From the IMG/VR virus record IMGVR_UViG_3300012347_000106, positions 4,476 through 68,475 of that record: a DNA stretch of 64,000 bases; one strand, given 5' to 3'. Below the pieces are notes generated by a model, which was not told the DNA's origin, made no database searches, and saw only the letters and a program-made list of their open reading frames with translations. Below are positions 1-64,000 of the stretch, one piece after another. The position numbers and the translations under genes are program-made. The DNA is from a virus. Positions within the stretch are counted from its first letter, which is position 1. Each line of letters opens with the position of its first letter.

Positions 1-1579
1 TCTTGCCAACCACATTCTGCTCGAACCAGCCTTTGGTTGTAGATGGGGCAATGCCCGTATCCATCACGTTCTGCAGGGTGAATGGCGCAGCCGCCTCGCC
101 ACCGCGCAGTGGCAGTTTGAATTGGTACGGCCCCGTGCGGGCGTATGGTGGCACCGGGGTAGGTGCGCCGGGAGTGACGGGCTCCACTGCGGTTGGGACC
201 GGGAGGGCTCCGCCGCCTTCTTCAGGGAACAGCTCGGATTGTGTTCGGGCCTTGACCGCATCGGGCTGAGTCAGCAGGTCAGGCGCATTGGCCAACGCGG
301 GGAATTTCTGGCGAGCCTTGGCGTCGTCTGCCGCAGCAGCCGCTTGCGCTTCTTTCGCAGCGCGGATGCTTTCAATGTCGCTCTGGGTGTAGAGCGCCAT
401 CTGTTCGGTCAGCTCGGCTACACGGGCTTTGACTTCAGGGGTTTGCGGCTGCTGCTTGAGGCGTTCGCGCTCTTGCGCCAGCTCTGGGTACCCGCGCTGG
501 AAATCCAACCCCAAGTCCTGCTGCCCCTCGGTTTTTGTCAGCTGCTGCGTAATGGCGTCGATTCGAGCCTGTGTCTCTGGCGTAGGTGCTTCGGCGCGCA
601 GTGCATCCCGTTCAGCCATCAACTCTGGCATTGTGGCAGCAGGTGCTTCTCTCGCGGCGACGGGCTTGCCCATCTCCTCGGGTGTGAACATGGTGCCTTG
701 AGTGCCGGGTGCTGCATCGACGGGCAGTTGGGCTCCGGGCTGCGCCGGTGGTGTTTCGCCGGGTGTTGTCTTCGCTCCCCGGGCGCGACGGCCGAGGGCC
801 AAGTCCATCAGGCCCTGCACAAGCGCGCCGGTGGCACCACCATACGCGGCTTGCTCACCCAGACCATCAATCAGTTCTTGCTCGGGTTTGTACACACCCT
901 TGGCAATGAGGTTTTGCGCGAATCCTGATGCAGCTTCTTGGGCCGCCTCTTCGCCGCCCGCGATCAGTGCACGCTTGACAGCCTCGACCCCCGCAGCTTT
1001 AGACGCCGTTGGGATGCGGGACAAGATGCGGACCGGGGCGAACGCTTCCAGCGCGCCGGGTACCATACCCAAGGCAGTCGCCTTACTGCGTTGTTCATCA
1101 GTTGCCCCAGCCTCCTCCGCGCGCGTGCGGGCTTCACCGGCACCGGCTCCGACACCCATACCGACTGCCGCTGCGCGGCCAGCCCAGCCAAACGGGCCGG
1201 TCAACAAGAATGGGGCTGTGGAGCCGACGGCTTCGCCCAACTTTCGAGATATGGCGTCTTCGTACCCGGCGTTTGCAGCAAACGGCTCTTTGGCAGCAGT
1301 GGCCACCGACTTGATCTTTTCCCGAGCGGATTTCTCCATGTCCTCGGGGAGCAGCGCGGACGCGCCAGTGGCGGCACTTTCCACCAAATTAACCGCGCCG
1401 GGGACGAGACCCTTGAACGCTTCCTTGACATGCCCGAGTGCTGTGGTTTCTGGGGGCTTCGCTCCAGCGTCCGGGTTTTGCGCCAGTACGGCTTGTGCCA
1501 CCTCCGCATCACTTGCCCCCGGTGGGCCCTCAATCTGGTAGGTTCGTCCGTTGGGTGCTGTGATGCGGTAGAGTGGCAT
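1..1579 (-). CDS. virion-associated protein, Ala/Gly-rich, N-terminal part only (runs off left edge)
   Basis: Manual minus-strand translation from the ATG at about 1579 (MPLYRITAPNGRTYQIEGPP...) stays open to position 1. The plus-strand ORFs here (122..928, 702..1541, 938..1660) are low-complexity antisense shadows. The start lies a few nt after the stop of the preceding late gene. Confidence 0.5.
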   Translation of the reverse strand, partial: MPLYRITAPNGRTYQIEGPPGASDAEVAQAVLAQNPDAGAKPPETTALGHVKEAFKGLVPGAVNLVESAATGASALLPEDMEKSAREKIKSVATAAKEPFAANAGYEDAISRKLGEAVGSTAPFLLTGPFGWAGRAAAVGMGVGAGAGEARTRAEEAGATDEQRSKATALGMVPGALEAFAPVRILSRIPTASKAAGVEAVKRALIAGGEEAAQEAASGFAQNLIAKGVYKPEQELIDGLGEQAAYGGATGALVQGLMDLALGRRARGAKTTPGETPPAQPGAQLPVDAAPGTQGTMFTPEEMGKPVAAREAPAATMPELMAERDALRAEAPTPETQARIDAITQQLTKTEGQQDLGLDFQRGYPELAQERERLKQQPQTPEVKARVAELTEQMALYTQSDIESIRAAKEAQAAAAADDAKARQKFPALANAPDLLTQPDAVKARTQSELFPEEGGGALPVPTAVEPVTPGAPTPVPPYARTGPYQFKLPLRGGEAAAPFTLQNVMDTGIAPSTTKGWFEQNVVGK

Positions 1580-1585
1580 GGTGCG

Positions 1586-3220
1586 CTATGGGTTTACGAC
1601 TTGGGCTTTACCCCAGCCGGCGTTACTGGTTCCGCCGGGGCTTCCTGCGCCGGGGGCTGACGCCATTGTACGACCCTCTGCCGCTGCCATCAACCGGGCA
1701 GTTTCCGCTTGAATCATCTGCTGCATATACGACGGGTCTTTAGCGGCCTTCATCTGCATGGCCATGTTGGCTTTGAGCGTCGCGTTGACGTTGTCCATCG
1801 CCTTGTCCGCGATCGAAGCTCGGTCCTTGGCAGTGAGTTCTCCACGCCCTTCTGTGCGCGTATTGGCCGCAGCCAATTGGTATCCACCCTGCACATGCGC
1901 CACGTCCATCCGGCCCTTCTGCTCCACTTGGGTTTTGTAGATGCCGGACGCAATCTCAGCATCCTTGCCGGTGATGTCCATGATGCCTTTGACGCCGAAC
2001 TCACGGGCTTTAGACATGCGGGCGTCAGCCTTCTCCTCGAAGGATTGGGCTGTTTTCCAGTCGTCGCGGGACTCGGCACGGCGAGCATTTTCGATGTCGG
2101 CCATGGCCTTCTGGCGTTCCTTGGCGGCTTTCTTCATGTCTTTCATGGCACCGGAATACTCTTCCAGCCCCGCCATGGCGCCCTTGCCAATATTCTCAAA
2201 TGCGTGTGGGGACGTCCCTGACATCATGCCAAGACCTGCTTTAAAGATCGCAACGCCAATGGCTTCGTCTTTCTCTTTGGCGGCACCGGATTCCTCCGAC
2301 TTCAGCATTTCCTCATACTTGGAGTACGCTACGCCTTCAGGTTTACCGTCGTCCCGGCGCTTGCGTGAGGCTGCAACGGCGGCTTCTTCATCCTTATAGA
2401 ACTTGTCCAGATCGTTGCGCATGCTCTTGGTATCCAAGAACTGGCCGGACAGCTTTTTGGCCTCGTCGATGGATGGTGCGCCAGCACCGGGGGCCCCGCG
2501 CAATGCAGCGGCTTCTTTGGTGCCGCCAAGGCCAGCTTCAACCTTCGGTTTTGGTGCCGGCGCCGTGGGTGCAGCAGGTGTAACTTTGGCCTCCATCTGC
2601 TGGGGTGTCATACGTTCTGTTGGTCGAGATACCGGCGCGGCCGCTGGGGGCACAACCGGTGTAGCGGACAACTGCGCAAGCTCGGCCGTACCCTCAGCAG
2701 CACGCTCTGGGGAGCCGAATAGGTAGTTTGCAAAGCTGGTTTTCTGGCGGGCGGCAAGCTCGTCCTGCTGCCGCTGTGCCATTGCGCGTTCGCGTTCCGC
2801 TTTAATTCTGTCGGCTTCGCGGTTGTCTTGCCACCACTTTTCGTATGACTGGGGAATGCGAGATACGTCCTGCACAAACTGGGACTGTGAACCGTTAAAG
2901 CGATCCACGCCACCACCATCGGCAAAGGCCACGATGCCACCATCAGCAAAACCCATCTCGCCTGTGGGGAGTGCTGCAATACCCGCACCATCGGGCGACT
3001 GCTGGGGGGCCATAGCCTGCAGGGCTTGGTCGACGACTTTGGGCTGCTCCTGCATGGAGCCCGCTTGTGCGGACGCCCGCAAGTCCTTGCGACGCTTGGA
3101 TTCCGACATGGCCAAGGCCATGATATACGGGTCCGACTTGTGCATCGCGGCGTACTGCTGCAACGCTTGGTCTGGCATCTTGGCCAGACGGGACGTGATC
3201 TGCTCAATATTAATCATCAC
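1586..3220 (-). CDS. virion protein (putative internal/ejection protein), charged and Ala-rich
   Basis: 544-aa ORF with a 4-nt overlap with the upstream gene. It sits at the distal end of the late operon among low-complexity virion-protein-like genes. No recognisable catalytic motif. Confidence 0.5.
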   Translation of the reverse strand: MMINIEQITSRLAKMPDQALQQYAAMHKSDPYIMALAMSESKRRKDLRASAQAGSMQEQPKVVDQALQAMAPQQSPDGAGIAALPTGEMGFADGGIVAFADGGGVDRFNGSQSQFVQDVSRIPQSYEKWWQDNREADRIKAERERAMAQRQQDELAARQKTSFANYLFGSPERAAEGTAELAQLSATPVVPPAAAPVSRPTERMTPQQMEAKVTPAAPTAPAPKPKVEAGLGGTKEAAALRGAPGAGAPSIDEAKKLSGQFLDTKSMRNDLDKFYKDEEAAVAASRKRRDDGKPEGVAYSKYEEMLKSEESGAAKEKDEAIGVAIFKAGLGMMSGTSPHAFENIGKGAMAGLEEYSGAMKDMKKAAKERQKAMADIENARRAESRDDWKTAQSFEEKADARMSKAREFGVKGIMDITGKDAEIASGIYKTQVEQKGRMDVAHVQGGYQLAAANTRTEGRGELTAKDRASIADKAMDNVNATLKANMAMQMKAAKDPSYMQQMIQAETARLMAAAEGRTMASAPGAGSPGGTSNAGWGKAQVVNP

Positions 3221-4770
3221 TGACCTTCCATCATGTCGGCAATCGCCAAATCCATCAACCCGCCGGAGGCGTACCCGCGAGCGACACCGCCCTTGGCCAT
3301 CAGCTTGCTTGCGCCATAGGCTGCAGTGCCGAGACCCGCCACCTGAGATGCCGCACTGGGTGCGGCCGAGTACATAGTCTGTGTTGAGCCAGACGGCGTG
3401 CCGCGCAGCAGGTTGGATTGGAACTCCAGTTGCTGGTATGGGAACTTCTGCTGGTTCTGGAAGTCTTCGTACTGCTGGCTAAGGACGTTTTGCACCTGCT
3501 GCTGCTGCTGTGTGCCGTACGCATTCTGCAGCTTGTTGACGTCCATGGCCTGACCAAACTGCTGGCCACCAAGTGCACCCAACTGACCTGCGCCTGTGAG
3601 CGCGGTCTGCAAGCCCTGAAGGCCGAGACCTGCACCGTATTGGCGAGACTGCTCTTCGAGCTGCTGCGCGGCCTGACCGTACTGCGCTCCGGCTTGTGCA
3701 CCCGTCATTGCCTGCTGTGCAGCAAACTGGTTCGCTGCCTCTTGGGCTTGCTGGGCCGACATGCCGTACTGGGCCTGCAACTGAGCGGCGCTCAAGCCTT
3801 GACCTGCACCAAACTGACGAGACTGCTCCGCCAACTGTTGGGCGTTCAAGCCGTACTGCTGGTTTGCCAAGGCTGCCTGAAGGCCCGTCTGCGCGCCGAG
3901 CTGTTGAGTGCTCAGTTTGGAAGCCAAATTCTGCTGACCCACAGTCAGTCCAGCCTGTTGGTTGGCTTGCTGCGCCTGCAGTCGAGCGGCCTGCTCTTGG
4001 TTGAATTGCTGCTGAGCCTGCTGGTATGCGGCCTGTGAGCCTGTGGCTTGAATGTCACCAAGCTGCGTGCCGAGGTTGCGCTGGCGCTCCGCTTCGACGA
4101 TGGCCTGACGAGAGCCGCCGAACGCGCCTTGGCCTACCGCTTGTGCTTGGTTCTGATTGCGCTGAATTTCCGAGGCGCGCGTTGCTTCGCGCTGCTGCAT
4201 TCCAACAACGCTCTGCATGTACGGCGACATGTAGGCTTCTGCCGCGTTTGGCTGGGCAAACGACTGCGTGCGAACCTGCTGCGCCGGGCCCATGCCGTAC
4301 TGGTTGAGCTGCGGTGCCTGCACTTGCTGCGCGTTGAACTGCCCGGTTTCATATTGGCCCGGGGCTTGGAAGGGGTTCTGGAACTGCGATGGGTTGTACT
4401 GACCCGGAGCTTGGAACTGGTTCTGGAACTGCCCGGCATCATAACCCGTGTTGAGTGCGCGATCGGACGCTGTTGCTGCTGTTGCCGCACCCAAACCTGT
4501 TGCCGCCGAAGGCTGCATTGACCCAGCGCCTTGGAAGGCTTGCTGCTGCAGTGGCGTGAACTGCGCTGTGCGCTCACCTTGGTAGGCTTGGTACGGCGAG
4601 TTGGACAGTGCAGAGCCTTTGCCCAGCACTTCTTGCGCGTAGGGTTTGGCCCAGTCTGGCAGGTCTTGGGTCTGCGTTGTGCTAGATGGACCTCCGCCAC
4701 CGCCGCCATCCATTGGGTAGAGACGCCGGTTGTCGGCTGAGTAGCCGCTGAATTTGTTGCCGATAATCAT
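3217..4770 (-). CDS. Gln-rich low-complexity virion protein (putative internal/ejection protein)
   Basis: The ORF track gives 3217..4884. I moved the start to the in-frame ATG at 4770, which overlaps the GNAT gene stop (ATGA coupling) rather than giving a 118-nt overlap. The protein has long Q/A/G-rich repeats. Confidence 0.5.
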   Translation of the reverse strand: MIIGNKFSGYSADNRRLYPMDGGGGGGPSSTTQTQDLPDWAKPYAQEVLGKGSALSNSPYQAYQGERTAQFTPLQQQAFQGAGSMQPSAATGLGAATAATASDRALNTGYDAGQFQNQFQAPGQYNPSQFQNPFQAPGQYETGQFNAQQVQAPQLNQYGMGPAQQVRTQSFAQPNAAEAYMSPYMQSVVGMQQREATRASEIQRNQNQAQAVGQGAFGGSRQAIVEAERQRNLGTQLGDIQATGSQAAYQQAQQQFNQEQAARLQAQQANQQAGLTVGQQNLASKLSTQQLGAQTGLQAALANQQYGLNAQQLAEQSRQFGAGQGLSAAQLQAQYGMSAQQAQEAANQFAAQQAMTGAQAGAQYGQAAQQLEEQSRQYGAGLGLQGLQTALTGAGQLGALGGQQFGQAMDVNKLQNAYGTQQQQQVQNVLSQQYEDFQNQQKFPYQQLEFQSNLLRGTPSGSTQTMYSAAPSAASQVAGLGTAAYGASKLMAKGGVARGYASGGLMDLAIADMMEGQ

Positions 4771-5174
4771 AGCTCGATCCTCATCACATTGTGGGTCTTG
4801 TTCAGACCCATTTTCTCGTACATCGGGACCAAGTTGTCTTGGCACCAGCATTGTGCTTTTGTGGCCCCGTTCAGGCGCATCCACTGCATGGCTTCTTCAA
4901 ACACATGCTTGCGGACAATTGACTTTCCGCCCATCAAGTGAGCGTGTGCCACCCGGTGCATGGGCATGTCCTGAAAGCTGATCGTCACCGCGCCCGTGAT
5001 GCCTTCATTGGGCTCTTCCCAAACCAGCAGGTGGTACGCGCCAGTGCGCACACCGTATTCAACCTGCTCAATGGTGATAGCGCCGGGGTCGATGTCGATG
5101 GCTTTTTGCAGCAAAGGAGCAGCCAACGGCCAGATGGACGGCATGAGGTTTGGCGGAACTTGGTGCAGTGGCAT
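4767..5174 (-). CDS. GNAT-family N-acetyltransferase
   Basis: 135 aa. The C-terminal region (LNGATKAQ...NLVPMYEKMG) resembles the GNAT acetyl-CoA-binding motifs. It is translationally coupled on both sides within the virion-protein block. Confidence 0.55.
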   Translation of the reverse strand: MPLHQVPPNLMPSIWPLAAPLLQKAIDIDPGAITIEQVEYGVRTGAYHLLVWEEPNEGITGAVTISFQDMPMHRVAHAHLMGGKSIVRKHVFEEAMQWMRLNGATKAQCWCQDNLVPMYEKMGLNKTHNVMRIEL

Positions 5175-5176
5175 GG

Positions 5177-6574
5177 TTACACAGGCAGGAGTTTTTCGGC
5201 GCGGCTGTTGACGGCTACGCGGTCTTTGCCGACAGTCTTGGAGCGAGCCTTTTGCACGCGGTCCATCATGGCGTACAGCTTGCGTGCGCCAGCTTCGGTC
5301 GAGCCATTGCCCAACTCAGACACAATGCGCGCAGGCACCACGAACTCACCGTCCGCCAGACGGGCGGGGCGCTTTTCACCGATGGTTGCAGGGATGTCGT
5401 CAGACACACCGTCGCCGGGGCCGCGCAGCAAACGTCCGCCGTCCGAGTAGTCGCCCAGATGGCTTTGGCCACCTTGGGCCAGAGATGCAATACCGCCTTG
5501 GGCGTATCGCATGCCGCCGTTGGCCATCACGGTCTCAGCTTGGTTGCGGTCAGACATAGCCTCGACTGGGCCGGTGTCCATGAGACCACCGCCCGCCGCT
5601 GTGCGGGTGTAGATGGGGTTGAAGTAGTTGCGCTGCCCTGTGGCTGCGCCGGTATAGCCTGCTTGAGGGTCTGCAACGCGGCCGGGATCGTAGCTGTACA
5701 TCCAAGGCTTCTCGGATGGTTTTTGCGCGGCCTTCTCGGGTTCTTGCATCAACAGCGGGAGACCTGCAGCGTAGCCGTACTTCAGCAAACCCATGCCACC
5801 GCCAACACCGGTAGCTTCCACGCCCTTAGATGCGGCGTTACCCATAAAGGCTTCGCGTCCGGCTTCGGTTCCCAAGTTCTTGAAACCTTGGCCGAGCTGT
5901 GAAAACTTGTCGGCCATTGGGGTTGGGGCCGGTGTTGTTGTTGGGACTGCCGCCGCCGCATTGATGGGAGAGACTGGCGGAGCCGAAAACGCAGAAGGCT
6001 GAATGCCTTGAGCAGCCATGTCTGCTTGAAAACCTGCACCCAATTGACCGGCAGTTTGTGCGCCCATGGACGCGCCAGTAGCCCCCACCGTCGGGGTTAT
6101 GCCCTGAGCAGCCATAGAGGCCTCAAAACCTGTACCCAGTTGTGCGGCTGTCTGAGGGCCCATAGACCCCACCCCCGCAGCGCCAGCCTCTGCCGCACCA
6201 ACACCTGCAGCGCCAGCACTCATCAAACCGCCAGCCAAACCCGCACCGCCAAATGCGCCCATGCCCGCCATCAAGCCCTTGCTTAAGCTACCTGTGGCAA
6301 CGCCGTAACCAGCGCCAGTAATACCGGCAGCCATCAACGGGGTCAACGCACCGCCCGACGCAACGGACAAACCAGCGCCAATTACCATGGGCAGGATGCT
6401 CGACAGGAAGCCAGCTTCTGGCAGGCCGGTGTCTGGGTTGGTGGTCAGGGAGCCGCCATGTGCTTTGGCAAGCGCCTGCAGGCCAGCCACCTCTTGTGGG
6501 GCCATGTGGACGAGTTGAGTGTCGGGGCCACGGCCGCGAGAGGCCATGTGTTGTGCGGCAAGTTGTAGGCTCAT
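5177..6574 (-). CDS. Gly/Ala-rich virion protein (putative internal/ejection or tail-associated protein)
   Basis: 465 aa with long G/A-rich segments and a structured C-terminal domain. Part of the late operon. Confidence 0.55.
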   Translation of the reverse strand: MSLQLAAQHMASRGRGPDTQLVHMAPQEVAGLQALAKAHGGSLTTNPDTGLPEAGFLSSILPMVIGAGLSVASGGALTPLMAAGITGAGYGVATGSLSKGLMAGMGAFGGAGLAGGLMSAGAAGVGAAEAGAAGVGSMGPQTAAQLGTGFEASMAAQGITPTVGATGASMGAQTAGQLGAGFQADMAAQGIQPSAFSAPPVSPINAAAAVPTTTPAPTPMADKFSQLGQGFKNLGTEAGREAFMGNAASKGVEATGVGGGMGLLKYGYAAGLPLLMQEPEKAAQKPSEKPWMYSYDPGRVADPQAGYTGAATGQRNYFNPIYTRTAAGGGLMDTGPVEAMSDRNQAETVMANGGMRYAQGGIASLAQGGQSHLGDYSDGGRLLRGPGDGVSDDIPATIGEKRPARLADGEFVVPARIVSELGNGSTEAGARKLYAMMDRVQKARSKTVGKDRVAVNSRAEKLLPV

Positions 6575-6612
6575 TTGTGCCTCTCGGGAAGGGGGTTGAT
6601 CGAGTCTATCAT

Positions 6613-7251
6613 TTACGGGGGTGTCGGTCTAGGGTCTGGCAGTGGGCCGATGAAGTTCACCGACATCACTGAAGACGGGATTCCGGGGTGTGGGCTGGTT
6701 GCGGTATCAGCGGCAAGCTGCACAGTTGTGTCCGAGGCGGAAATCATCAACTCCAGATACTCCCCGACTTGCATGTCAATGTCGAAAGAATACGCAACCG
6801 GGGCATAAGCTCCGGGGCCAGAAATGGTGTATGCGCGGGTGGAATACCCAATGTCTGTGCCATTGCGTCGAATCCACAGAAACACGTTCTTTGAGCTGTT
6901 GTTGGTGCTTTCAAGCTGTCCGCTGAATTGGAAGTTGTATATACCACCAATCCCGATCAGGATTCGGCTGGTCGTGCTCAGCGACACCGCATTACTCAGA
7001 TATGTGGCGTTATACACCACGGGGTACGCTGTGTTAGCAGCTGCAATCGTCTGGTCCGCAGTATTGAAGAACAATCCTGATGGACAATCCACGAACCTTC
7101 CGCCGTTCACCCCCAAGACCGAGGACAGCGCGTTGTCGAGCTGGTTGAAGTACAGACGCAGCACATCGCTGTGCTGGTTGTGGAAGCGCGGCTCGTACTC
7201 CTGCGGGGCAACCGGCAGGAACGGAGGGCGGGTAATGGTGAGCCGGGTCAT
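6613..7251 (-). CDS. structural protein (tail-associated), hypothetical
   Basis: 212-aa ORF with a 4-nt overlap with the upstream 647-aa gene. Confidence 0.5.
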   Translation of the reverse strand: MTRLTITRPPFLPVAPQEYEPRFHNQHSDVLRLYFNQLDNALSSVLGVNGGRFVDCPSGLFFNTADQTIAAANTAYPVVYNATYLSNAVSLSTTSRILIGIGGIYNFQFSGQLESTNNSSKNVFLWIRRNGTDIGYSTRAYTISGPGAYAPVAYSFDIDMQVGEYLELMISASDTTVQLAADTATSPHPGIPSSVMSVNFIGPLPDPRPTPP

Positions 7252-9191
7252 CGGCGGCCATCCGGACGAATGTCAATTGACGGCACGCCAAGCTGCCACT
7301 GCACGCCCAGCCCGTCAGAGCCGACCCGGAACGCCATCTGGCGACCGCGCACACGGGTGTACACAATCTCGGTGAACTGCTGCACCACGTAGTTGCGCTG
7401 GCCCTGATAGTTCTGGGCGCTCACGACATCCGGGGCGGGCGCTGTGCCGTAGTTTGAGCCCGGGTTCTGCCGAGGGCGCACGGTGAATGTGACCGAGGGG
7501 TTGTTCACGTACGAGCCGTCAAACGTCACGTCGGGGATCATGCGCCACACAAAGCCGTAGTTGTGGCCGTCGCCAATGTTGATGTCGGCAGACTGGATGT
7601 AGGACTCGATTGCAGTGGGTGGGTTGGTTGTGCCGTCGTCCACGCCGTCTTCGTGATAGATCAACTGGCCGTTGTAGCCTGCTGCCGTCGGGAAGTCACG
7701 CAGTGGTGAGTCAACCCAAGCGGTGCGCGCCATGTTTCCGTACGACCAAATTTTCTCCAAGTGGTTGTACACCACGTAGCGGTCGATCTCGGTCGAGTTG
7801 GCCGAGCAGTAAAACCACCAGATTTCGTTGAAGCCTTCGTTGGTGCTGGCAAAGAACTGGTACTGCTGCTGCAGGTTAATGTCGCCGAAGATGTACTGGC
7901 GCAGGGGGCAATAGAGCGTTTCCACACGACCGGAGTACATGTAGAACTTGTCCAAACCCATCCAGTACGTGACGTTCGCGGCCGTGGCAATTGCGTTCGG
8001 GCCAGCAATTGACAGGTTTGCACCCAAAATCTGGAAGCCCCAGACGTACGGCGGGCCAAGGTACTGCATGGAGTACAGGGCTGCATCTGTCCACACCAAG
8101 ATTTCTTGGCGAGTCTGCAGGTTGGCCACGATGGACGAACCCGTGCTCAGGCGGTAACTGCCCGCTTGGTTGGTTGCTGCGGGTGCCCACATGGCGTAAT
8201 TTTCTTGGTCTGACCAGCGAACCAAGAGCGGGTCAATGGCTGTTTCACCGTAATCATTGCAACCAAAAGCCAGCACAAAACGAGAGGCGTCTGAGACGGC
8301 AACCGCATTGCACACCGACGGGCAGCTTGTGTCGGTGGTGTACGGAGAGGGGCTGGTTGAGCTAAGCAAAACCGCACGGTCGTAGACAGTCGGGCTGGCA
8401 TTCACCTTCCACAGGTACAGAGCGCCGCCCCGGGGGTTGATGATGAGGTCTTGGCCGTAGTTGGCCTGACTCCAGAGGCGCATTTGAATGTCCACGCCAA
8501 GGCCGCCCGGAGCGGCTTCACCCCAGCCTGTAAGCGTGCCGCCAGAATCCCCACCCCATCCGCCAGCACCCCAGCCAACACCCGTGGTGTAAATTTCGCC
8601 ACCAACAGAAACTTGATACGCAAAGTCCGCCGCGCCTGTTGTGCCAGACGACGTGGCAGGCGATGAAACCGTGATGCTGTATGTGTTCGACGTGAGGTAC
8701 GTGATGCGGAACTCTTGGTTTAGGGCTGCAGCCGGAATGCCGTTGATGGCTCCACCGACTCCGGAAATCGTCACAAAGTCCCCCGTAACGCCGTTGTACC
8801 CGGTGTCATTCACCACCACAGTGGTCGAGCCATTCGTCGTGGTGAAAGCGTTGGACGCTACTGTGCTCTCCAAGCGAAGCGGCGTGATGTCGTAAAAATT
8901 ACCGCCAGAGGTTTGCTGTATGTAGTATTTGAGGTTTGTGCCCAGCCCCATCAGGTTGAATCCGGACAGCGTGATCCAGTTCCACAGAGATCGGCAAACA
9001 CCCCAGAATGAGCCAGTAGGCGGCTGCAGTGTTGCCTCTGCCGTACCGGTATCCAGCGTCCAGCCACCAATTTTCTCGGGGTAGCCCGAGCGAAAGCGCA
9101 CCTTGTCCATCTCGAACCAAGTGCCTTCATTGGCCAGTGATGTCGATTCTCGGTTGACGCCGGGTCGTAGCTGGAGTTTTTGCAATGGCAT
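7248..9191 (-). CDS. large tail protein (putative tail tubular/nozzle-type), hypothetical
   Basis: 647 aa, beta-rich. It follows the lysis cassette and homing endonuclease in the late operon. Confidence 0.5.
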   Translation of the reverse strand: MPLQKLQLRPGVNRESTSLANEGTWFEMDKVRFRSGYPEKIGGWTLDTGTAEATLQPPTGSFWGVCRSLWNWITLSGFNLMGLGTNLKYYIQQTSGGNFYDITPLRLESTVASNAFTTTNGSTTVVVNDTGYNGVTGDFVTISGVGGAINGIPAAALNQEFRITYLTSNTYSITVSSPATSSGTTGAADFAYQVSVGGEIYTTGVGWGAGGWGGDSGGTLTGWGEAAPGGLGVDIQMRLWSQANYGQDLIINPRGGALYLWKVNASPTVYDRAVLLSSTSPSPYTTDTSCPSVCNAVAVSDASRFVLAFGCNDYGETAIDPLLVRWSDQENYAMWAPAATNQAGSYRLSTGSSIVANLQTRQEILVWTDAALYSMQYLGPPYVWGFQILGANLSIAGPNAIATAANVTYWMGLDKFYMYSGRVETLYCPLRQYIFGDINLQQQYQFFASTNEGFNEIWWFYCSANSTEIDRYVVYNHLEKIWSYGNMARTAWVDSPLRDFPTAAGYNGQLIYHEDGVDDGTTNPPTAIESYIQSADINIGDGHNYGFVWRMIPDVTFDGSYVNNPSVTFTVRPRQNPGSNYGTAPAPDVVSAQNYQGQRNYVVQQFTEIVYTRVRGRQMAFRVGSDGLGVQWQLGVPSIDIRPDGRR

Positions 9192-9200
9192 GTTGGCCTC

Positions 9201-9917
9201 TTAGGTGAGCACGGCCAGCGCGTGGTTGATGTGCTTGATACGGTCTTCTGATCCCATTATCTCAGGGGAGGGTTCGTTTGTCACCAGTCGTCTTTTGGCT
9301 TCCGCTCTGGCCTTTGCCAAGGCTGAAAGTTTGGCTTTTGTTGCATCCGACATCGGCTTCCCAATTCTGGATACCGACATCCGAGCGCGTGTTTCTGGAG
9401 ATTTCTTTCTACCCTTGTGGGCAGCAGACATTTTTTGGCGCGTCTCAAGCGGAATTTTCCGCCCCATCTTGGCAAGTGAAAGTCTTGCGCGAACCTCGTC
9501 CGACGGGCTCACCCCTTTGTTTCCCGGCGATTTTCCGGTTTGGGCTTCTGCAAGTTTGGCTCTGTGCTCGGCACTTTTTGGTGGGAGTTTTTTCCCCTTG
9601 TGCGCCATCGACATTTTTTGTCGCGTTTCCATGCTGTGCTTGGACCCTGACGCGCCCTCTCCGCCAAGCGTCATGTTTACCAGTGGTACCCTCATGTCTG
9701 CAAAGCAAGAGATTAAAAAGCGCTCATGCAAGAAAGCCTCTTCTTCTGTCGGCCAGTACGCAACAACTTCAGCTTGAAAGCTGTGCTTTGCAGCAACTCT
9801 TTTCCAATACTCACTGCGGCCGTGTATAGAATGGGCGCGGGAGCCGCGTCCTTTGCCGATGTAAAAGACTTTGCCATCCGACTTGCGGACGTGCAGGTAC
9901 GTGTAAAAGCCAGTCAT
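9201..9917 (-). CDS. GIY-YIG homing endonuclease with NUMOD3 DNA-binding repeats
   Basis: N-terminal YTYLH...FYIGKGRG...R..E (GIY-YIG core). There are 5-6 tandem NUMOD3-like repeats (ETRQKMSxAHKGKK). The C-terminal 15 aa resemble the C-terminus of the adjacent endolysin. Confidence 0.85.
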   Translation of the reverse strand: MTGFYTYLHVRKSDGKVFYIGKGRGSRAHSIHGRSEYWKRVAAKHSFQAEVVAYWPTEEEAFLHERFLISCFADMRVPLVNMTLGGEGASGSKHSMETRQKMSMAHKGKKLPPKSAEHRAKLAEAQTGKSPGNKGVSPSDEVRARLSLAKMGRKIPLETRQKMSAAHKGRKKSPETRARMSVSRIGKPMSDATKAKLSALAKARAEAKRRLVTNEPSPEIMGSEDRIKHINHALAVLT

Positions 9918-10513
9918 GCAGCGAGCACTTCCAGTGCATGCTTAATGTGTTTGATGCGGTCATCCAACCCAATAACGCCACCATTTATTTTTTTCGTCAT
10001 CCCGGTGTAGTCCTTGGCGTCAGCCTCTTTGTTCAGACCGCGCTTGTTCCAGAACCATGCAGCGCTCAGGGCGGCGTACTTGGGGGACAAGATCAGGTCA
10101 GGGGAGTGGATGAAGTCCTCGCCCAGCGCGTCGCCGCACAGGGTGTAGTTGTCCTTGCCTGTGAGCTGAATCAGGCCACGCCCTTTGTACAGGCTACCTT
10201 CTTCCGTCTCTTCGGTGCCGTTGCCCATCCGGCCGCCGTAGACCTTGTTGGCGATCTTGTCGGGGTTGCGGTGGTACGGCTGAGCTGACTCCAGCGTGGG
10301 GAACCGGCTGGGCCAGACACGGCACAGGGACTCGGCCGAGTAGTTCAGGTTCTCCTGCAGGGTCTTGAAGTTGCCAGACTCGTGTGCGCACTGGCCAATG
10401 AACGCCGCCATCCGCAGGGGGGTGTTGATCTCGTAGCGCTGAAAAGCCTCGTTCAGCGGGCCCAGCCAATCTTCGGAGATGTGCAGTTCTTTGAGCTGTT
10501 CAGCGGTAATCAT
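9914..10513 (-). CDS. endolysin, glycoside hydrolase family 19 (chitinase-like lysozyme)
   Basis: QCAHESGNF and YKGRGLIQLTGKDNY catalytic-region signatures of GH19. 4-nt overlap with the holin-like gene. Confidence 0.85.
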   Translation of the reverse strand: MITAEQLKELHISEDWLGPLNEAFQRYEINTPLRMAAFIGQCAHESGNFKTLQENLNYSAESLCRVWPSRFPTLESAQPYHRNPDKIANKVYGGRMGNGTEETEEGSLYKGRGLIQLTGKDNYTLCGDALGEDFIHSPDLILSPKYAALSAAWFWNKRGLNKEADAKDYTGMTKKINGGVIGLDDRIKHIKHALEVLAA

Positions 10514-11016
10514 TTCATGTCCTTGAGTTTCTGGATTTCGTCAGCTTTGTCTTTGGAGCCTTGAGAACTTCCACGGTGGAAGTTGAGCACCGTTCCGGCC
10601 AGCGTCCAAAGCGAGCCAAGAGCGGTGTAGGCCAGCGCCTTGTTGGCGTCCGGCACACCCTTGAAGAAGATGATGAACGTCATGAACAGCGCTCCACCGA
10701 CGATCATTATGTCAATGACGTACGCCACGTTTTTGGCCAAAACAGATGCAACCGAAGAGTTCTGAATCTCGGCATTCATCTTTCGGGCGCTGTCTGTGTT
10801 GGCGTTGTGCAGCTCAAACTTCTTCACGTCGATTTCCGCAAGTTTCTGAGCCGCTTGAGGGTCTGCTTGGATGGCTTGCGTGACCGCTTCAACCGTGTCC
10901 TCGACACCCAACTTCTCAGCGATTGCCTTGACCGCCATGCCACCCAAAGGGCCGGTAACAGCGGTAGCCAGCAAAGGAGCCACATTTTTAAGCAGTCCTG
11001 CAAGAACGTCATTCAT
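10510..11016 (-). CDS. holin-like membrane protein (two C-terminal transmembrane helices, charged tail)
   Basis: The ORF track gives 10510..11100. I use the start at Met29 (MNDVLAGLL), which abuts the stop of the upstream gene and has a GGGGA SD. There are two hydrophobic helices followed by a KDKADEIQKLKDMK tail. It lies immediately upstream of the endolysin. Confidence 0.5.
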   Translation of the reverse strand: MNDVLAGLLKNVAPLLATAVTGPLGGMAVKAIAEKLGVEDTVEAVTQAIQADPQAAQKLAEIDVKKFELHNANTDSARKMNAEIQNSSVASVLAKNVAYVIDIMIVGGALFMTFIIFFKGVPDANKALAYTALGSLWTLAGTVLNFHRGSSQGSKDKADEIQKLKDMK

Positions 11017-11633
11017 TAATTTCCCCTTTTGGTCAGCATGGCGCTGGCGATTTCCATCATGAATTTTACTTGCTCGGGGTTCTGGGGCGGCTCCGCCCAC
11101 CCGACCGTGATCTGCCCGACGAAGCGGTGGTTATCTGGCGGCACGCTGATCCTGCAGGTATAGGTCACACCCTTCTCGATGTACCACAGGCCGACTTCGG
11201 ACTGCGCGTACCGATACTCCGAGCACGGAATCTGGTTGGTCATCAAGGAGATCACATCGTTGTTGTTGCCGGTGTTCTGGCTGAACAGGCCGACGTCGAT
11301 GTCTTCTATGCTCTTGTCCCGCCCGTCTTTGGTGTACGCCTTGTACAGCGTCCGACTGTTGAACAGCGGGTTTACCTTGAAGACGGCAACGACCGTCGCG
11401 CCAGTCTTTTTGAACATCATTGCGCTGGCCTCGTCCGCACGGCTGGTGTTGATCTCCGGCAGCTTCTTGGACTCCCGATACGCGTCGCGCATGAACTCTT
11501 GGTTCTGCCACAGGAAATAGCCAGCAAAGGCAACCGCACCCATCACGAGAATGGCGAACAGCTTGAACGGGGAGTCCACATACCCCAGCACCTTATCGAG
11601 CGTGGAGTCGGCGTTGAGCTTCTCTTCACTCAT
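11016..11633 (-). CDS. N-terminally membrane-anchored (type II) protein in lysis cassette, function unknown
   Basis: 205 aa with a single N-terminal TM (LFAILVMGAVAFAGYFLW) and a Cys-containing globular domain. It sits in the i-spanin position but is not coiled-coil-like. Confidence 0.45.
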   Translation of the reverse strand: MSEEKLNADSTLDKVLGYVDSPFKLFAILVMGAVAFAGYFLWQNQEFMRDAYRESKKLPEINTSRADEASAMMFKKTGATVVAVFKVNPLFNSRTLYKAYTKDGRDKSIEDIDVGLFSQNTGNNNDVISLMTNQIPCSEYRYAQSEVGLWYIEKGVTYTCRISVPPDNHRFVGQITVGWAEPPQNPEQVKFMMEIASAMLTKRGN

Positions 11634-12088
11634 CGCAAGTGCCTCATGTACAGCACGATGCCGTAGATCATCAGTGCGGCCAGAACAACCGTGGCCACTC
11701 CAACTGCAACGTACTCGGCCATCCGTTCCGCTCGCTTCTTGCGCTCTATGGCGGCGCGGGCTGCGGCTTCTTTGGCTTCACGACGGCGACGGGCTGCGGC
11801 TGCTTGAAACTTGACCCAGTCGTCCCACATGCCCGGACGGCCCGCATAAACCATGGACTCTCGCAGATGCTCTTCTTGCTGCTTGAGCTGCTCCAGCGCC
11901 ATGAACTCTTCCATGTCGGAGCGTTCGGCACCGCCTGCGGCTTTGCTGGTCGCCTTTTCCTGAATCTTGGCCTTGTTGTCAAAGTAATCGAAGACGCGGC
12001 CGCCGAGCGCGGACAGCTCCTTGCCGTTGGCCAGAGCCGCCTTGATTACGTTGAATGCAGCATTGGCTGCCGCCAATTCAGCCAGCAT
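11630..12088 (-). CDS. tail-anchored membrane protein (C-terminal TM, Arg-rich coiled coil) in lysis cassette
   Basis: 152 aa with a C-terminal TM (VAVGVATVVLAALMIYGIVLY) and an upstream Arg/Ala/Glu-rich helix. Overlaps the next gene by 4 nt. Confidence 0.45.
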   Translation of the reverse strand: MLAELAAANAAFNVIKAALANGKELSALGGRVFDYFDNKAKIQEKATSKAAGGAERSDMEEFMALEQLKQQEEHLRESMVYAGRPGMWDDWVKFQAAAARRRREAKEAAARAAIERKKRAERMAEYVAVGVATVVLAALMIYGIVLYMRHLR

Positions 12089-13681
12089 TTACGCCGTCCG
12101 TTTCCACATGTACACGGTGATGTACGGCTGGTAGTTTGCGTTTGTTCCAGATGCGCCTGCGGAGTCAACAGTCACGGTGTGCGTGTGGCTGCCAGCGGTG
12201 TCTGTCACCATGGTCGTGTAAGGGCCACCGTCAAGGCTACCCCGAGTTACGTTGTACGTATCCCCTCCGTACGCGTAGCCGTTAGTGTTGCCGTTATTGC
12301 TTGTTTTATGATTGTGTGAACCAGCAGTATCTGTGCTTGCTGTGTGCGTGTGGCTCACATTGATGGCGTCAGCACTACCGCCAGTCTCTTCTGCGGTATT
12401 AAACAGTGCGTTGCCGGAATCAAAACCAACAGGCACGCGCCCGGCACCGAACGCCGACCATGTGCCAAAGCCCAGCAACGAGCTAGGGTTGGCGCTGTTG
12501 GTGGCGTTTATGTATACCGATCCGACAGGGTGCAGCGCTTGCAGTGCGGCCTGAACAAACGCAGTCGTGGCCATTGTTGTGTTGCTGGTGCCAAAAGTCT
12601 GAGTTGTTCCGGTGGCCGCCGAGGCTACAGTGGTTGTGACCGTGGATGCATTTGTGGCGTTCGTGGCGTTTGTGGCGTTCGTGACCGCAGTGGAGCCGAT
12701 CTGCCCAACAATGTCAGCCGCACTGGCCACAGAGATCGCACTGGTTCCTGCGCCTTTGAGCAAAGCGCCAGAGGTGAACGAAGATGCGCCTGTTCCGCCA
12801 TCGGCAACAGCCAAGTCGGTAATCCCCGTGATCGAACCGCCAGTGATTGCCACGCTGCTGGCGGCCTGCGTTGCCATGGTTCCAAGGCCGAGGTTTGTTC
12901 GTGCATCTGCGGCAGTTGAAGCACCCGTGCCACCATCTGCAACTGCTAAATCTGTGATGCCCGTAATGGAGCCGCCGGTAATTGACACGCTACTTGCCGC
13001 CTGTGTGGCCATGGTGCCGAGGCCAAGGTTTGTTCGTGCATCTGCGGCAGTTGAAGCCCCTGTACCTCCATCTGCCACGGCCAAGTCGGTGATGCCGGTG
13101 ATGGAGCCGCCAGTAATCGCTACGTTGTTAGCCGCCTGTGTGGCGATCGTGCCCAGACCCAAGTTGGTGCGCGCATCCGCAGCCGTCGAAGCGCCCGTGC
13201 CACCATCTGCAACTGCCAAATCAGTAGCCAGAGTCAGGGATGACAGGTGGTTGTTCTGGAACACAAAGTTGGTTCCGTCTGACCACACGGTGACGGTCTT
13301 GCCCGCAGGGATTGCCACACCCGTACCGGCTGCAGTCGTGTTGCCGATCACGGTCGAGTTGTAGATCGTGGCGGTATAGCTGCTGGCGTTGTAGATGGTG
13401 TACTGCTTTGAGGCCGGGGGCGCATACACGGCAAAGTTGGCACCAGTGGATGTGGTCAATGCAATGTTTGCGTGCACGGACTGGTTGAGCGCTGCAGTTG
13501 CAGAGCCGCCGTTGATGTACGTCAGCGCTTGACTGGCCGAAGCCACAGACACAGAAATGTATCCCGCCACCGCCTGCTCAATGACGTAAGCCAAGTTGGT
13601 GTTGGTCGTTGTACCCCACGTACCGGCTTGATCGCCGGTTGTGATGAGTTCAATACGAAGGTCTGGGGAGTAGGTGCTCAT
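12089..13681 (-). CDS. tail fibre protein with tandem Phage_fiber_2-type repeats and C-terminal HxH tail-collar-like domain
   Basis: About 3.5 copies of a 44-aa repeat (DLAVADGGTGASTAADARTNLGLGT.ATQAA..V.ITGGSITGIT). The C-terminal HTHTASTDTAGSHNH...HTHTV motifs are typical of fibre tip domains. Confidence 0.8.
   Translation of the reverse strand: MSTYSPDLRIELITTGDQAGTWGTTTNTNLAYVIEQAVAGYISVSVASASQALTYINGGSATAALNQSVHANIALTTSTGANFAVYAPPASKQYTIYNASSYTATIYNSTVIGNTTAAGTGVAIPAGKTVTVWSDGTNFVFQNNHLSSLTLATDLAVADGGTGASTAADARTNLGLGTIATQAANNVAITGGSITGITDLAVADGGTGASTAADARTNLGLGTMATQAASSVSITGGSITGITDLAVADGGTGASTAADARTNLGLGTMATQAASSVAITGGSITGITDLAVADGGTGASSFTSGALLKGAGTSAISVASAADIVGQIGSTAVTNATNATNATNASTVTTTVASAATGTTQTFGTSNTTMATTAFVQAALQALHPVGSVYINATNSANPSSLLGFGTWSAFGAGRVPVGFDSGNALFNTAEETGGSADAINVSHTHTASTDTAGSHNHKTSNNGNTNGYAYGGDTYNVTRGSLDGGPYTTMVTDTAGSHTHTVTVDSAGASGTNANYQPYITVYMWKRTA
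12690..13270 (-). repeat. intragenic tandem repeat, about 132-nt unit x about 3.5 (tail fibre repeat region)
   Basis: Near-identical 132-nt units visible directly in the nucleotide sequence (gcagttgaagc.cc.gt.cc.ccatctgc.ac.gc.aa.tc.gt.atgcc.gt.atggagccgcc.gt.at.g..acg.t..t.gccgcctgtgtggc.at.gt.cc.ag.cc.ag.tt.gt.cg.gcatc.gc). Confidence 0.85.
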
Positions 13682-13706
13682 GGCGTGATCCTTGGTTGCC
13701 CGAATT

Positions 13707-13946
13707 TTACGCGTTAGGTGTCAACGCTGCTTTAATTTCTTCTGGTGTTGTTGCAGCATCTACAGCGGCCTGCATGCTTGCGTACTTGTCTCTGATGGCT
13801 TGCCGTGCGGCCTCGGCATCTTGCGCAGATACGCCGGGAATTTGCTTGGCAATCACGTCATCGTGGGGCCCGAACTCCTCCGCCCGAGCAGCGCGCCGAA
13901 CGTCGTGCGCGATGTCTTTTGCCTTGTTCATGTTTATGCGAATCAT
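13707..13946 (-). CDS. hypothetical protein (possible fibre assembly factor)
   Basis: 79-aa ORF between the two fibre genes with a 4-nt overlap with its upstream neighbour. Confidence 0.4.
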   Translation of the reverse strand: MIRINMNKAKDIAHDVRRAARAEEFGPHDDVIAKQIPGVSAQDAEAARQAIRDKYASMQAAVDAATTPEEIKAALTPNA

Positions 13947-14203
13947 TGGGCCTCCTCCTCCGCCGGGAACTCACTGGACTCAGCGCCCACGCCGTCTGTC
14001 AATACGGCAACGTCCACTTCCCATGCCGCTCTAAAAGTTCGGTCCTCTGGGATGTCACTTGCGTCCACAATCTTGAAAGGCTTGCCCGCAGGTACATCCT
14101 TAAGGGCGACGGCCTCAATGCCGTATTGCTCAACTATTTCTAGCGCAGGCACAACGATGGCCACGCCGCCTTCGTCCGTTTGGTAGATGATTCGTTTGGT
14201 CAT
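13943..14203 (-). CDS. hypothetical acidic protein
   Basis: 86-aa ORF immediately downstream of the giant fibre gene. Confidence 0.4.
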   Translation of the reverse strand: MTKRIIYQTDEGGVAIVVPALEIVEQYGIEAVALKDVPAGKPFKIVDASDIPEDRTFRAAWEVDVAVLTDGVGAESSEFPAEEEAQ

Positions 14204-14212
14204 GTCTTTACC

Positions 14213-17200
14213 TTATCTAAAAACTGCCACATGTATCAGGCTCATGTCTGCCAACGCGCCTGCGTTCACGCCCGCCGAGAAGTTGCGAGTAAGAACTCCT
14301 ACACCGGCTGTGGTTTGCGTACCGAACTGCGACGACCGCACGGTGACTGAGGTGCCTTCGTTGGCCACAGACAGCGCGACGTAGTTAGTGTCCGGCATGG
14401 CTGTTGTGAAGTTCACGGTATACGTTCCTGTGCCGCCATCGGTGATACTTGATACGTTTGCGCTGGCGCGGATCGCTACGGTGCCTGTACCGTTAAAGTT
14501 CACCCAAGCGCGGCTCGGATAGTCGGGGTACAGTGTAGTTCCACCGGGCACAACACTCGACCGCTGGCCGTTTTGGGCAACACGGAAAACTTCTGTGAAA
14601 GTGATCGGAGTGCCTGCCCCGCCAGAAGGAGCGGTAAACCACTGGTGCGCACCGCCAGTCTGGAGGTACTGCGCGGCAGCACTGGAGCTGTTCGCGTACA
14701 TAAACCCGCCGTTGTAGTACGCGTTTGTTTGCGTGTAGAGCTCTCCCACCCCGGCGTACAGCCCGTAACCCGGCAATCCGCCAAGCTCCAGTGCTTTGTA
14801 CCCGCTTGCCGCCAAACTGTTGGTGCTTGGCGTAACACCTATGCCCAGACTCCCACTCGCATTCAGCGTCATCGCCTGAGTGAAGCTGATAGCGTTACCT
14901 GCTGTGCCAGAAGGTGCAGTATAGAAACGGTGCTGACCATTGATCTGCAAATGACGGCTTGCAAAGTCAGTTGCGTTGTAAATCCAGTTGGTTCCGTTCC
15001 AATATGCGTTGTGAACAAGGTCTGTTTCGGTAGTAGCGTTTACCAGAGCGCCACGACCAACTTGGTAAGCCTTGTAGACACTCCAAGCGCTAGGAGTAAC
15101 CCCCAAGCCGAGGTTACCGGAGGAGTCAAGGGTGGCAACAGTCGTGCTGTTTGTCTTGAGAAGAATCTTGCCGCTTGCGGTCAGGTTTGCAATAACCTGA
15201 TCCCCTGCAAACATACCCAAGTCGCCCTGATGCGTGCCACCAGCGTCATACAACGATATAACAGGATATGCACTGGTTCCGCTACCACCCAAGTCTTGAA
15301 TTTTCATCACACCTTGGTTGGAAACAACGACACCCGCAACGTGTAATTTTGTAGAAGGAGAACTCGTCCCAATACCCAGATTACCGGAGGAGTCGAGGCG
15401 CATGCGCTCGGTATTGTTGGTTCCGAAACGCATGAAACCGTTTTCCCAGTTCCACAGCGTCACATCGTTTGTTGCAACAGAACTTGCATAACCAATGCTG
15501 AACCCGTTTGATGCGTTCGATGGGTGCTTGAACGTCTGAACAGCGAAATTAACGGAACCGTCGCCGCGAACAACAAGTCGGTCAGTGCCCATACTTGTAG
15601 TACCAATGCCCAGATTCCCACTCGCATTCAGCGTCATCGCTTGAGTAAAAGTGATGGCAGCACCTGCTGTGCCGGAGGCTGCGGTAGAAAAAGTAAATGT
15701 TCCGCCTGTTTGCCGTAAACGCGTTGCAGCTACGGTCGATGTAATGTATTTCCAGTTTCCGTCATAGTAAGCGTTTGACGTAAAAACAGAGTCATCATTG
15801 CCACCAGCAAAGGCACCGTTTGTGCCGGCTTGCAGTGGTCGATAGTAGGAACTCCAAGCACTCGGAGTAACCCCCAAACCAAGGTTGTTGGAGTTATCCA
15901 GCGTCATCCGTGTCGACGGTGTGTCACGAGTTCCACCAGAAAACGTCATCACGCCGTTGCTACGGTCAAAGCTAATTCGCCCAGCACCAGACCCTGAAGC
16001 AGAGTACCCACCCAAGCCAAGTGAGCTTGCTGTCCCCGAGGTGGTCAGCCAAGCGCCGTCAGTTGCATCGCCAGCAACAACGAGTTTGAATGTTGGAGAA
16101 GTTGTCCCAATACCCAGACCTGTGCTGGTCAGGCGCATGGTTTCAGAGCCAGCAACCTCCCAAATAGAAACACCAGTTGATGTAATTTTGTATCTTGCTG
16201 CTCCACCAGTTCGGAAATTAAGATCAGTGCCGCTTGCCAGCATTCCTAATGTGTAAGAACCAAGTGCGTTCAAGTAATAGCCAGCACCAGAGCCGCTTGC
16301 AAATACGTTTGTTCCGTCAAAAGCCAGCGCACTACCAGTGGCAAGTGCCGAAGTCGAGGACGCGTAAACCACACCGTTTGCCGTGAACGTGGTTAACCCC
16401 GTACCGCCGTTGGTAGTAGGCAAGGTTCCACTCACATGTGTTGCCAAACCGATCTTGCCCCAAGCCGGAGCAGTACCAACGCCACCAGACACCAGCGCGT
16501 TACCAGAGACTACATCCGCGAGCTTGGCCAGTGAAGACGTCGTATTTGCGTACAACAAGTCGCCCACAGCATAGGAAGACTGGCCAGTGCCGCCGTAAGC
16601 AGCAGCAACAGTGCTGCCATTCCAAGTGCCAGCAGCAAGAGTGCCGACGCCAGTAATCCCAGTGTACGATCCGTTAAGACGCGCAACAGGGAGCGTTCCT
16701 GATGTGATGTTTGCTGCATTGGTAGTGTCTGTTGTTGCCGAAGGAGCCAAGCCCGAAACGTCGGACGCAGCAATCGTTCCCCACGACGGGGCTGCAGAGA
16801 CTCCGCCGCCAGCGCCCGTCTGGGTTAAAAAGGTTTTGGTCGTTGTGGTGTTGCCCGCCAGCGCGGACAAGGTGTTGGTTGCTGACGAGTAGACCAGATC
16901 GCCTAGCGTGTAGGTTGTCAGACCTGTGCCGCCGTTGGAAGTTGGCAGTGCTCCCGATACCGCACCAGACTGGTTCAACGCAACCGCGTTCCACTCGACG
17001 TTTGTCGCACTAGCGTTCATGACGAGCGACTTATACGCAGTGCCCCTTGCCAGCCTGCCCCATGTGTCAGTGCTGGAGCCGTACAAAATATCACCGGTCT
17101 CGACGGTGTTTGTACCCGTTCCGCCGTTGGTTGCGGCCACCACACCAGTCAGCGAAAGCGTGTTGCCCGTCAAGTTTAGTGGGGCGACGGCGTTGTAGCT

Positions 17201-18502
17201 CGGCACTTGACTGAACTCAGTAAACGTAATGGCTGTCGTGCCAAACACAATAATGTCTGTGTTATTGCAGATAAACGAAAAATAGCCGAGCGTAGCGCCG
17301 CTCTGAACAAAAAAGTAGTCCCCACCACCAAGAGAGTTTGGGTCGCCTTCTGAGGACGTATCAGTGTCGGCCGAGCGGGTCAGTACCCAGTTATCAATGC
17401 CTGATCCTACGGCGGTTACGACATACACGCCGTTCTGGGTTCCAGTGGTTTGCTGCCAAACCAAAACTCGATCGTTCGTGGACATGGCCACGCCGTCAAC
17501 GTAAAGGGGTTCTTGCGTACCTGAGTTGGTCAGCGTCGCCCCCACGCCCAAAGTGCCGTTGTTGTAAGTTGCTGTCAGGTTGCCTGTGGTGGCCACCAGC
17601 ACCGGGGTGTGGACGTGAAAGCCGTTGGAGGTGGCATTGTCAACATATGCCTTGGTTGCGGCCTGCAAAGCAAGCGTTGGATCGGCAGCCAGCAATACGG
17701 TGGACTGGAACTCCGCAGCGCCTGTGATGGTGGCCGTGCCAGCCACGGAGATGTCGCCGGTCAGCTCTACACTCTGGTCGGCTCCTTTGATCCGAACAGC
17801 CTCATTGGCTGTGTCAACCCCGCCCGCAAACAGCACAACGTCTTTGCTGGCCGTCTGGTTGCCGATGAAGAAGTCATCCCCGTCATGGAAAACATAACCA
17901 GAACCGGGCGTGAACAAGGGGTAGTCCACCGAGGTGTAGTTCGAACTGTTAATGCCAATGTCGGTGAAGTTGGTGAAGCCGTCTGTCGTGGCATCGTTGT
18001 ACACCACAAAGTCAGCGGAGGCGGAGGAGCCGTCGTTCTGGTTCAGGTTGTAAACCTGCCCGAACGAATCCACGTTACCAACAAACTTGCCAAGCTCAGC
18101 CTCAAGAGATGGGTTGACCGTGACACCACCCCCAAGAATTGTGATGGGGCCGCCGTCAATTAGCGTCTGGCCATCAGGCTCTTCGTATATCGCACGCTCA
18201 GCGGGGTATGTGACAAACACATCCTTGGCCCCAACTGAGAAGTTAACCAGTGTCCCCGCGTTGCTGGACTCGAACACCACGTCCCGCGACAAGTACCATG
18301 TGCCTGCAACCTGCGTAACAGTGCCCTTACCGACTTCCCACTCGCTACCAGACTGCAAGGCAATCGTGTAGTACGTGATGTTTCCGTCACCAATGGCGCT
18401 GAAATCTTGATAGCCTGTTGCGGCGACGCCGAGCGTTGCCGTCCCCGTGCCGGTAACGCCAGAAGAAACTTTTACTCGGTCTTTTAAAACAATGTTGGCC
18501 AT
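14213..18502 (-). CDS. giant modular tail fibre/tailspike-like protein
   Basis: 1429 aa, Gly/Thr/Ser-rich, with repeated SGNLG(I/L)G(T/V)TSPS and FTQAMTLNASG modules. Uninterrupted minus ORF. All plus-strand ORFs inside are antisense. Confidence 0.75.
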   Translation of the reverse strand: MANIVLKDRVKVSSGVTGTGTATLGVAATGYQDFSAIGDGNITYYTIALQSGSEWEVGKGTVTQVAGTWYLSRDVVFESSNAGTLVNFSVGAKDVFVTYPAERAIYEEPDGQTLIDGGPITILGGGVTVNPSLEAELGKFVGNVDSFGQVYNLNQNDGSSASADFVVYNDATTDGFTNFTDIGINSSNYTSVDYPLFTPGSGYVFHDGDDFFIGNQTASKDVVLFAGGVDTANEAVRIKGADQSVELTGDISVAGTATITGAAEFQSTVLLAADPTLALQAATKAYVDNATSNGFHVHTPVLVATTGNLTATYNNGTLGVGATLTNSGTQEPLYVDGVAMSTNDRVLVWQQTTGTQNGVYVVTAVGSGIDNWVLTRSADTDTSSEGDPNSLGGGDYFFVQSGATLGYFSFICNNTDIIVFGTTAITFTEFSQVPSYNAVAPLNLTGNTLSLTGVVAATNGGTGTNTVETGDILYGSSTDTWGRLARGTAYKSLVMNASATNVEWNAVALNQSGAVSGALPTSNGGTGLTTYTLGDLVYSSATNTLSALAGNTTTTKTFLTQTGAGGGVSAAPSWGTIAASDVSGLAPSATTDTTNAANITSGTLPVARLNGSYTGITGVGTLAAGTWNGSTVAAAYGGTGQSSYAVGDLLYANTTSSLAKLADVVSGNALVSGGVGTAPAWGKIGLATHVSGTLPTTNGGTGLTTFTANGVVYASSTSALATGSALAFDGTNVFASGSGAGYYLNALGSYTLGMLASGTDLNFRTGGAARYKITSTGVSIWEVAGSETMRLTSTGLGIGTTSPTFKLVVAGDATDGAWLTTSGTASSLGLGGYSASGSGAGRISFDRSNGVMTFSGGTRDTPSTRMTLDNSNNLGLGVTPSAWSSYYRPLQAGTNGAFAGGNDDSVFTSNAYYDGNWKYITSTVAATRLRQTGGTFTFSTAASGTAGAAITFTQAMTLNASGNLGIGTTSMGTDRLVVRGDGSVNFAVQTFKHPSNASNGFSIGYASSVATNDVTLWNWENGFMRFGTNNTERMRLDSSGNLGIGTSSPSTKLHVAGVVVSNQGVMKIQDLGGSGTSAYPVISLYDAGGTHQGDLGMFAGDQVIANLTASGKILLKTNSTTVATLDSSGNLGLGVTPSAWSVYKAYQVGRGALVNATTETDLVHNAYWNGTNWIYNATDFASRHLQINGQHRFYTAPSGTAGNAISFTQAMTLNASGSLGIGVTPSTNSLAASGYKALELGGLPGYGLYAGVGELYTQTNAYYNGGFMYANSSSAAAQYLQTGGAHQWFTAPSGGAGTPITFTEVFRVAQNGQRSSVVPGGTTLYPDYPSRAWVNFNGTGTVAIRASANVSSITDGGTGTYTVNFTTAMPDTNYVALSVANEGTSVTVRSSQFGTQTTAGVGVLTRNFSAGVNAGALADMSLIHVAVFR

Positions 18503-18511
18503 TTGTGCCTC

Positions 18512-19192
18512 TTATGACTGCGTTTTCACGGGGTTCCATGGGGCGCTCTGACTATCATCAGTAACCCCCCAAGCATTTGCTTGGCTGGCATTGACGGCAG
18601 ACCAAGCCGACGACTGGCTGGCATTTATTGTGCCCCATGTTGAAGCCTGACTGTCGTTGACCCCACCCCAACTGCCTGATTGCGAGTCGTTGATGATCTC
18701 CCAAAGGAAGCCGCCAATGATTTGGTCGATGGCCGTGGCACTACCGGTGATGGTAGCGAAAAACACAGCGCTTGCCAAGAACGTGTCTACGATACCTACT
18801 TCCTCAAGCACCTGCGCATTAAACACGGAAGCGGCAACCGACACACTCGAATCGCCAAAAACCGAGTCCTCGACCTGCACGGCAAAATCGACGCTTGTGG
18901 CTATATCGTCTGAAGCTGCAGCGGACTCGTCAAGCGATATGTTGAAAATGGCTGTAAGCGACAAGTCTGCTGTCGCTGCTGCAGTTTCGTCGGCGGTAGC
19001 GCTAAACGTAGAGGCGACAACCTGCGCAACATCTGCGCCAACCACAGTATCCGCCTGAGTTGCAAGGAACGCCGCAAATGACGAAACAAACTGGGATGCG
19101 GCCGCCGCCTCATCAAGGATGGCGTCGTATGCTACGCCAAACTCACCAGTTGCCCCCAGTGGGGCCGCAGACAGTGGCGCGAACCCGAGCAC
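18512..19192 (-). CDS. repeat-containing tail-associated protein
   Basis: 226 aa. The C-terminal part has five tandem xxDSQSxxW units and the N-terminal part has DE(A/S)AAAS repeats. The periodicity is visible at the nucleotide level. Confidence 0.5.
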   Translation of the reverse strand: MLGFAPLSAAPLGATGEFGVAYDAILDEAAAASQFVSSFAAFLATQADTVVGADVAQVVASTFSATADETAAATADLSLTAIFNISLDESAAASDDIATSVDFAVQVEDSVFGDSSVSVAASVFNAQVLEEVGIVDTFLASAVFFATITGSATAIDQIIGGFLWEIINDSQSGSWGGVNDSQASTWGTINASQSSAWSAVNASQANAWGVTDDSQSAPWNPVKTQS

Positions 19193-19204
19193 TGGGAGTG
19201 GCCT

Positions 19205-19783
19205 TTACGCTGCGTCGAGGCTGAAGGTGTATGTGATGTTCAGCGTGTCGCCAGACACCACAGTGCGGTCGCCGGGAGACTGGAAGTCCGCCTCAGAGAA
19301 CAACACACCGGAAGTGCCGCTGGCCACTGTGCACAGGAACGCCCCAGCCACCACGCCCCCAGCGCCTGTGATTGAAAAAGACGAAGGCGAAGCGCTGTTG
19401 CTGATGACGGATGGATCAGCCGTGGATGCCGTACCAAACGTGATGGCTTTGCGCGATCCAGAGTAGTCGGTAAACTCAGTCCACCCAGCGTGCGAAGCCA
19501 GTGTGTCGGCAGCGGCATACGCAGTTGCGGAGCCGGGTCCAGCCACCAATCCGAGGTAGAACGCAGCCGTGTAGGTCGAGCCCTTGAAGTACTGAGTGTT
19601 CATGCTCTGCAGACCTTCGTTGACCACGAGGTTGTGCACGCTGTCTTCCCATTTCAAGTTGCCGTCTTTGTCGAGGCACTGAACGTGGTACACACCGCCA
19701 CCCTGAGCGGCGGAGCCAAAACCTGTTTTCGCAAGCAAGCCTGCGGATGCGGCATCGCCGGAATGCGCTTTTTCTTTGAACAT
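19205..19783 (-). CDS. structural protein, hypothetical
   Basis: 192-aa ORF packed within the late operon. Confidence 0.5.
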   Translation of the reverse strand: MFKEKAHSGDAASAGLLAKTGFGSAAQGGGVYHVQCLDKDGNLKWEDSVHNLVVNEGLQSMNTQYFKGSTYTAAFYLGLVAGPGSATAYAAADTLASHAGWTEFTDYSGSRKAITFGTASTADPSVISNSASPSSFSITGAGGVVAGAFLCTVASGTSGVLFSEADFQSPGDRTVVSGDTLNITYTFSLDAA

Positions 19784-19794
19784 CTTAAACCTCT

Positions 19795-20211
19795 TTAGGA
19801 GATACGGATCAGCGCACTGGTCGCTGTGTTGGCGGGCATCTGCACCGTGAATGTTGTCGTGGCGGTTTTATCCGACCCGAAGTCCAACACCGCAATAGCC
19901 TTGTTGCTCTTGCTGGCATTGTAAATGAGGGCACCACGAGCAGTGAATGCTGCGGGGTCCCATGACGGATCGGCAAAGTCCACGTAAGCAGTGGTGTCAG
20001 CAGTCAGAACGGTAACGCCTGTCAGCGTCTTGCCGCCGGCCGTGTAACCTGTACCCGAGGTCTCACCCGCTGTGGTGTACACCGTGGTGGCTGCGCCGAG
20101 ATCGGCCGTGGCCAAGAACAACGCCATCTTGATGGTGTCCGTCTCAAGGTCGTGCACTCCAAGCAGGATATCCTGCTTGAAGCTCGTGGTGAGGGTTTGG
20201 TCAAATGCCAT
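19795..20211 (-). CDS. structural protein, hypothetical
   Basis: 138-aa ORF in the late operon. Confidence 0.5.
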   Translation of the reverse strand: MAFDQTLTTSFKQDILLGVHDLETDTIKMALFLATADLGAATTVYTTAGETSGTGYTAGGKTLTGVTVLTADTTAYVDFADPSWDPAAFTARGALIYNASKSNKAIAVLDFGSDKTATTTFTVQMPANTATSALIRIS

Positions 20212-20212
20212 T

Positions 20213-20887
20213 TCAGTTCACCGGTTGTCTGTACTGGCCAGAACGGTACGCGTCCTGACGTTCCATGCCATCGCCCAGACGTTTTGCCAGACCCAAAGCC
20301 TCGGTGTACTTGCTGTTGTACAACTGAACCATGTCGGCTTCGCCCTTCATGAATGTAACAGCCTCAACCAGAGCGCCGTACAGCAGCACGGAGTCAAAGT
20401 TGTCACCAAGCCAAGTCTCGCCAGCAGTGACGATCGACTCGGGGTAGTAGTAGTAGTGCAGCTCAACAGAGTACACAGCGCTGGGCGTTGGTCCAAGGAT
20501 CAGCGACAACTCGTTCGTGATGATCGGAGCTTCGTCGTTCGTGGTCGTTGGGCCAAACAGCGCGTAATACTTGGGGATGCCGGTGCTTGTCGGAGTGGGG
20601 TACGCCTGACGAATGAAGTTGACGTCCTTGTTGAGCAAAAACTCATACGCGCCCGCAGGGTCGATGACCGCCAAGGAGTACACCGCCAAGAAATCAGCAG
20701 GGGTGGACAGGTACTTGTTGTTTGTCGATGTGGAGCCCGTCACGTTCTTGCGCAACGAAGGGAACTGCACCGTGTTGTAGATGCGCTGCTCCGCCTGCTT
20801 GACGAACACCGGGATGTTGTCAATGAAGTCTTGGTCGAAGTTCTGCGTGTAATCGCAGATCGCAGCGGTCAACTGGGTGTAGTTCAT
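20213..20887 (-). CDS. structural protein, hypothetical
   Basis: 224-aa ORF in the late operon. Confidence 0.5.
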   Translation of the reverse strand: MNYTQLTAAICDYTQNFDQDFIDNIPVFVKQAEQRIYNTVQFPSLRKNVTGSTSTNNKYLSTPADFLAVYSLAVIDPAGAYEFLLNKDVNFIRQAYPTPTSTGIPKYYALFGPTTTNDEAPIITNELSLILGPTPSAVYSVELHYYYYPESIVTAGETWLGDNFDSVLLYGALVEAVTFMKGEADMVQLYNSKYTEALGLAKRLGDGMERQDAYRSGQYRQPVN

Positions 20888-20894
20888 GTTCGTA

Positions 20895-21161
20895 TCAGGC
20901 CATTGGGCCGCGAGCCATTACGCCCTTGGTGGCTGCGCCAGTACCGCGAATTTTGATGCCCGAGGTCTTGGTGGGGTATTCACCCTTGGACTTGTCGATG
21001 TTGCCGACACTTGCGTCCACCGTGCTCAGGTCGCTACGGTTCGGACCCTTGCCGGGGTTTGTCGAGGCTTTGACAGCCTTACCCGCCATGGTGTGCGGCT
21101 TGGCGTAGACGCCGGCTTGGCCAACTTCCTTGCCCATCATCTTTTTGCTGAATGTAGCCAT
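20895..21161 (-). CDS. small Lys/Gly-rich basic protein (paralog family member)
   Basis: 88 aa, highly basic. It shares K/G-rich motifs with 21164..21352, 22455..22688, 22690..22935 and 23158..23430. Confidence 0.45.
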   Translation of the reverse strand: MATFSKKMMGKEVGQAGVYAKPHTMAGKAVKASTNPGKGPNRSDLSTVDASVGNIDKSKGEYPTKTSGIKIRGTGAATKGVMARGPMA

Positions 21162-21163
21162 GA

Positions 21164-21352
21164 TTAGCCTCGCTTCTGTGCTGCGATTTTAGCCAAGTTG
21201 CGGCCCATCGACTTCATGTTGGCGTTGGTTTTGCCGCCGCCCTTGCCCTTGCCGCCATTTTGGATGGCAACTGATGGGCCGTCATCGCCCAGATTCTTGC
21301 CTTTTGTCTTGCCCTTGGAGGCGATGCCGTCTGCAGATCGTGTAAATGCCAT
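21164..21352 (-). CDS. small Lys/Gly-rich basic protein (paralog family member)
   Basis: 62 aa. TRSADGIASKGKTKGK resembles TRADGVVTKGHTKGK of 22690..22935. Confidence 0.4.
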   Translation of the reverse strand: MAFTRSADGIASKGKTKGKNLGDDGPSVAIQNGGKGKGGGKTNANMKSMGRNLAKIAAQKRG

Positions 21353-21362
21353 GATAGGCTCC

Positions 21363-21752
21363 TTAATTCGTCACTACCGTGACTGTACCAACAAAACCCG
21401 CTGCCACCAAGTCATTTGGCGTCAGCGCGGCATCGAAAAAGCTTGCCCCACCCACCGGGGCCCAACCCCATTGGATGTCCCGGCTACCACCGCCGTTGAA
21501 CCCATCCGCCAACAGACCTGAGGTCACGTACGTGGTATCCCGGCGTGGGTTGCGTAGAGCCTGCGGGTCGTCAACCGGGAACGTGCCCAGCATCAGCTGC
21601 GGTTGGTCCGGGTCCCAGCACTCAGAGCACACCAGCAGCTCGTACTTGCGCTGTTTAACGATCTCCGTCCGGAGCTCTTTGAGCTTGTACTGCTGCCCGC
21701 ACCGGTCGCACATGGCGATCGCGCGTTTGCCCGATGCGAACCGATTGGCCAT
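21363..21752 (-). CDS. zinc-ribbon-containing structural protein, hypothetical
   Basis: 129 aa with CDRC...CSEC Cys pairs. Confidence 0.45.
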   Translation of the reverse strand: MANRFASGKRAIAMCDRCGQQYKLKELRTEIVKQRKYELLVCSECWDPDQPQLMLGTFPVDDPQALRNPRRDTTYVTSGLLADGFNGGGSRDIQWGWAPVGGASFFDAALTPNDLVAAGFVGTVTVVTN

Positions 21753-22451
21753 TTAGGTCCCACCCCCGATGAACATGTGGCGTGGCACAAACCGGACGGC
21801 CGCTTTTTCGCGGTCTTCGCTTGACGCCAAGTCCCACGCTTCGTCATACTGGGCTTTGAGAATCTGGAGGCGATCCAATGCACCGGGCACCTTCATGGCC
21901 AGATAGTACGCCAGCCCAGCAATCATGGCGGGGATGAAGCGGAACGGCATATCCATCGTGTTCACGCCCTCACCGGCGTTCTGGATGCGGCGCAGACGCC
22001 AGTACACCAGCGTGTAGGTCTGCACGTTGTCTGGGACTGGCCACACAGTAAACCGTGGGGTGTTCAAGCGCTCAATCCAAATCTGGATCGGGCGCGCCTG
22101 AGTCAGTTTGTTGGGGATCGTGGCGTACGTAGAAACACTGATACGTGTGATGGTCAGGTCTGCTTGAGTCGACACACTGCCAGCACCGGTGCGGATGACG
22201 TGCTCCATCAAATCCACAGTGTCGGCCGGCAGCTCATATGTGGCCACGCCCGGCGTAAGCACCTGCGTGCCTTGCTCGAACGTCCACATGTTGACTCCGC
22301 GGTTGGCCCAATCAGCGAACAGCAGGTTCAGCGAACGTCGGGCTGTGCGCAGGTCGTAGCCAGTCCGCATCTCCGAGCCCACGCGCTCGAACGCCTCCTC
22401 GACGATTTCAGTCAGGTCGACGTTGAAGTTTGCGACTCCGGATGTGGTCAT
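21753..22451 (-). CDS. head-tail joining/adaptor-like protein, hypothetical
   Basis: 232-aa ORF in the head-tail connector region of the late operon. Confidence 0.45.
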   Translation of the reverse strand: MTTSGVANFNVDLTEIVEEAFERVGSEMRTGYDLRTARRSLNLLFADWANRGVNMWTFEQGTQVLTPGVATYELPADTVDLMEHVIRTGAGSVSTQADLTITRISVSTYATIPNKLTQARPIQIWIERLNTPRFTVWPVPDNVQTYTLVYWRLRRIQNAGEGVNTMDMPFRFIPAMIAGLAYYLAMKVPGALDRLQILKAQYDEAWDLASSEDREKAAVRFVPRHMFIGGGT

Positions 22452-22454
22452 GAT

Positions 22455-22688
22455 TTACTTCTTTGCGGTTTTGGCAGAGTCGATGAACGCCTGCGCGGTA
22501 GGGGCACCTTTTTGCCCCGGTTTGCGCATCTTAGCCCCACGAGCCCGCTTGGCGTTGATGTTGGCGTACAGCCCCACAGGACCGCCTTCAGCGTACTGCG
22601 TGAAGTCGGTGTCATCCCGGCGCGCTTTTTTAACGCCGCCGGGCATTTTAGAGGGGGCGATGGCCCCCATTCCGCGGCTGGCTCGCAT
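22455..22688 (-). CDS. small Lys/Gly-rich basic protein (paralog family member)
   Basis: 77 aa, very basic. Confidence 0.45.
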   Translation of the reverse strand: MRASRGMGAIAPSKMPGGVKKARRDDTDFTQYAEGGPVGLYANINAKRARGAKMRKPGQKGAPTAQAFIDSAKTAKK

Positions 22689-22689
22689 G

Positions 22690-22935
22690 TTACTTCTTCT
22701 TGGCCATGCCGCCGCTGCACATAGCGATCTGCTTGCCCTTGGTGTGACCCTTGGTCACGACGCCATCTGCGCGGGTTACGCCGCCGGACTTGAGACCGGC
22801 ATGAGCCTTGGAAGCGGGCATGCTGGCGTGCTTGGCCAACGAGTCAGCGCCGCCTTTTTTCTTGTCCATCATCGCCTTGAAACCGGCGTTCATTTTTGTA
22901 GCCATGGTGTACCACCTTTGAGAATGCGGGTTCAA
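22690..22935 (-). CDS. small Lys/Gly-rich basic protein (paralog family member)
   Basis: 81 aa, very basic. Confidence 0.45.
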   Translation of the reverse strand: MNPHSQRWYTMATKMNAGFKAMMDKKKGGADSLAKHASMPASKAHAGLKSGGVTRADGVVTKGHTKGKQIAMCSGGMAKKK

Positions 22936-22952
22936 CCGCGGTTGGAAATTCG

Positions 22953-23156
22953 TTACTCTTGCCCAGAATCGGGCTTCTTACGGCGGATCAACTCCGCAAA
23001 CGGCTTGCCCGTCACCATCTCTGCGATACGCATCAGGGTCCAGACAGCACCAATCAAACCAAACACAGGGGTCAACATCTGCAAAAAGGACCCAATTGCT
23101 GCAAACACAGAAAGAATGTCCATCGTGTTCTTTACGGTGTCGTGGTTTTGTGTCAT
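22953..23156 (-). CDS. small membrane protein
   Basis: 67 aa with one or two hydrophobic helices. Confidence 0.4.
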   Translation of the reverse strand: MTQNHDTVKNTMDILSVFAAIGSFLQMLTPVFGLIGAVWTLMRIAEMVTGKPFAELIRRKKPDSGQE

Positions 23157-23157
23157 T

Positions 23158-23430
23158 TCAGCACTTCCATCTTGCCAGTGAAGCCGCCTTGCGGGTTGGC
23201 TGCCCCTTTTCGTCCTTCATCGGGCCGGGCATGCCCGACATCCGTGCGCAGAACGAGTCCTTGCGCGCGCCACCTTGGGGCTGTGGAGCCTTCAGGTTAC
23301 TTCCGGTCTCCCGGTTGTACTTGGCGCGACCCTTTGCAGTCAAGCCCGCCCCTTTGGAGACCGGCAGCTTTTCGCCACGGCCAACCGCAAGGGAGGGGCC
23401 TTTCTTTTTTGGGGCTGCTGCTTTAGCCAT
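23158..23430 (-). CDS. small Lys/Gly-rich basic protein (paralog family member)
   Basis: 90 aa, very basic (MAKAAAPKKKG...). Confidence 0.45.
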   Translation of the reverse strand: MAKAAAPKKKGPSLAVGRGEKLPVSKGAGLTAKGRAKYNRETGSNLKAPQPQGGARKDSFCARMSGMPGPMKDEKGQPTRKAASLARWKC

Positions 23431-23719
23431 AGAACACCGTTACCGATGCAATATTGGTCAGTGTTGCATACACATCGGTCTCAAACAAAACGCCTTCCTG
23501 TGGAATAGCCACATAGAACGAGTTGGGGTTTGAGTTGGATGGGATGTCAATTTCAATCAGCGTTGTGCCGCTGGAGCCGCCGTCTTTCAACAGGAGCGTG
23601 CCCGCTGCGCTTGCAGTTGCGCAAATCGAAAACCCTTTGACCCGTGTACGACCTGCGTAGACGGAGCCAGAAGCGTTGACGTGTTTTGCGCTTACATCAC
23701 CTTGCATTGCCATAATCAA
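23423..23719 (-). CDS. small beta-rich head-associated protein, hypothetical
   Basis: 98-aa ORF overlapping its downstream neighbour by 8 nt. Confidence 0.45.
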   Translation of the reverse strand: MIMAMQGDVSAKHVNASGSVYAGRTRVKGFSICATASAAGTLLLKDGGSSGTTLIEIDIPSNSNPNSFYVAIPQEGVLFETDVYATLTNIASVTVFYG

Positions 23720-23756
23720 TCTCCTTTAAAGCAGGGGCCGAAGCCCCCGAGATCAA

Positions 23757-24158
23757 TTAAGCTGCAACGGCGCCGTTCAATGCAACGATGGCCCAGCCGG
23801 CAGCGGTGTACACCAGAGTGGCGGACTCGCCGACACCGGTGAACGTGATGGTGGAGAAGCCAATCTTTGTGGTGGGTGTCAACACAGCGGAGCCGCCGTC
23901 AACAGTGTGCACAATGGTCTTCAGCTGGCCGGCAGTGCCGTCAGCCAAAGTCAGGGCTTGAGCCGAACCTGTGGAGGTCAGCGAGGTGACCATGTTGGTG
24001 ACGTCAACGGCGCCGGCGCCAGACAAAGCTTGTACGCCACCAACGAGGGCGTTGCCAACAGACGAAGTGACGGTTACAGCGCCGGTGGTGGAGCTGATGG
24101 AAATGGTTTGGAAGCCGTTCTGCGAGCGAACTGGGCCGGAGAAGGTGGTATTAGCCAT
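23757..24158 (-). CDS. Thr/Ser/Gly-rich beta protein (possible head decoration or tail tube-like protein)
   Basis: 133 aa. First gene after the capsid gene terminator. Confidence 0.5.
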   Translation of the reverse strand: MANTTFSGPVRSQNGFQTISISSTTGAVTVTSSVGNALVGGVQALSGAGAVDVTNMVTSLTSTGSAQALTLADGTAGQLKTIVHTVDGGSAVLTPTTKIGFSTITFTGVGESATLVYTAAGWAIVALNGAVAA

Positions 24159-24255
24159 GATGATTCCTCATGCGGTTAAGGCGTATCTGTCTGCATGACG
24201 TCGGCCCGGAGCCGTCAGATACACCGGAAAAGTCCGGGGGTGTGTGCAATATACC

Positions 24256-24285
24256 CCAAAAGAAAAGGGCCCACAAGGGGCCCTT
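24256..24285 (-). terminator. intrinsic terminator downstream of major capsid gene
   Basis: On the minus strand: GGGCCCCTTGTGGGCCC hairpin followed by TTTTCTTTT, 20-30 nt after the capsid gene stop. Confidence 0.6.
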
Positions 24286-24307
24286 CTCAAATATTCCCGA
24301 AGGAATA

Positions 24308-25216
24308 TTAAGCGCCGGGAGAACCGTAAGCGCCCAGTGGGTCAGACACGCCGAAGCTGTAACGCTCGCGGGCCTTGTAACGGACGTTGCCGGTGTCGAA
24401 GTCACCGTCCATGGAGTTGCTCAAAGGCGAACGCACGAAGTGCTTCAGACCGTTAGGCACGTCAGTCATCAAGAACCAAGCGTTTGTGTCAGTCAAGAAG
24501 TGGTTCACGGTGTAACCACCGGGGATCGAACCGTTGTTCTTGATGGCGTTGATGTCGTTGTCGGTTGTACCAACGCGCAGTTCTGTTTCCAGCAGGCGGG
24601 TAGCGACGAACATCAATGCTGGTGGAACCACCAACTTCTTAGGCTTGGCTGCGATCAGCAGGCCGCGTTCGTCTGTCCAAGCAGCGATCTGAATGACAGC
24701 GTTTTCCAACGATGTTTCGTTCAAGTCGGCAGCAGTGGCAGGGCGGTTGCTGTTGACGCCACCAGAGATCAGGGGGTGGGCTGTCGAGAACAGAACTTGA
24801 CCGTCACCATAAGTGGGGCCACCGGCAAAGCCGTTGTTCAGAACCGAGGCAGCTTTGACCTGCTTGGTGTAAGCCATACCACGGGCCAGAGCCTTGGTGT
24901 AGCGGCTGGACAACGAGTCATACAAGTTGTCTTCCACTGCTTCTTCCGTGATGGAGAAGCCCATTGCAATGGTTTCGTGGGTGTAACGAGCAGTCCATGC
25001 TTCTTGTGCGTTGTCATAAGCGATGGCAGAGCCTTCGTTCTTGACAGGAGCAGCGGAGAAGCCCGACAGCTTGGTTTCTTCTTCAAAGCTACGCTCCGAG
25101 GACTCGGTTTCGTAGATTTCTTTGTGCTCTTCGCCGTACTTAGCGTACTCCAGACCGAACAAAGCGTTCAGGCCGGGGAGCAATTCCTTGAGCAGTTGTG
25201 CGCGTGAAATAGCCAT
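24308..25216 (-). CDS. major capsid protein (HK97-fold type)
   Basis: 302 aa. It follows the scaffold and decoration-like genes, is followed by a strong terminator, and has a composition typical of HK97-fold coat proteins. Confidence 0.65.
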   Translation of the reverse strand: MAISRAQLLKELLPGLNALFGLEYAKYGEEHKEIYETESSERSFEEETKLSGFSAAPVKNEGSAIAYDNAQEAWTARYTHETIAMGFSITEEAVEDNLYDSLSSRYTKALARGMAYTKQVKAASVLNNGFAGGPTYGDGQVLFSTAHPLISGGVNSNRPATAADLNETSLENAVIQIAAWTDERGLLIAAKPKKLVVPPALMFVATRLLETELRVGTTDNDINAIKNNGSIPGGYTVNHFLTDTNAWFLMTDVPNGLKHFVRSPLSNSMDGDFDTGNVRYKARERYSFGVSDPLGAYGSPGA

Positions 25217-25226
25217 GGTTTACTCC

Positions 25227-25805
25227 TTAAACACCGGTGGTGCTGTTGTATTGGTGGGTGTTGATTTTCACCAACAGTTCCACATACGAATCCGAACCGG
25301 TTGCTGTGTCAGGCACAACGTCGATCACGCGGATTGGCAAAGTGGCGGTGGTGTTTGTGCTGGAGCTCAACACTGCGACGCCGGAATCACCAGTTGTGGT
25401 GTTGCCTGCGTTCTGCACCAAGGCCATGTTGGAACCCACCACGCTGCGGCTCACGCCAGCAATCACGGTAGTGCCCGACACGACGGCCACTTTGAACAGA
25501 GCTTGCTGGTCGTCAACCACATAACCCACTGGGTTGGTGGCGCCGGCTGGCAGGTTCTGAGCGTAAACGGTTTGGCCCAAGGAGTTTGTGTAGGAACCGC
25601 CAACGAACACACCGCAAGGGGTGGCTGCTGTGGTGCCGGTGTCCTTGTTCAGGTAACCGTCAACGATGAGCACTGCGTCACCAAAAAAGGTGGCAGTGTA
25701 GCCAGATGCCATAGGAATCTGGCGGAAGGCGCCTGCGTACGGTTTGCCATCAAGAGAGTTGATGGGTTTCAGACCGTACGGAGCGCTGACTGTTGGATAA
25801 GCCAT
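25227..25805 (-). CDS. capsid-associated protein (possible decoration protein)
   Basis: 192-aa beta-rich ORF between the scaffold-side genes and the capsid gene. Confidence 0.5.
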   Translation of the reverse strand: MAYPTVSAPYGLKPINSLDGKPYAGAFRQIPMASGYTATFFGDAVLIVDGYLNKDTGTTAATPCGVFVGGSYTNSLGQTVYAQNLPAGATNPVGYVVDDQQALFKVAVVSGTTVIAGVSRSVVGSNMALVQNAGNTTTGDSGVAVLSSSTNTTATLPIRVIDVVPDTATGSDSYVELLVKINTHQYNSTTGV

Positions 25806-25823
25806 GTTAATACCCCAAAAAAG

Positions 25824-26276
25824 TTAAATACCCTTACCGAAAGTGACTTTGGTGCTGCGTTCTTTGAACATAGGCATCCGTGGGTCATTCTCGCGCATGT
25901 AGGTGTTGTCCACTGATTGCATCTGCGCGTCAGCTTGTTGGCTGTAATACGCATTCCGCTGGTCAACGAACTCCACCGGGGTTTTGCAGAGCAACAGACC
26001 GCCGACTTGAACCGAATCAGGGAACCGCTTGTCATCGGTACCGAAGAGACGAATCTCGGGGTGGTCAGAAGCCCGTACAGGTTCCCAGCCTTCGCGGAGC
26101 TTTGACGAAATATTGGTCGCGTCATCCTTGTTCAGCGTGCTGATACGAATCCAACGGAACGCATAGCCCGGCTCCGGTGTGGGGTCGGGCAGAAGTTGGG
26201 GCGGCAGCCACTTCGCTGGGCGAGTGGTGGATGCACGAGTCGTCAGATCACGCTTATCACGAATTTGTTCAGCCAT
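25824..26276 (-). CDS. hypothetical head morphogenesis protein
   Basis: 150-aa ORF. Confidence 0.45.
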   Translation of the reverse strand: MAEQIRDKRDLTTRASTTRPAKWLPPQLLPDPTPEPGYAFRWIRISTLNKDDATNISSKLREGWEPVRASDHPEIRLFGTDDKRFPDSVQVGGLLLCKTPVEFVDQRNAYYSQQADAQMQSVDNTYMRENDPRMPMFKERSTKVTFGKGI

Positions 26277-26277
26277 T

Positions 26278-27231
26278 TTATTTCCTCATTTCTTCCGCAA
26301 CCTTACGCGCATAGAGTTCCAAAGGAACACCCAGCCGCTTGGCGATTTCGACCTGCGATTTGGTAAGTACGACCTTTCGGGGCGCAGTACTCCGCGTTGC
26401 CGGTGCGACAACATTCGATGTTTTCGGCGAAGGAGTCGCATCCGCCGGCTTCTCAGACTCGAATGCATCTGAGAATCTTCCCCGCATTTCGGCGTCGATT
26501 GCCTTGTAGTAATCGTCGCTGCCTAAGGTAATCCCATTGTCAACCAGTTCAGAATGAAAGCCAAGTGCGTAAGCTGTCATCTTCTTGTTGTTCCCCCACC
26601 ACGGATTGCGGTCTTGCCACGCGCGCAGTTTCGGGTCAACTTGTGGCTCTGGTTGAGCTTGTTGCTGAGTTTGTACCTCAGTTTCTGTATCTTGTAAAGG
26701 GGTAGGACGGAAATTCTGCACACGGTCCACATTCAGCTTGGCCGTGGTCAGTGCTTCCTGCGCGTCAACCAGCGCATCAGAGTCGCCAGCTTCATACGCC
26801 GCCTTGTACTTGGCCTTGGCTTTTTCCATCTCATTGGCAGCCACCAACTTGGCCTGCTCAATGTAGGCGGTCTGGCCGTGAGACAGCGTGCCCTTGAGCT
26901 TCTTGTTCTCTTCAATGATGGCCTGCGCCATACGAACAGCTTCCTCGCGCTCACGCACGGCGGCCTCTTTGGCACGGCGCTCTTCGTGGTAGCCCTTGGT
27001 GAAGTGCTGGATGCGCTTGCGCACGCTCTCGTCGTACTTGGACAGCTCGTCGTCGGTCACGTCCTTGGGCGGCTCGGCCATCGGCTTGCGGCCGCGGTCG
27101 GCTTCAGGGGTGTCGTCAACGACTTCGATTTCAGGCTTCTCTTCGGCCTCAGGCGCCACCACCGCGCCGCCCTTGCGGGGATTCTCCTCGACCTCGTCGG
27201 GGAACTCGAATTCAGTTTTTTCGATGTTCAT
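26278..27231 (-). CDS. scaffolding protein
   Basis: 317 aa, acidic, Glu/Lys/Ala-rich and helical/coiled-coil. Lies between the portal and capsid genes. Confidence 0.6.
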   Translation of the reverse strand: MNIEKTEFEFPDEVEENPRKGGAVVAPEAEEKPEIEVVDDTPEADRGRKPMAEPPKDVTDDELSKYDESVRKRIQHFTKGYHEERRAKEAAVREREEAVRMAQAIIEENKKLKGTLSHGQTAYIEQAKLVAANEMEKAKAKYKAAYEAGDSDALVDAQEALTTAKLNVDRVQNFRPTPLQDTETEVQTQQQAQPEPQVDPKLRAWQDRNPWWGNNKKMTAYALGFHSELVDNGITLGSDDYYKAIDAEMRGRFSDAFESEKPADATPSPKTSNVVAPATRSTAPRKVVLTKSQVEIAKRLGVPLELYARKVAEEMRK

Positions 27232-27240
27232 GGCTGCTCC

Positions 27241-27642
27241 TTATGGACGTTGGATGCCGCGGGGGTCTTGGACAACCGCTTCGACGGAGTCATCATTGAT
27301 GAGTCGCCACTCGGTGCCGTGAATCTTCATGCGGGTGCCGCTGTTCGGGCGAACCAACACGAAGTCGCCGACCTTGCAGCTTGCACCGCTCGGGAACCGC
27401 TTCTCGTCTTTAAAGGCATCAGGGCCCATCTTTGCCACGAACAGCACTGGAGACAGCAGCTCTTCGTGCATCATGGTCTGGCTGGCTTTAAGCAAGCCGC
27501 CTTCGTACTCTTCTTTGGCCTCTGGAAGCATGCACAGGAGGTGGTATGTCACTGGGTCGGGAATCTGCTTGGCTTTGTCCTCAACAGGCTTGTTGAGCAG
27601 GCCAGACAGGTCCACCGCTTGGACGTCGAAGTTAGTCGTCAT
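27241..27642 (-). CDS. hypothetical protein
   Basis: 133-aa ORF. Confidence 0.45.
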   Translation of the reverse strand: MTTNFDVQAVDLSGLLNKPVEDKAKQIPDPVTYHLLCMLPEAKEEYEGGLLKASQTMMHEELLSPVLFVAKMGPDAFKDEKRFPSGASCKVGDFVLVRPNSGTRMKIHGTEWRLINDDSVEAVVQDPRGIQRP

Positions 27643-27832
27643 CGTTCTCTTTCAGTCTACGCAGGAGGTCGTTGATTTCGGACTGTGCGGTCAACAGACC
27701 CCGGATAACCCCGCACAGGTTTTGGTAGGCGGGGTAGTCTTTAGCCACCCCGTCACCCAAACTTTCAATCAGTTCTTGGCGCCGCGTCTCCAACTTTTCA
27801 TGGAGGAGATCAAGTACTTTGCTGTCCATCAC
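27632..27832 (-). CDS. hypothetical small protein
   Basis: 66-aa ORF overlapping the portal gene stop by 4 nt. Confidence 0.4.
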   Translation of the reverse strand: MMDSKVLDLLHEKLETRRQELIESLGDGVAKDYPAYQNLCGVIRGLLTAQSEINDLLRRLKENDDD

Positions 27833-30291
27833 TCACCCTTTTTGGTTGGTTTATCCATGGCCGCGCGGCTCTTGGCGATGTCGATGCCCATGCGGACACC
27901 CTCGCGCTCTTGGTCGGACTGCAGTTTCTTCTCCGCCTGCTGAGCTTGCTGGCCGGCTTTGAAGCCATCCAGCTCCATCTTGCCTTCCAACGCTTGCTTT
28001 TTGAGCTCCAGCTCGTCGGCTTTGGCGGCGGAGTCGAGCTGCAGCTTCTTCTCTTTGATGCCGATCTCGCGCTCCTTGAGCGCCAGTTCCTGCTGCTGCA
28101 TCTGAACCATCGGGTCCTGTTGCTGCTGCTGGGCCTGCTCTTGGGCTGCCTTCGCCTGATTCACCTGCAAAACCTGCTGAGCAGCCTGAGCCATCATGCT
28201 CGACAGGGCCAATTCGACCTCTGGTGGCAGGTCCTGATCGTCTGGCGGCAGGGAGATACCCATCTGCTGCTCGATTTTCTGGCGGTAGGCAAAGCCTGCG
28301 TGCTCCGCAATGTGAGCCATCATGGCTGCCTGCATGGCCTGCGCCTGTGGGTTTTGCCCGATCAACTTCATGATCTCGGGGTCCTGCATTGCGGACATGT
28401 GCACCTGAATGTGCGCTTGGTGGTCCTGATACTGGAACGCCTTGACAGGTTTCATGTTGATGACGGCCATGTTCTCGAACACGGGGTCCTTCGGCTTCAT
28501 GTCTTCCTTGAGCGGGATCAGCTTGTCGGCGTTCTTGATGCCCAAGACCTCAACCATCTGGCGGTGCAGCTGCGGCAGGTCATAAATCTGGGGGGCGCCC
28601 TGCGACATCTGGAACACAGCTTGGTACTGCATGATCCGCTGGGCCATGGTCGAGCTGTTGGGGTCCGACACGGGGATCACGTCCACCATGTCGTAGTCCG
28701 CGCGCTTGGCCGCGCGGTCACCGCCGGCCGGGCTGTACTCGTACGCCACAGGGGTGTTGTCGCGGATGATCTCTTTGAGGAGCTTGAACTCCTGCTTCAT
28801 GGCGAAGTGCACACGCGCCTGCACGGCCGACATGGTTTTCAGCTGACGCTCCAGCAAAGCCAGCGTGGTACCCACCGGAGCGTTTGCGCTCATGTCGGAG
28901 ACGTTCATGTCCGCAATCGAGCCCAGACGGCGGGCTTCCTCCGTGATGCGGTCCAGCAGAGCTGCCAGAACTTGGCTTGGCTCCTTGTACGGCAGGGGCA
29001 TGATGTTGTCACGCACAGTGCCGCTGGTCACGTCCACGTCGCGGAACTCACCGGGAGCGATCGGGGTGTCGTCGCCTTTGATGCGCAGGCCGCGGGCCTT
29101 CAAGCCACCGGGCAAGTTGCTCAGCGTGCCGGCGTCGACCAGCTGACGAATCAGGGATGTGCCCGCACGGGCGTAGCCGCCAATCAGGTGGATGTAGCCG
29201 ATGCCATAGGCGCCGAACCCGGGGATGTAATCGTATTGGACGAAGTGCTGGCGCTTGAGTTTGACCTCGTCGTCCTCTTTCCAGTTACGGTAGATGGACA
29301 GGACTTCGTTGGTGCCGCGGTCGATCGTGATGACGTATGGGCGGGCCACTTCATCCTCGTCCTCGTAGCCGGGCAGGTCCATGTCGACGTGCACCTCGAA
29401 GAACTGGTAACGGTCGTCGTCTGTGAGGGAAAAGCCTGTGTCCTTGGCCTTCTGCTTCTCAATGTCGGAGGGGTACGACTTGGGCTCGCCCAGATCGACA
29501 TCACGGTAAAACCCGGTGACCTGCAGCTTCTTGACTTCGTTCTTGGTCTTGCGCAGGACGTGCGTGGCGCGCTCGGCTGTGCGGATGCCGGTCGATCCGT
29601 AAGGGAGGATCACGTCTTCGGCGGGCACAAAGATCGAGACCTGACGGTTCAAGCTCGGGTCAAAGTAGACCTTTTTGAACGCAGCGCCGGCCAGTCCCAA
29701 GTTGAACAGCATGCGCTCGTGCTCAGGGCGGTACTCGGGCATCTGCTCGGTGAGCTTGAAGTTCATGTCGTCGCGCACGCGCTCGGCAGCTTCTTCCTTG
29801 AGCTTGTCGATCGCACCGATGATTTCGGTCTTGACGGGGCCCTGAGCTGGGAACGTCTCGATGATCGTCTCGGACTGGAATCGCACAGCCGCTTCTGTCA
29901 GCAGTGTGCTGAACACGCCGCAGGCGCCGTCCCACGGCTCGGTGCGCTCTTCGTACTTCATGCCGAGGACTTCGAGGCCCTTGGTATAGATGTCAACCCA
30001 GTCTTTACGGCCGGTGATGTCGGCTTCGATCAGCGCAACCAGATCAGACGCCACAGTCTGCAGGTCGCCCTCATCCATGAACTCGGCGAGGTTGGAGTCG
30101 AACTTCTCTGAGCCGTCGTCCCGCTCTGGCATGAGGTCAATCTCCATGCCGTCGATGCCGATCTTCACGCCTTCTGGGTCTTCGATCTCAATCTCAATCG
30201 CGGGGGTGTCGTCGTGCTGGATACCGGCAAGGGGGTCAAGTCCCATGGGTGCGGGTACCAGTGCGGGGTTCATGCTGTTCGATGCGGCCAT
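27829..30291 (-). CDS. portal protein
   Basis: 820 aa, immediately downstream of TerL. The C-terminal Gln-rich helical segment (QVNQAKAAQEQAQQQQQDPMVQMQQQELALKEREIGIKEKK) resembles P22-type portal barrel extensions. Confidence 0.75.
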   Translation of the reverse strand: MAASNSMNPALVPAPMGLDPLAGIQHDDTPAIEIEIEDPEGVKIGIDGMEIDLMPERDDGSEKFDSNLAEFMDEGDLQTVASDLVALIEADITGRKDWVDIYTKGLEVLGMKYEERTEPWDGACGVFSTLLTEAAVRFQSETIIETFPAQGPVKTEIIGAIDKLKEEAAERVRDDMNFKLTEQMPEYRPEHERMLFNLGLAGAAFKKVYFDPSLNRQVSIFVPAEDVILPYGSTGIRTAERATHVLRKTKNEVKKLQVTGFYRDVDLGEPKSYPSDIEKQKAKDTGFSLTDDDRYQFFEVHVDMDLPGYEDEDEVARPYVITIDRGTNEVLSIYRNWKEDDEVKLKRQHFVQYDYIPGFGAYGIGYIHLIGGYARAGTSLIRQLVDAGTLSNLPGGLKARGLRIKGDDTPIAPGEFRDVDVTSGTVRDNIMPLPYKEPSQVLAALLDRITEEARRLGSIADMNVSDMSANAPVGTTLALLERQLKTMSAVQARVHFAMKQEFKLLKEIIRDNTPVAYEYSPAGGDRAAKRADYDMVDVIPVSDPNSSTMAQRIMQYQAVFQMSQGAPQIYDLPQLHRQMVEVLGIKNADKLIPLKEDMKPKDPVFENMAVINMKPVKAFQYQDHQAHIQVHMSAMQDPEIMKLIGQNPQAQAMQAAMMAHIAEHAGFAYRQKIEQQMGISLPPDDQDLPPEVELALSSMMAQAAQQVLQVNQAKAAQEQAQQQQQDPMVQMQQQELALKEREIGIKEKKLQLDSAAKADELELKKQALEGKMELDGFKAGQQAQQAEKKLQSDQEREGVRMGIDIAKSRAAMDKPTKKGE

Positions 30292-30300
30292 TTCGGGTCC

Positions 30301-31818
30301 TTAGTAATACGCGGCCCGGCGGGGCTGCTGGAAAGCTTGATTATCCTCGTGGTCTGTGCTTAGACGCAACAGGCCACCTTTGCGCACGCGCATCAAGGCC
30401 AGAGTCATCGTGTCCACCTCGTCGTCGTGCTCGCCGGCCGGGAACGCCAAAATCTCCTCGACGGTCTGCGCAGCCCACGAAGTCTCGGGGAACCAGACGT
30501 GGCCGGAGGCGAACATGTCGGCTACGGCGTTGAGCCGGGCGATCTTGTCCTGACCCTTACCCGGGCTGAAGTCCTGCACAAATACGCCAGAGCGGCGCAT
30601 CTCGTCGATCAGCGGCTGACCGCTGGCTTTCGCTTCCACAATCACGCTGTCCGGCTCCCAGTCGGCGTACTGCTCGTGGGCCATGGCTTTGAGCTCGGGG
30701 AACTCATACTTGCCCTTGACCTTGTTGAGCAGAATGACGTTCTGGGTGTTGTCCTCCTCGTTATGCCACACACCCCACGTATGGCACACAGAAAAGTCCG
30801 AGCGCTGCTTGGTGGTGAGCGCCGTATCGAACGCCTGCACGGTGAAGTCAATCTTGGGCGGCATATCGCCCTTCCACCATTTAATCCATTCCCGCTTGAT
30901 GATCGCAGCCTCGGCAGCTGTTGGGTTCTGCTGGTACTGGGCATACCACTGCCACATGATGTGGTGCATCGACGCCCGAGTCTGCTGCAGGCTTTCTAGT
31001 GTCCACTGCTCTGGCCAGATGGATTTCTCGTTCTCGGTGCCCTCGTTCAGGATGGCCGGGAACTCAAACGCCTCGTAGTTGTCTCCGCCCTCGTTCATGG
31101 CAGAGTCTTTGAGCAGCCGGCCGATCAGGTCCCGCTGGTGCCACCGGGTGTGGAGTACGCAGATTTTCCCGTCTGGCATCAGACGTGTTCGCAGACCGGC
31201 ACTGAACCATTCGTAGGCGTTGTCCAGCGAGTTGGTGTTACCCGCCTTGATGTCCTGCTCGGACAACGGATCGTCAGCAATGATGAGGTGGGCACCTCGG
31301 CCGGCCAGCGCGCCGCCCACACCGATCGCAAAGTATTCACCGCCCGCAGTGGTGTTCCACTGGGCAGCCGCCTTGGCGTCACTTGCAATCTTGGTGTTCG
31401 GGAAAATTCGGGCGTATTCCGGAGAGTTAATCAGGTTCCGCACCTTGCGTGCCATGACAATCGCCAAGTCAGCAGTGTGGGACGCCACGATCACCTTGTG
31501 GTCCGGGTGCCGGCCGAGGTACCAAGCGGGGTAGTAGATGGAGATCATCTGGGACTTGCCCATACGCGGCGCCATGCTCACGGCGATCCGGTTTTTGATG
31601 TTCTCCTCCACATCCATCAGGAGGGAGCCCAGCCTTTTGAGGTGGGCACCGAATTTGTAGCTCTTGTCGACCGCCGCAATGAACGCAAGGAAGTCATCCT
31701 GCGCCGCCTGCACAGATTTACGCTCTTCGAGCTCATCAAACATGGCCAGCAGCTCCGCCGCCTCGGCATGAGGCATGCTTTTCACCAATTTTTCGACGAT
31801 TGCGGGCGTGAGCTGCAT
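30301..31818 (-). CDS. terL: terminase large subunit
   Basis: 505 aa with an N-terminal ATPase region (Walker A-like) and a C-terminal nuclease-type acidic motifs (IIADDP, HEDNQ). Conserved TerL architecture, directly upstream of the portal. Confidence 0.85.
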   Translation of the reverse strand: MQLTPAIVEKLVKSMPHAEAAELLAMFDELEERKSVQAAQDDFLAFIAAVDKSYKFGAHLKRLGSLLMDVEENIKNRIAVSMAPRMGKSQMISIYYPAWYLGRHPDHKVIVASHTADLAIVMARKVRNLINSPEYARIFPNTKIASDAKAAAQWNTTAGGEYFAIGVGGALAGRGAHLIIADDPLSEQDIKAGNTNSLDNAYEWFSAGLRTRLMPDGKICVLHTRWHQRDLIGRLLKDSAMNEGGDNYEAFEFPAILNEGTENEKSIWPEQWTLESLQQTRASMHHIMWQWYAQYQQNPTAAEAAIIKREWIKWWKGDMPPKIDFTVQAFDTALTTKQRSDFSVCHTWGVWHNEEDNTQNVILLNKVKGKYEFPELKAMAHEQYADWEPDSVIVEAKASGQPLIDEMRRSGVFVQDFSPGKGQDKIARLNAVADMFASGHVWFPETSWAAQTVEEILAFPAGEHDDEVDTMTLALMRVRKGGLLRLSTDHEDNQAFQQPRRAAYY

Positions 31819-31830
31819 TTTTTGGGGTGT

Positions 31831-32439
31831 TTATTTGGCGTCTACGTCGTCAACGGAGATTTCTGGCATGGTTGGCCGGGCAGTTGGGGTCACTTCCCCC
31901 TCAATTACCTTGGTCAGGCGCTCGCGCAGCAGCTGTTCGAGCTCTTCAGTCGGCCGATGGCGCATCGTGATCTCGGTTTTGTCCGTAAACAGCCCCACGT
32001 CGGACACTTTGCCCAGCAATTCCAGCGATTTGAGCCGGATTCGTGGGTCGGCATTGGCAGTTTCTGCCAAAAGCTTGTTGGTTACGTATGTTCTGAGCTG
32101 CGCCGCGGACTTCACGACGGTCTTGTCGTACTCGTTGAGCAGAGATTGCAGGTAAACCACCACCGGTGGGGACGATAGGTCCTGATCCGAGGCCAGTTGC
32201 TGGCCTGAAAAGATGGCACGGGCCAAATCTTTGTCTTCTTCGGCAATCTGGGAGGGGTCTGGCAGCCCATCGGAGTCCACCAATGCAGACATGGCAGCAG
32301 CCACCCGGGCCTCAAGGGACTCGAATGTGGGTGAGAAGTCCGCAAGCGGGACGTCGTAGTCGATGGTTGTCTGGTATGCCATGGGAGGGAATCGCACTCC
32401 TGTGTGTTGGGCGGATTGTAGTGTAATTTTTTTAGCCAT
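31831..32439 (-). CDS. putative terminase small subunit / first late gene
   Basis: 202-aa ORF immediately upstream of TerL at the start of the late operon. No recognisable motif. Confidence 0.4.
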   Translation of the reverse strand: MAKKITLQSAQHTGVRFPPMAYQTTIDYDVPLADFSPTFESLEARVAAAMSALVDSDGLPDPSQIAEEDKDLARAIFSGQQLASDQDLSSPPVVVYLQSLLNEYDKTVVKSAAQLRTYVTNKLLAETANADPRIRLKSLELLGKVSDVGLFTDKTEITMRHRPTEELEQLLRERLTKVIEGEVTPTARPTMPEISVDDVDAK

Positions 32440-32479
32440 GCATTTTATTTTCGATGGGGGGCCTTTCCTGTATGAAGGG

Positions 32480-32505
32480 GGTGGGGGTCCCCCAATATCG
32501 GAATT
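32480..32505. promoter_or_regulatory. perfect 26-bp palindrome (CCCAATATCGG-AATT-CCGATATTGGG) in divergent promoter hub; candidate operator
   Basis: Exact reverse-complement symmetry around a GAATTC centre. It lies between the late-operon start (32439) and the early promoter (32668), just downstream of a TATATAAT element on the minus strand. Confidence 0.55.
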
Positions 32506-32520
32506 CCGATATTGGGTTTA
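32506..32520 (-). promoter_or_regulatory. candidate late promoter -10 region (TATATAAT)
   Basis: AT-rich TATATAAT about 70 nt upstream of the first late gene. No good -35. Confidence 0.3.
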
Positions 32521-32667
32521 ATTATATATAGGAGTGTGGGGAAGAGGTGGTGGCGGCTACGACACTCAGCGTAAGCGGACGCGAGGAGTCCCAGTTGCCA
32601 GTTGGACGCCCCGGGGTAGGGTGGGGTTTGGCCTCCAGACTTTTAAGGTTAGGAGTTTGGGTAAGCG

Positions 32668-32696
32668 TTGACAATACCTATATACCTATATACAAT
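32668..32696 (+). promoter_or_regulatory. early promoter P1, sigma70-like (TTGACA-17-TACAAT)
   Basis: Consensus -35 TTGACA, 17-nt spacer, -10 TACAAT, 50 nt upstream of the first early gene. Confidence 0.7.
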
Positions 32697-32745
32697 TGAT
32701 CCCATCGACGCAATACCGCTTCGATACATCCTAAAGGAAATCATC

Positions 32746-33276
32746 ATGTCAGTTATCAATGCATCCATCATCAACGCCGTCATCAAGTCTTTTGAGGGCG
32801 AAGCCAAAGCCATCGCCAAAGCTCGCACGGCTCAGGACAAAGCCATCCAGTCAGCACTCGATGCCATGTTTATCGCTTGCGACAAGCCAAAGGCTGAGTT
32901 TCTCAAAGGTAACGCCAAGACCAATCCAGCACGGGGCCAGATCAAAGGCATGTTCGACGCCATCGTCGAGGCCGGTTACATCAGCAAGTCGTCAGGCGCA
33001 TCGTATCAGTCAGCCTTCTGGATTGCCTTCGAGCAGGGCGTCGAGTTCAAGCGTGATCTGAACAACAAGAAAGACAAGACCGAAGGCGGCGAAGCCAAGA
33101 CAAGCGCCAAAGCATCGGGCGCAGTGCAAAGCACCAGCCGCACCGACTTGGACAAGACACTCAGCAAAGCAATGGCGCAGGCCCGCTTGCTTGGCTTGCT
33201 GGATTTTGCGGCTGACTTGGTTGACTTGTGCCAAGACCGCTTGGATGGTTTCGAGGAAACCGTGCTCAGCAAGTGA
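32746..33276 (+). CDS. early protein, hypothetical (helical, Lys/Ala-rich)
   Basis: The ORF track ORF starts at the TTG of the -35 element. The true start is ATG at 32746 with an AAAGGA SD. 176 aa. Confidence 0.55.
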   Translation: MSVINASIINAVIKSFEGEAKAIAKARTAQDKAIQSALDAMFIACDKPKAEFLKGNAKTNPARGQIKGMFDAIVEAGYISKSSGASYQSAFWIAFEQGVEFKRDLNNKKDKTEGGEAKTSAKASGAVQSTSRTDLDKTLSKAMAQARLLGLLDFAADLVDLCQDRLDGFEETVLSK

Positions 33277-33281
33277 TACCC

Positions 33282-33325
33282 AAGGGCGCAAGCCCTTGCC
33301 GCCCGGCTTCGGCCGGGCTTTTTTT
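33282..33325 (+). terminator. tandem-hairpin intrinsic terminator
   Basis: AAGGGCgcaaGCCCTT, then GCCCGGCttcgGCCGGGC, followed by TTTTTTT. Confidence 0.7.
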
Positions 33326-33475
33326 CGCCTGTACTTTTTGGAGCCCGAGTTTCCCCACGTCTGTGGGGAAACGTCATAGTAGTGCGACCGTGCGGGAGAG
33401 TGAGCGGGAGTACACGCAGCCGAGTGTGAGGGAGTGGCAGGCACCGGGCGACCGCAGCGCCGGGCCGCCGAAAAG

Positions 33476-33491
33476 TTTTAAGCTTAAAAGT
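33476..33491. repeat. palindromic early-region motif copy (variant TTTTAAGCTTAAAAG)
   Basis: Member of the CTTTTAAGGTTAAAAG family. Confidence 0.6.
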
Positions 33492-33613
33492 ATTGCCTTG
33501 TTGTTGTTGCGGAACAGACGTACAAAAAATCAGGGTGCGTTACAAAACCCCTGTATCAGAACTAAAGCAAAATAGCCCACGGAAAAACTGCAATGAAATC
33601 AACAACTTACAGC

Positions 33614-33630
33614 AGAGAGAGAGAGAGAGA
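33614..33630. repeat. (GA)8-9 dinucleotide microsatellite
   Basis: agagagagagagagaga inside the inverted-repeat-bounded element. Confidence 0.8.
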
Positions 33631-33715
33631 TTAGATATTTATTTGTTTATTGTTACTGATGTACAGGCTTTTAGGTATGAAAAGCTAGGAAAGGTCTTTG
33701 GCTCATTGGCAGAAG

Positions 33716-33730
33716 TTTTAATGTTAAAAG
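33716..33730. repeat. palindromic early-region motif copy (variant TTTTAATGTTAAAAG)
   Basis: Inside the inverted-repeat-bounded element. Confidence 0.6.
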
Positions 33731-33962
33731 TTTGGCCCGGTCAAGGGGTCTCTGGCAGGCTCCACAACCCCTGTATCCACGTCACCGTGAAGATAATAGC
33801 ACCCCCGTTCTCCTCAACCCCCTGTGTTTGTGGGGCTTCCACGCAATCACTTTACATTCCTTGTATCGTAGCAACTTTCCCCATTTGTGTACATCTGTTC
33901 CGCAACAACAACCAGCGAACCCGTGATATACTGGGCACCCCAACAACCAGTCAAGGACTACT

Positions 33963-34763
33963 ATGACCGACCCCATGACCTCCATCACCCTCGAAATCCC
34001 CACCGCCGTGGCCCACAAAATCTCCGAGACTGCCCCCGGCACCCTTGCAGAGACGGCACTCATCGCCCTGCGACTCTACCACGGCTTGGGACTCGACGCC
34101 CGCACCACACTCACCGAGCTGGCCACACACCACAGCCTCACCCCTGCCAAAACCCTGCGACTTGCCATTGAGCAACTGAAGGCGGACACCACACGCTTGC
34201 AGCTTGGTACGGGCACGGCTGGCCGACCCATTGTGAACGGCGACCGTGATGCAGATATATATGCCAAGACCCGGACAGGCATCACCCATGCCACCATCGC
34301 CGCTGCGTACGGCATCTCCCTCGTGCGCGTTGGGCAGATCGTGGCCAAGCAACGTGCCATAAATAAGGACACTACCAAACGGGCGACCCGCACCGCCAAT
34401 GACCCGTGGAATATCGGATTAGCTATGGACGCTGGCCTGAGCGCCGAGGCCGCTGCCGCCCGATACAACCTGACTGTGGACGAAGTGGCCGAACGATACG
34501 CCGCCTACCGCGCCAACTTGCCAGCCAACCCCAACATGCTCGACAAGATCAACGCCGGGCGCACCGCAGAGTCTTCGACTCAGGCAGCGTCTTCAACACA
34601 GGAAGTTTTAACCTTAAAAGAACCACCACGCAAACTGGCAGTCATCCCACCATCCATGAGGAACCCTGAACTGTTCGCAGAGGCCAAGCCGATCAAAATC
34701 CCTGACCCAGCCACAGTGGACATGTCCATGTTTGACCCAAACAACCCAGACTTCGCCATCTAA
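33963..34763 (+). CDS. early protein with HTH-like segment, putative DNA-binding regulator
   Basis: 266 aa with an AAGGA SD. The helix-turn-helix-like stretch ATIAAAYGISLVRVGQIVAKQ and a second AARYNLTVDEVAERYAAY segment. Confidence 0.5.
   Translation: MTDPMTSITLEIPTAVAHKISETAPGTLAETALIALRLYHGLGLDARTTLTELATHHSLTPAKTLRLAIEQLKADTTRLQLGTGTAGRPIVNGDRDADIYAKTRTGITHATIAAAYGISLVRVGQIVAKQRAINKDTTKRATRTANDPWNIGLAMDAGLSAEAAAARYNLTVDEVAERYAAYRANLPANPNMLDKINAGRTAESSTQAASSTQEVLTLKEPPRKLAVIPPSMRNPELFAEAKPIKIPDPATVDMSMFDPNNPDFAI
34606..34620. repeat. palindromic early-region motif copy (reverse orientation TTTTAACCTTAAAAG), inside a CDS
   Basis: Inside the 3' part of gene 33963..34763. Confidence 0.6.
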
Positions 34764-34775
34764 GGAGCCATTACT

Positions 34776-35027
34776 ATGACAACACCCGCCCCGACCTTTC
34801 ACACCATCGAGCTTGACCTTCCCCTTGATGTGGCCGATGAACTAGCTGCCAAGGCTGGCAGTGTCGATGCTGCCGTGGTTCACGCCCTGCAGGAATACCT
34901 CAAAACCGACTACAACTACAGGGACAAGGTCATCAAACACGTGCACAGCGTAGGCAAAACCGTGGAGGCCATAGCCCGAATCTATGCCATGAGCGAAGCC
35001 GACATCACTGCAATCATCAACAGCTAA
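34776..35027 (+). CDS. hypothetical small protein
   Basis: 83 aa with an AAGGAG SD. Confidence 0.5.
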   Translation: MTTPAPTFHTIELDLPLDVADELAAKAGSVDAAVVHALQEYLKTDYNYRDKVIKHVHSVGKTVEAIARIYAMSEADITAIINS

Positions 35028-35035
35028 GCCAAAAT

Positions 35036-35055
35036 GGGCCCTCTACGGAGGGCCC
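35036..35055. terminator. GC-rich hairpin (GGGCCCTC-tacg-GAGGGCCC), terminator-like
   Basis: Perfect 8-bp stem just after the stop of 34776..35027. No strong T-run on the plus strand and a weak one on the minus strand. Confidence 0.4.
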
Positions 35056-35074
35056 AAACCCCACCGAAATAGCT

Positions 35075-35103
35075 TGACATATATAGGTATTTGTGATAGA
35101 ATA
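35075..35103 (+). promoter_or_regulatory. early promoter P2, sigma70-like (TTGACA-17-TAGAAT)
   Basis: Same architecture and TATA-rich spacer as P1. Confidence 0.65.
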
Positions 35104-35598
35104 CATATATCGAGTTGAGCATCGTCTCCACTTTACAGCCAGCCTTATCCATGTGCGGCTCATGTTCGTTAACAACCCAGATACCGTTAGGATTAACCAT
35201 AACTTTTAAGGTTAAAGGTTTTCCGATCAAGCCGCCGTTGCACAAGCAAAAGTCGTGTACTAGGAATTACGCCAGACAGAGGGACAGCCACCAAGCATCC
35301 CCGACATGGATATGAGATCAGTCCCCACAGACGAGAAGGCGTCCCGTATAGCCGGGGCATGAGTGTGGAGTACGAGTAGTGTGATGAACATCACCGAAGA
35401 GGAAAGCACCATGCAATGCAAACGCATACTACTTAAATGGTCGGGTTCCTCTGTCAGAAATGAGCCATGAACCCTTGGGGGTGGGACAGCCACCGTGCTG
35501 GATATATCACCCCGACGCAACCTATCGTAGTCCAAGATATTTATATATCTTTCAGCGCATGGGCAACCGTGCGCTGTTGAATATGTAAGGAGAAACAC
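35104..35598 (+). ncRNA. candidate promoter-proximal noncoding RNA / long structured leader (about 490 nt)
   Basis: No credible ORF (the 66-73 aa ORFs have poor composition). It lies downstream of P2, contains one palindromic motif copy (about 35204-35218) and a duplicated GGGACAGCCACC box (about 35282 and about 35482). Confidence 0.3.
35204..35218. repeat. palindromic early-region motif copy
   Basis: TTTTAAGGTTAAAGG in the P2 leader. Confidence 0.6.
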
Positions 35599-35868
35599 AT
35601 GAACGAATACATCTGGGAGTGGCAGCAAGGTGACGGCGACCACATCTGGCTGAGAGATTTTTCAGGGCGACTGGCCCAAGAACGCAACAACAACTCAAGC
35701 TCGGTTGGGTACATCGAGCCGACCAAAGATGGCTGGCTCATAGCATCGTGGAACCCGCACAAGGAGATTGCAACGCTGCCGGACACGATGACCAAGGGTG
35801 AAGTCATGACCGTAGCCAAGACAATACTTTTAAGCTTAAAGCAAACTGGAAGTGAGGGAAGAGAATGA
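35599..35868 (+). CDS. hypothetical early protein
   Basis: 89 aa with an AAGGAG SD. Confidence 0.5.
   Translation: MNEYIWEWQQGDGDHIWLRDFSGRLAQERNNNSSSVGYIEPTKDGWLIASWNPHKEIATLPDTMTKGEVMTVAKTILLSLKQTGSEGRE
35827..35841. repeat. palindromic early-region motif copy (variant CTTTTAAGCTTAAAG)
   Basis: Just upstream of the 35865 start. Confidence 0.55.
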
Positions 35869-36131
35869 AACACAGATGGGAAACAGACGCACGATTTCCA
35901 GACGACTTTGATCTGGAGGTGCAGGTCACTGAAGACGACTGGCACATGATCGCCTTCATCCGATGGATAAAAACAGACAAGCACTACAAGTGCGTGTTCA
36001 TAAACATGGAGGGCGGCAAGTTCCCCGATGGCGAGATATTCAAGACCAAGCGCGGCGCCATGAACTTCTGCGTGCGCCACCTGCCTGTGATGTGGATCAG
36101 GCACAACGCAAACACTGGAGACAACTCATGA
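35865..36131 (+). CDS. hypothetical early protein
   Basis: 88 aa with an ATGA overlap with the upstream gene. Confidence 0.5.
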   Translation: MKHRWETDARFPDDFDLEVQVTEDDWHMIAFIRWIKTDKHYKCVFINMEGGKFPDGEIFKTKRGAMNFCVRHLPVMWIRHNANTGDNS

Positions 36132-36367
36132 ACTACTACTGGAGGAACGACGCTCGCACCCCACGCCAGCACTGGTTGCACGTTGACCCCGAAAACATAA
36201 TGATGAGAGTGGCAGGGCTGGTGTATGAGGTCACGCCCGATTCGTTCAGCGTATACGGCGAGGACTTCGAGAAGAACCCCTACGCCCGCAAGTTCCTCGG
36301 CACCATGCCTACGCTCGAAGAAGCCAAGGACATGCTGGTCACCATCACGGCCAGCCAAAACCTTTAA
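36128..36367 (+). CDS. hypothetical early protein
   Basis: Start placed at Met56 of the track ORF 35963..36367 (ATGA overlap with the upstream stop). 79 aa. Confidence 0.45.
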   Translation: MNYYWRNDARTPRQHWLHVDPENIMMRVAGLVYEVTPDSFSVYGEDFEKNPYARKFLGTMPTLEEAKDMLVTITASQNL

Positions 36368-36376
36368 GGTTAAAAG
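36362..36376. repeat. palindromic early-region motif copy
   Basis: CTTTAAGGTTAAAAG, then t, then the ATG of 36378. Confidence 0.65.
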
Positions 36377-36377
36377 T

Positions 36378-36638
36378 ATGACCGACCGAGTAATCAAAGA
36401 CGGCTACATCCGCATCGTGCACGACGACAGCGTGATCTGGTACATCGACAACGACAAAGAGAATTCCGAGTTCGTCGTTGCACGGTTCCCCTTTGTGCCT
36501 GACTACCACCTGTGCGACTTCGTGGATGACAACGACGACATGACCTCGTCCGACCTGTGCGAGCGACCCTTGCAACAGTTCAAAACCCTGACCCAAGCCC
36601 TCGCTGTACTCAAACCAACCGAAGGAGAGCAATCATGA
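36378..36638 (+). CDS. hypothetical acidic early protein
   Basis: Start at Met52 of the track ORF, directly after a motif copy (CTTTAAGGTTAAAAGT-ATG). 86 aa. Confidence 0.5.
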   Translation: MTDRVIKDGYIRIVHDDSVIWYIDNDKENSEFVVARFPFVPDYHLCDFVDDNDDMTSSDLCERPLQQFKTLTQALAVLKPTEGEQS

Positions 36639-37372
36639 CAGCACACACCAAACTCAAACTGCACCTCGAACGCTACGCATACAAGCGTGGCCGTAACACA
36701 GGCGAAGCCCCTGCCGATTCATCACGCAGAGGCAAGACACACTTCCGTGTCATCCAAGGTAACGGTGGGCAGATGCTGGTGCGTATGCACAGCGCAGACC
36801 TCATCACCGCCTATGAGGATGGGCGCATCGTGCTCGACACACGAGGCTGGCACGCATCGCCAACAACACGCTCGTGCATGAACGACGCACTGACTAGCTT
36901 CTTCGGCATGGGCTATCTGTTCAGCGTGCGTAAGGGTGGGTACTCGCAGACCGGCGTACGCATGAACGGCAAGACGTACAGGTACTATGACGGGATGGCG
37001 TTCGACGCCGAGGGCAAGCTGATGGGCCAAGCCAAGCAGTTCTCAGCCAAGCGCCCCGACCGTGAAGAAACCGCCGAGTTTCGTTTTGACATTAAACATT
37101 CGGGGTTCGTTGATATGTTCCCTGTTCTGTATGCGGCGGCCGAGGTTCCTGAGAAATCGTGGATTGCAATACCCACGTACAAAATCATGGCCTCTGACGT
37201 TCACTCCAACTACTGGCCTGACCTCGTGGCGCTTACAAAGTACAGCACCTACTGGGCACGGCATTGCAACAAACCATCGCACCCCGATCACAAAGCTGCA
37301 CTGAGGTCACTCATTGCAAGCCAAACCCGAACAATGACCAAGCTCGTCGATACCGACGAGACAGTCTTGTAA
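36635..37372 (+). CDS. hypothetical early protein
   Basis: 245 aa with a GAAGGAG SD and an ATGA overlap. Confidence 0.5.
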   Translation: MTAHTKLKLHLERYAYKRGRNTGEAPADSSRRGKTHFRVIQGNGGQMLVRMHSADLITAYEDGRIVLDTRGWHASPTTRSCMNDALTSFFGMGYLFSVRKGGYSQTGVRMNGKTYRYYDGMAFDAEGKLMGQAKQFSAKRPDREETAEFRFDIKHSGFVDMFPVLYAAAEVPEKSWIAIPTYKIMASDVHSNYWPDLVALTKYSTYWARHCNKPSHPDHKAALRSLIASQTRTMTKLVDTDETVL

Positions 37373-37391
37373 GCCGAGCGAAAGCTCAAAC

Positions 37392-37406
37392 CTTTAATCT
37401 TAAAAC
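37392..37406. repeat. palindromic early-region motif copy (variant CTTTAATCTTAAAAC)
   Basis: Upstream of candidate promoter P3. Confidence 0.5.
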
Positions 37407-37413
37407 TTAGGAG

Positions 37414-37442
37414 TAGACATGACAACCCATCGTCGGTAAAAT
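37414..37442 (+). promoter_or_regulatory. candidate promoter P3 (TAGACA-17-TAAAAT)
   Basis: Near-consensus elements with 17-nt spacing, about 25 nt upstream of gene 37465. Confidence 0.4.
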
Positions 37443-37464
37443 ACAGCTTTCACAGGAGCTTTTC

Positions 37465-37944
37465 ATGAACGCAAGTTACCGACACGGACAGTCCCCACGG
37501 GGCGCACAGACCAACATCTACCGACGTTGGCAACACATGATTCAACGCTGTCATAACCCAAAGGACAGAGACTACCCCCGATATGGTGGGCGAGGTATTT
37601 CCGTATGTGATCGTTGGCGATATGCAGACGAGACGCATACTGGGTTCGAGTACTTCCTCCTCGATATGGGGCTACCACCTAGCAGGTCACACTCGATTGA
37701 CCGCAAAGAAGTGGATGGGGATTACAGCCCCGAGAATTGCCGGTGGGCTACGCCTACTGAGCAAGCCAACAACCGTCGAAGCACAAAAATGCTGACCATC
37801 GACGGCGAAACAAAACCGTTATCTGACTGGTGCAAACAATACAGCATCGGCAGTAAGACGGTACTTTACCGCCTCAAGCACAGAGGCATGACCCCTAAAG
37901 AAGCAATCACAACGCCACTTACGTGGACAAAGGAAAAATCATGA
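37465..37944 (+). CDS. putative homing-endonuclease-family DNA-binding protein (YGGRGIxVCDRW motif family)
   Basis: 159 aa. IYRRWQHMIQRCHNPKDRDYPRYGGRGISVCDRW is the signature found in stand-alone phage proteins usually annotated as HNH/homing endonucleases. AGGAG SD. Confidence 0.5.
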   Translation: MNASYRHGQSPRGAQTNIYRRWQHMIQRCHNPKDRDYPRYGGRGISVCDRWRYADETHTGFEYFLLDMGLPPSRSHSIDRKEVDGDYSPENCRWATPTEQANNRRSTKMLTIDGETKPLSDWCKQYSIGSKTVLYRLKHRGMTPKEAITTPLTWTKEKS

Positions 37945-39008
37945 GCATGTCTATCAATCTGAACCAAGCCGCCACCCTGATTCGCAATGTCGGTACGACC
38001 AATACATTGTTGCTTCGCGGCACCCCCGGCATCGGCAAATCATCCATCTTGCAGACACTCGAACGTGAACTGCCGGACTATCAAATCTGCTACATCGACG
38101 TAGCCAACCTCGACCTCGGCGATCTGGGCATGCCTGTGATCGACAAAGACACAATGGTCACCAACTACGCACCCAACGCTCGCTTCGGTGTAGGCAAGGG
38201 CCAGACACGCCCTGTCGTGCTGATGCTCGACGAGTTGGGTAAAGCGTCACGCCCTGTGCTCAACATGCTGTTGCCTGTGATTCTCGAAGGTCGCATCGGT
38301 GATGTGCCCCTGCCTACCGGCTCCATTGTGTTCGGCACAACCAACCTCGACACTGACGGCGTGGGTGACAACATCCCAGCCCATGCGTTCAACCGTATGA
38401 CTGTCGTGACTGTGGCCAACCCATCGGCCGACCAGTGGATTGACTGGGCATCGGGCCACAACGTAGCCCCCGAGGTGATGGCGTTTGCCAAGCAGTACCC
38501 GCAGGTCTTCGACTGCTATGCAGACCTCGACAAGAAAGACAAGAACCCCTACATCTTCAACCCCATGACGGGCAACGTGCGGGCCTTCTGCTCACCTCGT
38601 TCACTGGTCAAAGCATCGAACATCGTCAAGCAACGCAGTGTGCTCGGCACCTCGTTGATTCCAGCCCTCGCAGGTACTGTCGGTGAAGCCGCAGCCCGTG
38701 ACATGGAAGCCCTCGTGAATCTGGCAGATCAGTTGCCACTGTTCGAGAACATCGTGAAGGCTCCGACCAAGACCAAGGTGCCCGATAGCGTAGGTGCCCT
38801 GTTCATCCTTGCGTTCATGCTGGCAGGTCGTGTCGATGCTGACAACCTCGACCCTGTGATGGAGTACGCCGAGCGTATGTCTGCTCAGTCATTCGAGGCG
38901 CATGCCCTGTTCGTTACATCCCTTGCATCCAACCGCGCCAAGGTGGGTATGGCATGTAAGAACCGTAAGTTCACTGCCGCCGCCGCCAAGCTCGGCAAAT
39001 ACTTTTAA
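37941..39008 (+). CDS. MoxR-like AAA+ ATPase
   Basis: Walker A GTPGIGKSS, Walker B VLMLDELGK, sensor/arginine-finger region. Length and architecture fit the MoxR/CbbQ family. Confidence 0.75.
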   Translation: MSMSINLNQAATLIRNVGTTNTLLLRGTPGIGKSSILQTLERELPDYQICYIDVANLDLGDLGMPVIDKDTMVTNYAPNARFGVGKGQTRPVVLMLDELGKASRPVLNMLLPVILEGRIGDVPLPTGSIVFGTTNLDTDGVGDNIPAHAFNRMTVVTVANPSADQWIDWASGHNVAPEVMAFAKQYPQVFDCYADLDKKDKNPYIFNPMTGNVRAFCSPRSLVKASNIVKQRSVLGTSLIPALAGTVGEAAARDMEALVNLADQLPLFENIVKAPTKTKVPDSVGALFILAFMLAGRVDADNLDPVMEYAERMSAQSFEAHALFVTSLASNRAKVGMACKNRKFTAAAAKLGKYF

Positions 39009-39017
39009 GGTTAAAAG
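39002..39017. repeat. palindromic early-region motif copy
   Basis: CTTTTAAGGTTAAAAG, 14 nt before the ATG of 39031. Confidence 0.65.
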
Positions 39018-39030
39018 ATAGGAGCACATC

Positions 39031-39531
39031 ATGAAATCAAACACTGACCTGACCCCCGAGACCAAAGACATCGACCGCGCTGCGGTCGTAGCCAAGTTCC
39101 GGTCAAACCTTGCGTCCCAAATGGAGACGGCACTCGACAGTTTTAACGCAGACAAAATCGTCCGGGAAATCGTAGCCGATGCCAAACGCCAACAAGAACA
39201 ATTGGTGATGCGGGTGATCGGGCTTGACACTAGATATGGCGGAAACTGGGAGGTCGATCACTGCAACGGACGCATGAGCAACATAACCGAGTTCGTCAAT
39301 CAAACGTGCGGCCCCATGCTGCGCGAAGCCCTTGCTGAGCTAATTAAAGATGAGGTCGAAGACCTGCGGAAGAAAGTTCGACCGAAACTCAAGGCCGCTA
39401 TCGTCAAGGAGTTAAACAACAACTGGAATCGGTCTATAGACACTGCCGCCGCAGAGGTTGTTAAGTCATTGGCCGCGCAGTGCGCGGAAGAATTTAAAGC
39501 CGACTTCTCCAAGGACAACGCATCATGCTAA
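39031..39531 (+). CDS. hypothetical protein (helical)
   Basis: 166 aa, preceded by a motif copy and a GGAG SD. Confidence 0.5.
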   Translation: MKSNTDLTPETKDIDRAAVVAKFRSNLASQMETALDSFNADKIVREIVADAKRQQEQLVMRVIGLDTRYGGNWEVDHCNGRMSNITEFVNQTCGPMLREALAELIKDEVEDLRKKVRPKLKAAIVKELNNNWNRSIDTAAAEVVKSLAAQCAEEFKADFSKDNASC

Positions 39532-39695
39532 TCATCGAACAGCAATCCAACGGCCAGAACATCGTGAAGATCAAGAAGGACTGGCACCCCAACCGCATCG
39601 GCAAAGCCTATGCACCGAGCAAGAACTACGTGGACAGCCGCTTCATGGAGAAGGTGCAGAGCGCACTGCTGTCTAAGCGAGGGTCAGGCAAATGA
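39525..39695 (+). CDS. hypothetical small basic protein
   Basis: 56-aa ORF below the track cutoff, translationally coupled at both ends (ATGCTAA / AATGA). Confidence 0.35.
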   Translation: MLIIEQQSNGQNIVKIKKDWHPNRIGKAYAPSKNYVDSRFMEKVQSALLSKRGSGK

Positions 39696-39970
39696 GAGAG
39701 TTCACCAAGCATGTGATCCTTGCACTCAAGGAAGACGATTGGATCATCAATAGTCGAGCGATCAAGCACGTCAAATCGTTTCTCGTCATTGAGACCGACG
39801 GCATGCAACCTTACGAGGTGCCGTTCAAGTTCACTTGGTGGGAGCGCCGAGTAGTCGGGTACTACGTGCGCAAACTGCGCGACCGCATGCTGATGGCTAA
39901 GCTCATTGAGTACAGGCTCAACCCACGCAAACCGTCGAACTACTCACACGAAGACACGTTTCTCAAATAA
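39692..39970 (+). CDS. hypothetical protein
   Basis: 92 aa. Confidence 0.45.
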   Translation: MREFTKHVILALKEDDWIINSRAIKHVKSFLVIETDGMQPYEVPFKFTWWERRVVGYYVRKLRDRMLMAKLIEYRLNPRKPSNYSHEDTFLK

Positions 39971-39986
39971 CTTTTAACCTTAAAGG
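39971..39986. repeat. palindromic early-region motif copy (reverse orientation)
   Basis: CTTTTAACCTTAAAGG, 10 nt before the ATG of 39996. Confidence 0.65.
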
Positions 39987-39995
39987 AAATCAATC

Positions 39996-40544
39996 ATGAC
40001 CGCTAACGCTTTTGACATGGTGCGCAAAATTCGCCACCTCCCCGGTTTGCAACTCAAAGCAACCATCGACCCAACACAAATCAGCAAGCGTGTGAAGAAC
40101 GCCGCGCAGAAGATGCTGCGCTCTGGGGTACTGGTGGGTGGCTACACAAGCAAGTCTCGTATGCTGGCTGAGCAGTTGGAGTCAACCTTTGGGCAGCCGC
40201 TCGTTGGTAGTGCGACTAACTGGGGTGCGTTTATCAGAGACATGTCTATGGTGCCCAAGGCTGGACGTGACCAGTTGGTGGAACTCCTCAACGCATCACG
40301 GCTGATCGAGCATGCGGGCCATCCGAACACCACCTACATCAACCCACGATACGAACGTATGGTGGAAATCGCCAAGAACACCCGAACCGGGAAGGTTTCG
40401 TTCAACGCATACAACAGAGACATGAACATTCAGATCATGGAGTTCGTGGGTTCCCTCCGCACACCTGAGCAGGTTGCCGCACATGCGGCGCTGGCCGACA
40501 GGCTGGATGATCCGAAGCCGTTCGCCATCAACATGTACGAATAA
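39996..40544 (+). CDS. hypothetical protein
   Basis: 182 aa, preceded by a motif copy (reverse orientation) and an AAGGAAA SD. Confidence 0.5.
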   Translation: MTANAFDMVRKIRHLPGLQLKATIDPTQISKRVKNAAQKMLRSGVLVGGYTSKSRMLAEQLESTFGQPLVGSATNWGAFIRDMSMVPKAGRDQLVELLNASRLIEHAGHPNTTYINPRYERMVEIAKNTRTGKVSFNAYNRDMNIQIMEFVGSLRTPEQVAAHAALADRLDDPKPFAINMYE

Positions 40545-40560
40545 CTTTTAACCTTAAAAG
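40545..40560. repeat. palindromic early-region motif copy (reverse orientation)
   Basis: CTTTTAACCTTAAAAG after the stop of 39996..40544. Confidence 0.65.
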
Positions 40561-40586
40561 AAAGCGCAGTAGGTTATAATACTGGC

Positions 40587-41075
40587 ATGAACACATTAAC
40601 TTATGACCGATTGCGCAAAGTCCTCAACTACGACGCACACACCGGCGTGTTTACTTGGCGAACCAAACTCAGCCGAAAGGTTGTTGTTGGCCGTGAAGCT
40701 GGCACGCTAAAACCCAACGGGTATGTATCCATTCGTATCGACCAAAAAGCGTACTACGCGCATCGCCTTGCGTGGTGCTATGTGTACGGTGACTGGCCGG
40801 ACGAAGAGGTCGACCACATTGATGGGGACAAGACCAACAACTGCATAGCAAATCTCAGGCAGGCCAGCCGTAAGCAAAACATGGAAAACCGTGTTCAGCC
40901 CACTGGCGCGTCTGGGTATCGTGGAGTTTGTTGGCTGAAGGCCAACCAGAAATGGCGGGCCAGTATCGTCCATAACGGAAAAAACATCTACTTAGGATTG
41001 TTCAACACGGCGGAAGAGGCAAGCGCTATGTACCGCGATGCCGCCGCTTTCTTTCATACACACAACAGGAGTTAA
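40587..41075 (+). CDS. HNH endonuclease with C-terminal AP2 DNA-binding domain (homing endonuclease)
   Basis: HNH core (AHRLAWCYVYG...VDHIDGDKTNNCIANLRQASRKQN) plus an AP2-type domain (SGYRGVCWLKANQKWRASIVHNGKNIYLGLFNTAEEASAMYRDAA). Confidence 0.8.
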   Translation: MNTLTYDRLRKVLNYDAHTGVFTWRTKLSRKVVVGREAGTLKPNGYVSIRIDQKAYYAHRLAWCYVYGDWPDEEVDHIDGDKTNNCIANLRQASRKQNMENRVQPTGASGYRGVCWLKANQKWRASIVHNGKNIYLGLFNTAEEASAMYRDAAAFFHTHNRS

Positions 41076-41077
41076 TC

Positions 41078-42268
41078 ATGAATGTAGCTGATCGAATCAA
41101 AAAATGTCACATCGCAATAATGCAACACAAGAAGTTCTGCGCTTACTCAGGCATCCTTGCCTGTGGCAAAGTAACTGTCAACACCGATGTACCAACGGCC
41201 GCAACAGACGGCTGGAACGTCATCTACAACCCCGAGTTCATCGCTGAGCACATGCCCACTGACCCGGAACTGCGCTTCCTTGTACTGCACGAGGCAACGC
41301 ACAAAGCATACCGTCACATGGTGACATGGCGCGCACTGCACGAGGAGAACGCACGGCTTGCCAACGTGGCCGCTGACTTCTTCGTGAACCTGACACTGCA
41401 GGACACTGATGACGGTGAAGGCTTCATCAAGATGCCCAAGATCGGCGTGCCCCCTGAGTCTAAGTACCGTGGCTGGTCTGTCGCCATGATCTACGCTGAC
41501 CTCAAGAAACAGATGGACGAGCAAGAGGCAAGTGGTGGGGGTGGTAACGGCAATGGTGGCGAGAACGGTGAACTCGACGAGCACGACTGGTCGGGCAACG
41601 ATGCCAACGGTGACCCCGCCAAGGAACAGCAACAAGCTGACGAGATTCAACGCGCCATCCGTCAGGGCGAGATCATGCGCAAGAAGCTGGCAGGTAAGGG
41701 TGCTGGCCAATCGGACGGCTTGTTCGGCGACCTCATGGCCCCCGCCATCGACTGGAAGAAAGTGTTGCGCGAGTTCATCACCGAGACATGCGCAGGTCGT
41801 GACGAGTCTTCATGGCGCAAGCCCAACCGCCGCTACCTCGGCATGGACATTTACATGCCCTCGATGGTCGGCACAACTATGACGGAACTCGTGATCGGCT
41901 TCGACACATCCGGCTCGATCTTCGGTGGCAACGAGATGACACGCTTCGTGTCTGAGATCAAGACCATCATCGAGGACGTCAAGCCAAGCAAGGTGCATGT
42001 GATCTATTGGGACACACGAGTTGCAGGGCACCAGACATTCGATGACGGACAGTTCGCTGTTCAGGAACTCAAGATCAAAGGCGGTGGCGGCACAGACGGT
42101 TCTGTGCTGTTCGACTACCTGCGTGACAAGCACATCAACCCACAAGCCATCGTGCAGTTCACTGACGGCTATGTCGGTAGCTGGGGCCGCACTGACGTGC
42201 CTACGCTGTGGGCCATCACATCGGACTTGGTGGCACCGTTCGGCACATCCATCAAGGTGGAAGTATGA
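41078..42268 (+). CDS. vWA-domain protein with N-terminal HExxH metallopeptidase-like domain (DUF2201 type)
   Basis: LVLHEATH zinc-binding motif in the N-terminal domain. The C-terminal vWA/MIDAS-like region is GFDTSGS...DG. This is the typical partner of MoxR ATPases. Confidence 0.7.
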   Translation: MNVADRIKKCHIAIMQHKKFCAYSGILACGKVTVNTDVPTAATDGWNVIYNPEFIAEHMPTDPELRFLVLHEATHKAYRHMVTWRALHEENARLANVAADFFVNLTLQDTDDGEGFIKMPKIGVPPESKYRGWSVAMIYADLKKQMDEQEASGGGGNGNGGENGELDEHDWSGNDANGDPAKEQQQADEIQRAIRQGEIMRKKLAGKGAGQSDGLFGDLMAPAIDWKKVLREFITETCAGRDESSWRKPNRRYLGMDIYMPSMVGTTMTELVIGFDTSGSIFGGNEMTRFVSEIKTIIEDVKPSKVHVIYWDTRVAGHQTFDDGQFAVQELKIKGGGGTDGSVLFDYLRDKHINPQAIVQFTDGYVGSWGRTDVPTLWAITSDLVAPFGTSIKVEV

Positions 42269-42504
42269 GTGAACTCCAGAAGCGGTGGACACGCGTTGAC
42301 CCCGAGGGTGGCGCGACTAGGTGGGTTCTCAAAGGGATAAGCGGGGGGTGGAACCGGGCGGTCATCAAGCGCAATCCCATTAGTGATGAGTGGAGGTTGC
42401 TCATTTGGGGCGACGGGGATTGGGGCAAGCCCATCGACGTAAAAACACTACGCGCTGCCAAAGCCCTCGGCCGTATCCTCGCCGCCACAGCGACAAACAT
42501 TTAA
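42265..42504 (+). CDS. hypothetical protein
   Basis: Start at Met20 of the track ORF (ATGA overlap). 79 aa. Confidence 0.45.
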   Translation: MSELQKRWTRVDPEGGATRWVLKGISGGWNRAVIKRNPISDEWRLLIWGDGDWGKPIDVKTLRAAKALGRILAATATNI

Positions 42505-42513
42505 GGTTAAAAG
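42498..42513. repeat. palindromic early-region motif copy
   Basis: CATTTAAGGTTAAAAG, then t, then the ATG of 42515. Confidence 0.65.
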
Positions 42514-42514
42514 T

Positions 42515-42667
42515 ATGACCGATAAGCGACGATACATCCAAGTGGTACTGCTGGGCATGCCCCGCGACCCCCGACTGGCGGATGCCGCCCTCTTCTTCTA
42601 CCACGCCGAGGTGCCTATGAATGAGGCACGAGGCTACCTCGAAACCCTTGCGAGAAAGATGAAATGA
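42515..42667 (+). CDS. hypothetical small protein
   Basis: 50-aa ORF just after a motif copy. Below the track cutoff. Confidence 0.3.
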   Translation: MTDKRRYIQVVLLGMPRDPRLADAALFFYHAEVPMNEARGYLETLARKMK

Positions 42668-42791
42668 AATACACAGGCCCTGCCAAACCTATCCCCACGC
42701 ACATTGAACTTGTCAGTGACAAAGCGGAGCGCATCGTGTTCCTGCTTGGACTGATTGTCGTGGCCCTTGACGTTTTTATTTGGAGACCGTA

Positions 42792-43067
42792 ATGAGCATC
42801 AAAGAATTTATCCGCCGCTGGTTGTTGGACGATGACCGCAAAGAAATCCGAGCCAACATTAACTTGCAGGAAACCGAACGACCCTCGACTACCCCTGTGC
42901 GTACGTTCACTGTGAGCGAGGCCATGAACGGCACGTACCTCACATTCCAACGGCGCAAGTACAACCCCAACGGGCCAGACGAGTTCCGGCACGAGATGTA
43001 CATCGTGCAGCCCGATGAGTCCTTGATTGATGCGATCAGCACTGTGCTGGTCTTAACGGAGAAATGA
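42792..43067 (+). CDS. hypothetical protein
   Basis: 91 aa. Confidence 0.45.
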   Translation: MSIKEFIRRWLLDDDRKEIRANINLQETERPSTTPVRTFTVSEAMNGTYLTFQRRKYNPNGPDEFRHEMYIVQPDESLIDAISTVLVLTEK

Positions 43068-43068
43068 C

Positions 43069-43458
43069 ATGGGATACAGATCAGATTTGAAGGTGCTCAT
43101 CTACCCCGATGCTTGCGCCAGCGAAGAGCAAATGCTGGAGAAGTACGAGCAACTCAAAGTGTTGATGGGCACTACGTTCAAGGAGGTAGTGGACGAATAC
43201 TTTGGCAGTTGTATGACATGGATGCACAAAGAGCATGCGCTGATGTTCAGTCTGGAGGGCGTGAAGTGGTACCCGGGCTACAAGGATGTGCAGATGTTCG
43301 AGAAGATGGTGGAGGCGTTTCGATCGGAGGAAGTCGCCGGTTACTGCACAGAGTACATACGCATCGGAGAGGAGAACGACGACGTTGAGGAGGGCCACAC
43401 GGGCGACAACAACCAGTACTACCTGTCTGTGCGGCGTTTGATCGACTGCAACATATGA
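43069..43458 (+). CDS. hypothetical acidic protein
   Basis: 129 aa. Confidence 0.5.
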   Translation: MGYRSDLKVLIYPDACASEEQMLEKYEQLKVLMGTTFKEVVDEYFGSCMTWMHKEHALMFSLEGVKWYPGYKDVQMFEKMVEAFRSEEVAGYCTEYIRIGEENDDVEEGHTGDNNQYYLSVRRLIDCNI

Positions 43459-43781
43459 CCAGCGACGACTTTGAATGGGTGGAGGATGGCTTTGACGTTC
43501 ACCGCCTCGCCCACAAGGAGCGCGAGATGACTATCGCGGTCATCAAGAACTTCAACGGGTGGTACATACAGGTGCAGGGGTCGTCACCCAAACGCGTACT
43601 GAATGTAGCCGATCACATTGACAGCCTCGAAGCGGCGAAAACCATCGCCATGATTCACGCTAACCAACACATGGATGGATACCCAGATGTCAACACTTAC
43701 CGCAAAAGAGCTATCCCTGCAGCACCCGAAACGGTTCCAGCAGGAGTATTCAAAATGGACAGAGTACGCCGCCGATTATGA
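43455..43781 (+). CDS. hypothetical protein
   Basis: 108 aa with an ATGA overlap upstream. Its 3' end overlaps the next ORF by about 100 nt. Confidence 0.4.
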   Translation: MTSDDFEWVEDGFDVHRLAHKEREMTIAVIKNFNGWYIQVQGSSPKRVLNVADHIDSLEAAKTIAMIHANQHMDGYPDVNTYRKRAIPAAPETVPAGVFKMDRVRRRL

Positions 43782-44313
43782 CTGGTGGGAATGGACGGAG
43801 GAACGACTGCGAGAGACGCTTGCACCTGCTGGTGTGCGTGTTACCCGCATCTTGTTCAGCCTGTCGTACAGCCAAGGGGACTACGCCACGTTCGAGGGGC
43901 GCATCAACATCGACATGTGGATGGAAGCCAACAAAGACGGCGACCAGACCTACGCAGAGAAGTACCCTGCCGTGCATCTTGCTGTGCGGGATTATGGCGA
44001 CTACGCATCGGCCACGACGTACAACCGTTCGTGCGGGGCGCGGGTCAACTTTGACGGCAACGTCATCGGCAACACCTACCCCACGGGCATCTTTGCAGGG
44101 CTTGAGCAGGAGGCATGGGACGATCTGGTCGAGGAACAGTTCTACAGCGCGGGTTTTGAGCAAGCGTTGCAGGACTACGTGGACGACATATCACGTCAGC
44201 TCTACCGCGACCTGCGGGATGAGTACGAGCACCTGACCAGCGAAGAATCATTCATCGAGTCGTGCGAATGCAACGACGTAACTTTTGAAATTGAAGAGGA
44301 GTGCACAGCATGA
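43675..44313 (+). CDS. hypothetical acidic protein (start uncertain)
   Basis: 212-aa ORF. Its first Met is far inside the preceding ORF and no alternative start follows that ORF's stop. Confidence 0.4.
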   Translation: MDTQMSTLTAKELSLQHPKRFQQEYSKWTEYAADYDWWEWTEERLRETLAPAGVRVTRILFSLSYSQGDYATFEGRINIDMWMEANKDGDQTYAEKYPAVHLAVRDYGDYASATTYNRSCGARVNFDGNVIGNTYPTGIFAGLEQEAWDDLVEEQFYSAGFEQALQDYVDDISRQLYRDLRDEYEHLTSEESFIESCECNDVTFEIEEECTA

Positions 44314-44573
44314 AATACAAAATATCCGTAAGCGGCATACCGCTCATCCTGAACGAGGCGCAGATGAACCTGCTATTGACCGCAGTGCAGGACGCTGAGC
44401 AACTGGCCGAGAAGCATGTGGGCAACCACAAGGGGTCGCAGGGGTACAACAACGCGTACATCCCCACTGTCGAGGTCAAGCAACCGCATGACTGGCTGGG
44501 TGTAACCATCGTGGCCGATGACTTCGTTGACGCCACCAAGTTGGCCATGAAGTTGGACCGCGATGAGAGTTAA
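44310..44573 (+). CDS. hypothetical protein
   Basis: 87 aa with an ATGA overlap. Confidence 0.45.
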   Translation: MKYKISVSGIPLILNEAQMNLLLTAVQDAEQLAEKHVGNHKGSQGYNNAYIPTVEVKQPHDWLGVTIVADDFVDATKLAMKLDRDES

Positions 44574-44835
44574 GTGGGAGATACATGGCAGGAACAACGA
44601 CGTCCAAGAACTTTACATCCGGTTCAGTGACGGGCAGACCAGCGAGTGGCGCATCGTAGGGTGGGTGCAGGAGTGTTCGTACCCCAAGCACGGCTTCCTC
44701 GTCTACTGCCACTGGATAGGCGCTGCGCCTGACTACCCCGAAGGTAAATTGTTCGAGACGGCTAAGCAAGCCCGACGTGCACTCAAAGCATCCGCAGTCG
44801 TCGCCGTTGTCGGCGGCTTTCGCGGCATCAAATAA
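44563..44835 (+). CDS. hypothetical protein
   Basis: 90 aa. Confidence 0.45.
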   Translation: MRVKWEIHGRNNDVQELYIRFSDGQTSEWRIVGWVQECSYPKHGFLVYCHWIGAAPDYPEGKLFETAKQARRALKASAVVAVVGGFRGIK

Positions 44836-44836
44836 A

Positions 44837-44852
44837 CTTTTAAGGTTAAAAG
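44837..44852. repeat. palindromic early-region motif copy
   Basis: CTTTTAAGGTTAAAAG, then aa, then the ATG of 44855. Confidence 0.65.
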
Positions 44853-44854
44853 AA

Positions 44855-45283
44855 ATGAATGACATGACACTACTGACCAAGATTGTAGTCGGAGACGACT
44901 ACGGGGCCCCGGCCATTGATGCCGCCATCGGGAAAACAATCAGCAACATGGCGCTTACCAACGACGTGCTGCACATTACGTTCACCGATGGGTACAGGCT
45001 GAACATCTCTGATGAAGGGCAGTCTTGCTGTGAGCATCGGTACATGACCACAGACGACGTGATGGACGAGTACGTAGGCGCGGTGCTGGTAAGCGTATCG
45101 GTTCTGGATGCGCCGAACATCGAGCAACTGCCAGACGAGACCGGCTACTGCAGTGCCGACGAGCATGAGGTGCAATTTCTGCGCATCACCACAAGTAAGG
45201 GTGACGTAACTTTCGTTACCCACAATGAACACAACGGCTACTACGGTGGCATTTCAGTCTACGCCCGAGGAGAAAACACATGA
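44855..45283 (+). CDS. hypothetical protein
   Basis: Start at Met27 of the track ORF, directly after a motif copy. 142 aa. Confidence 0.5.
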   Translation: MNDMTLLTKIVVGDDYGAPAIDAAIGKTISNMALTNDVLHITFTDGYRLNISDEGQSCCEHRYMTTDDVMDEYVGAVLVSVSVLDAPNIEQLPDETGYCSADEHEVQFLRITTSKGDVTFVTHNEHNGYYGGISVYARGENT

Positions 45284-46194
45284 ACTACATCACTGACATC
45301 AAACCCTCCGCCGTTGCTGGCGTCGCTCGTTCCGCCATGATGGTGGACCTGCACATCTCCGTGTACTCGGGGCGCAAGCAAGACAAGTCAACCCAAGCCG
45401 AGGTCGTGGCCAACAAGGGGGCCAACTCCAAGCGTGCCGCATCCGTGTACAAGAATCTGTTCAGCGAGTGCAAAGAACTCGATGCCCTGACCAAGTTTCA
45501 AGCACGAGCACGGGCCGAGCACTACCGCCTCACACTGCCGTGGAATGACCAAGGCGCACGTCTCTTGCCCACTGCCTCACTGCTGGAGTACCAACAGATC
45601 ATGGGGCGCTATCGCAACGAGTTCGACCTGCTGGTTGATGCGTTCCTCGACAAGTACGACACGCTCGTAGCGGCGGCCGCCTTCCAACTCGGCACGCTGT
45701 TCGACCGCAAGGAATACCTGACACGTTCGCAGGTGTCCCTGCGCTTCCGCATGGAGTCGAGCTTCACACCCCTGCCTACCGGCGGCGACTTCCGTTTAGA
45801 TGTGGAGAGCGAGGTACAGCGCGACCTGATCGCCAAGTACGAAGCCCAGCTCGAAGCCAAGCTGTCACAGGCCAACCGTGATGCGTGGGATCGACTACAC
45901 GATGCGTTGCTGCGCTTGTCTGATCGACTGACCATCGACGAGGACGGCAAGAAGAAAGTGTTCCACGACACCACCGTTACCGGGGCAGTGGAGCTGTGCG
46001 AGCTGCTCACTACTATGAACATCATGAAAGACCCTCAGCTTGAGTCAGCGCGACGTAAGTTAGAGGAAGTATTGTCAGGCATCACACCGAAAGAATTGCG
46101 CGATGAGCACAGCACCCGTATTCAAACCAAGCAGAAAGTTGACGCCATCCTCGATGCCTTCGACTGGGGTAGCGATGACAGCGTGGACGCGTAA
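45280..46194 (+). CDS. hypothetical protein (helical, 304 aa)
   Basis: ATGA overlap upstream. No assignable motif. Confidence 0.5.
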   Translation: MNYITDIKPSAVAGVARSAMMVDLHISVYSGRKQDKSTQAEVVANKGANSKRAASVYKNLFSECKELDALTKFQARARAEHYRLTLPWNDQGARLLPTASLLEYQQIMGRYRNEFDLLVDAFLDKYDTLVAAAAFQLGTLFDRKEYLTRSQVSLRFRMESSFTPLPTGGDFRLDVESEVQRDLIAKYEAQLEAKLSQANRDAWDRLHDALLRLSDRLTIDEDGKKKVFHDTTVTGAVELCELLTTMNIMKDPQLESARRKLEEVLSGITPKELRDEHSTRIQTKQKVDAILDAFDWGSDDSVDA

Positions 46195-46234
46195 AGACGT
46201 AGGGCGGCTATGGCTAAACACAGTACACCCAAAC

Positions 46235-46489
46235 ATGCAACAAACACATGAACGCGAATACCGCTACGAAGAGCGCGACGACATGTACCACCTCAAATGC
46301 TGGCAAAACGGCGTTGAGACTTCATGGCGTGGCGAGTTGAACAGCCGACCGGAGTGGCTCAAGCACATCGTCAACACGGCGATCGTAGGGTCACACCTCA
46401 AGACGGTTCACGTACCGCCACCCAATGCCATCGTGTGGTTCACCACCGATCTCGACAACAACCTCTTAACCTTTTTGGAACTCACATGA
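46235..46489 (+). CDS. hypothetical protein (start uncertain)
   Basis: First in-frame Met after the upstream stop. 84 aa. Confidence 0.35.
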   Translation: MQQTHEREYRYEERDDMYHLKCWQNGVETSWRGELNSRPEWLKHIVNTAIVGSHLKTVHVPPPNAIVWFTTDLDNNLLTFLELT

Positions 46490-46566
46490 TCTACAATAAT
46501 CGCAGCCCCACAAACCGGCAAGTCTGTGGGGCCACTTCCCAAACCATCATGTAAAGGCATGACATC

Positions 46567-47052
46567 ATGAGCGAGCTGAATTCTACTCGTCTGCGCGAGC
46601 TTCTTACCTACGACCCCGCAACCGGCATATTTACATGGCGTATTGGCCGCAAAGGGCGCAGCACCAAGGCTGGGGCCCGTGCTGGGCGTCCGCATGTCAA
46701 AGGCTACGAGTGGATTGGTGTAGATGGCGAGCGCATCATGGCGCACCGCATTGCGTGGTGCTACACGCACGGGTACTGGCCACCCCACCAGATCGACCAC
46801 ATTAACGGCGACCGCGCCGATAACCGTTTGAGCAACCTACGGCTTGCGACACCGGCCGAAAATTTGCAGAACAAGAGACACCCCAACGGGGCAAACCCCT
46901 ATCGAGGGGTACGCAATTCCCACGGGCGTTGGCAAGCATCCATCTACGTGAATAAGAAGTTTGTCCACTTAGGAATGTTTGACACCCCAGAAGATGCCCG
47001 CGATGCGTACATACGCGCTAAGCGGGTTCATCACACTTTCAACACCCTCTAA
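46567..47052 (+). CDS. HNH endonuclease with C-terminal AP2 DNA-binding domain (homing endonuclease), paralog of 40587..41075
   Basis: AHRIAWCYTHG...IDHINGDRADNRLSNLRLATPAENLQN plus the AP2-like NPYRGVRNSHGRWQASIYVNKKFVHLGMFDTPEDARDAY. The two paralogs are clearly alignable. Confidence 0.8.
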   Translation: MSELNSTRLRELLTYDPATGIFTWRIGRKGRSTKAGARAGRPHVKGYEWIGVDGERIMAHRIAWCYTHGYWPPHQIDHINGDRADNRLSNLRLATPAENLQNKRHPNGANPYRGVRNSHGRWQASIYVNKKFVHLGMFDTPEDARDAYIRAKRVHHTFNTL

Positions 47053-47061
47053 GGACCCTGT

Positions 47062-47553
47062 ATGCGATATGAAAATTTGACAGACGACGAACTTATCCGC
47101 GAGGCCGACGGGCAGAGCGGCCTCATCAAAGCACTGAGCGAGCGCCTTGAGATGCGACAGAAGCCACACATGACTGCATTCGAGGAGCAAGCCTTCTTCA
47201 TGCTGGCGTGTGGCCAGACGGTGCATGAGGGCAACCCGGCGCAGGCCGAGATGTATCGTGAACTGATCGACGAAGAGTTCACTGAGATGCTGCAAGCGGA
47301 AGCCGACGGCAACGAAATAGAAGAGTTCGATGCTGTGCTTGACATGATCGTTGTGCTGATCGGTTACGGCCTGTCCCGTGGCTGGCCTATGAACGAAGGC
47401 TGGGCCGAAGTCATGCGATCCAACATGGCCAAGATCGACCCGAAGACAGGCACCGTGCGCCGCCGTGAAGACGGCAAGATTCTCAAGCCCGATGGCTGGA
47501 CACCACCTGATCTGGCGTCCCTCCTCAACCCCGCACAACGCGAAATGTTTTAA
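47062..47553 (+). CDS. MazG-like all-alpha nucleoside triphosphate pyrophosphohydrolase
   Basis: EEFTEMLQAEADGNEIEEFDAVLDMIVVLIGYG matches the MazG/NTP-PPase metal-binding helix pattern. Confidence 0.5.
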   Translation: MRYENLTDDELIREADGQSGLIKALSERLEMRQKPHMTAFEEQAFFMLACGQTVHEGNPAQAEMYRELIDEEFTEMLQAEADGNEIEEFDAVLDMIVVLIGYGLSRGWPMNEGWAEVMRSNMAKIDPKTGTVRRREDGKILKPDGWTPPDLASLLNPAQREMF

Positions 47554-47563
47554 GGTTAAAAGA
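47548..47563. repeat. palindromic early-region motif copy
   Basis: GTTTTAAGGTTAAAAG, then aa, then the ATG of 47565. Confidence 0.65.
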
Positions 47564-47564
47564 A

Positions 47565-47756
47565 ATGAAGCACTTCATCCTCCTGCTGGGCGTTGCCCTT
47601 GGTGGGTACTTCCTCTGGTACTACCTCAACAACCGAGAGCGTGTGTGGGCGACCATCATGCTTAAGCGGCACCTGTTCGCTGTACTGTTTCTCATCGCCG
47701 TCGCGGTGTTCTTCTTGGTGGTGCAGACCACCGTTCATTCCACTAAGCTCATCTGA
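47565..47756 (+). CDS. small two-TM membrane protein
   Basis: 63 aa with two hydrophobic helices, directly after a motif copy and immediately upstream of the SPFH lipoprotein gene. Confidence 0.45.
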   Translation: MKHFILLLGVALGGYFLWYYLNNRERVWATIMLKRHLFAVLFLIAVAVFFLVVQTTVHSTKLI

Positions 47757-47765
47757 AAGAAATCC

Positions 47766-48569
47766 ATGAAAACTATCCTCACTGCTATCGCTCTCGCATC
47801 CCTGTCCGCTTGCACGCAAATCGACACTGGCAACATTGGCGTCGAGTCAACCTTGGGCCAAGTCAAGAAGGAAACGATGCCACCCGGCGTCTACTTCACC
47901 ATGTTCAAGCGCGTCACTGAGGTGTCCGCCAAAGAGCTGCCCCTGCAACTCAACGACCTGAAGCCACAGACAAAAGACAAGATCACGCTGGCTGACCTCG
48001 ATGTGGACATCTACGTTCAGATGGACCCGAGCAAAGCCGCCGACATCATGACGCGCTGGCCCGGCGATATGGTCGAGTTCAAGGGTGAAGAAGGCGTTCG
48101 TCTCGGCAACAACTACGTCACACGTCAAGCGCGTGAGGCGGTCTACAACGTGGTCTCGCAGTACGGCTCTGATACCGTCCACACTGAGCGCGTGAACATC
48201 GCAGCCAAGGTTGTCGAAGCCCTCCAGAATGACCTCGATGACTCGGCTGGCAAGGGCTGGTATTTTGTCCGCTCCGCCAACGTGCGTAACCTAGTGACCG
48301 ACCCAGCACTTGAGGCTGCAATCAAGGAAAACGCAAACCGCAATTTCCAGATCGCATCCAAGCAAAAGGAAGTTGAGTTGGCCAAGGCTGAAGCAGACCG
48401 CAAGCGCGTTGAAGCCCAAGGCGATGCCGATGCCATCCGACTACGCGCAAGTGCTATCACCACTGCTGGCGGCAAAGAATACGTCGAGCTGAAGGCAATC
48501 GAGAAGTGGGACGGCAGACTGCCTACCACCATGCCCGGCCAAGTCACACCGTTCGTGCACATCAAATAA
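47766..48569 (+). CDS. SPFH/Band-7 (prohibitin/stomatin-like) domain lipoprotein
   Basis: Signal peptide with lipobox LSAC. The SPFH-like core has a coiled-coil tail (QIASKQKEVELAKAEADRKRVEAQGDADAIRLRA). Confidence 0.65.
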   Translation: MKTILTAIALASLSACTQIDTGNIGVESTLGQVKKETMPPGVYFTMFKRVTEVSAKELPLQLNDLKPQTKDKITLADLDVDIYVQMDPSKAADIMTRWPGDMVEFKGEEGVRLGNNYVTRQAREAVYNVVSQYGSDTVHTERVNIAAKVVEALQNDLDDSAGKGWYFVRSANVRNLVTDPALEAAIKENANRNFQIASKQKEVELAKAEADRKRVEAQGDADAIRLRASAITTAGGKEYVELKAIEKWDGRLPTTMPGQVTPFVHIK

Positions 48570-48579
48570 GGAGAACAGC

Positions 48580-49047
48580 ATGAAGTTCAATAAGTTCACC
48601 AAGCAAGCCATCGTCCGTGCAATCATTCAGGACATCCCACCCATCGACAGCGAAGCCCGTGCCAAGGCTATCCACGAAGCCATCGTCAAGGCCATGAGCC
48701 CAGAGGTTCGCAAGCTATTCAAGACCCATCCGAGCGCATTGCGCAAGGCAAGTGTTCGATACGCCAACCCATTCCGCACTTGGGGCAGCGACGTTACCGT
48801 GGGCGATGTGACTGATAAACAGCTCGCGGAAATCTGTAAGCCGTACGAGACGCAAGAGGAGGAACGTGCACAAGCGGAGCGCAAGCTGGGCCGCGCGTTC
48901 GAGGGTATCAACACACTCAAGCAAGCACTGACCACATTCCCTGAGTTCAAGAAGTACTACCCAACCGAGGAAGAGCCGACTAAGAATCTGCCAGCACTCG
49001 CAAACGTCATGGCCGATCTGAGCAAGCTCGGCTGGCCAAAGAAATAA
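48580..49047 (+). CDS. hypothetical protein
   Basis: 155 aa with an AAGGAG SD. Confidence 0.5.
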   Translation: MKFNKFTKQAIVRAIIQDIPPIDSEARAKAIHEAIVKAMSPEVRKLFKTHPSALRKASVRYANPFRTWGSDVTVGDVTDKQLAEICKPYETQEEERAQAERKLGRAFEGINTLKQALTTFPEFKKYYPTEEEPTKNLPALANVMADLSKLGWPKK

Positions 49048-49057
49048 GGAGCACACC

Positions 49058-49555
49058 ATGCCTGATCTGAAATCTGAATTGTCCAAAGTCATCAACTCAT
49101 GGGAGACACCTGTGGCTACACCAACACCTACTTACGCCCCGTCCGGCCATCGAACCACAACGAACTCAACGCGCACCACATTCAACTACGTGCGTGACAA
49201 CCCCGGAATGACACGAGCCGAAGTCATAGCAGGTCTGGCAAAGGTTGGTGTGAAGCTCGGCTCCTCATCATCACTGATAGCTACACTGGTGGCTCGGGGT
49301 AACCTGCGACTGACCAGTGGCGGTCTGTTGTTCGCTACGCAGAAAGAGTACAAGCCGTTGCCAAACCCTAAAACCCGAGTCGTTAAGAAGAAGGCCGCAC
49401 CTGTTGTTGAGGCGCCTGTTGCAGCTCCCGCACCGACCGTTGCTACAACCTACGCTACACCCGCCGATTGGACTGTTGAGTCAGTGGTCGACAACCTGAA
49501 CGTGCGTCAAGCGATGGCTGTGTACGCAGAGTTGCGCAAAATCTTCGGAGAGTGA
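49058..49555 (+). CDS. hypothetical protein (Pro/Ala/Thr-rich linker)
   Basis: 165 aa with an AAGGAG SD. Confidence 0.5.
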   Translation: MPDLKSELSKVINSWETPVATPTPTYAPSGHRTTTNSTRTTFNYVRDNPGMTRAEVIAGLAKVGVKLGSSSSLIATLVARGNLRLTSGGLLFATQKEYKPLPNPKTRVVKKKAAPVVEAPVAAPAPTVATTYATPADWTVESVVDNLNVRQAMAVYAELRKIFGE

Positions 49556-49556
49556 G

Positions 49557-49703
49557 ATGAACGCCATCATCGCTTTTCTTAAACGCTGGCTTGGCCCTGT
49601 CAAGCCCGCACAGACCGATGAACACTGCCCCTTCTGCCATGGCTTGGGCTACGACAGCAGTGGGTTCACTTGCACTTGCTTGAGGGAGAAGAAGCATGAC
49701 TGA
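49557..49703 (+). CDS. small Cys-rich (zinc-ribbon-like) protein
   Basis: 48-aa ORF with CPFCHG...CTC, coupled to its neighbours. Below the track cutoff. Confidence 0.3.
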   Translation: MNAIIAFLKRWLGPVKPAQTDEHCPFCHGLGYDSSGFTCTCLREKKHD

Positions 49704-49884
49704 AGTCAGATTTCAAATCATGCCAGCACAAGACCCCAACTGGAAGTGCTACTTGTTTGGCAACACACCTAGCGGACACGGCATGATTTACATCCCGGCG
49801 GAGGGCCAAGTGCCCAACTGGTTTGTGCGCTGGATGATGAAGGTGTGCCTTGGTTGCACATGGGTTAAGAAGGAAAACACATGA
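49696..49884 (+). CDS. hypothetical small protein
   Basis: 62 aa. Confidence 0.4.
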   Translation: MTEVRFQIMPAQDPNWKCYLFGNTPSGHGMIYIPAEGQVPNWFVRWMMKVCLGCTWVKKENT

Positions 49885-50048
49885 AAGACGAAGCATTGAA
49901 GCTGGCGCTGGAAGCGTTGGAAGACAGGACAAGTCTTATGAAGTGGCAAGCAGCCCGTGATGCAGTTAAAAAAGCCTTGGCACAGCCAGAGCATAAGCCG
50001 GTGGCCTACGAAAGCAGAGTCGCTCATATGTTTGGAGATAAGCGATGA
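49881..50048 (+). CDS. small protein paralogous to the N-terminus of the RF-1-domain protein
   Basis: The first roughly 40 nt (atgaaagacgaagcattgaagctggcgctggaagcgttggaag) are nearly identical to the start of the next gene (MKDEALKLALEALE vs MTKDEALKLALEALE). Exact end is +/-1 nt. Confidence 0.35.
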   Translation: MKDEALKLALEALEDRTSLMKWQAARDAVKKALAQPEHKPVAYESRVAHMFGDKR

Positions 50049-50740
50049 CCAAAGACGAAGCATTGAAGCTGGCGCTGGAGGCGTTGGAAGCACACGCAGA
50101 CATCGGCATTAAGTCTGACAAAGCCATCACCGCCATCAAGCAAGCCCTTGCAGCACCTGTGCAGCCTGTGGCGTTTCTTGCAAACGGGACGCGCTTCAAA
50201 ATCAGCTATGACAGCCGCCAAAGCGGAGGCCAGATTCACGGCATTCCTCCAGAACTTGGCGGGCAATGGGTTGCGCTCGTTGCAGCCGAGGATGATTGCC
50301 ACCTGAAGCTCGCCACCCCACCCGCAGCACCTGTGCAGGAGCCGACGAAGCTGAAGCCCGAAGATGTGATTGTCGAAACTTACTCAACCCAAAAAGGCGG
50401 GTTCGTTCTCAAGCCCGACAACGGCGTGCGCTTGATCCACAAGCCAACTGGCATCGTCATGCAGTGCGCCAGTGAGCGCAGCCAGCACCGCAACCGTGAC
50501 CAAGCGTGGCGAGACTTGGAGCGTTACCTCTATGGGGCCAGACCTCAACCCGCAGCACAGCGGCAATGTGTTGGGCTGACTGAGCGAGAGATTGAGCTAC
50601 TTGACGGGATGATTGCGGTGCAACTTGACCATGCAGCGCGGTGCGACGGTATTGCAAACCGCACGATGGCCGAGAAGCAAAAAGGCTGGGACATGGAGCG
50701 CGTGGCGCTACTGCAAAAATTAAAGAAGGAAAAATCATGA
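50045..50740 (+). CDS. peptide-chain-release-factor-like (RF-1 domain, ArfB/class I RF GGQ-domain family) protein
   Basis: VRLIHKPTGIVMQCASERSQHRNRDQAWRDLERYL matches the conserved RF-1 domain core. At the canonical GGQ position the sequence reads KGGF, although two GGQ tripeptides occur about 55 residues upstream. Confidence 0.55.
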   Translation: MTKDEALKLALEALEAHADIGIKSDKAITAIKQALAAPVQPVAFLANGTRFKISYDSRQSGGQIHGIPPELGGQWVALVAAEDDCHLKLATPPAAPVQEPTKLKPEDVIVETYSTQKGGFVLKPDNGVRLIHKPTGIVMQCASERSQHRNRDQAWRDLERYLYGARPQPAAQRQCVGLTEREIELLDGMIAVQLDHAARCDGIANRTMAEKQKGWDMERVALLQKLKKEKS

Positions 50741-50970
50741 ACATCGTGATCTACACCAAGTCGCAGTGCCCCAACTGCACGACAGCAAAGATTCTGCTGG
50801 AAAGCAAAGGGATTAATTACATGGGGATCGACTGCGACAACCCGTACGAATTTGATGGACTTCGCCAAAAGCATCCAGAGGTTAAGCAACTGCCCCAGAT
50901 ATTCATCAACGGTCAGCGTGTCGGTGGACTGGCTGGTCTGCAAGCAGCGTTGAAGGAGATGGGTCTATGA
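50737..50970 (+). CDS. glutaredoxin-like protein (CPNC active site)
   Basis: 77 aa. N-terminal IVIYTKSQCPNCTTAK plus a C-terminal GG...L pattern of the glutaredoxin/NrdH fold. Confidence 0.65.
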   Translation: MNIVIYTKSQCPNCTTAKILLESKGINYMGIDCDNPYEFDGLRQKHPEVKQLPQIFINGQRVGGLAGLQAALKEMGL

Positions 50971-51167
50971 GCGATTACCCGATCAAATACAACCTTCCAG
51001 AGCCGTGCGAATACGCCTTTATCCAAACACCAAAACCCGTTGGCTACTGGATTTTGGACCCCGGTGGTGTGGTGCATACGCAGTTTGCGATGTTCAGCAA
51101 ACCAACGGGCGAGCAGATCAAGAACACCGAGCAAATGTTCGGTTGGAAATGGAAGGACGCTAAATGA
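50967..51167 (+). CDS. hypothetical small protein
   Basis: 66 aa, coupled. Confidence 0.4.
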   Translation: MSDYPIKYNLPEPCEYAFIQTPKPVGYWILDPGGVVHTQFAMFSKPTGEQIKNTEQMFGWKWKDAK

Positions 51168-51376
51168 AAACAGTGATTGAGATGGCGCGTGAGGCTGGCA
51201 TGAACCTTACACCTGCACAGTTTTCTGGTGTGCTTGAGGATGAGATAGACGAGTTTCAGCTTAAGCGTTTTGCCGAGCTTGCCCGTGCTGAAGAAAACGA
51301 AGCCTGTGCCCTGATCGCAGACGAAGCAGCGCCCTATAACGCAGCGGACCTGATCCGCAAAAGGATGAAAAAATGA
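51164..51376 (+). CDS. hypothetical small protein
   Basis: 70 aa, coupled. Confidence 0.4.
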   Translation: MKTVIEMAREAGMNLTPAQFSGVLEDEIDEFQLKRFAELARAEENEACALIADEAAPYNAADLIRKRMKK

Positions 51377-51579
51377 CAACCAAGACCACACACGACCAGC
51401 TTGCGCTGGTGGATGTGTTCCATCACTGGGCTCCGATCGACCCTGCCAAGCCCCCTCCTCGGGGGGTGAAGCTTCTGCTGATTGACGAGCGCTTGGGGGT
51501 GGCTACCATTGGCAGTTACTCACCAACGGCCTCGTGGACACACTACGCGGGGCTACCAACATTCAAGAGGGAACCATGA
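51373..51579 (+). CDS. hypothetical small protein
   Basis: 68 aa, coupled. Confidence 0.4.
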   Translation: MTTKTTHDQLALVDVFHHWAPIDPAKPPPRGVKLLLIDERLGVATIGSYSPTASWTHYAGLPTFKREP

Positions 51580-51758
51580 ACGAAGAGCCCATCTTAGGAT
51601 ACGACAAGGACGGCAACCCGATCCACGAAACCAAGCGTGGCTACATCTACACCGCAGCCTGCATCATGTGCTGTAAGTGCCGGACGCTCATTCGCGGCTC
51701 GGGGGGCCCTATGCACGGGAGCGTTTGCGTACCATGCCACAACAAGGAGAACACATGA
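51576..51758 (+). CDS. small Cys-rich zinc-finger-like protein
   Basis: Start at Met15 of the track ORF. 60 aa with CIMCCKC...CVPCH. Confidence 0.4.
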   Translation: MNEEPILGYDKDGNPIHETKRGYIYTAACIMCCKCRTLIRGSGGPMHGSVCVPCHNKENT

Positions 51759-51892
51759 ACGAAGAAGACCGCCAACTGGACTTGGCCCTTGCCGAGTGTG
51801 AGGCTGAGAACCGCCTACTGCGTGCACGCAACGAACGCCTTGAGCGCGAACTGCGAGAGCTGCGGGCACTGCTTGAGGATGACGGGAAATGA
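51755..51892 (+). CDS. small coiled-coil protein
   Basis: 45-aa ORF (start at Met27 of the track ORF). Leu/Arg/Glu heptads. Confidence 0.3.
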   Translation: MNEEDRQLDLALAECEAENRLLRARNERLERELRELRALLEDDGK

Positions 51893-52158
51893 GCAACACA
51901 AACACAGGTGGGCCAGCGTTTCCAGCATGGGAGCAAGATGAATACGGGTCGAAGTTTTTTAACGAAGGCATGACCCTGCGCGACTACTTTGCTTCCGACG
52001 CGATGAAGGGGATTATTTGCGCACCCAATGCAGACGATGACACGACCCCCGCTGTCTATCTTAGTGACGGCCTCGGGTTTTCTGATGGTATGCGAGGTCG
52101 TATTGCAGTGGCCGCGTACGCAATGGCAGACGCCATGCTAAAAGCGAGAGCCCAATGA
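51889..52158 (+). CDS. hypothetical protein
   Basis: 89 aa. Confidence 0.45.
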   Translation: MSNTNTGGPAFPAWEQDEYGSKFFNEGMTLRDYFASDAMKGIICAPNADDDTTPAVYLSDGLGFSDGMRGRIAVAAYAMADAMLKARAQ

Positions 52159-52625
52159 GAAAGCGCAGTAAGTACCGACCCAAGGGGGTCATACGCGACA
52201 CCATGACTTGGGTGCAGGCTGGCATGAAGCGCGTTGATGCGATCAGTGCTGGCACCACGCTCAAGATCAGGAACCACGATGCCATGAACAGCTTGCGTTT
52301 GGGTGCGGCTACGCGGCGCGAGATCGACGCCATCATCGACGCCATGAATGTGGCCGAGGCTTTGTGCAAACGCGGCACGGGTGGTGACTGGCTGGCGGAG
52401 ATTCAAGCTGCGCAGGATCACCTACTGGAGCTGGCCCGGCGCGGTGTTGCCAACGACATGCGATTCATCGTACGCGGTGAAGAACTCAAGGCGCTCAACC
52501 TTGGCATGGAGATACACGACGCACAGCTTGAAGCTGTGACGGTGCGCGAGTTGGAACTCGCCATGAATGATGTAATGGAAAACCTACGCCTCAAGAAAAT
52601 GCGGCACATTGTGGAGACAGTATGA
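52155..52625 (+). CDS. hypothetical protein
   Basis: 156 aa. Confidence 0.5.
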   Translation: MRKRSKYRPKGVIRDTMTWVQAGMKRVDAISAGTTLKIRNHDAMNSLRLGAATRREIDAIIDAMNVAEALCKRGTGGDWLAEIQAAQDHLLELARRGVANDMRFIVRGEELKALNLGMEIHDAQLEAVTVRELELAMNDVMENLRLKKMRHIVETV

Positions 52626-52858
52626 CTTACCCAGAGACATGGCCTGATGGCACCCCCAAGTCGATGAACAACGCCTTCAACTGGCGTGTCGGAGAGGCTA
52701 CGGCCGTCCCCTTCGTTGCAAACAAGAACCTACGCGCACGCGACCTGCACTCCAATGGAAACATCTACACCTACACCAAAGCCGCGAAGCCGTCGAACAA
52801 GTTCACCGGCGGCAAGCCGCCCAAAGGCAACAAAATGTTCACCATCAAAAAGCAGTAA
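52622..52858 (+). CDS. hypothetical protein
   Basis: 78 aa. Confidence 0.45.
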   Translation: MTYPETWPDGTPKSMNNAFNWRVGEATAVPFVANKNLRARDLHSNGNIYTYTKAAKPSNKFTGGKPPKGNKMFTIKKQ

Positions 52859-52939
52859 CCGACTGTGGCCGTTTCCGGTCGTCATCGGTACACTACCGTT
52901 CCTTGAAATCCCACTCCCACCAATCGAAGAAGCCCTCCT

Positions 52940-53254
52940 ATGACACAAATCGAAATGTTTCCTGACGCCCCGAACCCTACCGACGTTGACGCTGTGCTTG
53001 CCCAGCGAGGCAGCCGCTACGGTAAATTCATTGACGTCTCCATAGCCACGGTGGCCATCCAAGAAGCGGTGTACGCCAACATGGCAGCCGACAAAATCAA
53101 CTCACTGGACCCAGATATGTCTGTTGCCATCGACATGATCTGTCACAAACTGGCCCGCATAGCTGTCGGTGATGCCGAGTACGTTGACAACTGGGTTGAC
53201 ATTGCAGGCTACGCTAAGCTCGTAGCCGAGCGGCTTGAAGGGCGGATACTCTGA
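52940..53254 (+). CDS. hypothetical protein
   Basis: 104 aa. Confidence 0.45.
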   Translation: MTQIEMFPDAPNPTDVDAVLAQRGSRYGKFIDVSIATVAIQEAVYANMAADKINSLDPDMSVAIDMICHKLARIAVGDAEYVDNWVDIAGYAKLVAERLEGRIL

Positions 53255-53634
53255 TGGCAACGCCTGAGTCAAAGGTCAAGGCCAAAATCCACGCACTGCT
53301 CAAGAAGCACAAGGCGTATGCAGTCAACTACATCGGCGGCATCTCTGCCAACAACGGCACGCCTGACATCCTTGCGTGCCTCAACGGGCGGTTCATCGGC
53401 ATCGAAGCCAAGGCTGGCAAGAACAAGCCGACCGACCTGCAAACTCTTAACCTTAAAAGAATTGACGAAGCTGGCGGTCTGGCATTGGTCATCAATGAAG
53501 AGAACCTCAACCAACTGGAGGACATCCTTGAAGCACCCCACCCCCGATCCAATTACCAGCTTTTTGCAAGACCACTCACCGAAACTGACACCGGAACAGG
53601 AACGCCGGTTAAACGCAAACCTAAGGAGGCGTGA
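53254..53634 (+). CDS. VRR-NUC domain nuclease (PD-(D/E)xK)
   Basis: GTPDILAC...FIGIEAKAGKNKPTDLQ gives the PD...E.K catalytic triad arrangement of VRR-NUC. Confidence 0.65.
   Translation: MATPESKVKAKIHALLKKHKAYAVNYIGGISANNGTPDILACLNGRFIGIEAKAGKNKPTDLQTLNLKRIDEAGGLALVINEENLNQLEDILEAPHPRSNYQLFARPLTETDTGTGTPVKRKPKEA
53445..53459. repeat. palindromic early-region motif copy (reverse orientation) inside VRR-NUC CDS
   Basis: TCTTAACCTTAAAAG within 53254..53634. Confidence 0.5.
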
Positions 53635-54197
53635 ACGCTATGCCAAAAAGAAAGACCTCAAGTGGGCCCCAACAGCTGGACTGCTCGGACGGAGCCAAGA
53701 TGCTGATCGACCAGATGAAGGAACACCCTGAAGAGTTCAAGGGTTACGCTGGGAAGTTCACCAGCATACTGGATAAAGCCCGCACGGCCACGCAAGGTGG
53801 CGTCACTGCTATGTCCAAGCGGGACGTCATTGCCATCATGGATGCTGCGGAAACGCACCTCTACGAAGTATGGCTGGCCGAGGATGTGCTGACTCAGATC
53901 ATGAAGCCGAAGCCGGAAGAAGAAGGAAAAGCGTGGGGCACCACCACCGGGCGCAGTCCGGGTAAGTCAGTGATCGGCCAACTGCAGGGGGGTACCATTT
54001 CCAACGCTGCAGCATATTCAAACAGCATCGGGGCCTCTAACACAGCCACCTCGCAGTACATAGAGCAGGTGTACCGGATAGAGCAGGAGAAGTACGCGCT
54101 GAAGCTGGAGAGGGAGCGCTACGAGCAAGAGGAATTTAAACGACGCGAACACGAACACGCGATGCGCATCACAAAACCGGGTTGGACGCTCAGATGA
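53631..54197 (+). CDS. hypothetical protein
   Basis: 188 aa. Confidence 0.5.
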   Translation: MNAMPKRKTSSGPQQLDCSDGAKMLIDQMKEHPEEFKGYAGKFTSILDKARTATQGGVTAMSKRDVIAIMDAAETHLYEVWLAEDVLTQIMKPKPEEEGKAWGTTTGRSPGKSVIGQLQGGTISNAAAYSNSIGASNTATSQYIEQVYRIEQEKYALKLERERYEQEEFKRREHEHAMRITKPGWTLR

Positions 54198-56083
54198 AAA
54201 TTGTCACATTCGATGCGGAGACGTACTACGACCGCGAGTACAGCTTGAGCAAGATCACCACTGAGGACTACGTGCGTTCGCCGCAGTTCGAGCTGATTGG
54301 TTTTGCCATTAAGACCAACGACGGCCCCAGTCAGTGGGTGCCCAAGCCTGAGTGCGAGGCGTTCATCAAGTCCTTCGACTGGTCTGACGCGATGGTGGTG
54401 TGCCAGAACACAGCCTTCGATGGCGCCATCCTCGATTGGCACTACGGCGTCAAGCCGCTGGTGTGGGCCGACACGCTGGGCATGTCCCGCGCCCTGTACC
54501 CGCACGACCGGGCGCATAGCCTCAAGGCGCAAGCCGAACGCATGGGTGTGGGGGTCAAGGGTGACGAGGTGATGAACGCCATCGGCAAACGCTACGCTGA
54601 CTTCTACGATGCGGAGCTGGCACGGTACGCCGCTTACTGCATCAACGACGTGGAGCTGACGTACGACATCTTCATGATGTACATGGACGCTGGCTTTCCA
54701 AAGCAAGAGTTGAAGCTGATCGACCTGACACTGCGCATGTTCATTGAGCCTGTGCTGGAGCTAGACTCTGAGCTGCTGCGTGAGCACTTGGAAGCCGTGA
54801 AGGAGGCCAAGCTGGCTCTGCTGGAGACGGTGCGCGACCACATGCTCAAGGACGCTGACCCAGACTACGTGCATGCGATCTACACCGAGGGTATGGACGG
54901 CATCAAGAAGCTGCTCATGTCCAACGACAAGTTCGCACTGGCCCTGCAGTCACTGGGCGTTACGCCACCTACCAAGATCAGCGCGGCTACCAAGAAGACG
55001 GCATGGGCATTTGCCAAGACAGACGAGGCGTTCAAGGCGCTTGAGGAACACGAAGATGAAAGAGTGCAAGCGCTGGTGGCTGCCCGACTCGGGAATAAAA
55101 CCACACTGGAGGAGACTCGTACGGAGCGCTTTATTGGGATGGCTCGTCGCGGCAAGTTTCCGGTTCCTCTGCGTTACTACGGTGCTCATTCTGGTCGTTG
55201 GTCCGGCCAAGATTCTGTAAACCTGCAGAACCTGCCGTCACGCGGCGCGAACGCTGGCAAGATCAAGAAAGCCATTCTGGCCCCCAAGGGCTACGTGGTG
55301 ATCGACTGCGACTCCGCGCAGATTGAGGCCCGTGTGCTGGCGTGGCTGGCAGGGCAAGAGGATTTGGTTCAAGCGTTCAGGGACAAGCAAGATGTTTACA
55401 AACTCATGGCGACGAAAATTTACGGTATCGCGCTTGACGGCGTCAACAAAACACAGCGTCAGGTTGGCAAGACTGTTGTTCTTGGGGCTGGTTACGGCGT
55501 CGGCCACGTCAAGCTACAACTGTTCCTTAAAACCCAAGCGGGCGTTGAAGTTACGCTTGAGGAAGCCAAGCGCATTATCGACACGTACCGCAGCGCTTCC
55601 TACAAGATCGCCGACTTCTGGCGTACGGCGGGCGAAGCGCTCACGGCGTTGACGGTTGGTCAGTCTATGCAGGTGGATGCGGTGGGCTTGATACGCGCCG
55701 TACCCGGCAAAGGCTTGACGCTGCCAAGCGGTCTGCACATCCAGTACCCCAACCTGCGCGCAGTGACTAACGCCGATACGGGCAAGCAAGAGCTGGTGTA
55801 CACATCCAAAGGGTTGCCTGTTCGCATCTACGGCGGGAAGGTCGTGGAGAACATCTGCCAAGCGGTGGCCCGTCAGGTGGTGGCCGAGCAGATGCTGCGA
55901 GTATCCAAGCGGTACAAGGCGGTGCTGACGGTGCACGACGCTGTGGCCATCGTTGCCAAGGAGGAAGAAGCCACCGAGGCCCAAGCCTATCTGGAAGAGT
56001 GCATGAGTTGGGTTCCCAAGTGGGCGACTGGCCTGCCTCTGGCATGTGAATCCGGCATGGGCGCTTCCTACGGCGACTGTTGA
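54194..56083 (+). CDS. DNA polymerase, family A (Pol I-like) with 3'-5' exonuclease domain
   Basis: Exo motif FDAETYY. Motif A VVIDCDSAQIEARVLA, motif B RQVGKTVVLGAGYG, motif C LTVHDAV. Confidence 0.85.
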   Translation: MKIVTFDAETYYDREYSLSKITTEDYVRSPQFELIGFAIKTNDGPSQWVPKPECEAFIKSFDWSDAMVVCQNTAFDGAILDWHYGVKPLVWADTLGMSRALYPHDRAHSLKAQAERMGVGVKGDEVMNAIGKRYADFYDAELARYAAYCINDVELTYDIFMMYMDAGFPKQELKLIDLTLRMFIEPVLELDSELLREHLEAVKEAKLALLETVRDHMLKDADPDYVHAIYTEGMDGIKKLLMSNDKFALALQSLGVTPPTKISAATKKTAWAFAKTDEAFKALEEHEDERVQALVAARLGNKTTLEETRTERFIGMARRGKFPVPLRYYGAHSGRWSGQDSVNLQNLPSRGANAGKIKKAILAPKGYVVIDCDSAQIEARVLAWLAGQEDLVQAFRDKQDVYKLMATKIYGIALDGVNKTQRQVGKTVVLGAGYGVGHVKLQLFLKTQAGVEVTLEEAKRIIDTYRSASYKIADFWRTAGEALTALTVGQSMQVDAVGLIRAVPGKGLTLPSGLHIQYPNLRAVTNADTGKQELVYTSKGLPVRIYGGKVVENICQAVARQVVAEQMLRVSKRYKAVLTVHDAVAIVAKEEEATEAQAYLEECMSWVPKWATGLPLACESGMGASYGDC

Positions 56084-56790
56084 CTGGTAAACTGGGGGTC
56101 CAAACAAACCTCCGGTTCACTTCTATGGCACTCGCTCATTCCTATTCGTCCGTCAAAGACTACGAGGGCTGCGCCCGTCGTTATCACGAAGTTCGTATCC
56201 TCAAAAAATTCAAGTCACAAGACACTACAGCAACACTTTATGGAACAGCAGTTCACAAAGCCTTTGAAGACTTCATCAAGGATGGCACCCCACTCCCTGA
56301 GAGTTTTGCGCAATACAAGCCATTCGTGGAACCTCTCGCTGCCCACCCGGGCGACATCCGATGCGAGGAAAGAATGGCGATCCGAGCTGACTTTAGCCCG
56401 TGTGAATTCTTTGACAAAGACGTATGGTTCCGGGGAATTCCGGACTACCTTGCCATCAGCAAGTCAGGGAAGACAGCCCTCGTAGGCGACTACAAGACCG
56501 GCAAGTCCAGCCGGTATGCGGACACCGCGCAGCTCGAACTCATGGCCGCTATGGTCATGCTGCACCACCCCACCGTGGACAAAGTTAAAGGCGCCCTGTT
56601 GTTCGTGGTGGTTGGCGACATCATCAAGGCTGAGTACACTCGTGCTCAGCTCCCCGAGATTCTGTCCAAGTGGGCAGGCAGAGCCGGGGCCATCGAGAAG
56701 GCCGTAGACGTGGGGGTGTGGAATCCCCGCAGTTCAGCTCTCTGCAAGTTCTGCCCCGTCAACACATGCGAGTACCATCATGGCAACTAA
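56080..56790 (+). CDS. PD-(D/E)xK nuclease of RecB/Cas4-like type with C-terminal Cys cluster
   Basis: GIPDYLAI...VGDYKTGKS nuclease motif and CKFCPVNTCEYHH cysteine cluster. Confidence 0.65.
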   Translation: MTGKLGVQTNLRFTSMALAHSYSSVKDYEGCARRYHEVRILKKFKSQDTTATLYGTAVHKAFEDFIKDGTPLPESFAQYKPFVEPLAAHPGDIRCEERMAIRADFSPCEFFDKDVWFRGIPDYLAISKSGKTALVGDYKTGKSSRYADTAQLELMAAMVMLHHPTVDKVKGALLFVVVGDIIKAEYTRAQLPEILSKWAGRAGAIEKAVDVGVWNPRSSALCKFCPVNTCEYHHGN

Positions 56791-57064
56791 GCGCAACTAC
56801 AAACAAGAATACGAGCGGTATCAGGGCACCCCTGAGCAGCTCAAGGCACAGTCCGAACGTCACAAGGCGCGACGTGCGTACGAGAAGGCCAATGGCGATC
56901 TGCCATCAACCGTAGACGTGGACCACAAGAAGGCCATGTCCAAGGGCGGCTCGTCCAAACTCAGCAACCTGCGGGCCGCTCCGCAGTCTGAGAACACCAG
57001 CTTCTCCCGCACAAAAACAGGTGCGATGAAGTCCCAAATTTCCAAGCGCGAGCGCAAAAAGTAA
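56780..57064 (+). CDS. small HNH-like nuclease
   Basis: VDVDHKKAMSKGGSSKLSNLRAAPQSEN fits the DH...SKGG...N.L...N HNH pattern. 94 aa. Confidence 0.45.
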   Translation: MATKRNYKQEYERYQGTPEQLKAQSERHKARRAYEKANGDLPSTVDVDHKKAMSKGGSSKLSNLRAAPQSENTSFSRTKTGAMKSQISKRERKK

Positions 57065-57116
57065 GTTACGATTTGGCTGCCAGCGACAACTGGCGGCATG
57101 ATTCTCCTAAGTGTTC

Positions 57117-57147
57117 GGCCGGGTAGGCAGCTACCCGGCCACTTTTT
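57117..57147 (+). terminator. intrinsic terminator
   Basis: GGCCGGGTAG-gcag-CTACCCGGCC hairpin followed by ACTTTTT. Confidence 0.65.
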
Positions 57148-57177
57148 CCGTCCATCAACATTTTCTATTCACAATCC

Positions 57178-58731
57178 ATGCAAGTCATTGAAGACAAAGC
57201 GCTGCTGTTCAACACGCGCAAAGCAGGGCAGATCACCGCGATCATTCCCAAGAGTAAAGTCGTTGCAAGCAACGGCGATGTAGACCAACTGCTGGTCAAC
57301 TGGGGCTTCGATGAGGTGCAGCTCCTGCGCAATATGGGCATCAAGGATGTCCCAAGCCCCATACGAGGTCGATACAAATGGCCGGGCATGTTCTCCCCGT
57401 TCGACCACCAGCGCACCACTGCAGACTTCCTCACACTCAACCCTCGATGCTTCGTGTTCAACGAGGCTGGCACTGGCAAGACGAGTGCTGCCGCGTGGGC
57501 TGCCGACTACCTTATGCAGCAGGGCAAGGTCAAGCGCGTACTCGTGGTGTGCCCCGTGTCCATCATGGAGACTGCGTGGCGCTCTGACTTGTTCAAGACC
57601 GTGATGCACCGCACAGTGGCTATCGCGCAAGGCTCACGCACACAGCGCCAAGCCGTCATCAAGGGCAACTACGAGTTCGTCATCATCAACTTCGATGGCG
57701 TGAAGGTTGTGACGCAAGAGCTGATCGACGGCGGGTTTGATCTCATCATTGTGGACGAGGCCAACGCCATCAAGACCGTGCAGACCGAACGCTGGAAATG
57801 CTTGGCTGCGCTGGTCAAGCCCAGTACCCGACTGTGGATGATGACGGGCACACCGGCATCGCAGTCTCCGCTCGATGCATACGGCTTGGCCAAGCTGGTG
57901 AACCCCGATGCTGTGCCTAAGTTCTTCGGCTCGTTCCGCGACCGCGTGATGATTAAGCTCTCGCAGTACCGATGGGTGCCGCGTCAAGATGCGCAAGCAA
58001 TCGTGCACCAAGTGTTGCAGCCAGCCATCAGGTTCACCAAGGCCGAGTGTCTGGACCTGCCAGACATGCTGTACTCCACACGCGAGGTGCCACTGACACC
58101 GCAGCAGACCAAGTACTATGACGCAATCAAAAAGCAAATGGCCGTCATCGCGGCAGGCTCTGAAGTCACGGCCGTCAATGCAGCATCCATGCTCAACAAG
58201 CTGCTCCAGATTTCACAGGGCGCGGTCTACACGGACGATAGGGATGTGGTTGAGTTTGATGTGGACAACCGCGTCAATGAACTTCTCGATGTGATAGCCG
58301 GAACCAATGAGAAGGTGCTGGTGTTCGTGCCGTACCGGCACACGCTGGAGATGCTCAACGACCGCGTCATCAAGGCAGGCTACACCACGGCAACCATCCA
58401 CGGGGGCGTGGCTGCGGGCAAGCGAGCCGAGATCATCAAGGAGTTCCAGACCGAGGACGACCCGCGAGTTCTCATCATGGTGCCGCAGGCCACAGCCCAC
58501 GGGATTACCCTGACTCGTGCCAACCAAGTGGTGTGGTGGGGTCCAGTAAGCTCCACGGAAATCTACATTCAAGCCAATGCCCGCGCCCACCGAGCAGGGC
58601 AGAAAAACTGCGTTACAGTCACGCACTTGCAGGGCAGCCCCGTCGAGCGGCGCATGTACTCTCTCCTGCAAAGCAAGGTCGATCTTCACCAAGCGTTGGT
58701 GGATTTGTATAAGCAGGAGATTGAGTCGTGA
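57178..58731 (+). CDS. SNF2-family (SF2) DNA helicase/ATPase
   Basis: Motif I NEAGTGKT, motif II IIVDEANAIK, plus a C-terminal helicase domain with the conserved arginines of motif VI (QANARAHRAGQ). Confidence 0.8.
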   Translation: MQVIEDKALLFNTRKAGQITAIIPKSKVVASNGDVDQLLVNWGFDEVQLLRNMGIKDVPSPIRGRYKWPGMFSPFDHQRTTADFLTLNPRCFVFNEAGTGKTSAAAWAADYLMQQGKVKRVLVVCPVSIMETAWRSDLFKTVMHRTVAIAQGSRTQRQAVIKGNYEFVIINFDGVKVVTQELIDGGFDLIIVDEANAIKTVQTERWKCLAALVKPSTRLWMMTGTPASQSPLDAYGLAKLVNPDAVPKFFGSFRDRVMIKLSQYRWVPRQDAQAIVHQVLQPAIRFTKAECLDLPDMLYSTREVPLTPQQTKYYDAIKKQMAVIAAGSEVTAVNAASMLNKLLQISQGAVYTDDRDVVEFDVDNRVNELLDVIAGTNEKVLVFVPYRHTLEMLNDRVIKAGYTTATIHGGVAAGKRAEIIKEFQTEDDPRVLIMVPQATAHGITLTRANQVVWWGPVSSTEIYIQANARAHRAGQKNCVTVTHLQGSPVERRMYSLLQSKVDLHQALVDLYKQEIES

Positions 58732-59030
58732 GCAACATAATTGACTTTGCCAAGCTGAAGGAAGCCCAGAAGCCACATGCCAGCGGACAGTGCTATTGCA
58801 TGGCGTGCAGCCACGAGTGGATGGGTGTGTGGCCCGTGGGCACTACCGAAATGGAATGCCCGGAGTGCAAGAGCATGCGCGGTCGCAGCAAATACGACTA
58901 CGCCCCGGCGAAAGGTGTTCAGGTCTGGTCCTGCATGCTCTGCGGAAACCAACTATTCAATCTGCTACCAGACAGAGTGCACTGCCCCGGATGCGGTTGC
59001 CAGTGGGATTACGAAGACCTAAAGCCTTGA
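58728..59030 (+). CDS. zinc-ribbon-rich small protein
   Basis: 100 aa with several CxxC pairs (CYCMAC, CPEC, CMLC, CPGCGC). Confidence 0.5.
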   Translation: MSNIIDFAKLKEAQKPHASGQCYCMACSHEWMGVWPVGTTEMECPECKSMRGRSKYDYAPAKGVQVWSCMLCGNQLFNLLPDRVHCPGCGCQWDYEDLKP

Positions 59031-59089
59031 CACTAGTATTTGACACTGTATAATTTCAATTCGTTCAACGCAAATCAAAAGGAAATCAC

Positions 59090-59368
59090 ATGAACATAAA
59101 GAAGACGACTGAGGAAATCCTTGCGGACATTCCTAAAAACCTCGGGGTAGACGTTGAGTCACACACGGTTCTGGGCACAACCCCAGAGTTCGCGTGGTAC
59201 GAAGTTGAAGTCCTGTTGAAGGACATGCAGCAGACCCGTATGTGGGAAGCTCGCATCAAGCGCTTAGTTGACGTGATGACTGCGCACCGTACCCAGCAAG
59301 ACAAAATGATTGCCCAACTCATGGATGAGAACCGCGCCCTCAAGAAACAAATTACGGGGGGTGCGTAA
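59090..59368 (+). CDS. hypothetical protein
   Basis: 92 aa with an AAAAGGAAA SD. Confidence 0.45.
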   Translation: MNIKKTTEEILADIPKNLGVDVESHTVLGTTPEFAWYEVEVLLKDMQQTRMWEARIKRLVDVMTAHRTQQDKMIAQLMDENRALKKQITGGA

Positions 59369-59369
59369 G

Positions 59370-59756
59370 ATGGATGCCAACACACTGATAAAGGTTTACG
59401 TCAAGATTCGTGACGCTAAAGCCGCCAAACAAAAAGAGATGGAAGCAGAGGTTGCTGCACTCGACGAGCAACTGAGCACCATCGAAGCCGAACTGCTGGA
59501 GCTGTGCAAGACCACAGGCCAAGACGGTGGCAAAACACAATTCGGATCGTTCCGCCGATCCGTCAAGACTCGGTACTGGACCTCCGATTGGGACAGCATG
59601 TACCGTTTCATCAAAGAACACGATGCGCCAGAACTTCTGGAGCGCCGCGTAAGTCAGACCACCTTCAAGGAATTCCTGAAGGACAACCCTGACAAAATGC
59701 CCGAGGGGATGAATGTGGAGTCTCGTTACGCCATCACCGTCACCCGAGCACGTTAA
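59370..59756 (+). CDS. hypothetical protein
   Basis: Start at Met21 of the track ORF. 128 aa. Confidence 0.45.
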   Translation: MDANTLIKVYVKIRDAKAAKQKEMEAEVAALDEQLSTIEAELLELCKTTGQDGGKTQFGSFRRSVKTRYWTSDWDSMYRFIKEHDAPELLERRVSQTTFKEFLKDNPDKMPEGMNVESRYAITVTRAR

Positions 59757-59774
59757 ATCAACCAAGGAAATCAA

Positions 59775-60686
59775 ATGAGCAACATGACACTTTTCAAATC
59801 CGGTTCCGTTATCCCCGACTACCTGCGTGAGGCATCTGACGCAACCACCAAAGACATCGCTGGCTCGTCCGGCGGCAAGAGCATCTCCATCAAGGGCGGC
59901 GTATGGCGCATGGTGGTTGGTGGTGAGGAAGTCGCAAAGAACGAAGAGCGCTCCATGAACATCGTGGTCATCTCTGCCGGTAAGGGTGTGTCCCGCACGT
60001 TCTATGCGGACAAATACGAAGAAGGCAAAGACATCAAGCCAGCATGCTGGTCGGCCGAAGGCGCTGTGCCCAACGAAGAAGTGCCGAACCCACAAGCCAA
60101 GACCTGCGCTACCTGCCCTCAGAACATCGAAGGCTCCGGTGATGGTAAGTCCCGCGCCTGCCGTTACAGCAAGCGTCTGGCTGTGGCTTTGGAGAACGAT
60201 ATTGCTGGCAACATCTACCGCCTGTCGGTGCCCGCCAAGTCCTACTTCGGCAAGGCTGACGGTGACAAGATGCCTCTGCAAGCCTACGGCAAGTTCCTGT
60301 CTGGCCACGGTATCCCAATCACTGGCGTTGTGACCGAAGCCCGCTTCGACACAGCAGAAGCCGTGCCTGTCCTGAAGTTCCGCGCTGTGCGCCCACTGGA
60401 GCGTTCCGAATGGGAAGCTGCCAAGGCCCAGAGCTTGACCGAAGACGCCATGCAAGCCGTTGAGTTCAAGATGGTGCCGAGCAAGACGGACAGCAAGCAA
60501 GCCGCGCTGCCCGCAGCGTTCAAGGATGCAGACATTCCTGCCAAGGAAGAAGCACCCAAGGCGCAAGCTGAAGAAGTGGCTGAGCCAGTCAAGCGCCCCG
60601 CCAAGGCCAAGGCTGATGCAGCTCCCGTAACCAACTCAAAGGTCGCTGACATTTTGAGCGACTGGGCGACTGACGACGATGCGTGA
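59775..60686 (+). CDS. putative single-stranded DNA-binding protein (zinc-ribbon, acidic C-terminal tail)
   Basis: Four-Cys cluster (C..C..C..C) in the N-terminal half and an acidic C-terminus ADILSDWATDDDA as in phage/bacterial SSB tails. Sits among replication genes. Confidence 0.45.
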   Translation: MSNMTLFKSGSVIPDYLREASDATTKDIAGSSGGKSISIKGGVWRMVVGGEEVAKNEERSMNIVVISAGKGVSRTFYADKYEEGKDIKPACWSAEGAVPNEEVPNPQAKTCATCPQNIEGSGDGKSRACRYSKRLAVALENDIAGNIYRLSVPAKSYFGKADGDKMPLQAYGKFLSGHGIPITGVVTEARFDTAEAVPVLKFRAVRPLERSEWEAAKAQSLTEDAMQAVEFKMVPSKTDSKQAALPAAFKDADIPAKEEAPKAQAEEVAEPVKRPAKAKADAAPVTNSKVADILSDWATDDDA

Positions 60687-60927
60687 TAGAACCCGAGGGT
60701 ATGACTCCCTCTTCATCCGGAAGGTAGAAGAAGCCGACCAGAAGCCGGCTGTTCTGCAGCTGGCCGATGTGTGCATCGAAAAGAACATCCCCGTCACGGA
60801 AGTGGCGGCTTTGTTCGGGGTGACACGCGCGACTATCTACAACTGGATGACGGGGCTGACAACACCAAACCCTCGGTATCTGGCCATGATCCCAAAGATC
60901 ACCACACGCTTGTCCAAGCGTAAGTGA
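60679..60927 (+). CDS. small HTH DNA-binding protein
   Basis: VTEVAALFGVTRATIYNWMTG helix-turn-helix. Confidence 0.5.
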   Translation: MRDRTRGYDSLFIRKVEEADQKPAVLQLADVCIEKNIPVTEVAALFGVTRATIYNWMTGLTTPNPRYLAMIPKITTRLSKRK

Positions 60928-60935
60928 TCGCGCCC

Positions 60936-60972
60936 AGCGGGGCGGTAGGTCTTCCTGCCGCCCCCTTTTTTA
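60936..60972 (+). terminator. intrinsic terminator
   Basis: GCGGGGCGG...CCGCCCC hairpin followed by TTTTTTAT. Confidence 0.6.
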
Positions 60973-60994
60973 TTCCAGCTACCCGAGAGGTTAT

Positions 60995-63829
60995 GTGACT
61001 GATTTTCTCAATTCCGTTCTGCCCACACAGGGCACGTACTGCACGGTAGGGATACGGTCCGGTGTTGTCAAACAATCGTTTCACCCGACGATTGATGACG
61101 TTGATGCTGTGAGCACTGCGCTCGTAGGTAAGGGTGTTGATGCGTACTTCGCACTGGCCACCTTCAATGACGATTCGAGCCGCAAGGTGGAGAACGCCGC
61201 GTTCCTGCGGGCTTTCTTTTTGGACTTGGACTGCGGAACGGGCAAGCCCTACGCTGACCAGCCTGCCGCTGCCCAAGCACTCTCCGTATTCATTTCAAGC
61301 ACCGGGCTCCCCAGCCCTACAGTGGTCAATTCAGGCGGTGGTCTGCATGTGTACTGGCCGTTGACCCAAGACATCCCGGCAGCCGATTGGTTGCCACACG
61401 CGAAATCCCTTAAGCGGTTGTGCACTCAGCACAACCTGCACGCCGACCCTGCGGTGACTGCGGACTGCGTTCGTATCCTGCGGGTGCCCGGCACTCAGAA
61501 CTACAAGACGGCGCCAGCGCGTCCGGTACAGATCGTTGCACAAGGTCAGCCGACTGATCTTAATGTGTTCATCCAATGCCTGCCCCCGGCACCCGTTGAT
61601 TTGTCTGCAGCCAAACAGTTTGGCATGGACGCTTCGACCCGTGACATCGCCGGTGGTGAGTTCCCCAAGTGCATGTTCTCCCGCATCGTCACCCGCAGCA
61701 TGGGCACTACCGGCTGTGCGCAGATCAAGCACGCGCTGGAGAACGCTGCTACCTTGGAAGAACCCCTGTGGCGTGCCGCCCTGTCCATCGCAGTTCGCTG
61801 TGAGGATGGTGCTGATTCGATCCACAAGTTGTCCAAGGCGCACCCCGGCTACACGGCATCGAACACCGAAGCCAAGGCAGCCGAGACCAAGGGCCCCTAC
61901 ACCTGCCAGTGGTACCGCGACAACAACGCCGAAGGCTGCAAGGGCTGCAAGCAGAACATCAGCAGTCCCATCCTGATCGGCAAGATCGTGGAGGAAGCCC
62001 CGGTTACGGATGACCACTACGTGATCGAGAAGGAAGAAGACGAGGACTCGCCCGTCGTGGCCCTGTCGATTCCGGCCTACCCGTATCCATACTTTCGCGG
62101 TGTAAACGGCGGGGTGTTCCGCAAGGACAGGGACAAGGACGGTGACGACGTCGAGGTTGAAGTCTACCCAGACGACCTATATCTGACAGAGCGCTTCTTC
62201 GACTCCGATGAGCACGACAGCGGTGACGGTGAGATGGTCGGCATCAACCTGCACATGCGCAAAGATGGTGTGCGCCGTTTCTTCGCCCCAGTCACCACGC
62301 TGTTCGCTACGGACAAGCTGCGTGACCTGTTGGTGCGCAATGGTGTCGTCGCCTACGGTAAAAAATTGGAAGTTCTCATGGCTTATTTCGCATCCGCAAT
62401 TCGTAAGCTGCAGTCCCAGTACGCAGCCAACCGCACCCGCAATCAGATGGGGTGGACTCCTGACCTGCTGGGCTTCGTCGTTGGTGAGTTGGAATACACC
62501 GCCTCTGGCGTCAAGCTGGCACCTCCTGCCAGTGGCACACGTCAGTTGGCTGCCGCGTTCAAACCGACCGGCAGCTTGGAAGAGTGGAAGAAGATCGCCA
62601 ACTTCTACAACCGCCCCGGCCTTGAGCCGCATGCACTGGCACTGTTCTTTGGCTTCGGCTCCCCTCTGCTGCGCCTGATCGAAGGCAACGTGGTCAAGGG
62701 CGCGATGGTGCACCTCAAGCACAACGGGTCTGGCTCCGGCAAGTCCACTGCTCAGATGGTGGCCAACTCGATCTTCGGGCACCCCGATGACCTGCTCATG
62801 AAGAAGGAGGACACCTATGCCTCCAAGATGCACATGCTGGGTATGGTCAACAGCCTGATCTATACCGTGGACGAGATCACGAACGAGAAGGCCGAAGTGT
62901 TGTCCGACATGGCCTACGGCTTCACCTCCGGGCGCGGCAAGCACCGTATGGAGTCCCAGTCCAACAAGATGCGGGCGAACCACACAGTCTGGTGCAACAT
63001 CACGCTGACCTCGGGCAACGCCTCGGTGACGGACGTACTGCAGCAATACAAGAGCACGGCTGACGGCGAACTGCGCCGCGTGTTGGAGTTGTCTGTGCCC
63101 AAGTACACCGGTGCCACGAAGCAAGAGATCGACGCCGTGTTTGGCAAGCTCAACACCAATTTCGGTGTGGCTGGGCCCATCTACATCGAGTACGTGATGT
63201 CGCACATGGATAGCGTGCGCGCACTGCTGTCCAACATGCAGACCAAGATTGACGCTGAGTTGGGTTTGGATCAGTCCGACCGCTTCTACTCCGCCATCCT
63301 GACCTGCGCGTTTGTGGGGGCCTTGATAAGCCGCCGCCTGCAACTGCATGAGATCGAAATCTCGCACGTCTACCAATACGCGCTAGGTGCGGTGACTCAG
63401 GTTCGCGCATCGACCAAGGCCGACATCGGCGACCCAACTACCGTGGCTCAGGAAACACTGGCTGCGTTCATCAACGAGAACGTGAACAACGCGTTGGTGG
63501 CACCATTCACACCGCCCGGTGGCTTGCCTGAGCGACCTGCGGTCACGCCGAAGGGCACCCTGCGTATGCGCTACGACCCGGAAACCCGGGAGCTGGCCAT
63601 ATCTGTGGCGGAGTTCCGCAGGTTCTTTGCCATGCGGCAGGTGGACGTGAAGGACAGCATCGTGCGTCTGAACCAAGCTCGGTACATGAAGCATGATGGC
63701 AAGTCCCACCCGACACGTTTGGGTGCTGGCGCCGTTGGCGGGCTGAGCGGTATCGCCATCCGATGCTACGTGTTTGACGGAGACGCAATTGGCATCGACG
63801 AGACGGCGTTCGCTACCCCCGCCGTCTGA
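60995..63829 (+). CDS. bifunctional primase-polymerase (AEP/PrimPol) fused to D5-type SF3 helicase
   Basis: GTG start with a GAGAGG SD. N-terminal AEP motifs FLDLDCG and VVNSGGGLHVYWPL. Central zinc-binding cysteines. C-terminal Walker A KHNGSGSGKST of SF3 helicases. Confidence 0.8.
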   Translation: MTDFLNSVLPTQGTYCTVGIRSGVVKQSFHPTIDDVDAVSTALVGKGVDAYFALATFNDDSSRKVENAAFLRAFFLDLDCGTGKPYADQPAAAQALSVFISSTGLPSPTVVNSGGGLHVYWPLTQDIPAADWLPHAKSLKRLCTQHNLHADPAVTADCVRILRVPGTQNYKTAPARPVQIVAQGQPTDLNVFIQCLPPAPVDLSAAKQFGMDASTRDIAGGEFPKCMFSRIVTRSMGTTGCAQIKHALENAATLEEPLWRAALSIAVRCEDGADSIHKLSKAHPGYTASNTEAKAAETKGPYTCQWYRDNNAEGCKGCKQNISSPILIGKIVEEAPVTDDHYVIEKEEDEDSPVVALSIPAYPYPYFRGVNGGVFRKDRDKDGDDVEVEVYPDDLYLTERFFDSDEHDSGDGEMVGINLHMRKDGVRRFFAPVTTLFATDKLRDLLVRNGVVAYGKKLEVLMAYFASAIRKLQSQYAANRTRNQMGWTPDLLGFVVGELEYTASGVKLAPPASGTRQLAAAFKPTGSLEEWKKIANFYNRPGLEPHALALFFGFGSPLLRLIEGNVVKGAMVHLKHNGSGSGKSTAQMVANSIFGHPDDLLMKKEDTYASKMHMLGMVNSLIYTVDEITNEKAEVLSDMAYGFTSGRGKHRMESQSNKMRANHTVWCNITLTSGNASVTDVLQQYKSTADGELRRVLELSVPKYTGATKQEIDAVFGKLNTNFGVAGPIYIEYVMSHMDSVRALLSNMQTKIDAELGLDQSDRFYSAILTCAFVGALISRRLQLHEIEISHVYQYALGAVTQVRASTKADIGDPTTVAQETLAAFINENVNNALVAPFTPPGGLPERPAVTPKGTLRMRYDPETRELAISVAEFRRFFAMRQVDVKDSIVRLNQARYMKHDGKSHPTRLGAGAVGGLSGIAIRCYVFDGDAIGIDETAFATPAV

Positions 63830-63833
63830 GGAC

Positions 63834-64000
63834 GTGAGGCTGTTCACCCTTCACGGGGTGGACTACTTCATTCTGTGGGACTACCTGTCCATCGGGGCGT
63901 CCTTCTTCCTGCCAACCACGGCAACCAAGAAGCAAGCGTTCGAGGCACTGCAGCCGTACGCCCGGTATCTGGGAATACAGCTGCAGGTGCGCAACCGCTG
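63834..64000 (+). CDS. hypothetical protein, 5' part only (runs off right edge)
   Basis: Open frame from a GTG just after the primase stop to the window end. Confidence 0.25.
   Translation, partial: MRLFTLHGVDYFILWDYLSIGASFFLPTTATKKQAFEALQPYARYLGIQLQVRNR

Follow-up and report, generated by a model that had tools for sequence, protein, structure and literature searches.

Why does a phage endolysin gene stand next to a homing endonuclease gene (HEG) that closes on a second version of the endolysin's own 3′ end, and which of the two ends is the native one? The question arises in a stretch of 64,000 nucleotides, hereafter the window, taken from positions 4,476 to 68,475 of IMG/VR virus record IMGVR_UViG_3300012347_000106. 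The host, a phage of about 62 kb, carries virion, lysis, and tail-fibre genes and has relatives in IMG/VR; no terminal repeat was found between the ends of the window. A first-pass annotation, made from the letters alone, had described an endolysin and a HEG that overlap by 4 nt, and our ORF check agrees with that description. Its end coordinate, 9965, coincides with no feature boundary and falls within the last segment of the endolysin gene, here called tail A. The features of the locus are as follows.

10513..9914, minus strand: GH19 endolysin, 199 aa, C-terminus ...GLDDRIKHIKHALEVLAA followed by the stop codon
10001..10513, minus strand: native endolysin body, codons 1-171 (Pfam Glyco_hydro_19, PHROG 181)
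9914..10000, minus strand: tail A, endolysin codons 172-199 and stop, encoding MTKKINGGVIGLDDRIKHIKHALEVLAA and the stop
9914..9917, minus strand: 4-nt ATGA overlap of endolysin stop and HEG start, read directly off the sequence
9917..9201, minus strand: GIY-YIG/NUMOD3 endonuclease (HEG), 238 aa, C-terminus ...GSEDRIKHINHALAVLT followed by the stop codon
9285..9917, minus strand: HEG proper, residues 1-211
~9663..9917, minus strand: GIY-YIG nuclease domain
~9318..9647, minus strand: NUMOD3 DNA-binding repeats
9201..9284, minus strand: tail B, the putative relic, HEG residues 212-238, in frame
9252..9284, minus strand: 5′ part of tail B, ~33 nt, eroded
9201..9251, minus strand: 3′ part of tail B, intact
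9189..9203, minus strand: native endolysin stop, RBS and start of the next gene (TAAGAGGCCAACATG), unchanged behind the relic
7248..9191, minus strand: virion structural gene, 647 aa, downstream context (PHROG 3287, E=3e-52)

The endolysin matches Pfam Glyco_hydro_19 (E=1.6e-10) and the endolysin family PHROG 181 (E=8e-79), and its alignment with solved GH19 endolysins reaches residues 195-198, nearly the whole C-terminus. The HEG matches Pfam NUMOD3 in three stretches (E=3.5e-18) and the homing endonuclease family PHROG 314 (1.4e-30). GIY-YIG (PF01541) was not matched in the single-sequence Pfam search, where the nearest GIY-YIG-type match was LEM-3 GIY-YIG with an E-value of only 0.18. A profile of the 22-sequence HEG family, compared with the PDB, matched the I-TevI catalytic domain (1LN0, E=1.9e-11, profile positions 5-85), and Y7, Y19, G21, and E65 are invariant in the family. 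The earlier GIY-YIG/NUMOD3 assignment is therefore upheld, NUMOD3 by Pfam and GIY-YIG by the family profile. The dN/dS of the HEG is ~0.12 against the homolog in L122 and 0.11-0.15 over the comparisons made; because of these values and the retention of the GIY-YIG catalytic positions, the HEG is probably active. No HEG paralogs were found elsewhere in the window. The ATGA overlap, which is also present in L122, L241, L242, and L245, suggests translational coupling of lysin and HEG, and an SD-like GGAAG for the HEG is located within tail A together with its ATGA start.

The best local DNA alignment between the endolysin gene and the HEG is that of their 3′ ends, with 38 of 51 nt identical (74.5%) and a score of 25, compared with 11.7 ± 1.2 and a maximum of 16 in 300 shuffles, so that the similarity is far above chance. 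The first-pass annotation, which had proposed this alignment, put the similarity at about 70% DNA identity over roughly 55 nt; the duplication proved to be longer, ~87 nt (tail A 9914..10000, relic 9201..9284). Extension of the relic upstream in a locked register gave 14/30 matches in the window, 20/30 in L122, and 18/30 in L242, against a null of ~8 ± 2.4. Target-site duplication by a staggered cut was considered as a source of the repeat and rejected: I-TevI-like GIY-YIG enzymes leave overhangs of 2 nt, whereas copies of 51-87 nt are seen here, with only ~70-75% identity and separate origins.

To decide which copy is native, we turned to HEG-free relatives, a comparison that had also been suggested earlier. 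Blastn against the annotated phages of INPHARED gave only weak matches, to endolysin genes at ~66% identity, and no related locus; relatives were taken from IMG/VR, which holds many. We compared the loci, among related phage contigs, that carry both genes flanking the lysin (n=45). In 37 of the 45 there is no HEG, and the lysin stop lies 7-21 nt from the next gene, so that HEG presence is polymorphic at one identical position and the lysin 3′ end is single and contiguous where the HEG is absent, as had been predicted. In five loci (L018, L038, L040, L041, and L043) a gene of 217-218 aa lies between the lysin and the next gene; it is homologous to window 6613..7251, is of structural type, and was ruled out as a HEG, representing instead a variant of gene order. 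L037 has a 56-aa ORF in the same interval.

The relic, and not tail A, is the copy that resembles the HEG-free alleles. Of the 45 nt that run from the DR codons to the end of the stop (9201..9245), 44 are identical to HEG-free L001, whose lysin allele type contains ...GGGATGACAAAGAAGATCAACGGCGG..., and the 51-nt core of the relic matches L001, L005, and L120 at 46/51 positions but its own tail A at only 37/51. The same polarity is seen in two lineages, that of the window and L122 and that of L242: the relic core is 88-94% identical to HEG-free alleles of its own lineage and 71-73% identical to its own tail A. The junction that follows the relic, TAAGAGGCC..ATG, is essentially the one that follows the lysin stop in HEG-free L001, L005, and L120. 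These matches to the HEG-free lysin end and its junction indicate that the C-terminal tail of the HEG represents the native 3′ end of the lysin, now displaced.

Tail A shows the opposite behavior. The endolysin body is 86-88% identical at the nucleotide level to HEG-free L001, L005, and L120, whereas tail A is only 70-76% identical to HEG-free tails, a drop from the ~87% of the body that is significant against L001 (p=2e-4, Fisher). The drop is steeper between L242 and HEG-free L037, which are 93% identical in the body (7% apart) and about 70% identical in the last 87 nt (30% apart; p=3e-8). In HEG-free control pairs, tail identity does not fall relative to the body. The GC content is 43.7% in tail A, 60.8% in the endolysin body, and 52.7% in the HEG, and in the upstream 14 codons of tail A, nine of the ten codon differences from L001 are synonymous. 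Between the window and HEG-positive L122, tail A is 91% identical. By this indirect, comparative test of co-conversion, the HEG is preceded by 87 nt that are linked to the cassette and foreign relative to the lysin body. HEG-positive lysins are thus mosaics, and tail A reads as an imported replacement copy linked to the HEG.

An alternative is that the lysin 3′ end was duplicated in place, in tandem or by sloppy repair, and that tail A diverged locally without ever being imported, its divergence possibly selected for escape from cleavage or from repeat recombination. No exact donor of tail A was found among 133 HEG-free alleles or, in a scan for exact 23-mers, among metagenome contigs, and the best HEG-free matches are ~80% identical. 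Furthermore, tail A and the HEG vary to the same degree among cassette lineages: in distant lineages tail A is ~64% identical, the HEG 65-67%, and the lysin bodies 71-74%, and since tail A is no more conserved than the HEG, faster evolution in place keeps a small share of the probability. The abrupt loss of identity between L242 and L037 speaks against local origin, as do the mostly synonymous changes and the fall in GC to 43.7%, which fit foreign DNA and not local drift. The duplication occurs in 0/133 HEG-free alleles, and a 23-mer of tail A is found naturally in, and shared only with, low-GC lysins (L249 and L251), whose lineages are plausible donor types. We therefore regard in-place duplication as unlikely. 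The first-pass annotation had read the locus as HEG invasion that left either a displaced target end on the HEG or a repaired copy on the lysin; under the import reading both apply, the relic being native and the lysin tail a replacement that travels with the cassette.

The arrangement is not confined to the window. The same HEG occurs at 92% identity in L122, L159, and L160, HEGs P0005 and P0006 (64-68% identity) and P0007 (52%) occupy the same lysin-ATGA-HEG site, with clear relics in P0005 and P0006 and a probable one in P0007, and the P0004 HEG (68%) has a C-terminus that is a lysin-type tail. With HEG amino acid identities of 52-68% across lineages at the lysin site, the cassette lineage is old, diversified, and long associated with this site. 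The frozen snapshot of homing described in the first-pass annotation is accordingly no one-off event. The HEG-positive state is rare in these data, with 3 retrieved loci from 2 IMG/VR contigs against at least 595 lysin loci.

Could the lysin-like tail instead be a functional C-terminal module of the HEG, a shared motif or an exapted helix, maintained by selection? The HEG reading frame continues through it in the window, L122/L159, P0003, P0004, and P0005, and its 3′ part carries no disabling mutations. However, L242 has lost the frame through a 1-nt deletion, and the HEG of L245 terminates ahead of a probable relic, the evidence for which is moderate (p about 0.005-0.01). HEG homologs outside lysin genes lack a lysin-type tail; recurrence of similar peptides elsewhere, which the first-pass annotation had named as evidence against invasion, was thus not observed among them. 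The G-L that is invariant in lysins is degenerate in the HEG copies (GS, DL, NS, NL), and the relic DNA is identical or nearly so to the local HEG-free allele at synonymous sites as well, which fits replacement at each homing event rather than selection on the peptide. A functional module is accordingly very unlikely in our estimation, and because the relic is frameshifted in L242 and apparently lies past the HEG stop in L245, it looks dispensable and passive. Within one population the series runs from HEG-free alleles through fresh, eroded, and frameshifted relics to a probable untranslated relic, and illustrates both the maintenance and the decay of such an element.

Excision of the insert at the RNA or protein level would offer another explanation, in which the HEG belongs to a self-splicing element, either a group I intron or an intein, whose removal joins the lysin body to the downstream tail. 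Group I introns do occur in lysin genes of other phages, and removal of 9252..9967 yields an intact lysin of 198 aa, a length found in HEG-free alleles. Yet there is no Rfam intron match at E up to 10, the whole 716-nt insert is coding (tail A and the HEG ORF) and leaves no space for a ribozyme core, and every HEG-positive lineage has a complete, conserved, in-frame lysin end with its stop codon. An intein is contradicted by the lysin stop that precedes the HEG and by the HEG having its own ATG in a frame different from that of the lysin body. On the Rfam result and the ORF anatomy, both forms of splicing element were rejected, and we give them next to no probability. It is just as implausible that metagenome assembly fused the lysin ends of two strains. 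The window and all its relatives are metagenome assemblies, but the same architecture was recovered repeatedly, from independent samples and with independent assemblers (P0001 on 3 contigs; L122/L160, L159, and L252; L239-L241 from three samples; L242; L245-L247), and the recurring copies differ in sequence from lineage to lineage.

The best explanation, which we consider highly probable on these comparisons, is that a mobile cassette consisting of tail A and the HEG inserted into the lysin 3′ end and displaced the native end. Relative to HEG-free alleles the insert comprises 716 nt (window 9285..10000, minus strand), a length that results from the ATGA overlap offsetting the HEG frame from the lysin frame, and it is placed at lysin codon 172-183. 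When 10-codon stretches of the lysin are ranked by nucleotide conservation across 133 HEG-free alleles, the insertion site lies in one of the top four. The cassette would have entered the GH19 endolysin 3′ end near codon 172 with two parts. The first would be a foreign, mostly synonymously recoded version of the last 28 lysin codons and stop, which would leave the lysin complete and functional; the second, a GIY-YIG/NUMOD3 HEG that starts on the ATGA ending the lysin and lacks a stop codon of its own. The HEG ORF would then run in frame into the displaced native end and terminate at the old lysin stop, which leaves the next gene with its original stop-RBS-start junction.

Homing of the cassette can be inferred along the following lines. 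During co-infection, the endonuclease would cleave HEG-free lysin alleles within the conserved block coding for MTKKINGG (GACTACACCGGGATGAC), the predicted target lying at lysin codons about 172-179. Repair of the break from the HEG-positive genome would use the lysin body as upstream arm and the relic as downstream arm. L242 and L037 share only the holin and lysin module (93%) and the relic (89%), and their downstream genes are unrelated, which fits homology arms that both lie within the lysin gene; with such arms the cassette could home into any related lysin, independently of the gene that follows. Every round of homing would swap the 3′ part of the relic for the recipient's own sequence, which would explain why this part is pristine and lineage-specific and the junction-proximal part eroded. 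The 25-30% divergence of the repeats and the split target site would guard the HEG-positive allele from self-cleavage and would also prevent deletion through repeat recombination.

For phages we found no account of this design, of which fungal mitochondria offer a well-described precedent (PMC3630166). It is conceivable, although we think it somewhat doubtful, that this is the first recognized phage case of a general and overlooked route by which free-standing HEGs enter essential genes without an intron or intein, as a 'self-patching' cassette that supplies a new gene end and has its two homology arms within the target. If so, phage genomes could commonly contain such cassettes, invisible to annotation because they resemble two normal ORFs; they would pass the ends of genes from one phage to another and show where exchanged modules meet, and short conversion patches, as in L250, would pinpoint the cleavage site and create resistant alleles. 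Under the best explanation itself, phage HEGs have a third way of occupying an essential gene, alongside residence in a splicing element and splitting of the gene, in which a replacement is provided for the displaced part at little cost. For annotation, the last 27 residues of the 'endonuclease' are then lysin and the last 28 residues of the 'lysin' come from another phage, and such chimeric genes would distort domain predictions, phylogenies, and engineered lysins. In this phage group the HEG sits at a recombination boundary between the lysis and structural modules, which bears on phage mosaicism.

Among known systems, the I-TevI endonuclease of the T4 td group I intron has a homologous N-terminal catalytic domain, and the Tyr, Tyr-Ile-Gly, and Glu positions align; I-TevI is intron-encoded, whereas the HEG described here has no intron, and Pfam detects only NUMOD3 beyond the nuclease domain. 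The Seg-type HEGs of T4-like phages (SegB, SegE, SegF, and SegG) are, as here, free-standing GIY-YIG enzymes with NUMOD3-type repeats, and are likewise variably present among relatives (PMC2988022, PMC2330249). A similar mode of mobility, in which the HEG-less genome suffers a double-strand break and flanking markers are co-converted ("intronless homing"), would be expected of the cassette. The seg genes, however, are intergenic and cut a neighboring gene, whereas the cassette occupies what was ancestrally coding sequence and comes with a replacement for the end of the gene. In the T4 review, no term begins with 'duplicat', and for the terms searched only gene-splitting insertions are discussed. 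Gene-splitting HEGs, such as mobE in Aeh1 nrdA, mobA in T4 gene 60/39, and a seg gene in gene 43 of Aeromonas phage 25 (PMC2988022), resemble the cassette in that a free-standing HEG, with neither intron nor intein, interrupts conserved coding sequence of an essential gene while the function of the host gene survives. They leave the host protein in two polypeptides that reassemble, whereas the lysin stays in one piece with the end that the cassette provides, and what was displaced persists as the relic.

The closest likeness is to the mobile ORF elements (mORFs) of fungal mitochondria, which replace the carboxy terminus of their host gene and are described from atp6 of Allomyces macrogynus, from atp6, atp9, cox2, and nad3 of Glomus sp., and from atp9 of Rhizopus oryzae (PMC3630166; PMC6279837). 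In mORFs the native C-terminus is close to that of ORF-less relatives, and the inserted copy is 64-81% identical to the native one (PMC3630166). The Glomus atp9 mORF encodes a GIY-YIG enzyme and has an inserted end of ~51 nt at 71% identity (PMC3630166), similar to the 51-87 nt at ~70-75% of the phage repeat. Both kinds of element show the same order of host-gene body, foreign C-terminus in phase, endonuclease ORF, and native C-terminus downstream, and the phage cassette shares the traits by which mORFs are recognized, namely insertion in the 3′ part of the host gene, an in-phase end that completes it, and the native end downstream. The class is defined in fungal mitochondrial genomes, and the cassette is found instead in a phage lysis gene rather than a respiratory gene; by analogy, it appears to work like a mORF outside the described range of that class. 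Unlike mORFs, the phage HEG begins on an ATGA that overlaps the host-gene stop in the style of bacterial operons, and its ORF ends in the fused relic, which retains the coupling signals of the next gene. Also unlike mORFs, the phage case offers several diverged cassette lineages together with many HEG-free alleles in one population.

The following features, all on the minus strand, make up the insertion locus.

10513..9914, minus: GH19 endolysin (lysin), 199 aa; Pfam Glyco_hydro_19, PHROG endolysin 8e-79
9914..10000, minus: tail A, lysin copy of the duplicated segment
9917..9201, minus: homing endonuclease gene (HEG) ORF, 238 aa, with an ATGA overlap with the endolysin
9201..9284, minus: relic, HEG copy of the duplicated segment, its 5′ third eroded
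9191..7248, minus: virion structural gene, 647 aa; PHROG 3287

The 238-aa protein contains three NUMOD3 stretches (Pfam, E=3.5e-18) and matches PHROG 314, "homing endonuclease" (1.4e-30). Its N-terminus has no match to the Pfam GIY-YIG model, and a profile of 22 homologues matches 1LN0, the catalytic domain of I-TevI, at E=1.9e-11, with Y7, Y19-x-G21, and E65 invariant in that profile. These matches identify it as a GIY-YIG/NUMOD3 enzyme, as proposed in the first-pass annotation. The HEG is probably active, because its dN/dS of 0.11-0.15 denotes purifying selection. An SD-like GGAAG/GAGGT lies in tail A, 9-15 nt upstream of the HEG ATG, and the HEG stop codon is inside TAAGAGGCCAACATG, the same sequence that starts the 647-aa gene; in the relic, the native TAAGAGG..ATG coupling to that gene survives.

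Both the lysin and the 647-aa gene have relatives in IMG/VR by the hundreds. In 37 of the 45 loci carrying both genes there is no HEG and the lysin stops 7-21 nt before the 647-aa gene, which bears out the earlier prediction of a single lysin end in HEG-free relatives. The same HEG (92% aa) occupies the same position in locus L122, and L159 and L160 (the latter the same contig as L122) likewise carry it in place. Independent samples show the same arrangement, which excludes an artefact of assembly. The lysins of the nearest HEG-free alleles, L001, L005, and L120 (93-96% aa identical to the window's), finish ...GACCGTATCAAGCACATCAACCACGCGCTGGCCGTGCTCACCTAAGAGGCC..ATG, as at the HEG end in the window and not as at the end of the window lysin. 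Over the stretch that runs from the DR codons to the stop codon inclusive, L001 shares 44/45 nt with the relic and 32/45 nt with tail A. This closer match of the relic to HEG-free ends identifies the HEG tail as the displaced native lysin end with the native junction to the next gene, and the proposed invasion of the lysin 3′ end by an HEG is supported with that refinement. By multiple alignment, the insertion measures 716 nt, at 9967..9252, bounded by ATTGGG/ATGGG. A group I intron was rejected, as Rfam gave no match even at E up to 10 and the insert is entirely coding. A splicing reading was also rejected; the lysin has a conserved end of its own that belongs to the GH19 fold, with alignments to solved endolysins reaching residues 195-198.

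The best local DNA alignment between lysin and HEG falls at their 3′ ends (38/51 identities), and its score of 25, against 11.7 ± 1.2 with a maximum of 16 in shuffles, confirms the similarity reported at first reading. With the register locked to this core repeat, the relic's 30 nt upstream of the core were compared with the native ATGACAAAGAAG... segment, giving 20/30 matches in L122, 18/30 in L242, and 14/30 in the window, against about 8 ± 2.4 per 30 (maximum 15-17) at the remaining offsets. The duplication thus extends over about 87 nt, lysin codons 172-199. Residues 1-211 of the HEG protein are the native endonuclease, and residues 212-238 are lysin-derived.

Tail A appears to be foreign and linked to the cassette.

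Nucleotide identity of HEG-carrying to HEG-free lysins
Window vs L001: lysin body 87%, last 87 nt 70%, Fisher p 2e-4
L242 (independent HEG-carrying locus) vs L037 (HEG-free): body 92.7%, last 87 nt 70%, Fisher p 3e-8

The drop in the last 87 nt was absent from controls between HEG-free lysins (Fisher not significant). GC content is 43.7% in tail A, 60.8% in the lysin body, and 52.7% in the HEG, and over the 14 codons preceding the core repeat, nine of the ten codon differences from L001 are synonymous. Between the window and L122, tail A is 91% and the HEG 90-91% identical, the flanking 647-aa gene only 73%. When distant lineages of the cassette are compared, tail A (64%) follows the HEG (65-67%), not the lysin body (71-74%). 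Each relic follows the phage lineage in which it sits: identity to the L001, L005, and L120 tails is 88-94% for the relics of the window and L122, and identity to the L037 tail is 88% for that of L242.

Among 5.8 billion proteins searched with the HEG, six matched with 93-100% query coverage.

Proteins matching the window HEG: identity to it, C-terminus, and context
P0001-P0003: 90-100%; ...EDRIKHINHALAVLT; P0001 identical to the window protein
L122/L159 HEG: 92%; lysin-ATGA-HEG-647
P0004: 68%; ...DDRVAHINTALSVLTA; 842-nt contig
P0005: 64%; ...DDRVAHINTALDVLSA; lysin-ATGA-HEG-647 homologue
P0006 (in L242): 68%; relic out of frame by a 1-nt deletion; lysin-ATGA-HEG-647 homologue
P0007 (in L245): 52%, covering 87%; own stop after ...DKTINH; lysin-ATGA-HEG, other downstream gene

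In L242, DRVAHINTALNVLTA and its stop are still readable in the lysin frame. About 50 nt past the P0007 stop, the DNA encodes in another frame ...LHTNEALAVLAQ and a stop, which is probably a relic that is no longer translated (p about 0.005-0.01). The first-pass annotation had named as grounds for refutation a C-terminal motif conserved in unrelated GIY-YIG proteins or endolysins; the tail is absent from more distant HEG homologues, including P0012 in a non-lysin context, and in 104 annotated phage records the alignments, among the matches listed, end by residue 191 without it. The lysin-like tail is therefore a property of the insertion site and not of the enzyme family. The association of the HEG with the lysin site is old, and the relic looks passive. 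In L131, another ORF (1406-2251, minus; 281 aa), GIY-YIG-like/NUMOD3-like by sequence motifs, has the lysin (801..1409) on one side and the homologue of the 647-aa gene (from about 2136) on the other; this candidate HEG sits at the same lysin/structural-gene junction in opposite orientation, so HEGs may have settled at the junction repeatedly.

The insertion site is the MTKKINGGxIG coding block, among the four most nucleotide-conserved 10-codon lysin stretches in 133 HEG-free alleles; such strong conservation is typical for homing targets. HEG-carrying genomes have the intact native site in neither copy: the block is synonymously recoded in tail A (ACG AAA AAA ATA AAT) and eroded in the relic. 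L242 and L037 share nothing beyond the holin+lysin module (93%) and, after it, the relic (89%); the genes further downstream are unrelated, so both homology arms that double-strand-break repair would use lie inside the lysin gene. The distal relic would be overwritten by recipient sequence at every homing event, which would explain its pristine distal and decaying junction-proximal parts.

Lysis modules in this group of phages are mosaic, and the HEG site coincides with the boundary of their exchange. At L081:3480-3992, an unrelated 170-aa lysin, GH108-like by eye, replaces the GH19 lysin, the 647-aa gene being 90% identical to the window's. HEG-free L037 has a lysine-rich 56-aa ORF (4595-4765) in a 180-nt gap between lysin and next gene. 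The window's 212-aa gene (6613-7251, minus) is downstream of the 647-aa gene, and its homologues in L018, L038 (32% aa, E=2e-37), L040, L041, and L043 lie between lysin and 647-aa gene, a local gene-order rearrangement. A tail-fibre-like ORF in the window (12089..13681, minus; 530 aa) contains a 135-nt tandem repeat (12798-13222; 3.1 copies, 79% identity) encoding 45-aa repeats, DLAVADGGTGASTAADARTNLGLGT...ITGGSITGIT; a 9-nt repeat of 3.3 copies, NATNATNAT, is at 12654-12683.

An exact scan of metagenome contigs with a tail-A 23-mer found five loci. L248 and L252 are additional HEG-carrying loci; L249 and L251 have HEG-free, low-GC (41-46%) GH19 lysins that carry the AT-rich 23-mer naturally, a candidate lineage type for the supply of the cassette's lysin end. 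HEG-free L250 (same contig as L184) has a lysin body 94.9% identical to L001 and a native tail; in this locus, ascertained by that 23-mer, six tail-A-type substitutions fall within 16 nt (codons 173-178), precisely where the duplicated segment has its 5′ edge. The patch looks like a short conversion tract, from break repair without HEG gain or from HEG loss; L250 may be a candidate cleavage-resistant allele, and the patch the footprint of the HEG break site.

We found no published description of an end-replacement cassette in phages, a weak negative given incomplete literature coverage; for the terms searched, a T4 mobile-element review has only intergenic HEGs and gene-splitting insertions, with no "duplicat" term (PMC2988022). 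In mitochondria, mobile ORF elements of Allomyces atp6 and Glomus atp6, atp9, cox2, and nad3 consist of an inserted foreign C-terminus completing the gene, an endonuclease ORF, and the native C-terminus downstream (PMC3630166; see also PMC6279837), and in Glomus the identity of the native copy is 91-98% with ORF-less relatives, against 64-81% with the inserted copy (PMC3630166). The phage lysin cassette has the same design and belongs with these known mobile elements; the case is clean and instructive, if unsurprising, and its host is of a new type, a phage lysis gene.

Follow-up and report, generated by a model that had tools for sequence, protein, structure and literature searches.

The question raised by this locus was what a long palindrome does between the divergent early and late genes of a phage-like genome, i.e., whether it serves as an operator for the early-to-late switch or as a transcribed hairpin at the 5' end of the late mRNA. 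The whole stretch of DNA that was analyzed, 64 kb in length, is referred to as the window. It has two divergent arms, and the palindrome sits between the structural arm on the minus strand and the early arm on the plus strand. The leftward arm encodes a 183-aa protein, TerL, portal, and then capsid and further ORFs of structural size. The rightward arm runs in the order of a 176-aa protein, a strong terminator (33301-33318), a 266-aa protein, and replication genes. Two of these genes bear on the question:

31831-32382, minus strand: first late gene, 183 aa, TerS-like by position only, with a start conserved in relatives
33963-34763, plus strand: gene for the 266-aa protein, with a Mor/C-like helix-turn-helix (HTH) at residues ~92-131 and weak family matches

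Given that the first late gene, for which no family match was obtained, lies upstream of TerL, a small terminase subunit is suggested as its product. When 31800-33400 was searched by megablast against 50,697 phage records, no close cultured relative was returned, and the best identity of TerL was about 40-45%, to HTVC023P-type pelagiphages and some cyanophages. Neither a terminal repeat nor tRNAs were found in the window. The 10 large early ORFs that were checked encode DNA polymerase, helicase, primase and HNH protein, and no phage RNA polymerase or sigma factor was seen among them, so late transcription is presumably driven by the host polymerase together with a phage factor.

The preliminary description of this DNA had reported a perfect 26-bp palindrome centred on GAATTC. 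Such a palindrome was found, CCCAATATCGGAATTCCGATATTGGG with 13-bp arms, but at 32491-32516, the position given earlier (32480-32505) being 11 nt off. Its length is beyond chance: it is the longest inverted repeat of the window, the runners-up having 10-bp arms, and 13-bp arms were reached in none of 30 shuffles of the window, where the maximum was 11. The analytic expectation for such a palindrome is about 0.001 per window. The exact 26-mer had no match in IMG/VR viral contigs, metagenome contigs, or GTDB species-representative genomes. Extra copies of the half-site at other regulated promoters, a search proposed in the same description, were absent: the 11-nt half-site had no second copy in the window when 0-1 mismatch was allowed, and with two mismatches the number of matches corresponded to chance. 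The predicted fold of the late-leader RNA is dominated by the palindrome hairpin, with a stem of 11-13 bp (leader MFE -32.7 kcal/mol, z -2.7); as a DNA hairpin, the palindrome reached -11 kcal/mol (z -2.9).

The surroundings of the palindrome were compared among about 175 related loci overall. These included 80 IMG/VR loci and 80 metagenome loci fetched through the TerS-like protein, to which four near-identical contigs were added by exact-protein look-ups. Four fixed parts were found in these loci, namely a 110-nt block, a TATA-rich box, a C-tract/A-rich/TACAAT module, and an early TTGACA-17-TACAAT promoter. In late orientation, the order is the early start, leader and promoter (on the other strand), the 110-nt block, the TATA-rich box, a slot of variable content, the C-tract module, and the RBS and ATG; the RBS region and the ATG downstream of the C-tract/A-rich/TACAAT module are conserved as well. 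The features on the late side of the window are as follows:

32534-32645, no strand assigned: conserved non-coding block of ~110 nt between the divergent promoters, with invariant CTCAGCGTAA, GGAGTCC and GGTGGGGTC
32518-32532, minus strand: conserved TATA-rich box, termed P1, CCTATATATAATTAA in the window
32483-32493, no strand assigned: mini-palindrome GGGGGTCCCCC, overlapping the 26-bp palindrome by 3 nt
32456-32487, minus strand: conserved C-tract/dyad block, the downstream border of the slot, CCCCCACCCCCTTCATACAGGAAAGGCCCCCC on the minus strand
32413-32451, minus strand: conserved A-rich element AAAATAAAA (32443-32451), A-tract, and TACAATCC, termed P2 (TACAAT at 32420-32415)

On the minus strand, the palindrome is preceded, with 4 nt in between, by TATATAAT (32528-32521), itself contained in CCTATATATAATTAA (32532-32518); an element just upstream of the palindrome in late orientation had been noted before and is indeed present. 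The box reads TATAnnTAAyT in close relatives and CTATAcaaaaCTATAC in distant ones, and its distance to the 110-nt block is fixed. It is a candidate for the -10 of an activator-dependent late promoter without a -35, or alternatively for a shared operator. The 15-mer of the box recurs in the early promoter, with 13 of 15 positions in the window (32685-32699) and 15 of 15 in L177, one of the near-identical contigs. P2 forms a second late promoter-like element, again without a -35. No further copies of the late promoter motifs were found in the 32-kb late arm or elsewhere in the window, and for this reason the intergenic region is regarded as a control hub. This bears out the earlier designation as a divergent control hub: the region is the sole site of late-type promoter elements in the window and is strongly conserved in relatives.

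The distance from the palindrome to the first late gene had to be revised. The ATG previously placed about 40 nt away lies at 32439, 52 nt from the palindrome, and is not conserved in relatives. The conserved late start (MAYQTTID) is at 32382, at a distance of 109 nt, and the 183-aa form was chosen by gene callers on three independent contigs. The adjacent mini-hairpin of the preliminary description corresponds to GGGGGTCCCCC. Its GGGGG half was present only in palindrome-bearing strains, and its C-run begins the conserved C-tract block; L177 and other relatives carry GACCCCACCCCC without the preceding G-run.

The 110-nt block is unique in the window. It was considered as a structured RNA and rejected, with RNAalifold energies of -0.5 and -1.8 kcal/mol on the two strands, no covariation, and no Rfam match. 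A search with Rfam 15 gave one sub-threshold PhrS match in 31500-33500, covering the gp1 terminator, and none in the whole window or in four relatives.

The palindrome occupies a hypervariable slot between the TATA-rich box and the C-tract module. Among relatives, the slot measures from ~3 to ~90 nt or holds a whole HNH gene. It consists of 3-20 nt of unrelated sequence in L087, L019, L005, L140 and others, of AGAATTATTCT in L003, and of a different palindrome in L001, TCGACGACAT-CA-ATGTCGTCGA, with 10-bp arms and the same end offset from the gene. Arrays of GTACATGA, in which A6-C-GTACATGAC occurs direct and inverted, were found in L002, L010, L082/83/85 and L091, as well as in distant L034/35, L124 and L144, and some slots hold other recurring short modules. 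Complete HNH endonuclease genes are present in the slots of L004, L084, L092, L095, L098, L047 and others, oriented like the late genes and preceded by an A6-N5-TAyAAT-CC element of their own, similar to P2. Since the length of the slot varies so widely and a late-oriented HNH gene may be housed in it, late-sense read-through of the slot appears to be tolerated.

Perfect inverted repeats of at least 7 bp were observed in the slots of 8 of ~95 distinct relatives, compared to 0.5 expected from shuffles. They are mutually unrelated in sequence, and more than 80% of relatives have no slot hairpin. The region is mosaic: L081 is closest to the window on the late side (98%) and only 78% identical on the early side, and the reverse applies to L087. 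A 150-nt insertion in the 5'UTR of L083/L084/L091 was considered as a riboswitch or other structured RNA and rejected (no Rfam match, fold z -0.25). A genome terminus or cos site at the slot was rejected as well: many IMG/VR contigs do stop close to it, but their ends are scattered inside C-tracts and represent assembly breaks.

Four independent assemblies (L176-L179) allowed comparison with the window at the strain level, and three of them encode an identical 183-aa protein; the populations of L177, L178 and L179 are those of ERZ4231652, ERZ27268708 and SRR36525946. L176, a 958-nt contig without the TerS-like gene, matches the window at 100% identity from 32382 through the complete intergenic region. 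In L179 the palindrome is unchanged, and in L178 it carries one transition, GATATCGGG, which breaks one late-sense pair, reading A.C in the late sense and G.U in the plus sense. In L177, the TerS-like protein is identical and the DNA ~91% identical over 5.2 kb, and the palindrome is absent, replaced by 12 unrelated bases, TCCCCTCCCGCA. Among the 175 related loci compared before these assemblies were included (879 kb), no homologue of the half-site was found, ancestral half-sites in slots included.

It was evident that the palindrome is a dispensable strain-level insert in a hypervariable gap of a conserved control region. The proposal of an operator for the early-to-late switch had been made with the proviso that absence from close relatives of the same gene organization would speak against it. 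This is what was observed: the palindrome is not conserved despite the shared organization, as L177 lacks it and the 175 loci hold no half-site.

The early side of the region carries a hairpin of its own:

32668-32696, plus strand: early sigma-70-type promoter TTGACA-17-TACAAT, 11/12 match
32704-32725, plus strand: 5'-terminal hairpin of the early leader, ATCGACGC-AATACC-GCTTCGAT, beginning 8 nt after the -10

The consensus early promoter reported earlier was thereby confirmed, 152 nt from the end of the palindrome, and the form TTGACA-16/17-TACAnT was found in 37 distinct relatives. Its spacer contains two tandem copies of ACCTATATA, and the motif appears again in a second early promoter at 35077-35088 (6 matches versus 1.7 expected; 0 of 100 shuffles). 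The leader hairpin was predicted in all 37 distinct relatives, with 7-11 bp and a beginning at about the 7th nt after the -10, i.e., approximately at the expected transcription start. The relatives were aligned on the centres of the predicted loops, a procedure biased towards pairing; in this alignment, 93% of cells were paired, with compensatory changes in 8 of 8 pairs. The covariation score was 0.967, compared to 0.27 for shuffled alignments and at most 0.2 in slid controls. Cells with G.U numbered 30 and those with A.C only 8, which indicates the early-sense RNA as the strand of the hairpin. The loop is semi-conserved as AATTCC, a motif it has in common with the palindrome. Given its prediction in every one of the 37 relatives, together with the covariation and the G.U bias, 5'-terminal hairpins appear to be a trait of this phage family.

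The late box and palindrome of the window align without gaps to the window's own early -10 and hairpin (CCTATATATAATTAAACCC... versus CCTATATACAATTGATCCC...), with 27 of 36 positions identical in the core, and the centre of the palindrome falls within 1 nt of the centre of the early loop (CGGAATTCCG versus CGCAATACCG). On this alignment, the late slot in this lineage looks like it carries an inverted copy of the early module of -10 and 5' hairpin.

The reading preferred here, with a probability of roughly 40%, is that the palindrome is an accessory 5' stem-loop of the late transcripts, dispensable and not a switch operator. We infer that the TATA-rich box acts as a promoter and that the palindrome is transcribed and either stabilizes the mRNA or binds a factor. 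The slot would separate two modules of fixed spacing, the 110-nt block with the TATA-rich box on one side and the C-tract/A-rich/TACAAT/RBS module on the other. The palindrome begins 5 nt after the TATAAT of the box, and late transcription would begin ~7 nt downstream of this TATAAT, at about 32514-32513, which is the 3rd or 4th base of the palindrome. The 32-kb late mRNA would then open with a stem-loop of 10-13 bp and essentially no unpaired 5' tail. A 5'-terminal stem-loop without an unpaired tail has the geometry that shields bacterial mRNAs from 5'-end-dependent decay. Such a structure may stabilize the long late mRNA or serve as a tag on it, a role that the early hairpin presumably has on the gp1 mRNA. 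It would have a parallel in the early-leader hairpin of the whole family, and the enrichment of inverted repeats in the slot, the in-register alignment with the early module and the dominance of the hairpin in the predicted leader fold likewise speak for it. The operators of dimeric HTH proteins need less than a 26-bp symmetry that is perfect through the centre and the outer bases. The symmetry of the palindrome, longer and more exact than these operators need, counts in favour of the hairpin.

Several observations stand against this hairpin reading. The TATA-rich box has no -35, with CACCTC at that position, and TATAnnTAAyT does not keep the -11A and -7T of one hexamer, so that it is not a clean sigma-70 -10. 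Downstream of the palindrome there is also the TACAAT of P2 (32420-32415), and an element of the P2 type is found in the HNH cassettes; if only P2 fires, the palindrome is outside the late mRNA. The substitution in L178 slightly favours the strand opposite to the late mRNA. Any benefit of a slot hairpin must be non-essential, because more than 80% of relatives and the near-identical L177 do without one. The earlier idea of a transcribed hairpin at the 5' end of the late mRNA survives and is preferred, but as a strain-level accessory only and with a putative start site.

Among the alternatives, the one to be taken most seriously, although we consider it unlikely, is that the palindrome is a neutral or near-neutral product of DNA-level events, either cassette exchange or gene conversion and template switching between inverted promoter-proximal modules, with no selected function. 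That genomes with an identical TerS-like protein differ in whether they carry it agrees with this, as do the extreme variability of the slot, with selfish HNH genes among its contents, and the mosaic recombination around the intergenic region in L081 and L087. Perfect symmetry suggests a recent origin, and the 34-nt inverted similarity to the early module offers a template. However, slot inverted repeats are enriched (8 versus 0.5 in shuffles), and four separate assemblies from different samples have kept the palindrome whole or almost whole. Perfect palindromes of such length tend to be lost from DNA unless they are tolerated or under selection. An intrinsic terminator or insulator on the plus strand, halting antisense transcripts that leave the late arm before they reach the early promoter, seems distinctly improbable. 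The hairpin is followed on that strand by TTTAATTATA, a consensus scan scored the plus strand only, no T-run follows the hairpin on the late strand, and in the GTACATGA cassettes of relatives a hairpin likewise precedes GTTTTTTG on the plus strand. The departures from symmetry in L178 and L124 read G.U in the plus sense and A.C in the late sense, but two transitions say no more about the strand than two coin flips. The U-tract is not continuous, no plus-strand transcription unit lies upstream, the T-richness comes from the adjacent conserved AT-rich box, the A-tract of the GTACATGA cassettes belongs to the repeated unit even where it has no hairpin partner, and no sigma-70-like plus-strand promoter was found between 32200 and 32490.

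A protein binder was considered in two forms. The 266-aa protein gave weak matches to PHROG 836 'late transcriptional activator' (3.6e-4), Pfam Mor (0.0076) and Mu C in the PDB (E 0.4), and also weakly to sigma-70 region 4. Its conserved block, GRP..N..RDADIY...G.T...VAAEFGISLVRVGQIVA.QR, contains the HTH, which is the most conserved part of the protein among relatives, those without the palindrome included; the DNA target of the protein should for this reason be conserved DNA. The remaining parts are swapped between near-identical genomes, giving 266 aa in the window, 225 aa in L177 (43% identical) and 324 aa in L178 (44%). L178 keeps the palindrome despite its 44%-identical allele, and the allele of L002 is 68% identical yet accompanied by a GTACATGA slot. 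The earlier suggestion of this protein as the palindrome binder was accordingly abandoned, since the recognition region is kept without the palindrome and the alleles do not track it; the protein is instead a candidate late activator. There is rather little chance that the palindrome is a lineage-specific operator whose 13-bp half-sites bind another dimeric protein, one carried by this lineage alone, such as the 82-aa Cro/C1-type HTH protein (HTH_3, 60679-60927), which would block late transcription at about +1 to +26. The site directly downstream of a -10-like element is the classical position of a repressor, and the cassettes of relatives resemble arrays of binding sites, with A6-C-GTACATGAC twice direct and once inverted and with symmetric changes (TACACGT/ACGTGTA). 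The HTH_3 protein is also patchy: all 15 of its IMG/VR homologues are on contigs that stop short of the slot, and none is on a contig of a full-length relative. Against such an operator, the genome has no second half-site, the palindrome is missing from phages that have the same circuit, the Mor/C-like protein is excluded as a specific binder by its conserved recognition helix and the lack of co-variation, and the 26-bp symmetry including the centre exceeds what an operator needs. In addition, contigs with 85-90% identical HTH_3 proteins share samples with relatives whose slot is empty or holds an HNH gene (L162/L019, L164/L024, L168/L004), which is suggestive only. Least probable of all is the view of the slot as a dedicated exchange site for regulatory cassettes (palindromes, GTACATGA arrays and homing-endonuclease genes), which together with the swapped activator parts 1.5 kb away would re-wire or privatize late control among co-circulating strains. 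If this were true, it would mean an immunity- or exclusion-like specificity system in a lytic-type genome of a freshwater phage group, and the palindrome would be a private operator or RNA tag, read perhaps by the factor that reads the AAUUCC loop of the early-leader hairpin.

Compared to known systems, the preferred stem-loop reading has its nearest counterpart in leaders of the ompA type, the E. coli ompA leader being the paradigm of protection against 5'-end-dependent decay by a 5'-terminal stem-loop. As in these leaders, a stable stem-loop is located at or 1-2 nt from the predicted start, ahead of a long operon, and this holds for the family-wide early leader and, in the window, behind the late TATA box. 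Unlike them, the early hairpins keep the AATTCC loop motif, for which end-protection has no need, and the late copy is found in a few strains only; the 5' ends compared here are those predicted from the DNA. The early hairpin also recalls lambda nut (boxB) and HK022 put, with a covarying stem and a semi-conserved loop just after the early promoter, ahead of the strong terminator at 33301-33318, beyond which the putative late activator gene follows. No N-like protein or boxA was recognized, and the resemblance is one of position only.

The promoters activated by Mor and C of phage Mu have a -10 without a -35 and a 16-bp imperfect dyad centred at -43.5, which is bound by the Mor/C dimer (PMC2582627, PMC4390567). 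The late region resembles these middle and late promoters (PMC2582627, PMC4390567) in its -10-like hexamers without a -35 and in the conserved upstream sequence at fixed spacing, and one of the early proteins has a Mor/C-like HTH. In contrast to Mu, the activator candidate has 266 aa rather than ~130-140 aa, with family scores below threshold, and no convincing 16-bp dyad at -43.5 was found by inspection; the palindrome, which is not conserved, occupies a position downstream of the box instead of -43.5. With lac-type and Cro/CI-type operators it shares the form of an inverted repeat directly after a -10-like element, so that a dimer sitting there would stand in the way of RNA polymerase. It differs from them in its single copy, its perfect 26-bp symmetry, its lack of conservation with the circuit, and the lack of an identified cognate repressor.

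Taken alone, the palindrome matters little, as it belongs to a familiar type of accessory hairpin or palindrome, located in the promoter region of a phage whose circuit works without it. Its analysis takes an attractive but mistaken candidate for the early-to-late operator out of consideration, and the likelier elements of the switch are the 110-nt block, the TATA-rich box common to the late region and the spacers of the early promoters, the C-tract/A-rich/TACAAT module, and the Mor/C-like activator. It also brings to light a recombination hot spot with a cassette slot, HNH insertions and swapping of activator alleles, and, on early transcripts, a 5'-terminal hairpin that extends through the family and is backed by covariation. 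For this group of abundant uncultured freshwater phages, which has no close cultured relative, the conserved block, the shared TATA-rich box, the early 5' hairpin and the cassette slot are more informative than the palindrome itself.

The slot, a hypervariable gap between the TATA-rich box and the C-tract module, is filled in the window by the 26-bp palindrome (32491-32516), and its contents were compared among related loci (L numbers) from IMG/VR and metagenome contigs, together with the elements listed below.

Features of the late-early intergenic region and early arm (window coordinates unless stated)
32518-32532 (-), 32676-32699 (+) and 35077-35088; L177:2700-2730 in a contig of a near-identical strain: TATA-rich box sites
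32534-32645: conserved non-coding block of about 110 nt, kept in relatives whose TerS-like identity is only about 68-70%
32704-32725, with an orthologous site in each of 36 distinct relatives: 5'-terminal hairpin of the early leader
33301-33325 (+): canonical intrinsic terminator, GCCCGGCTTCGGCCGGGC plus T7, immediately 3' of the first early gene

In several relatives (L004, L016, L017, L020, L084, L092, L095, L098, L047, L049, L054, L056 and L063), the slot, at the place of window 32491-32517, holds an inserted HNH homing-endonuclease gene in late orientation, which brings its own promoter-like element (A6-N5-TAyAAT-CC) and RBS. Since these insertions recur in the same slot, it is a hot spot for mobile DNA. 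In other loci (L002, L010, L082, L083, L085, L091, L034, L035, L124, L144 and L154), the slot is filled by arrays of A6-C-GTACATGAC (or TACACGT) units, laid out as two direct and one inverted copy. The arrays, patchily distributed among both close and distant relatives, resemble sets of binding sites or terminators on the plus strand. Metagenomic contigs also often break at scattered positions in the C-tract/slot region (contig starts in L006, L014, L022, L023, L052, L057, L059, L062 and L071), and these breaks are probably artefacts that arise in assembly, from homopolymer runs and from differences between strains in the slot, rather than the end of a genome.

The late leader has another insertion hot spot, downstream of TACAAT and upstream of the RBS (corresponding to window ~32403), with inserts of about 150 nt in L083 (380-530), L084 and L091 and of about 90 nt in L002 (~5920-6010). 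The inserted sequence had no Rfam match, and its predicted fold was no better than those of shuffles. At the terS-like start, CAGGAGTGCGATTCCCTCCCATG is conserved (32380-32402, minus strand) and may form a hairpin, in which an SD-like GGAG pairs with an anti-SD-like CUCC beside the AUG; in the L052/L057/L059 group, the sequence reads GGC...GCC instead.

Elsewhere in the late arm, the closest full-length IMG/VR relative, L001, carries approximately 900 extra nucleotides inside terL (L001:7294-8199 versus window 31150), which may be an intron, intein or endonuclease insertion. The window has another perfect palindrome in its late arm, the 20-bp CAAGCAGGATATCCTGCTTG centred on GATATC (20160-20179).

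The early arm has a hot spot of mosaicism in the Mor/C-like gene (window 33963-34763; L177:761-1438; L178:165-1139 in another near-identical-strain contig). The N-terminus, HTH and C-terminal tail (PRKLAVIPPSMRNPELF...DPNNPDFAI) of its protein are conserved and the intervening parts are swapped, giving lengths of 225, 266 or 324 aa and identities of 43-44%, even between genomes otherwise 91-96% identical.

The early-leader hairpin has covarying stems of 7-11 bp across the window and the 36 relatives, a semi-conserved AATTCC loop and no Rfam entry; its G.U bias points to early-sense RNA. As it lies upstream of gp1 and of the strong terminator (33301-33318) that precedes the Mor/C-like gene, a nut-like role is conceivable. 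The roughly 640 nt from the terminator to that gene (33320-33960) hold no convincing gene. The composition of the 157-aa ORF at 33493-33966 is implausible.

The 110-nt block, at a fixed spacing from the TATA-rich box, contains the invariant motifs CTCAGCGTAA, GGAGTCC and GGTGGGGTC. GGAGTCC includes a GANTC site, and distant relatives read the flipped GGACTCC instead. No consensus RNA fold was obtained on either strand, and the block probably serves as DNA bound by protein, for example as a late upstream activating sequence or packaging site.

The late-region TATA-rich box, CCTATAyATAATTAA, also occurs inside the spacers of sigma-70-type early promoters, the early-promoter copy matching it at 13/15 positions in the window; in L177 the match is 15/15. 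ACCTATATA was found in three promoters, with 1.7 matches expected. The TATA-rich box is a better candidate for a shared early/late operator than the palindrome, which the preliminary description had proposed as a possible operator of the early-to-late switch.

Follow-up and report, generated by a model that had tools for sequence, protein, structure and literature searches.

Every branch of an uncultured phage family carries its own palindrome at the same early-region gene junctions, most likely a regulator-binding site

The window, the whole 64,000-nucleotide stretch of viral DNA that was analysed, comprises a late arm (1-32400) and an early arm. Its gene order is syntenic with that of phage N4. 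Genes for an ATPase, a VWA protein, a helicase, a polymerase, an exonuclease and a primase lie on one arm and the last gene of the opposite arm encodes a giant ejection protein, as in the N4 layout. The giant protein carries LPD38 and no polymerase domain, and shows weak similarity to the N-terminal domain of the N4 vRNAP. Strong sigma-70 promoters are found only at 32668, 33924, 35074, 37414 and 59026, so that 37.4-59 kb has no clear one. Searches with Pfam, PHROGs and phmmer detected no phage RNA polymerase or sigma factor and no homologue of vRNAP, RNAPII or gp2, which points to transcription by the host polymerase. We found no integrase, repressor or prophage copies, no transposase or recombinase, and no ParB/KorB-family protein encoded in the window.

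A 16-base palindrome is repeated along the early arm. Searching the window for CTTTTAAGGTTAAAAG with up to 2 mismatches gave 17 strand matches, corresponding to 13 distinct sites, all in 32640-53459; shuffled sequence gave 0.01 on average and never more than 1. With at most 1 mismatch, the core TTTAASSTTAAA occurs at 14 sites against 0.18 expected. Allowing up to 3 mismatches to CTTTTAASSTTAAAAG yields 15 sites over the same range, of which 14 lie within 32.6-47.6 kb and none in the late arm. No other word is over-represented anywhere in the window, and the context of the palindrome is AU-rich in a genome of 55-60% GC. Thus, the original observation of at least 13 copies confined to the early arm is correct, and neither late-arm nor shuffled counts approach those of the early arm. 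The distances to start codons were also right; two copies begin one base earlier than given (36361 and 47547 instead of 36362 and 47548), the proposed GG/CC core overlooked GC, TG and TC centres, and the length of 15-16 bp was too short, because the conserved element reaches about 22 bp.

Four sites lie in non-coding or promoter-proximal DNA and three within genes. Site 1 (CTTTTAAGGTTAGGAG, 32640..32655) ends 12 nt 5' of the -35 box (TTGACA, 32668) of the first early promoter, P1; ten relatives have a clade-specific copy at the same position. P1 is the promoter of the first early gene, E1 (32746..33276, + strand), encoding a hypervariable, all-helical protein of 176 aa. Sites 2 (GTTTTAAGCTTAAAAG, 33475..33490) and 3 (GTTTTAATGTTAAAAG, 33715..33730) share a non-coding stretch past a terminator (33301-33325), site 3 being about 200 nt 5' of an extended -10 promoter (TGaTATACT, 33924-33932). 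Site 4 (GTTTTAACCTTAAAAG, 34605..34620) is within a Mor-like HTH gene (33963-34763), with the next start codon 156 nt on. Site 5 (CTTTTAAGGTTAAAGG, 35203..35218) belongs to a conserved, structured non-coding RNA behind the strong promoter P2, about 95 nt past its start; in relatives it is replaced by each clade's own motif. Site 6 (CTTTTAAGCTTAAAGC, 35827..35842) codes for LLSLK within gene 35599-35868, 22 nt before an ATG at 35865, and has orthologous in-gene copies of the clade motif in relatives L077, L078, L082, L107 and L080. Site 8 (CCTTTAATCTTAAAAC, 37391..37406) ends 7 nt 5' of the -35 box (TAGACA, 37414) of P3, the promoter of the ATPase gene and of an inserted HNH gene. Site 15 (CTCTTAACCTTAAAAG, 53444..53459) belongs to the coding sequence of an Hjc-like resolvase (53254-53634), 5' of the DNA-polymerase module; its ortholog in L082 (16294), also in-gene, is TCTAATCTTAGA.

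The remaining sites adjoin gene starts. Site 7 (CCTTTAAGGTTAAAAG, 36361..36376) contains the stop codon TAA of the upstream gene and is followed 1 nt on by an ATG (36378), its AAGG forming the Shine-Dalgarno sequence. Site 9 (39002..39017), a perfect CTTTTAAGGTTAAAAG, contains the ATPase stop codon; the following gene has its own GGAG and starts 13 nt on (ATG 39031). The same junction carries TCTAAGGTTAGA in L077, TCTAACGTTAGA in L107 and TCTAACCATTAGA in L087. Site 10 (CTTTTAACCTTAAAGG, 39971..39986) has a CC centre and an ATG 9 nt downstream (39996). Downstream of site 11 (CTTTTAACCTTAAAAG, 40545..40560) come a TATAAT (40575) and an HNH-AP2 gene (40587), which is an insert; relatives that lack it have the site immediately 5' of the VWA/DUF2201 gene. 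Site 12 (CATTTAAGGTTAAAAG, 42498..42513) contains the upstream stop codon, 1 nt before an ATG (42515). Site 13, another perfect copy (44837..44852), lies 2 nt before the ATG (44855) of a DUF7448 gene, which is followed by a conserved 304-aa gene. Site 14 (GTTTTAAGGTTAAAAG, 47547..47562) contains the stop codon of a MazG-like gene and has an ATG 2 nt on (47565). Because intergenic gaps are very short, the TAA of the site often doubles as the upstream stop codon.

Comparison of copies defines an extended element of about 22 bp with two-fold symmetry, WWW-S-TTTTAA-SS-TTAAAA-S-WWW, of which the 16-base palindrome is one version. Among 110 unique sites of clade A the arms are invariant and the flanks read AAA...TTT. 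Positions 1 and 16 are each G or C only and do not need to pair (CG 47, CC 27, GG 25, GC 9). A start codon is found at most 60 nt downstream in 84% of these copies and within about 3 nt in 43%. Where an ATG follows at 0-3 nt, the centre is GG in all 40 copies, which shows that AAGG serves there as the Shine-Dalgarno sequence. The other 70 have no orientation bias, with centres CC (29), GG (20) and GC (13). A dyad-symmetric, orientation-neutral early-arm element had been proposed, and these counts bear it out. The element was also said not to be a pure Shine-Dalgarno variant; its palindromic form and its other contexts agree with that, but it doubles as a ribosome-binding site in about 40% of copies.

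About 40 metagenomic relatives were compared, with ATPase identities of 42-97%. They carry eleven different palindromes, all built on TAA-N-TTA, at orthologous positions: 5' of the -35 box of P1, on either side of the ATPase gene, in front of the VWA and 304-aa genes, within the non-coding RNA and within two coding sequences, including the resolvase-like gene. In the in-gene copies, the protein sequence is altered to fit the motif of the clade. The finding that goes decisively beyond what a single sequence can tell is that the same junctions carry a different palindrome in each related clade. L085 and L086 are near-identical genomes. Up to the very stop and start codons their coding flanks scarcely differ, and the motif-bearing intergenic cassettes of about 50 bp are wholly replaced. 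L086 carries two motif types in one genome.

We tentatively favour, at somewhat less than even probability, the view that the sites are operators or roadblocks of a putative phage-encoded dimeric DNA-binding regulator that co-evolves with them, with a secondary use in ribosome binding. A dimer would bind the double-stranded site of about 22 bp. Some 15 sites, at early and middle gene starts and beside host-type early promoters, would place it over the first 15 kb or so of the early arm, with one outlier preceding the replication module. The bound protein may act on the host RNA polymerase, and the outcome would be shut-off or gating of read-through of long early transcripts from P1-P3. Where the orientation is GG, AAGG has been co-opted as ribosome-binding site of the downstream gene. 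That a protein binds, which one it is, and whether its effect is negative or positive are points that we infer. This reading is favoured by the enrichment, the early-arm restriction, the symmetry, the eleven clade palindromes at orthologous positions, the cassette replacement between L085 and L086, the invariable GG centre next to ATG and the lack of a detectable phage polymerase. Homing endonuclease genes inserted between a motif and its gene (37465, 40587) are tolerated, and this, too, is easier to reconcile with an element acting in transcription than with one acting in translation. A DNA-level protein-binding site was among the first proposals, and the unbiased orientation, the outer G/C positions that need not pair, the zero-spacer palindromes of some relatives and the copy 5' of the first promoter's -35 box all favour it.

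No binder has been singled out, which weighs against this regulator. The two Mor-like HTH proteins were considered as specificity determinant and rejected, since their recognition helices are conserved across clades with different motifs. E1 is a weak candidate. Its architecture is modular, the N-terminal and central part varying and the C-terminal domain being conserved, and it is swapped between L085 and L086 along with the motif type; its correlation with motif type is only partial. It has no family or PDB match, and its AF2 model is poor and unreliable. Also counting against a regulator are the coexistence of two motif types in L086 and the inconstant distance from site to -35 box (about 20 bp or about 10, depending on the clade, and about 15 at P3).

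Operators that are scattered over gene boundaries and evolve together with their repressor have a precedent in the stoperators of Cluster A mycobacteriophages such as L5 and Bxb1 (PMC6550527, PMC9283540), and the regulator may work in an analogous mode. Stoperators are one short site repeated tens of times across the genome; the copies fall in very short gaps between genes or overlap stop and start codons, and their sequence varies among related subgroups (PMC6550527, PMC9283540). They differ in being asymmetric 13-bp sites, strand-biased and present on both arms, bound by a monomeric immunity repressor of temperate phages (PMC6550527, PMC9283540). The sites described here are dyad-symmetric and restricted to the early arm, with no sign of lysogeny and no known repressor. 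Given that no integrase, repressor or prophage copies were found, the temperate logic of stoperators is not directly applicable. The KorB OB operators of IncP plasmids (TTTAGCSGCTAAA) and other ParB-type palindromes are about 13-16 bp long and occur in a dozen copies at varied distances from promoters; OB is bound by a dimer, resulting in global repression, and its half-site style, TTTAG/CTAAA, is similar to that of the present element. Our element, however, is in a phage and not in a plasmid, without a protein of that family in the window.

Alternatively, the palindrome could be a phage-specific promoter element marking the starts of middle transcription units, where a phage factor recruits RNA polymerase and the site is perhaps melted or extruded in N4 style; E1 would then play the role of N4 gp2 or LUZ7 Drc. 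We consider this unlikely. The early promoters of the N4 vRNAP consist of an inverted repeat whose centre is at -11 (PMC4496689); in LUZ7, the RNAPII middle promoters have a hairpin some 15 bp 5' of the start (PMC9163698). These short inverted repeats 5' of early or middle genes, on one arm of genomes with N4-like gene order and with lineage-specific sequences, resemble our sites (PMC4496689, PMC9163698). The synteny with N4, the weak vRNAP similarity of the giant protein, the known co-diversification of promoter and polymerase specificities, the lack of a clear sigma-70 promoter in 37.4-59 kb and the palindrome being the only repeated word are all consistent with a promoter. L089 has canonical sigma-70 promoter cassettes at junctions equivalent to the motif junctions, and in several clades a GC-rich hairpin adjoins the motif on its 5' side, with terminator-like hairpins there in L090, L093, L097 and L099; these junctions thus look like starts of transcription units, which favours a promoter role and counts against the regulator. 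Against it, no polymerase, sigma factor or gp2 homologue was detected by the above searches, and the giant protein has LPD38. The arms here are AT-rich and do not flank a GC-rich loop, and the first genes are driven by consensus sigma-70 promoters, with one copy 5' of such a promoter. A perfectly symmetric site of 18-22 bp cannot alone determine in which direction transcription runs. The copies are part of the mRNA, at 0-30 nt from start codons, and in clade J the motif sits between the Shine-Dalgarno sequence and the ATG, filling the spacer. The GG centre in 40 of 40 ATG-adjacent copies places the motif inside translated mRNA and excludes a transcription start at its 3' edge or downstream. 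This strengthens the earlier argument that a conventional promoter would not fit into the space available.

It is quite improbable that the element acts in the mRNA, where a phage RNA-binding protein or nuclease (cf. T4 RegA, RegB) would recognise it, in the ribosome-binding region of early mRNAs, as a translational operator or as a signal for processing or stability. As the palindrome is self-complementary, a variant is possible in which the motif of a message pairs with the copy in the abundant non-coding RNA. The proximity to start codons, the clade J spacer, the location of every copy on the transcribed early arm and the motif in the P2 RNA that co-varies with the clade suit such a role. 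So does the excess of A-to-G substitutions in the 3' arm (22) over T-to-C in the 5' arm (11), but creation of a Shine-Dalgarno sequence (AAAGG) and repeat counting of orthologous copies explain it. The copy 5' of the P1 -35 box is conserved in all clades and should be untranscribed on this strand. GG and CC are equal in copies without Shine-Dalgarno function, which neither a loop nor pairing with a GG-centred RNA copy would account for, and the tolerated endonuclease insertions also argue against it. The RNA hairpin suggested initially is disfavoured, because the outer positions need not pair and the zero-spacer palindromes of relatives (TGTTTAAACA, TCTAATATTAGA) cannot form a useful one.

Very improbable, in our view, is that the palindrome marks the edge of an intergenic cassette that is mobile or recombinogenic, so that copy-and-paste or gene conversion and no trans-acting factor would keep it uniform, or that it is a structural DNA site serving replication, partition or genome ejection. 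Mobile regulatory cassettes occur in T4-type phages, and the T4 PeSL cassettes are, as here, repeated gene-boundary elements that are exchangeable. The intergenic repeats of halovirus HF2 are similar elements of the early region (PMC8707807). Such elements are 29-60 bp long with recognisable promoters, whereas our element is about 22 bp with no -10 or -35. The swapped cassettes of L085 and L086, the two motif families in L086, three HNH genes adjoining motif-bearing junctions, an origin-like non-coding stretch flanked by two copies and DnaA boxes in the equivalent region of L088 would all fit. Yet likeness among copies within one genome is limited to about 20-23 bp, with no longer cassette and no terminal repeats. 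Positions are orthologous down to 42% ATPase identity, unlike insertion polymorphisms, and in-gene copies are kept despite their cost to the coding sequence. HNH genes are sporadic among relatives and the motif is universal, and the search for ParB, transposase or recombinase was negative. Nothing was found in support of two earlier suggestions, a nucleoid-protein exclusion site and a recombination hotspot independent of homing endonucleases.

That the element is merely an AT-rich ribosome-binding or translational-enhancer sequence is hardly credible: AAGG in the ATG-adjacent copies and the AU-rich context would suit it, but the comparative data contradict it, with CC- and GC-centred copies that contain no Shine-Dalgarno sequence and are followed by their own GGAG, copies upstream of promoters, in non-coding DNA and within genes, strict symmetry, and palindromes in relatives without a Shine-Dalgarno-like centre (for example TCTAATATTAGA, CTAACATGTTAG and TGTTTAAACA). 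SAS/ESAS of Cluster K mycobacteriophages are likewise genome-specific motifs directly 5' of many starts that include the ribosome-binding site, and the functions of both are unproven (PMC3203893). SAS is an asymmetric 13-mer around GGAG (PMC3203893), whereas our element is a palindrome with copies remote from start codons and with its centre in either orientation.

In this uncultured phage family, every branch thus has its own palindrome at the same early-region gene junctions, which makes it most likely the binding site of a fast-evolving phage regulator. Site and regulator would have switched specificity jointly, many times in the family, as immunity specificities do.

A pattern search of the window returned 13 sites of the palindrome at up to two mismatches and 15 at up to three; it is the only over-represented word of the genome. 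The original prediction had confined the palindrome to the early arm, and this holds: all sites lie within 32640-53459 and none in the late arm, with 0.01 expected from shuffled sequence. The distances it gave from motif to start codon are likewise correct within one base. Nine of the 15 sites are found at gene junctions, many of them overlapping the stop codon, and at four of these nine the upstream gene stops on a TAA within the motif. Away from start codons, four window copies are non-coding or promoter-proximal and three lie within genes.

The anatomy of the element was derived from 110 non-identical copies taken from the window and nine close relatives (together clade A). Their consensus is WWW-S-TTTTAA-SS-TTAAAA-S-WWW, with invariant arms. 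The outermost positions are always G or C and are not required to pair (CG 47, CC 27, GG 25, GC 9). The middle dinucleotide is GG in all 40 copies that have an ATG 0-3 nt past the 16-mer core. There, AAGG is used as the Shine-Dalgarno (SD) sequence, so that the translated mRNA of these genes contains the motif. The remaining 70 copies have CC (29), GG (20) or GC (13) at the centre, with AAA upstream and mostly TTT downstream; CC-centred copies are then followed by a separate SD sequence. Because the centre is free in non-SD copies and the arms are symmetric, the element itself is two-fold symmetric and orientation-neutral, and its ribosome-binding use is a secondary adaptation.

The window represents most of an uncultured tailed phage genome of 55-60% GC. 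Structural and packaging genes occupy 1-32439 on the minus strand, including the portal gene (27829-30291) and the large terminase gene (30301-31818). The plus-strand early and replication arm runs from 32668 and carries the DNA polymerase (54182-56083) together with an exonuclease, a helicase and a primase. Core genes common to the family, all on the plus strand, encode a 245-aa protein (36635-37372), a MoxR-like ATPase (37941-39008), a VWA/DUF2201 protein (41078-42268) and a 304-aa protein (45280-46194); the last three extend to the remotest clades, the 245-aa protein to the closer ones. No relative was found by megablast in 50,697 phage records, and relatives among cultured phages are distant only, at the protein level. 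The ATPase is nearest to N4-like phages (about 25% identity) and the gene order of the window is syntenic with N4. The ATPase and VWA proteins are the counterparts of N4 gp24 and gp25. PHROGs names the VWA protein 'HNH endonuclease' (phrog_1314), a name unsupported by Pfam, which gives DUF2201_N and a VWA-like domain. Homing-endonuclease-type genes, all free-standing, number five: three are HNH genes, one is an HNH fragment and one is of the NUMOD3 type. They lie at 37465-37944, 40587-41075, 46567-47052 and 56780-57064 on the plus strand and at 9201-9917 on the minus strand, and are absent from most relatives. Those at 37465 and 40587 sit exactly between a palindrome and its conserved gene, each with a -10 element of its own. 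The early arm also encodes a 231-aa protein (50045-50740, plus strand) with an RF-1 (peptidyl-tRNA hydrolase / release-factor) domain, unusual for a phage. Its neighbours are a MazG-like pyrophosphatase (47062-47553), an SPFH/Band 7 protein (47766-48569) and an Nmad5-domain protein (48580-49047).

Relatives were gathered by an exact-motif scan of IMG/VR followed by an ATPase-guided protein scan, giving about 40 metagenomic loci with 42-97% ATPase identity. Nearly all carry a multi-copy palindrome of their own in the matching region, in eleven versions. The window clade has TTTAA-SS-TTAAA, L077-79 and L082 TCTAA-GC-TTAGA, L080 TCTAATATTAGA, L107 TCTAACGTTAGA, L085 CGTAA-SS-TTACG, L087 TCTAA-N3-TTAGA, L083 TTAAC-CA-GTTAA, L091-98 CTAACAWTGTTAG, L108 CTAACATGTTAG, L099-102 TGTTTAAACA and L090 TTAGAT-N3-ATCTAA. 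Copies are orthologous between clades. At the junction 3' of the ATPase gene, the sequence is TTTTAAGGTTAAAAG for the window, TCTAAGGTTAGA for L077, TCTAACGTTAGA for L107 and TCTAACCATTAGA for L087. Further clade-specific copies directly precede the -35 element of the first early promoter and lie ahead of the genes for the ATPase, the VWA protein and the 304-aa protein. Others are found within a conserved non-coding RNA and within two coding sequences, where the encoded peptide shifts with the motif (LLSLK, DLSLE, DLILD, LLTLE).

L085 and L086 amount to a natural experiment. Their DNA is 90-95% identical across most of the locus, with coding sequences that agree as far as the stop and start codons. 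The spacers of about 50 bp located 5' of the ATPase and VWA genes, in contrast, are wholly unlike and contain different palindromes. In the left 6 kb of L086 eight sites have the new motif type, and the old type persists further right. E1, the product of the first early gene (32746-33276, plus strand, 176 aa), is also exchanged between the two. This pattern shows that the motif type itself is under strong selection.

Several other non-coding elements were noted. A region of about 480 nt (35108-35598, plus strand), downstream of a promoter with TTGACA at 35074 and TGaTAGAAT at 35094-35102, is conserved in clades A, B and D and carries one copy of the clade's palindrome. Compensatory changes are obvious, with 22 of the 48 pairs predicted by RNAalifold, long-range pairs included, changed on both sides. 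No Rfam family matched, whether the cut-off was the gathering threshold or was relaxed to an E of 5, terminator look-alikes aside. The region probably specifies a new structured RNA of the phage. The divergent region that separates the late from the early arm contains a perfect 26-bp palindrome, CCCAATATCGGAATTCCGATATTGGG (32491-32516), which adjoins TATATATAAT on the minus strand. Other long palindromes occupy the equivalent position in L070 (GTCGACGACATTGATGTCGTCGA-like) and in L081 and L071 (repeated CATGTACGTTTTTT). A late-promoter operator, a packaging signal and a 5' hairpin are possible roles of this palindrome. Upstream of the first site and the first early promoter, some 100 nt of non-coding sequence (~32540-32640; '...CACTCAGCGTAAGCGGACG.GAGGAGTCCCAG...GGGTGGGGT...') are conserved in clades A, D, E, F and G despite differing flanks. 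For this block a Mor-type activator site, a pac site and a genome end are all conceivable. Finally, the 650-bp non-coding stretch following the E1 terminator (33316-33962) looks origin-like. Two motif copies lie in it, along with a (GA)7 run and an AT-rich patch; three CCCCTGTATC-like repeats and a 17-bp inverted repeat (at 33499 and 33897) are also present. GTTAC repeats are found in the equivalent stretch of L085 and L086, and about nine DnaA boxes (TTATCCACA) lie just upstream of E1 in L088.

That the element acts as double-stranded DNA is favoured by five observations. The conserved copy ahead of the first early promoter (-35 at 32668) lies outside the transcript; the spacerless palindromes of several clades cannot fold; the outer positions are held in composition, not in pairing; the orientation of the centre is free where the motif is not an SD sequence; and the endonuclease genes inserted at 37465 and 40587, between motif and gene, are tolerated. 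A symmetric site inside the mRNA, 0-30 nt from the start codon, misfits an activator-dependent sigma-70 promoter. We therefore favour, for the sites, the role of operator or roadblock for a putative dimeric phage regulator.

A promoter element in the N4 tradition is a serious rival, inverted-repeat promoters being known from N4-like phages (PMC4496689, PMC9163698). It owes this standing to two observations. L089, which has no palindrome, carries near-identical sigma-70 cassettes (TTTACT-17-TATAAT followed by TACCCTATCGTAA) at exactly the same junctions, before the ATPase gene (841-900), the VWA gene (1169-1228) and one further gene (3170-3229), in a locus of lower GC (0.45); and a GC-rich hairpin is found just upstream of the motif in several clades. 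N4-like hairpin promoters have a stem of 5-7 bp and a loop of 3-4 nt, with transcription starting 11-15 nt past the repeat centre. Here the arms are 5-7 bp and the centres 0-5 nt; a spacer is missing altogether in several clades, and pairing at the outermost positions is not preserved. The N4-like promoters are served by a virion RNA polymerase (vRNAP) or by the heterodimeric RNAPII, whereas no phage RNA polymerase, sigma factor or homologue of N4 gp2, gp15 or gp16 was found here with Pfam, PHROGs or phmmer, and phmmer searches with N4 gp1, gp2, gp15, gp16, gp30, gp50, gp51 and gp52 gave no match. The place of the N4 virion RNA polymerase gene (gp50) is occupied by a giant late gene (2-1579, minus strand). 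It is cut by the left window edge, and the window holds the first 526 residues of its product. In relatives (L129, L133, L137, L138, L153) the protein has 1,775-2,095 aa, so that the genome is about 4-5 kb longer than the window. Its N-terminal part is conserved, with 64 residues similar to N4 vRNAP 390-454 (a weak match) and a weak phrog_2206 match. The chain continues with a long linker rich in Pro, Ala and Glu, and Pfam LPD38 is found in its C-terminal region. As LPD38 is present and a polymerase domain is not, we rejected it as a virion RNA polymerase.

We rejected the reading of the copies as conventional promoters. Clear host-type promoters are found at 32668, 35074, 37414 and 59026, besides an extended -10 at 33924. 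The one at 59026-59054 (plus strand), a TTGACA-16-TATAAT consensus sigma-70 promoter that precedes a 92-aa gene well inside the replication module, is the only clear one between 37.4 kb and the window end. A -10 element was sought at a fixed distance downstream of every copy and found only at 40545, where it belongs to the inserted HNH gene. Where the spacer is 2 nt, TAA-NN-T resembles TAnnnT; clades F, G, H and J lack this resemblance, which is thus no general property. An RNA hairpin fails on pairing: positions 1 and 16 are unable to pair in 52 of the 110 sites, and positions 2 and 15 show C-A and A-A mismatches (16) besides U-G pairs (13). It would also need a fixed orientation, and both are used. 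An SD sequence or translational enhancer with no other role is dismissed. Such an element would be purine-rich, in one orientation and 5-10 nt ahead of each associated start, a pattern seen only in the 40 ATG-adjacent copies among the 110 of clade A, and the centres of other clades are without any SD-like sequence.

Which protein would bind the favoured operator? Two tandem Mor-like HTH proteins are encoded at 33963-34763 and 34776-35027, on weak matches. The Mor/C-type activator sites of phage Mu, bound by a Mor-family protein, are dyads near -43 of a promoter with a -10 and a poor -35, whereas here only site 40545 has a suitably spaced -10. The recognition helices of the Mor-like pair are the same in clades with different motifs, which excludes the pair as specificity determinant. 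E1 is the only hypervariable protein present in most clades; its N-terminal and central parts vary and its C-terminal domain is conserved. E1 type tracks the half-site partly: every beta-type E1 goes with TCTAA, but the correlation is not clean, and a residue rule (Y-Q versus Y-A) for motif type is broken by L118. A profile search of E1 against the PDB gave no match, its sequence shows no homology to any known fold, a further large search for related proteins yielded close homologues only, and the AF2 model (pLDDT 54) was too poor for searching. Phylogenetic profiling of all ORF families within ±10 kb gave none that is in every motif-bearing clade yet missing from the three motif-less clades, and no candidate better than E1 emerged. 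A phage-encoded binder of unrecognisable sequence may exist. We also considered a fuller scheme, which we hold to be rather unlikely. The palindrome and an early protein of unrecognisable sequence, for which E1 is one possibility in a role like that of N4 gp2 or LUZ7 Drc, would form a fast-switching 'address code' directing or gating the host polymerase at about 15 gene starts, in a lytic N4-like family without a virion RNA polymerase. Its specificity would diversify through swaps of whole intergenic cassettes between near-identical genomes, an immunity-like arms race of co-infecting virulent phages, and the 480-nt RNA with its one copy may participate.

Among known systems, the stoperator set of Cluster A mycobacteriophages is the closest functional analogue. 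Both have many copies of one short site (here 15) at gene boundaries in the transcribed region, and in both the site differs between related lineages, here in eleven versions with which E1 type correlates only partly. Stoperators are asymmetric with an orientation bias, whereas the window site is dyad-symmetric, with mixed centres in its non-SD copies. They also have a cognate repressor in a temperate phage; here, neither repressor nor integrase was found with Pfam and PHROGs, and a search of 185,579 species genomes gave no prophage copy, only two short MAG fragments. The inverted-repeat promoters of N4-like phages are the closest evolutionary analogue. The window element misses defining traits of both: the asymmetry and temperate repressor of stoperators, and the phage polymerase of N4-like phages. 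Start-associated sequences of Cluster K are asymmetric, contain the ribosome-binding site and lie 3-8 nt upstream of starts only, in contrast to the palindromic window element, which is also found elsewhere. ParB/KorB-type operator sets have a ParB-family binder nearby; the ORFs scanned here showed neither a ParB domain nor a ParB-like nuclease domain. We class the element as putative phage-specific dispersed regulatory sites with an unusually clear record of concerted specificity switching.

This phage family is abundant in freshwater metagenomes, with about 590 E1 relatives in the protein collection, and is without a cultured relative; freshwater Betaproteobacteria, for example Fluviibacter, are candidate hosts. 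The palindrome offers a ready-made map of its regulatory units, and in annotation pipelines its copies should not be taken for ordinary ribosome-binding sites. A natural experiment for finding the cognate factor and its DNA-recognition rules is provided by the eleven specificities and by the one genome that has two. If the sites are promoters, an N4-type programme would be shown to work without N4 polymerases. If they are operators of a virulent phage diversifying like immunity regions, the concept of stoperators and heteroimmunity would extend beyond temperate actinophages.
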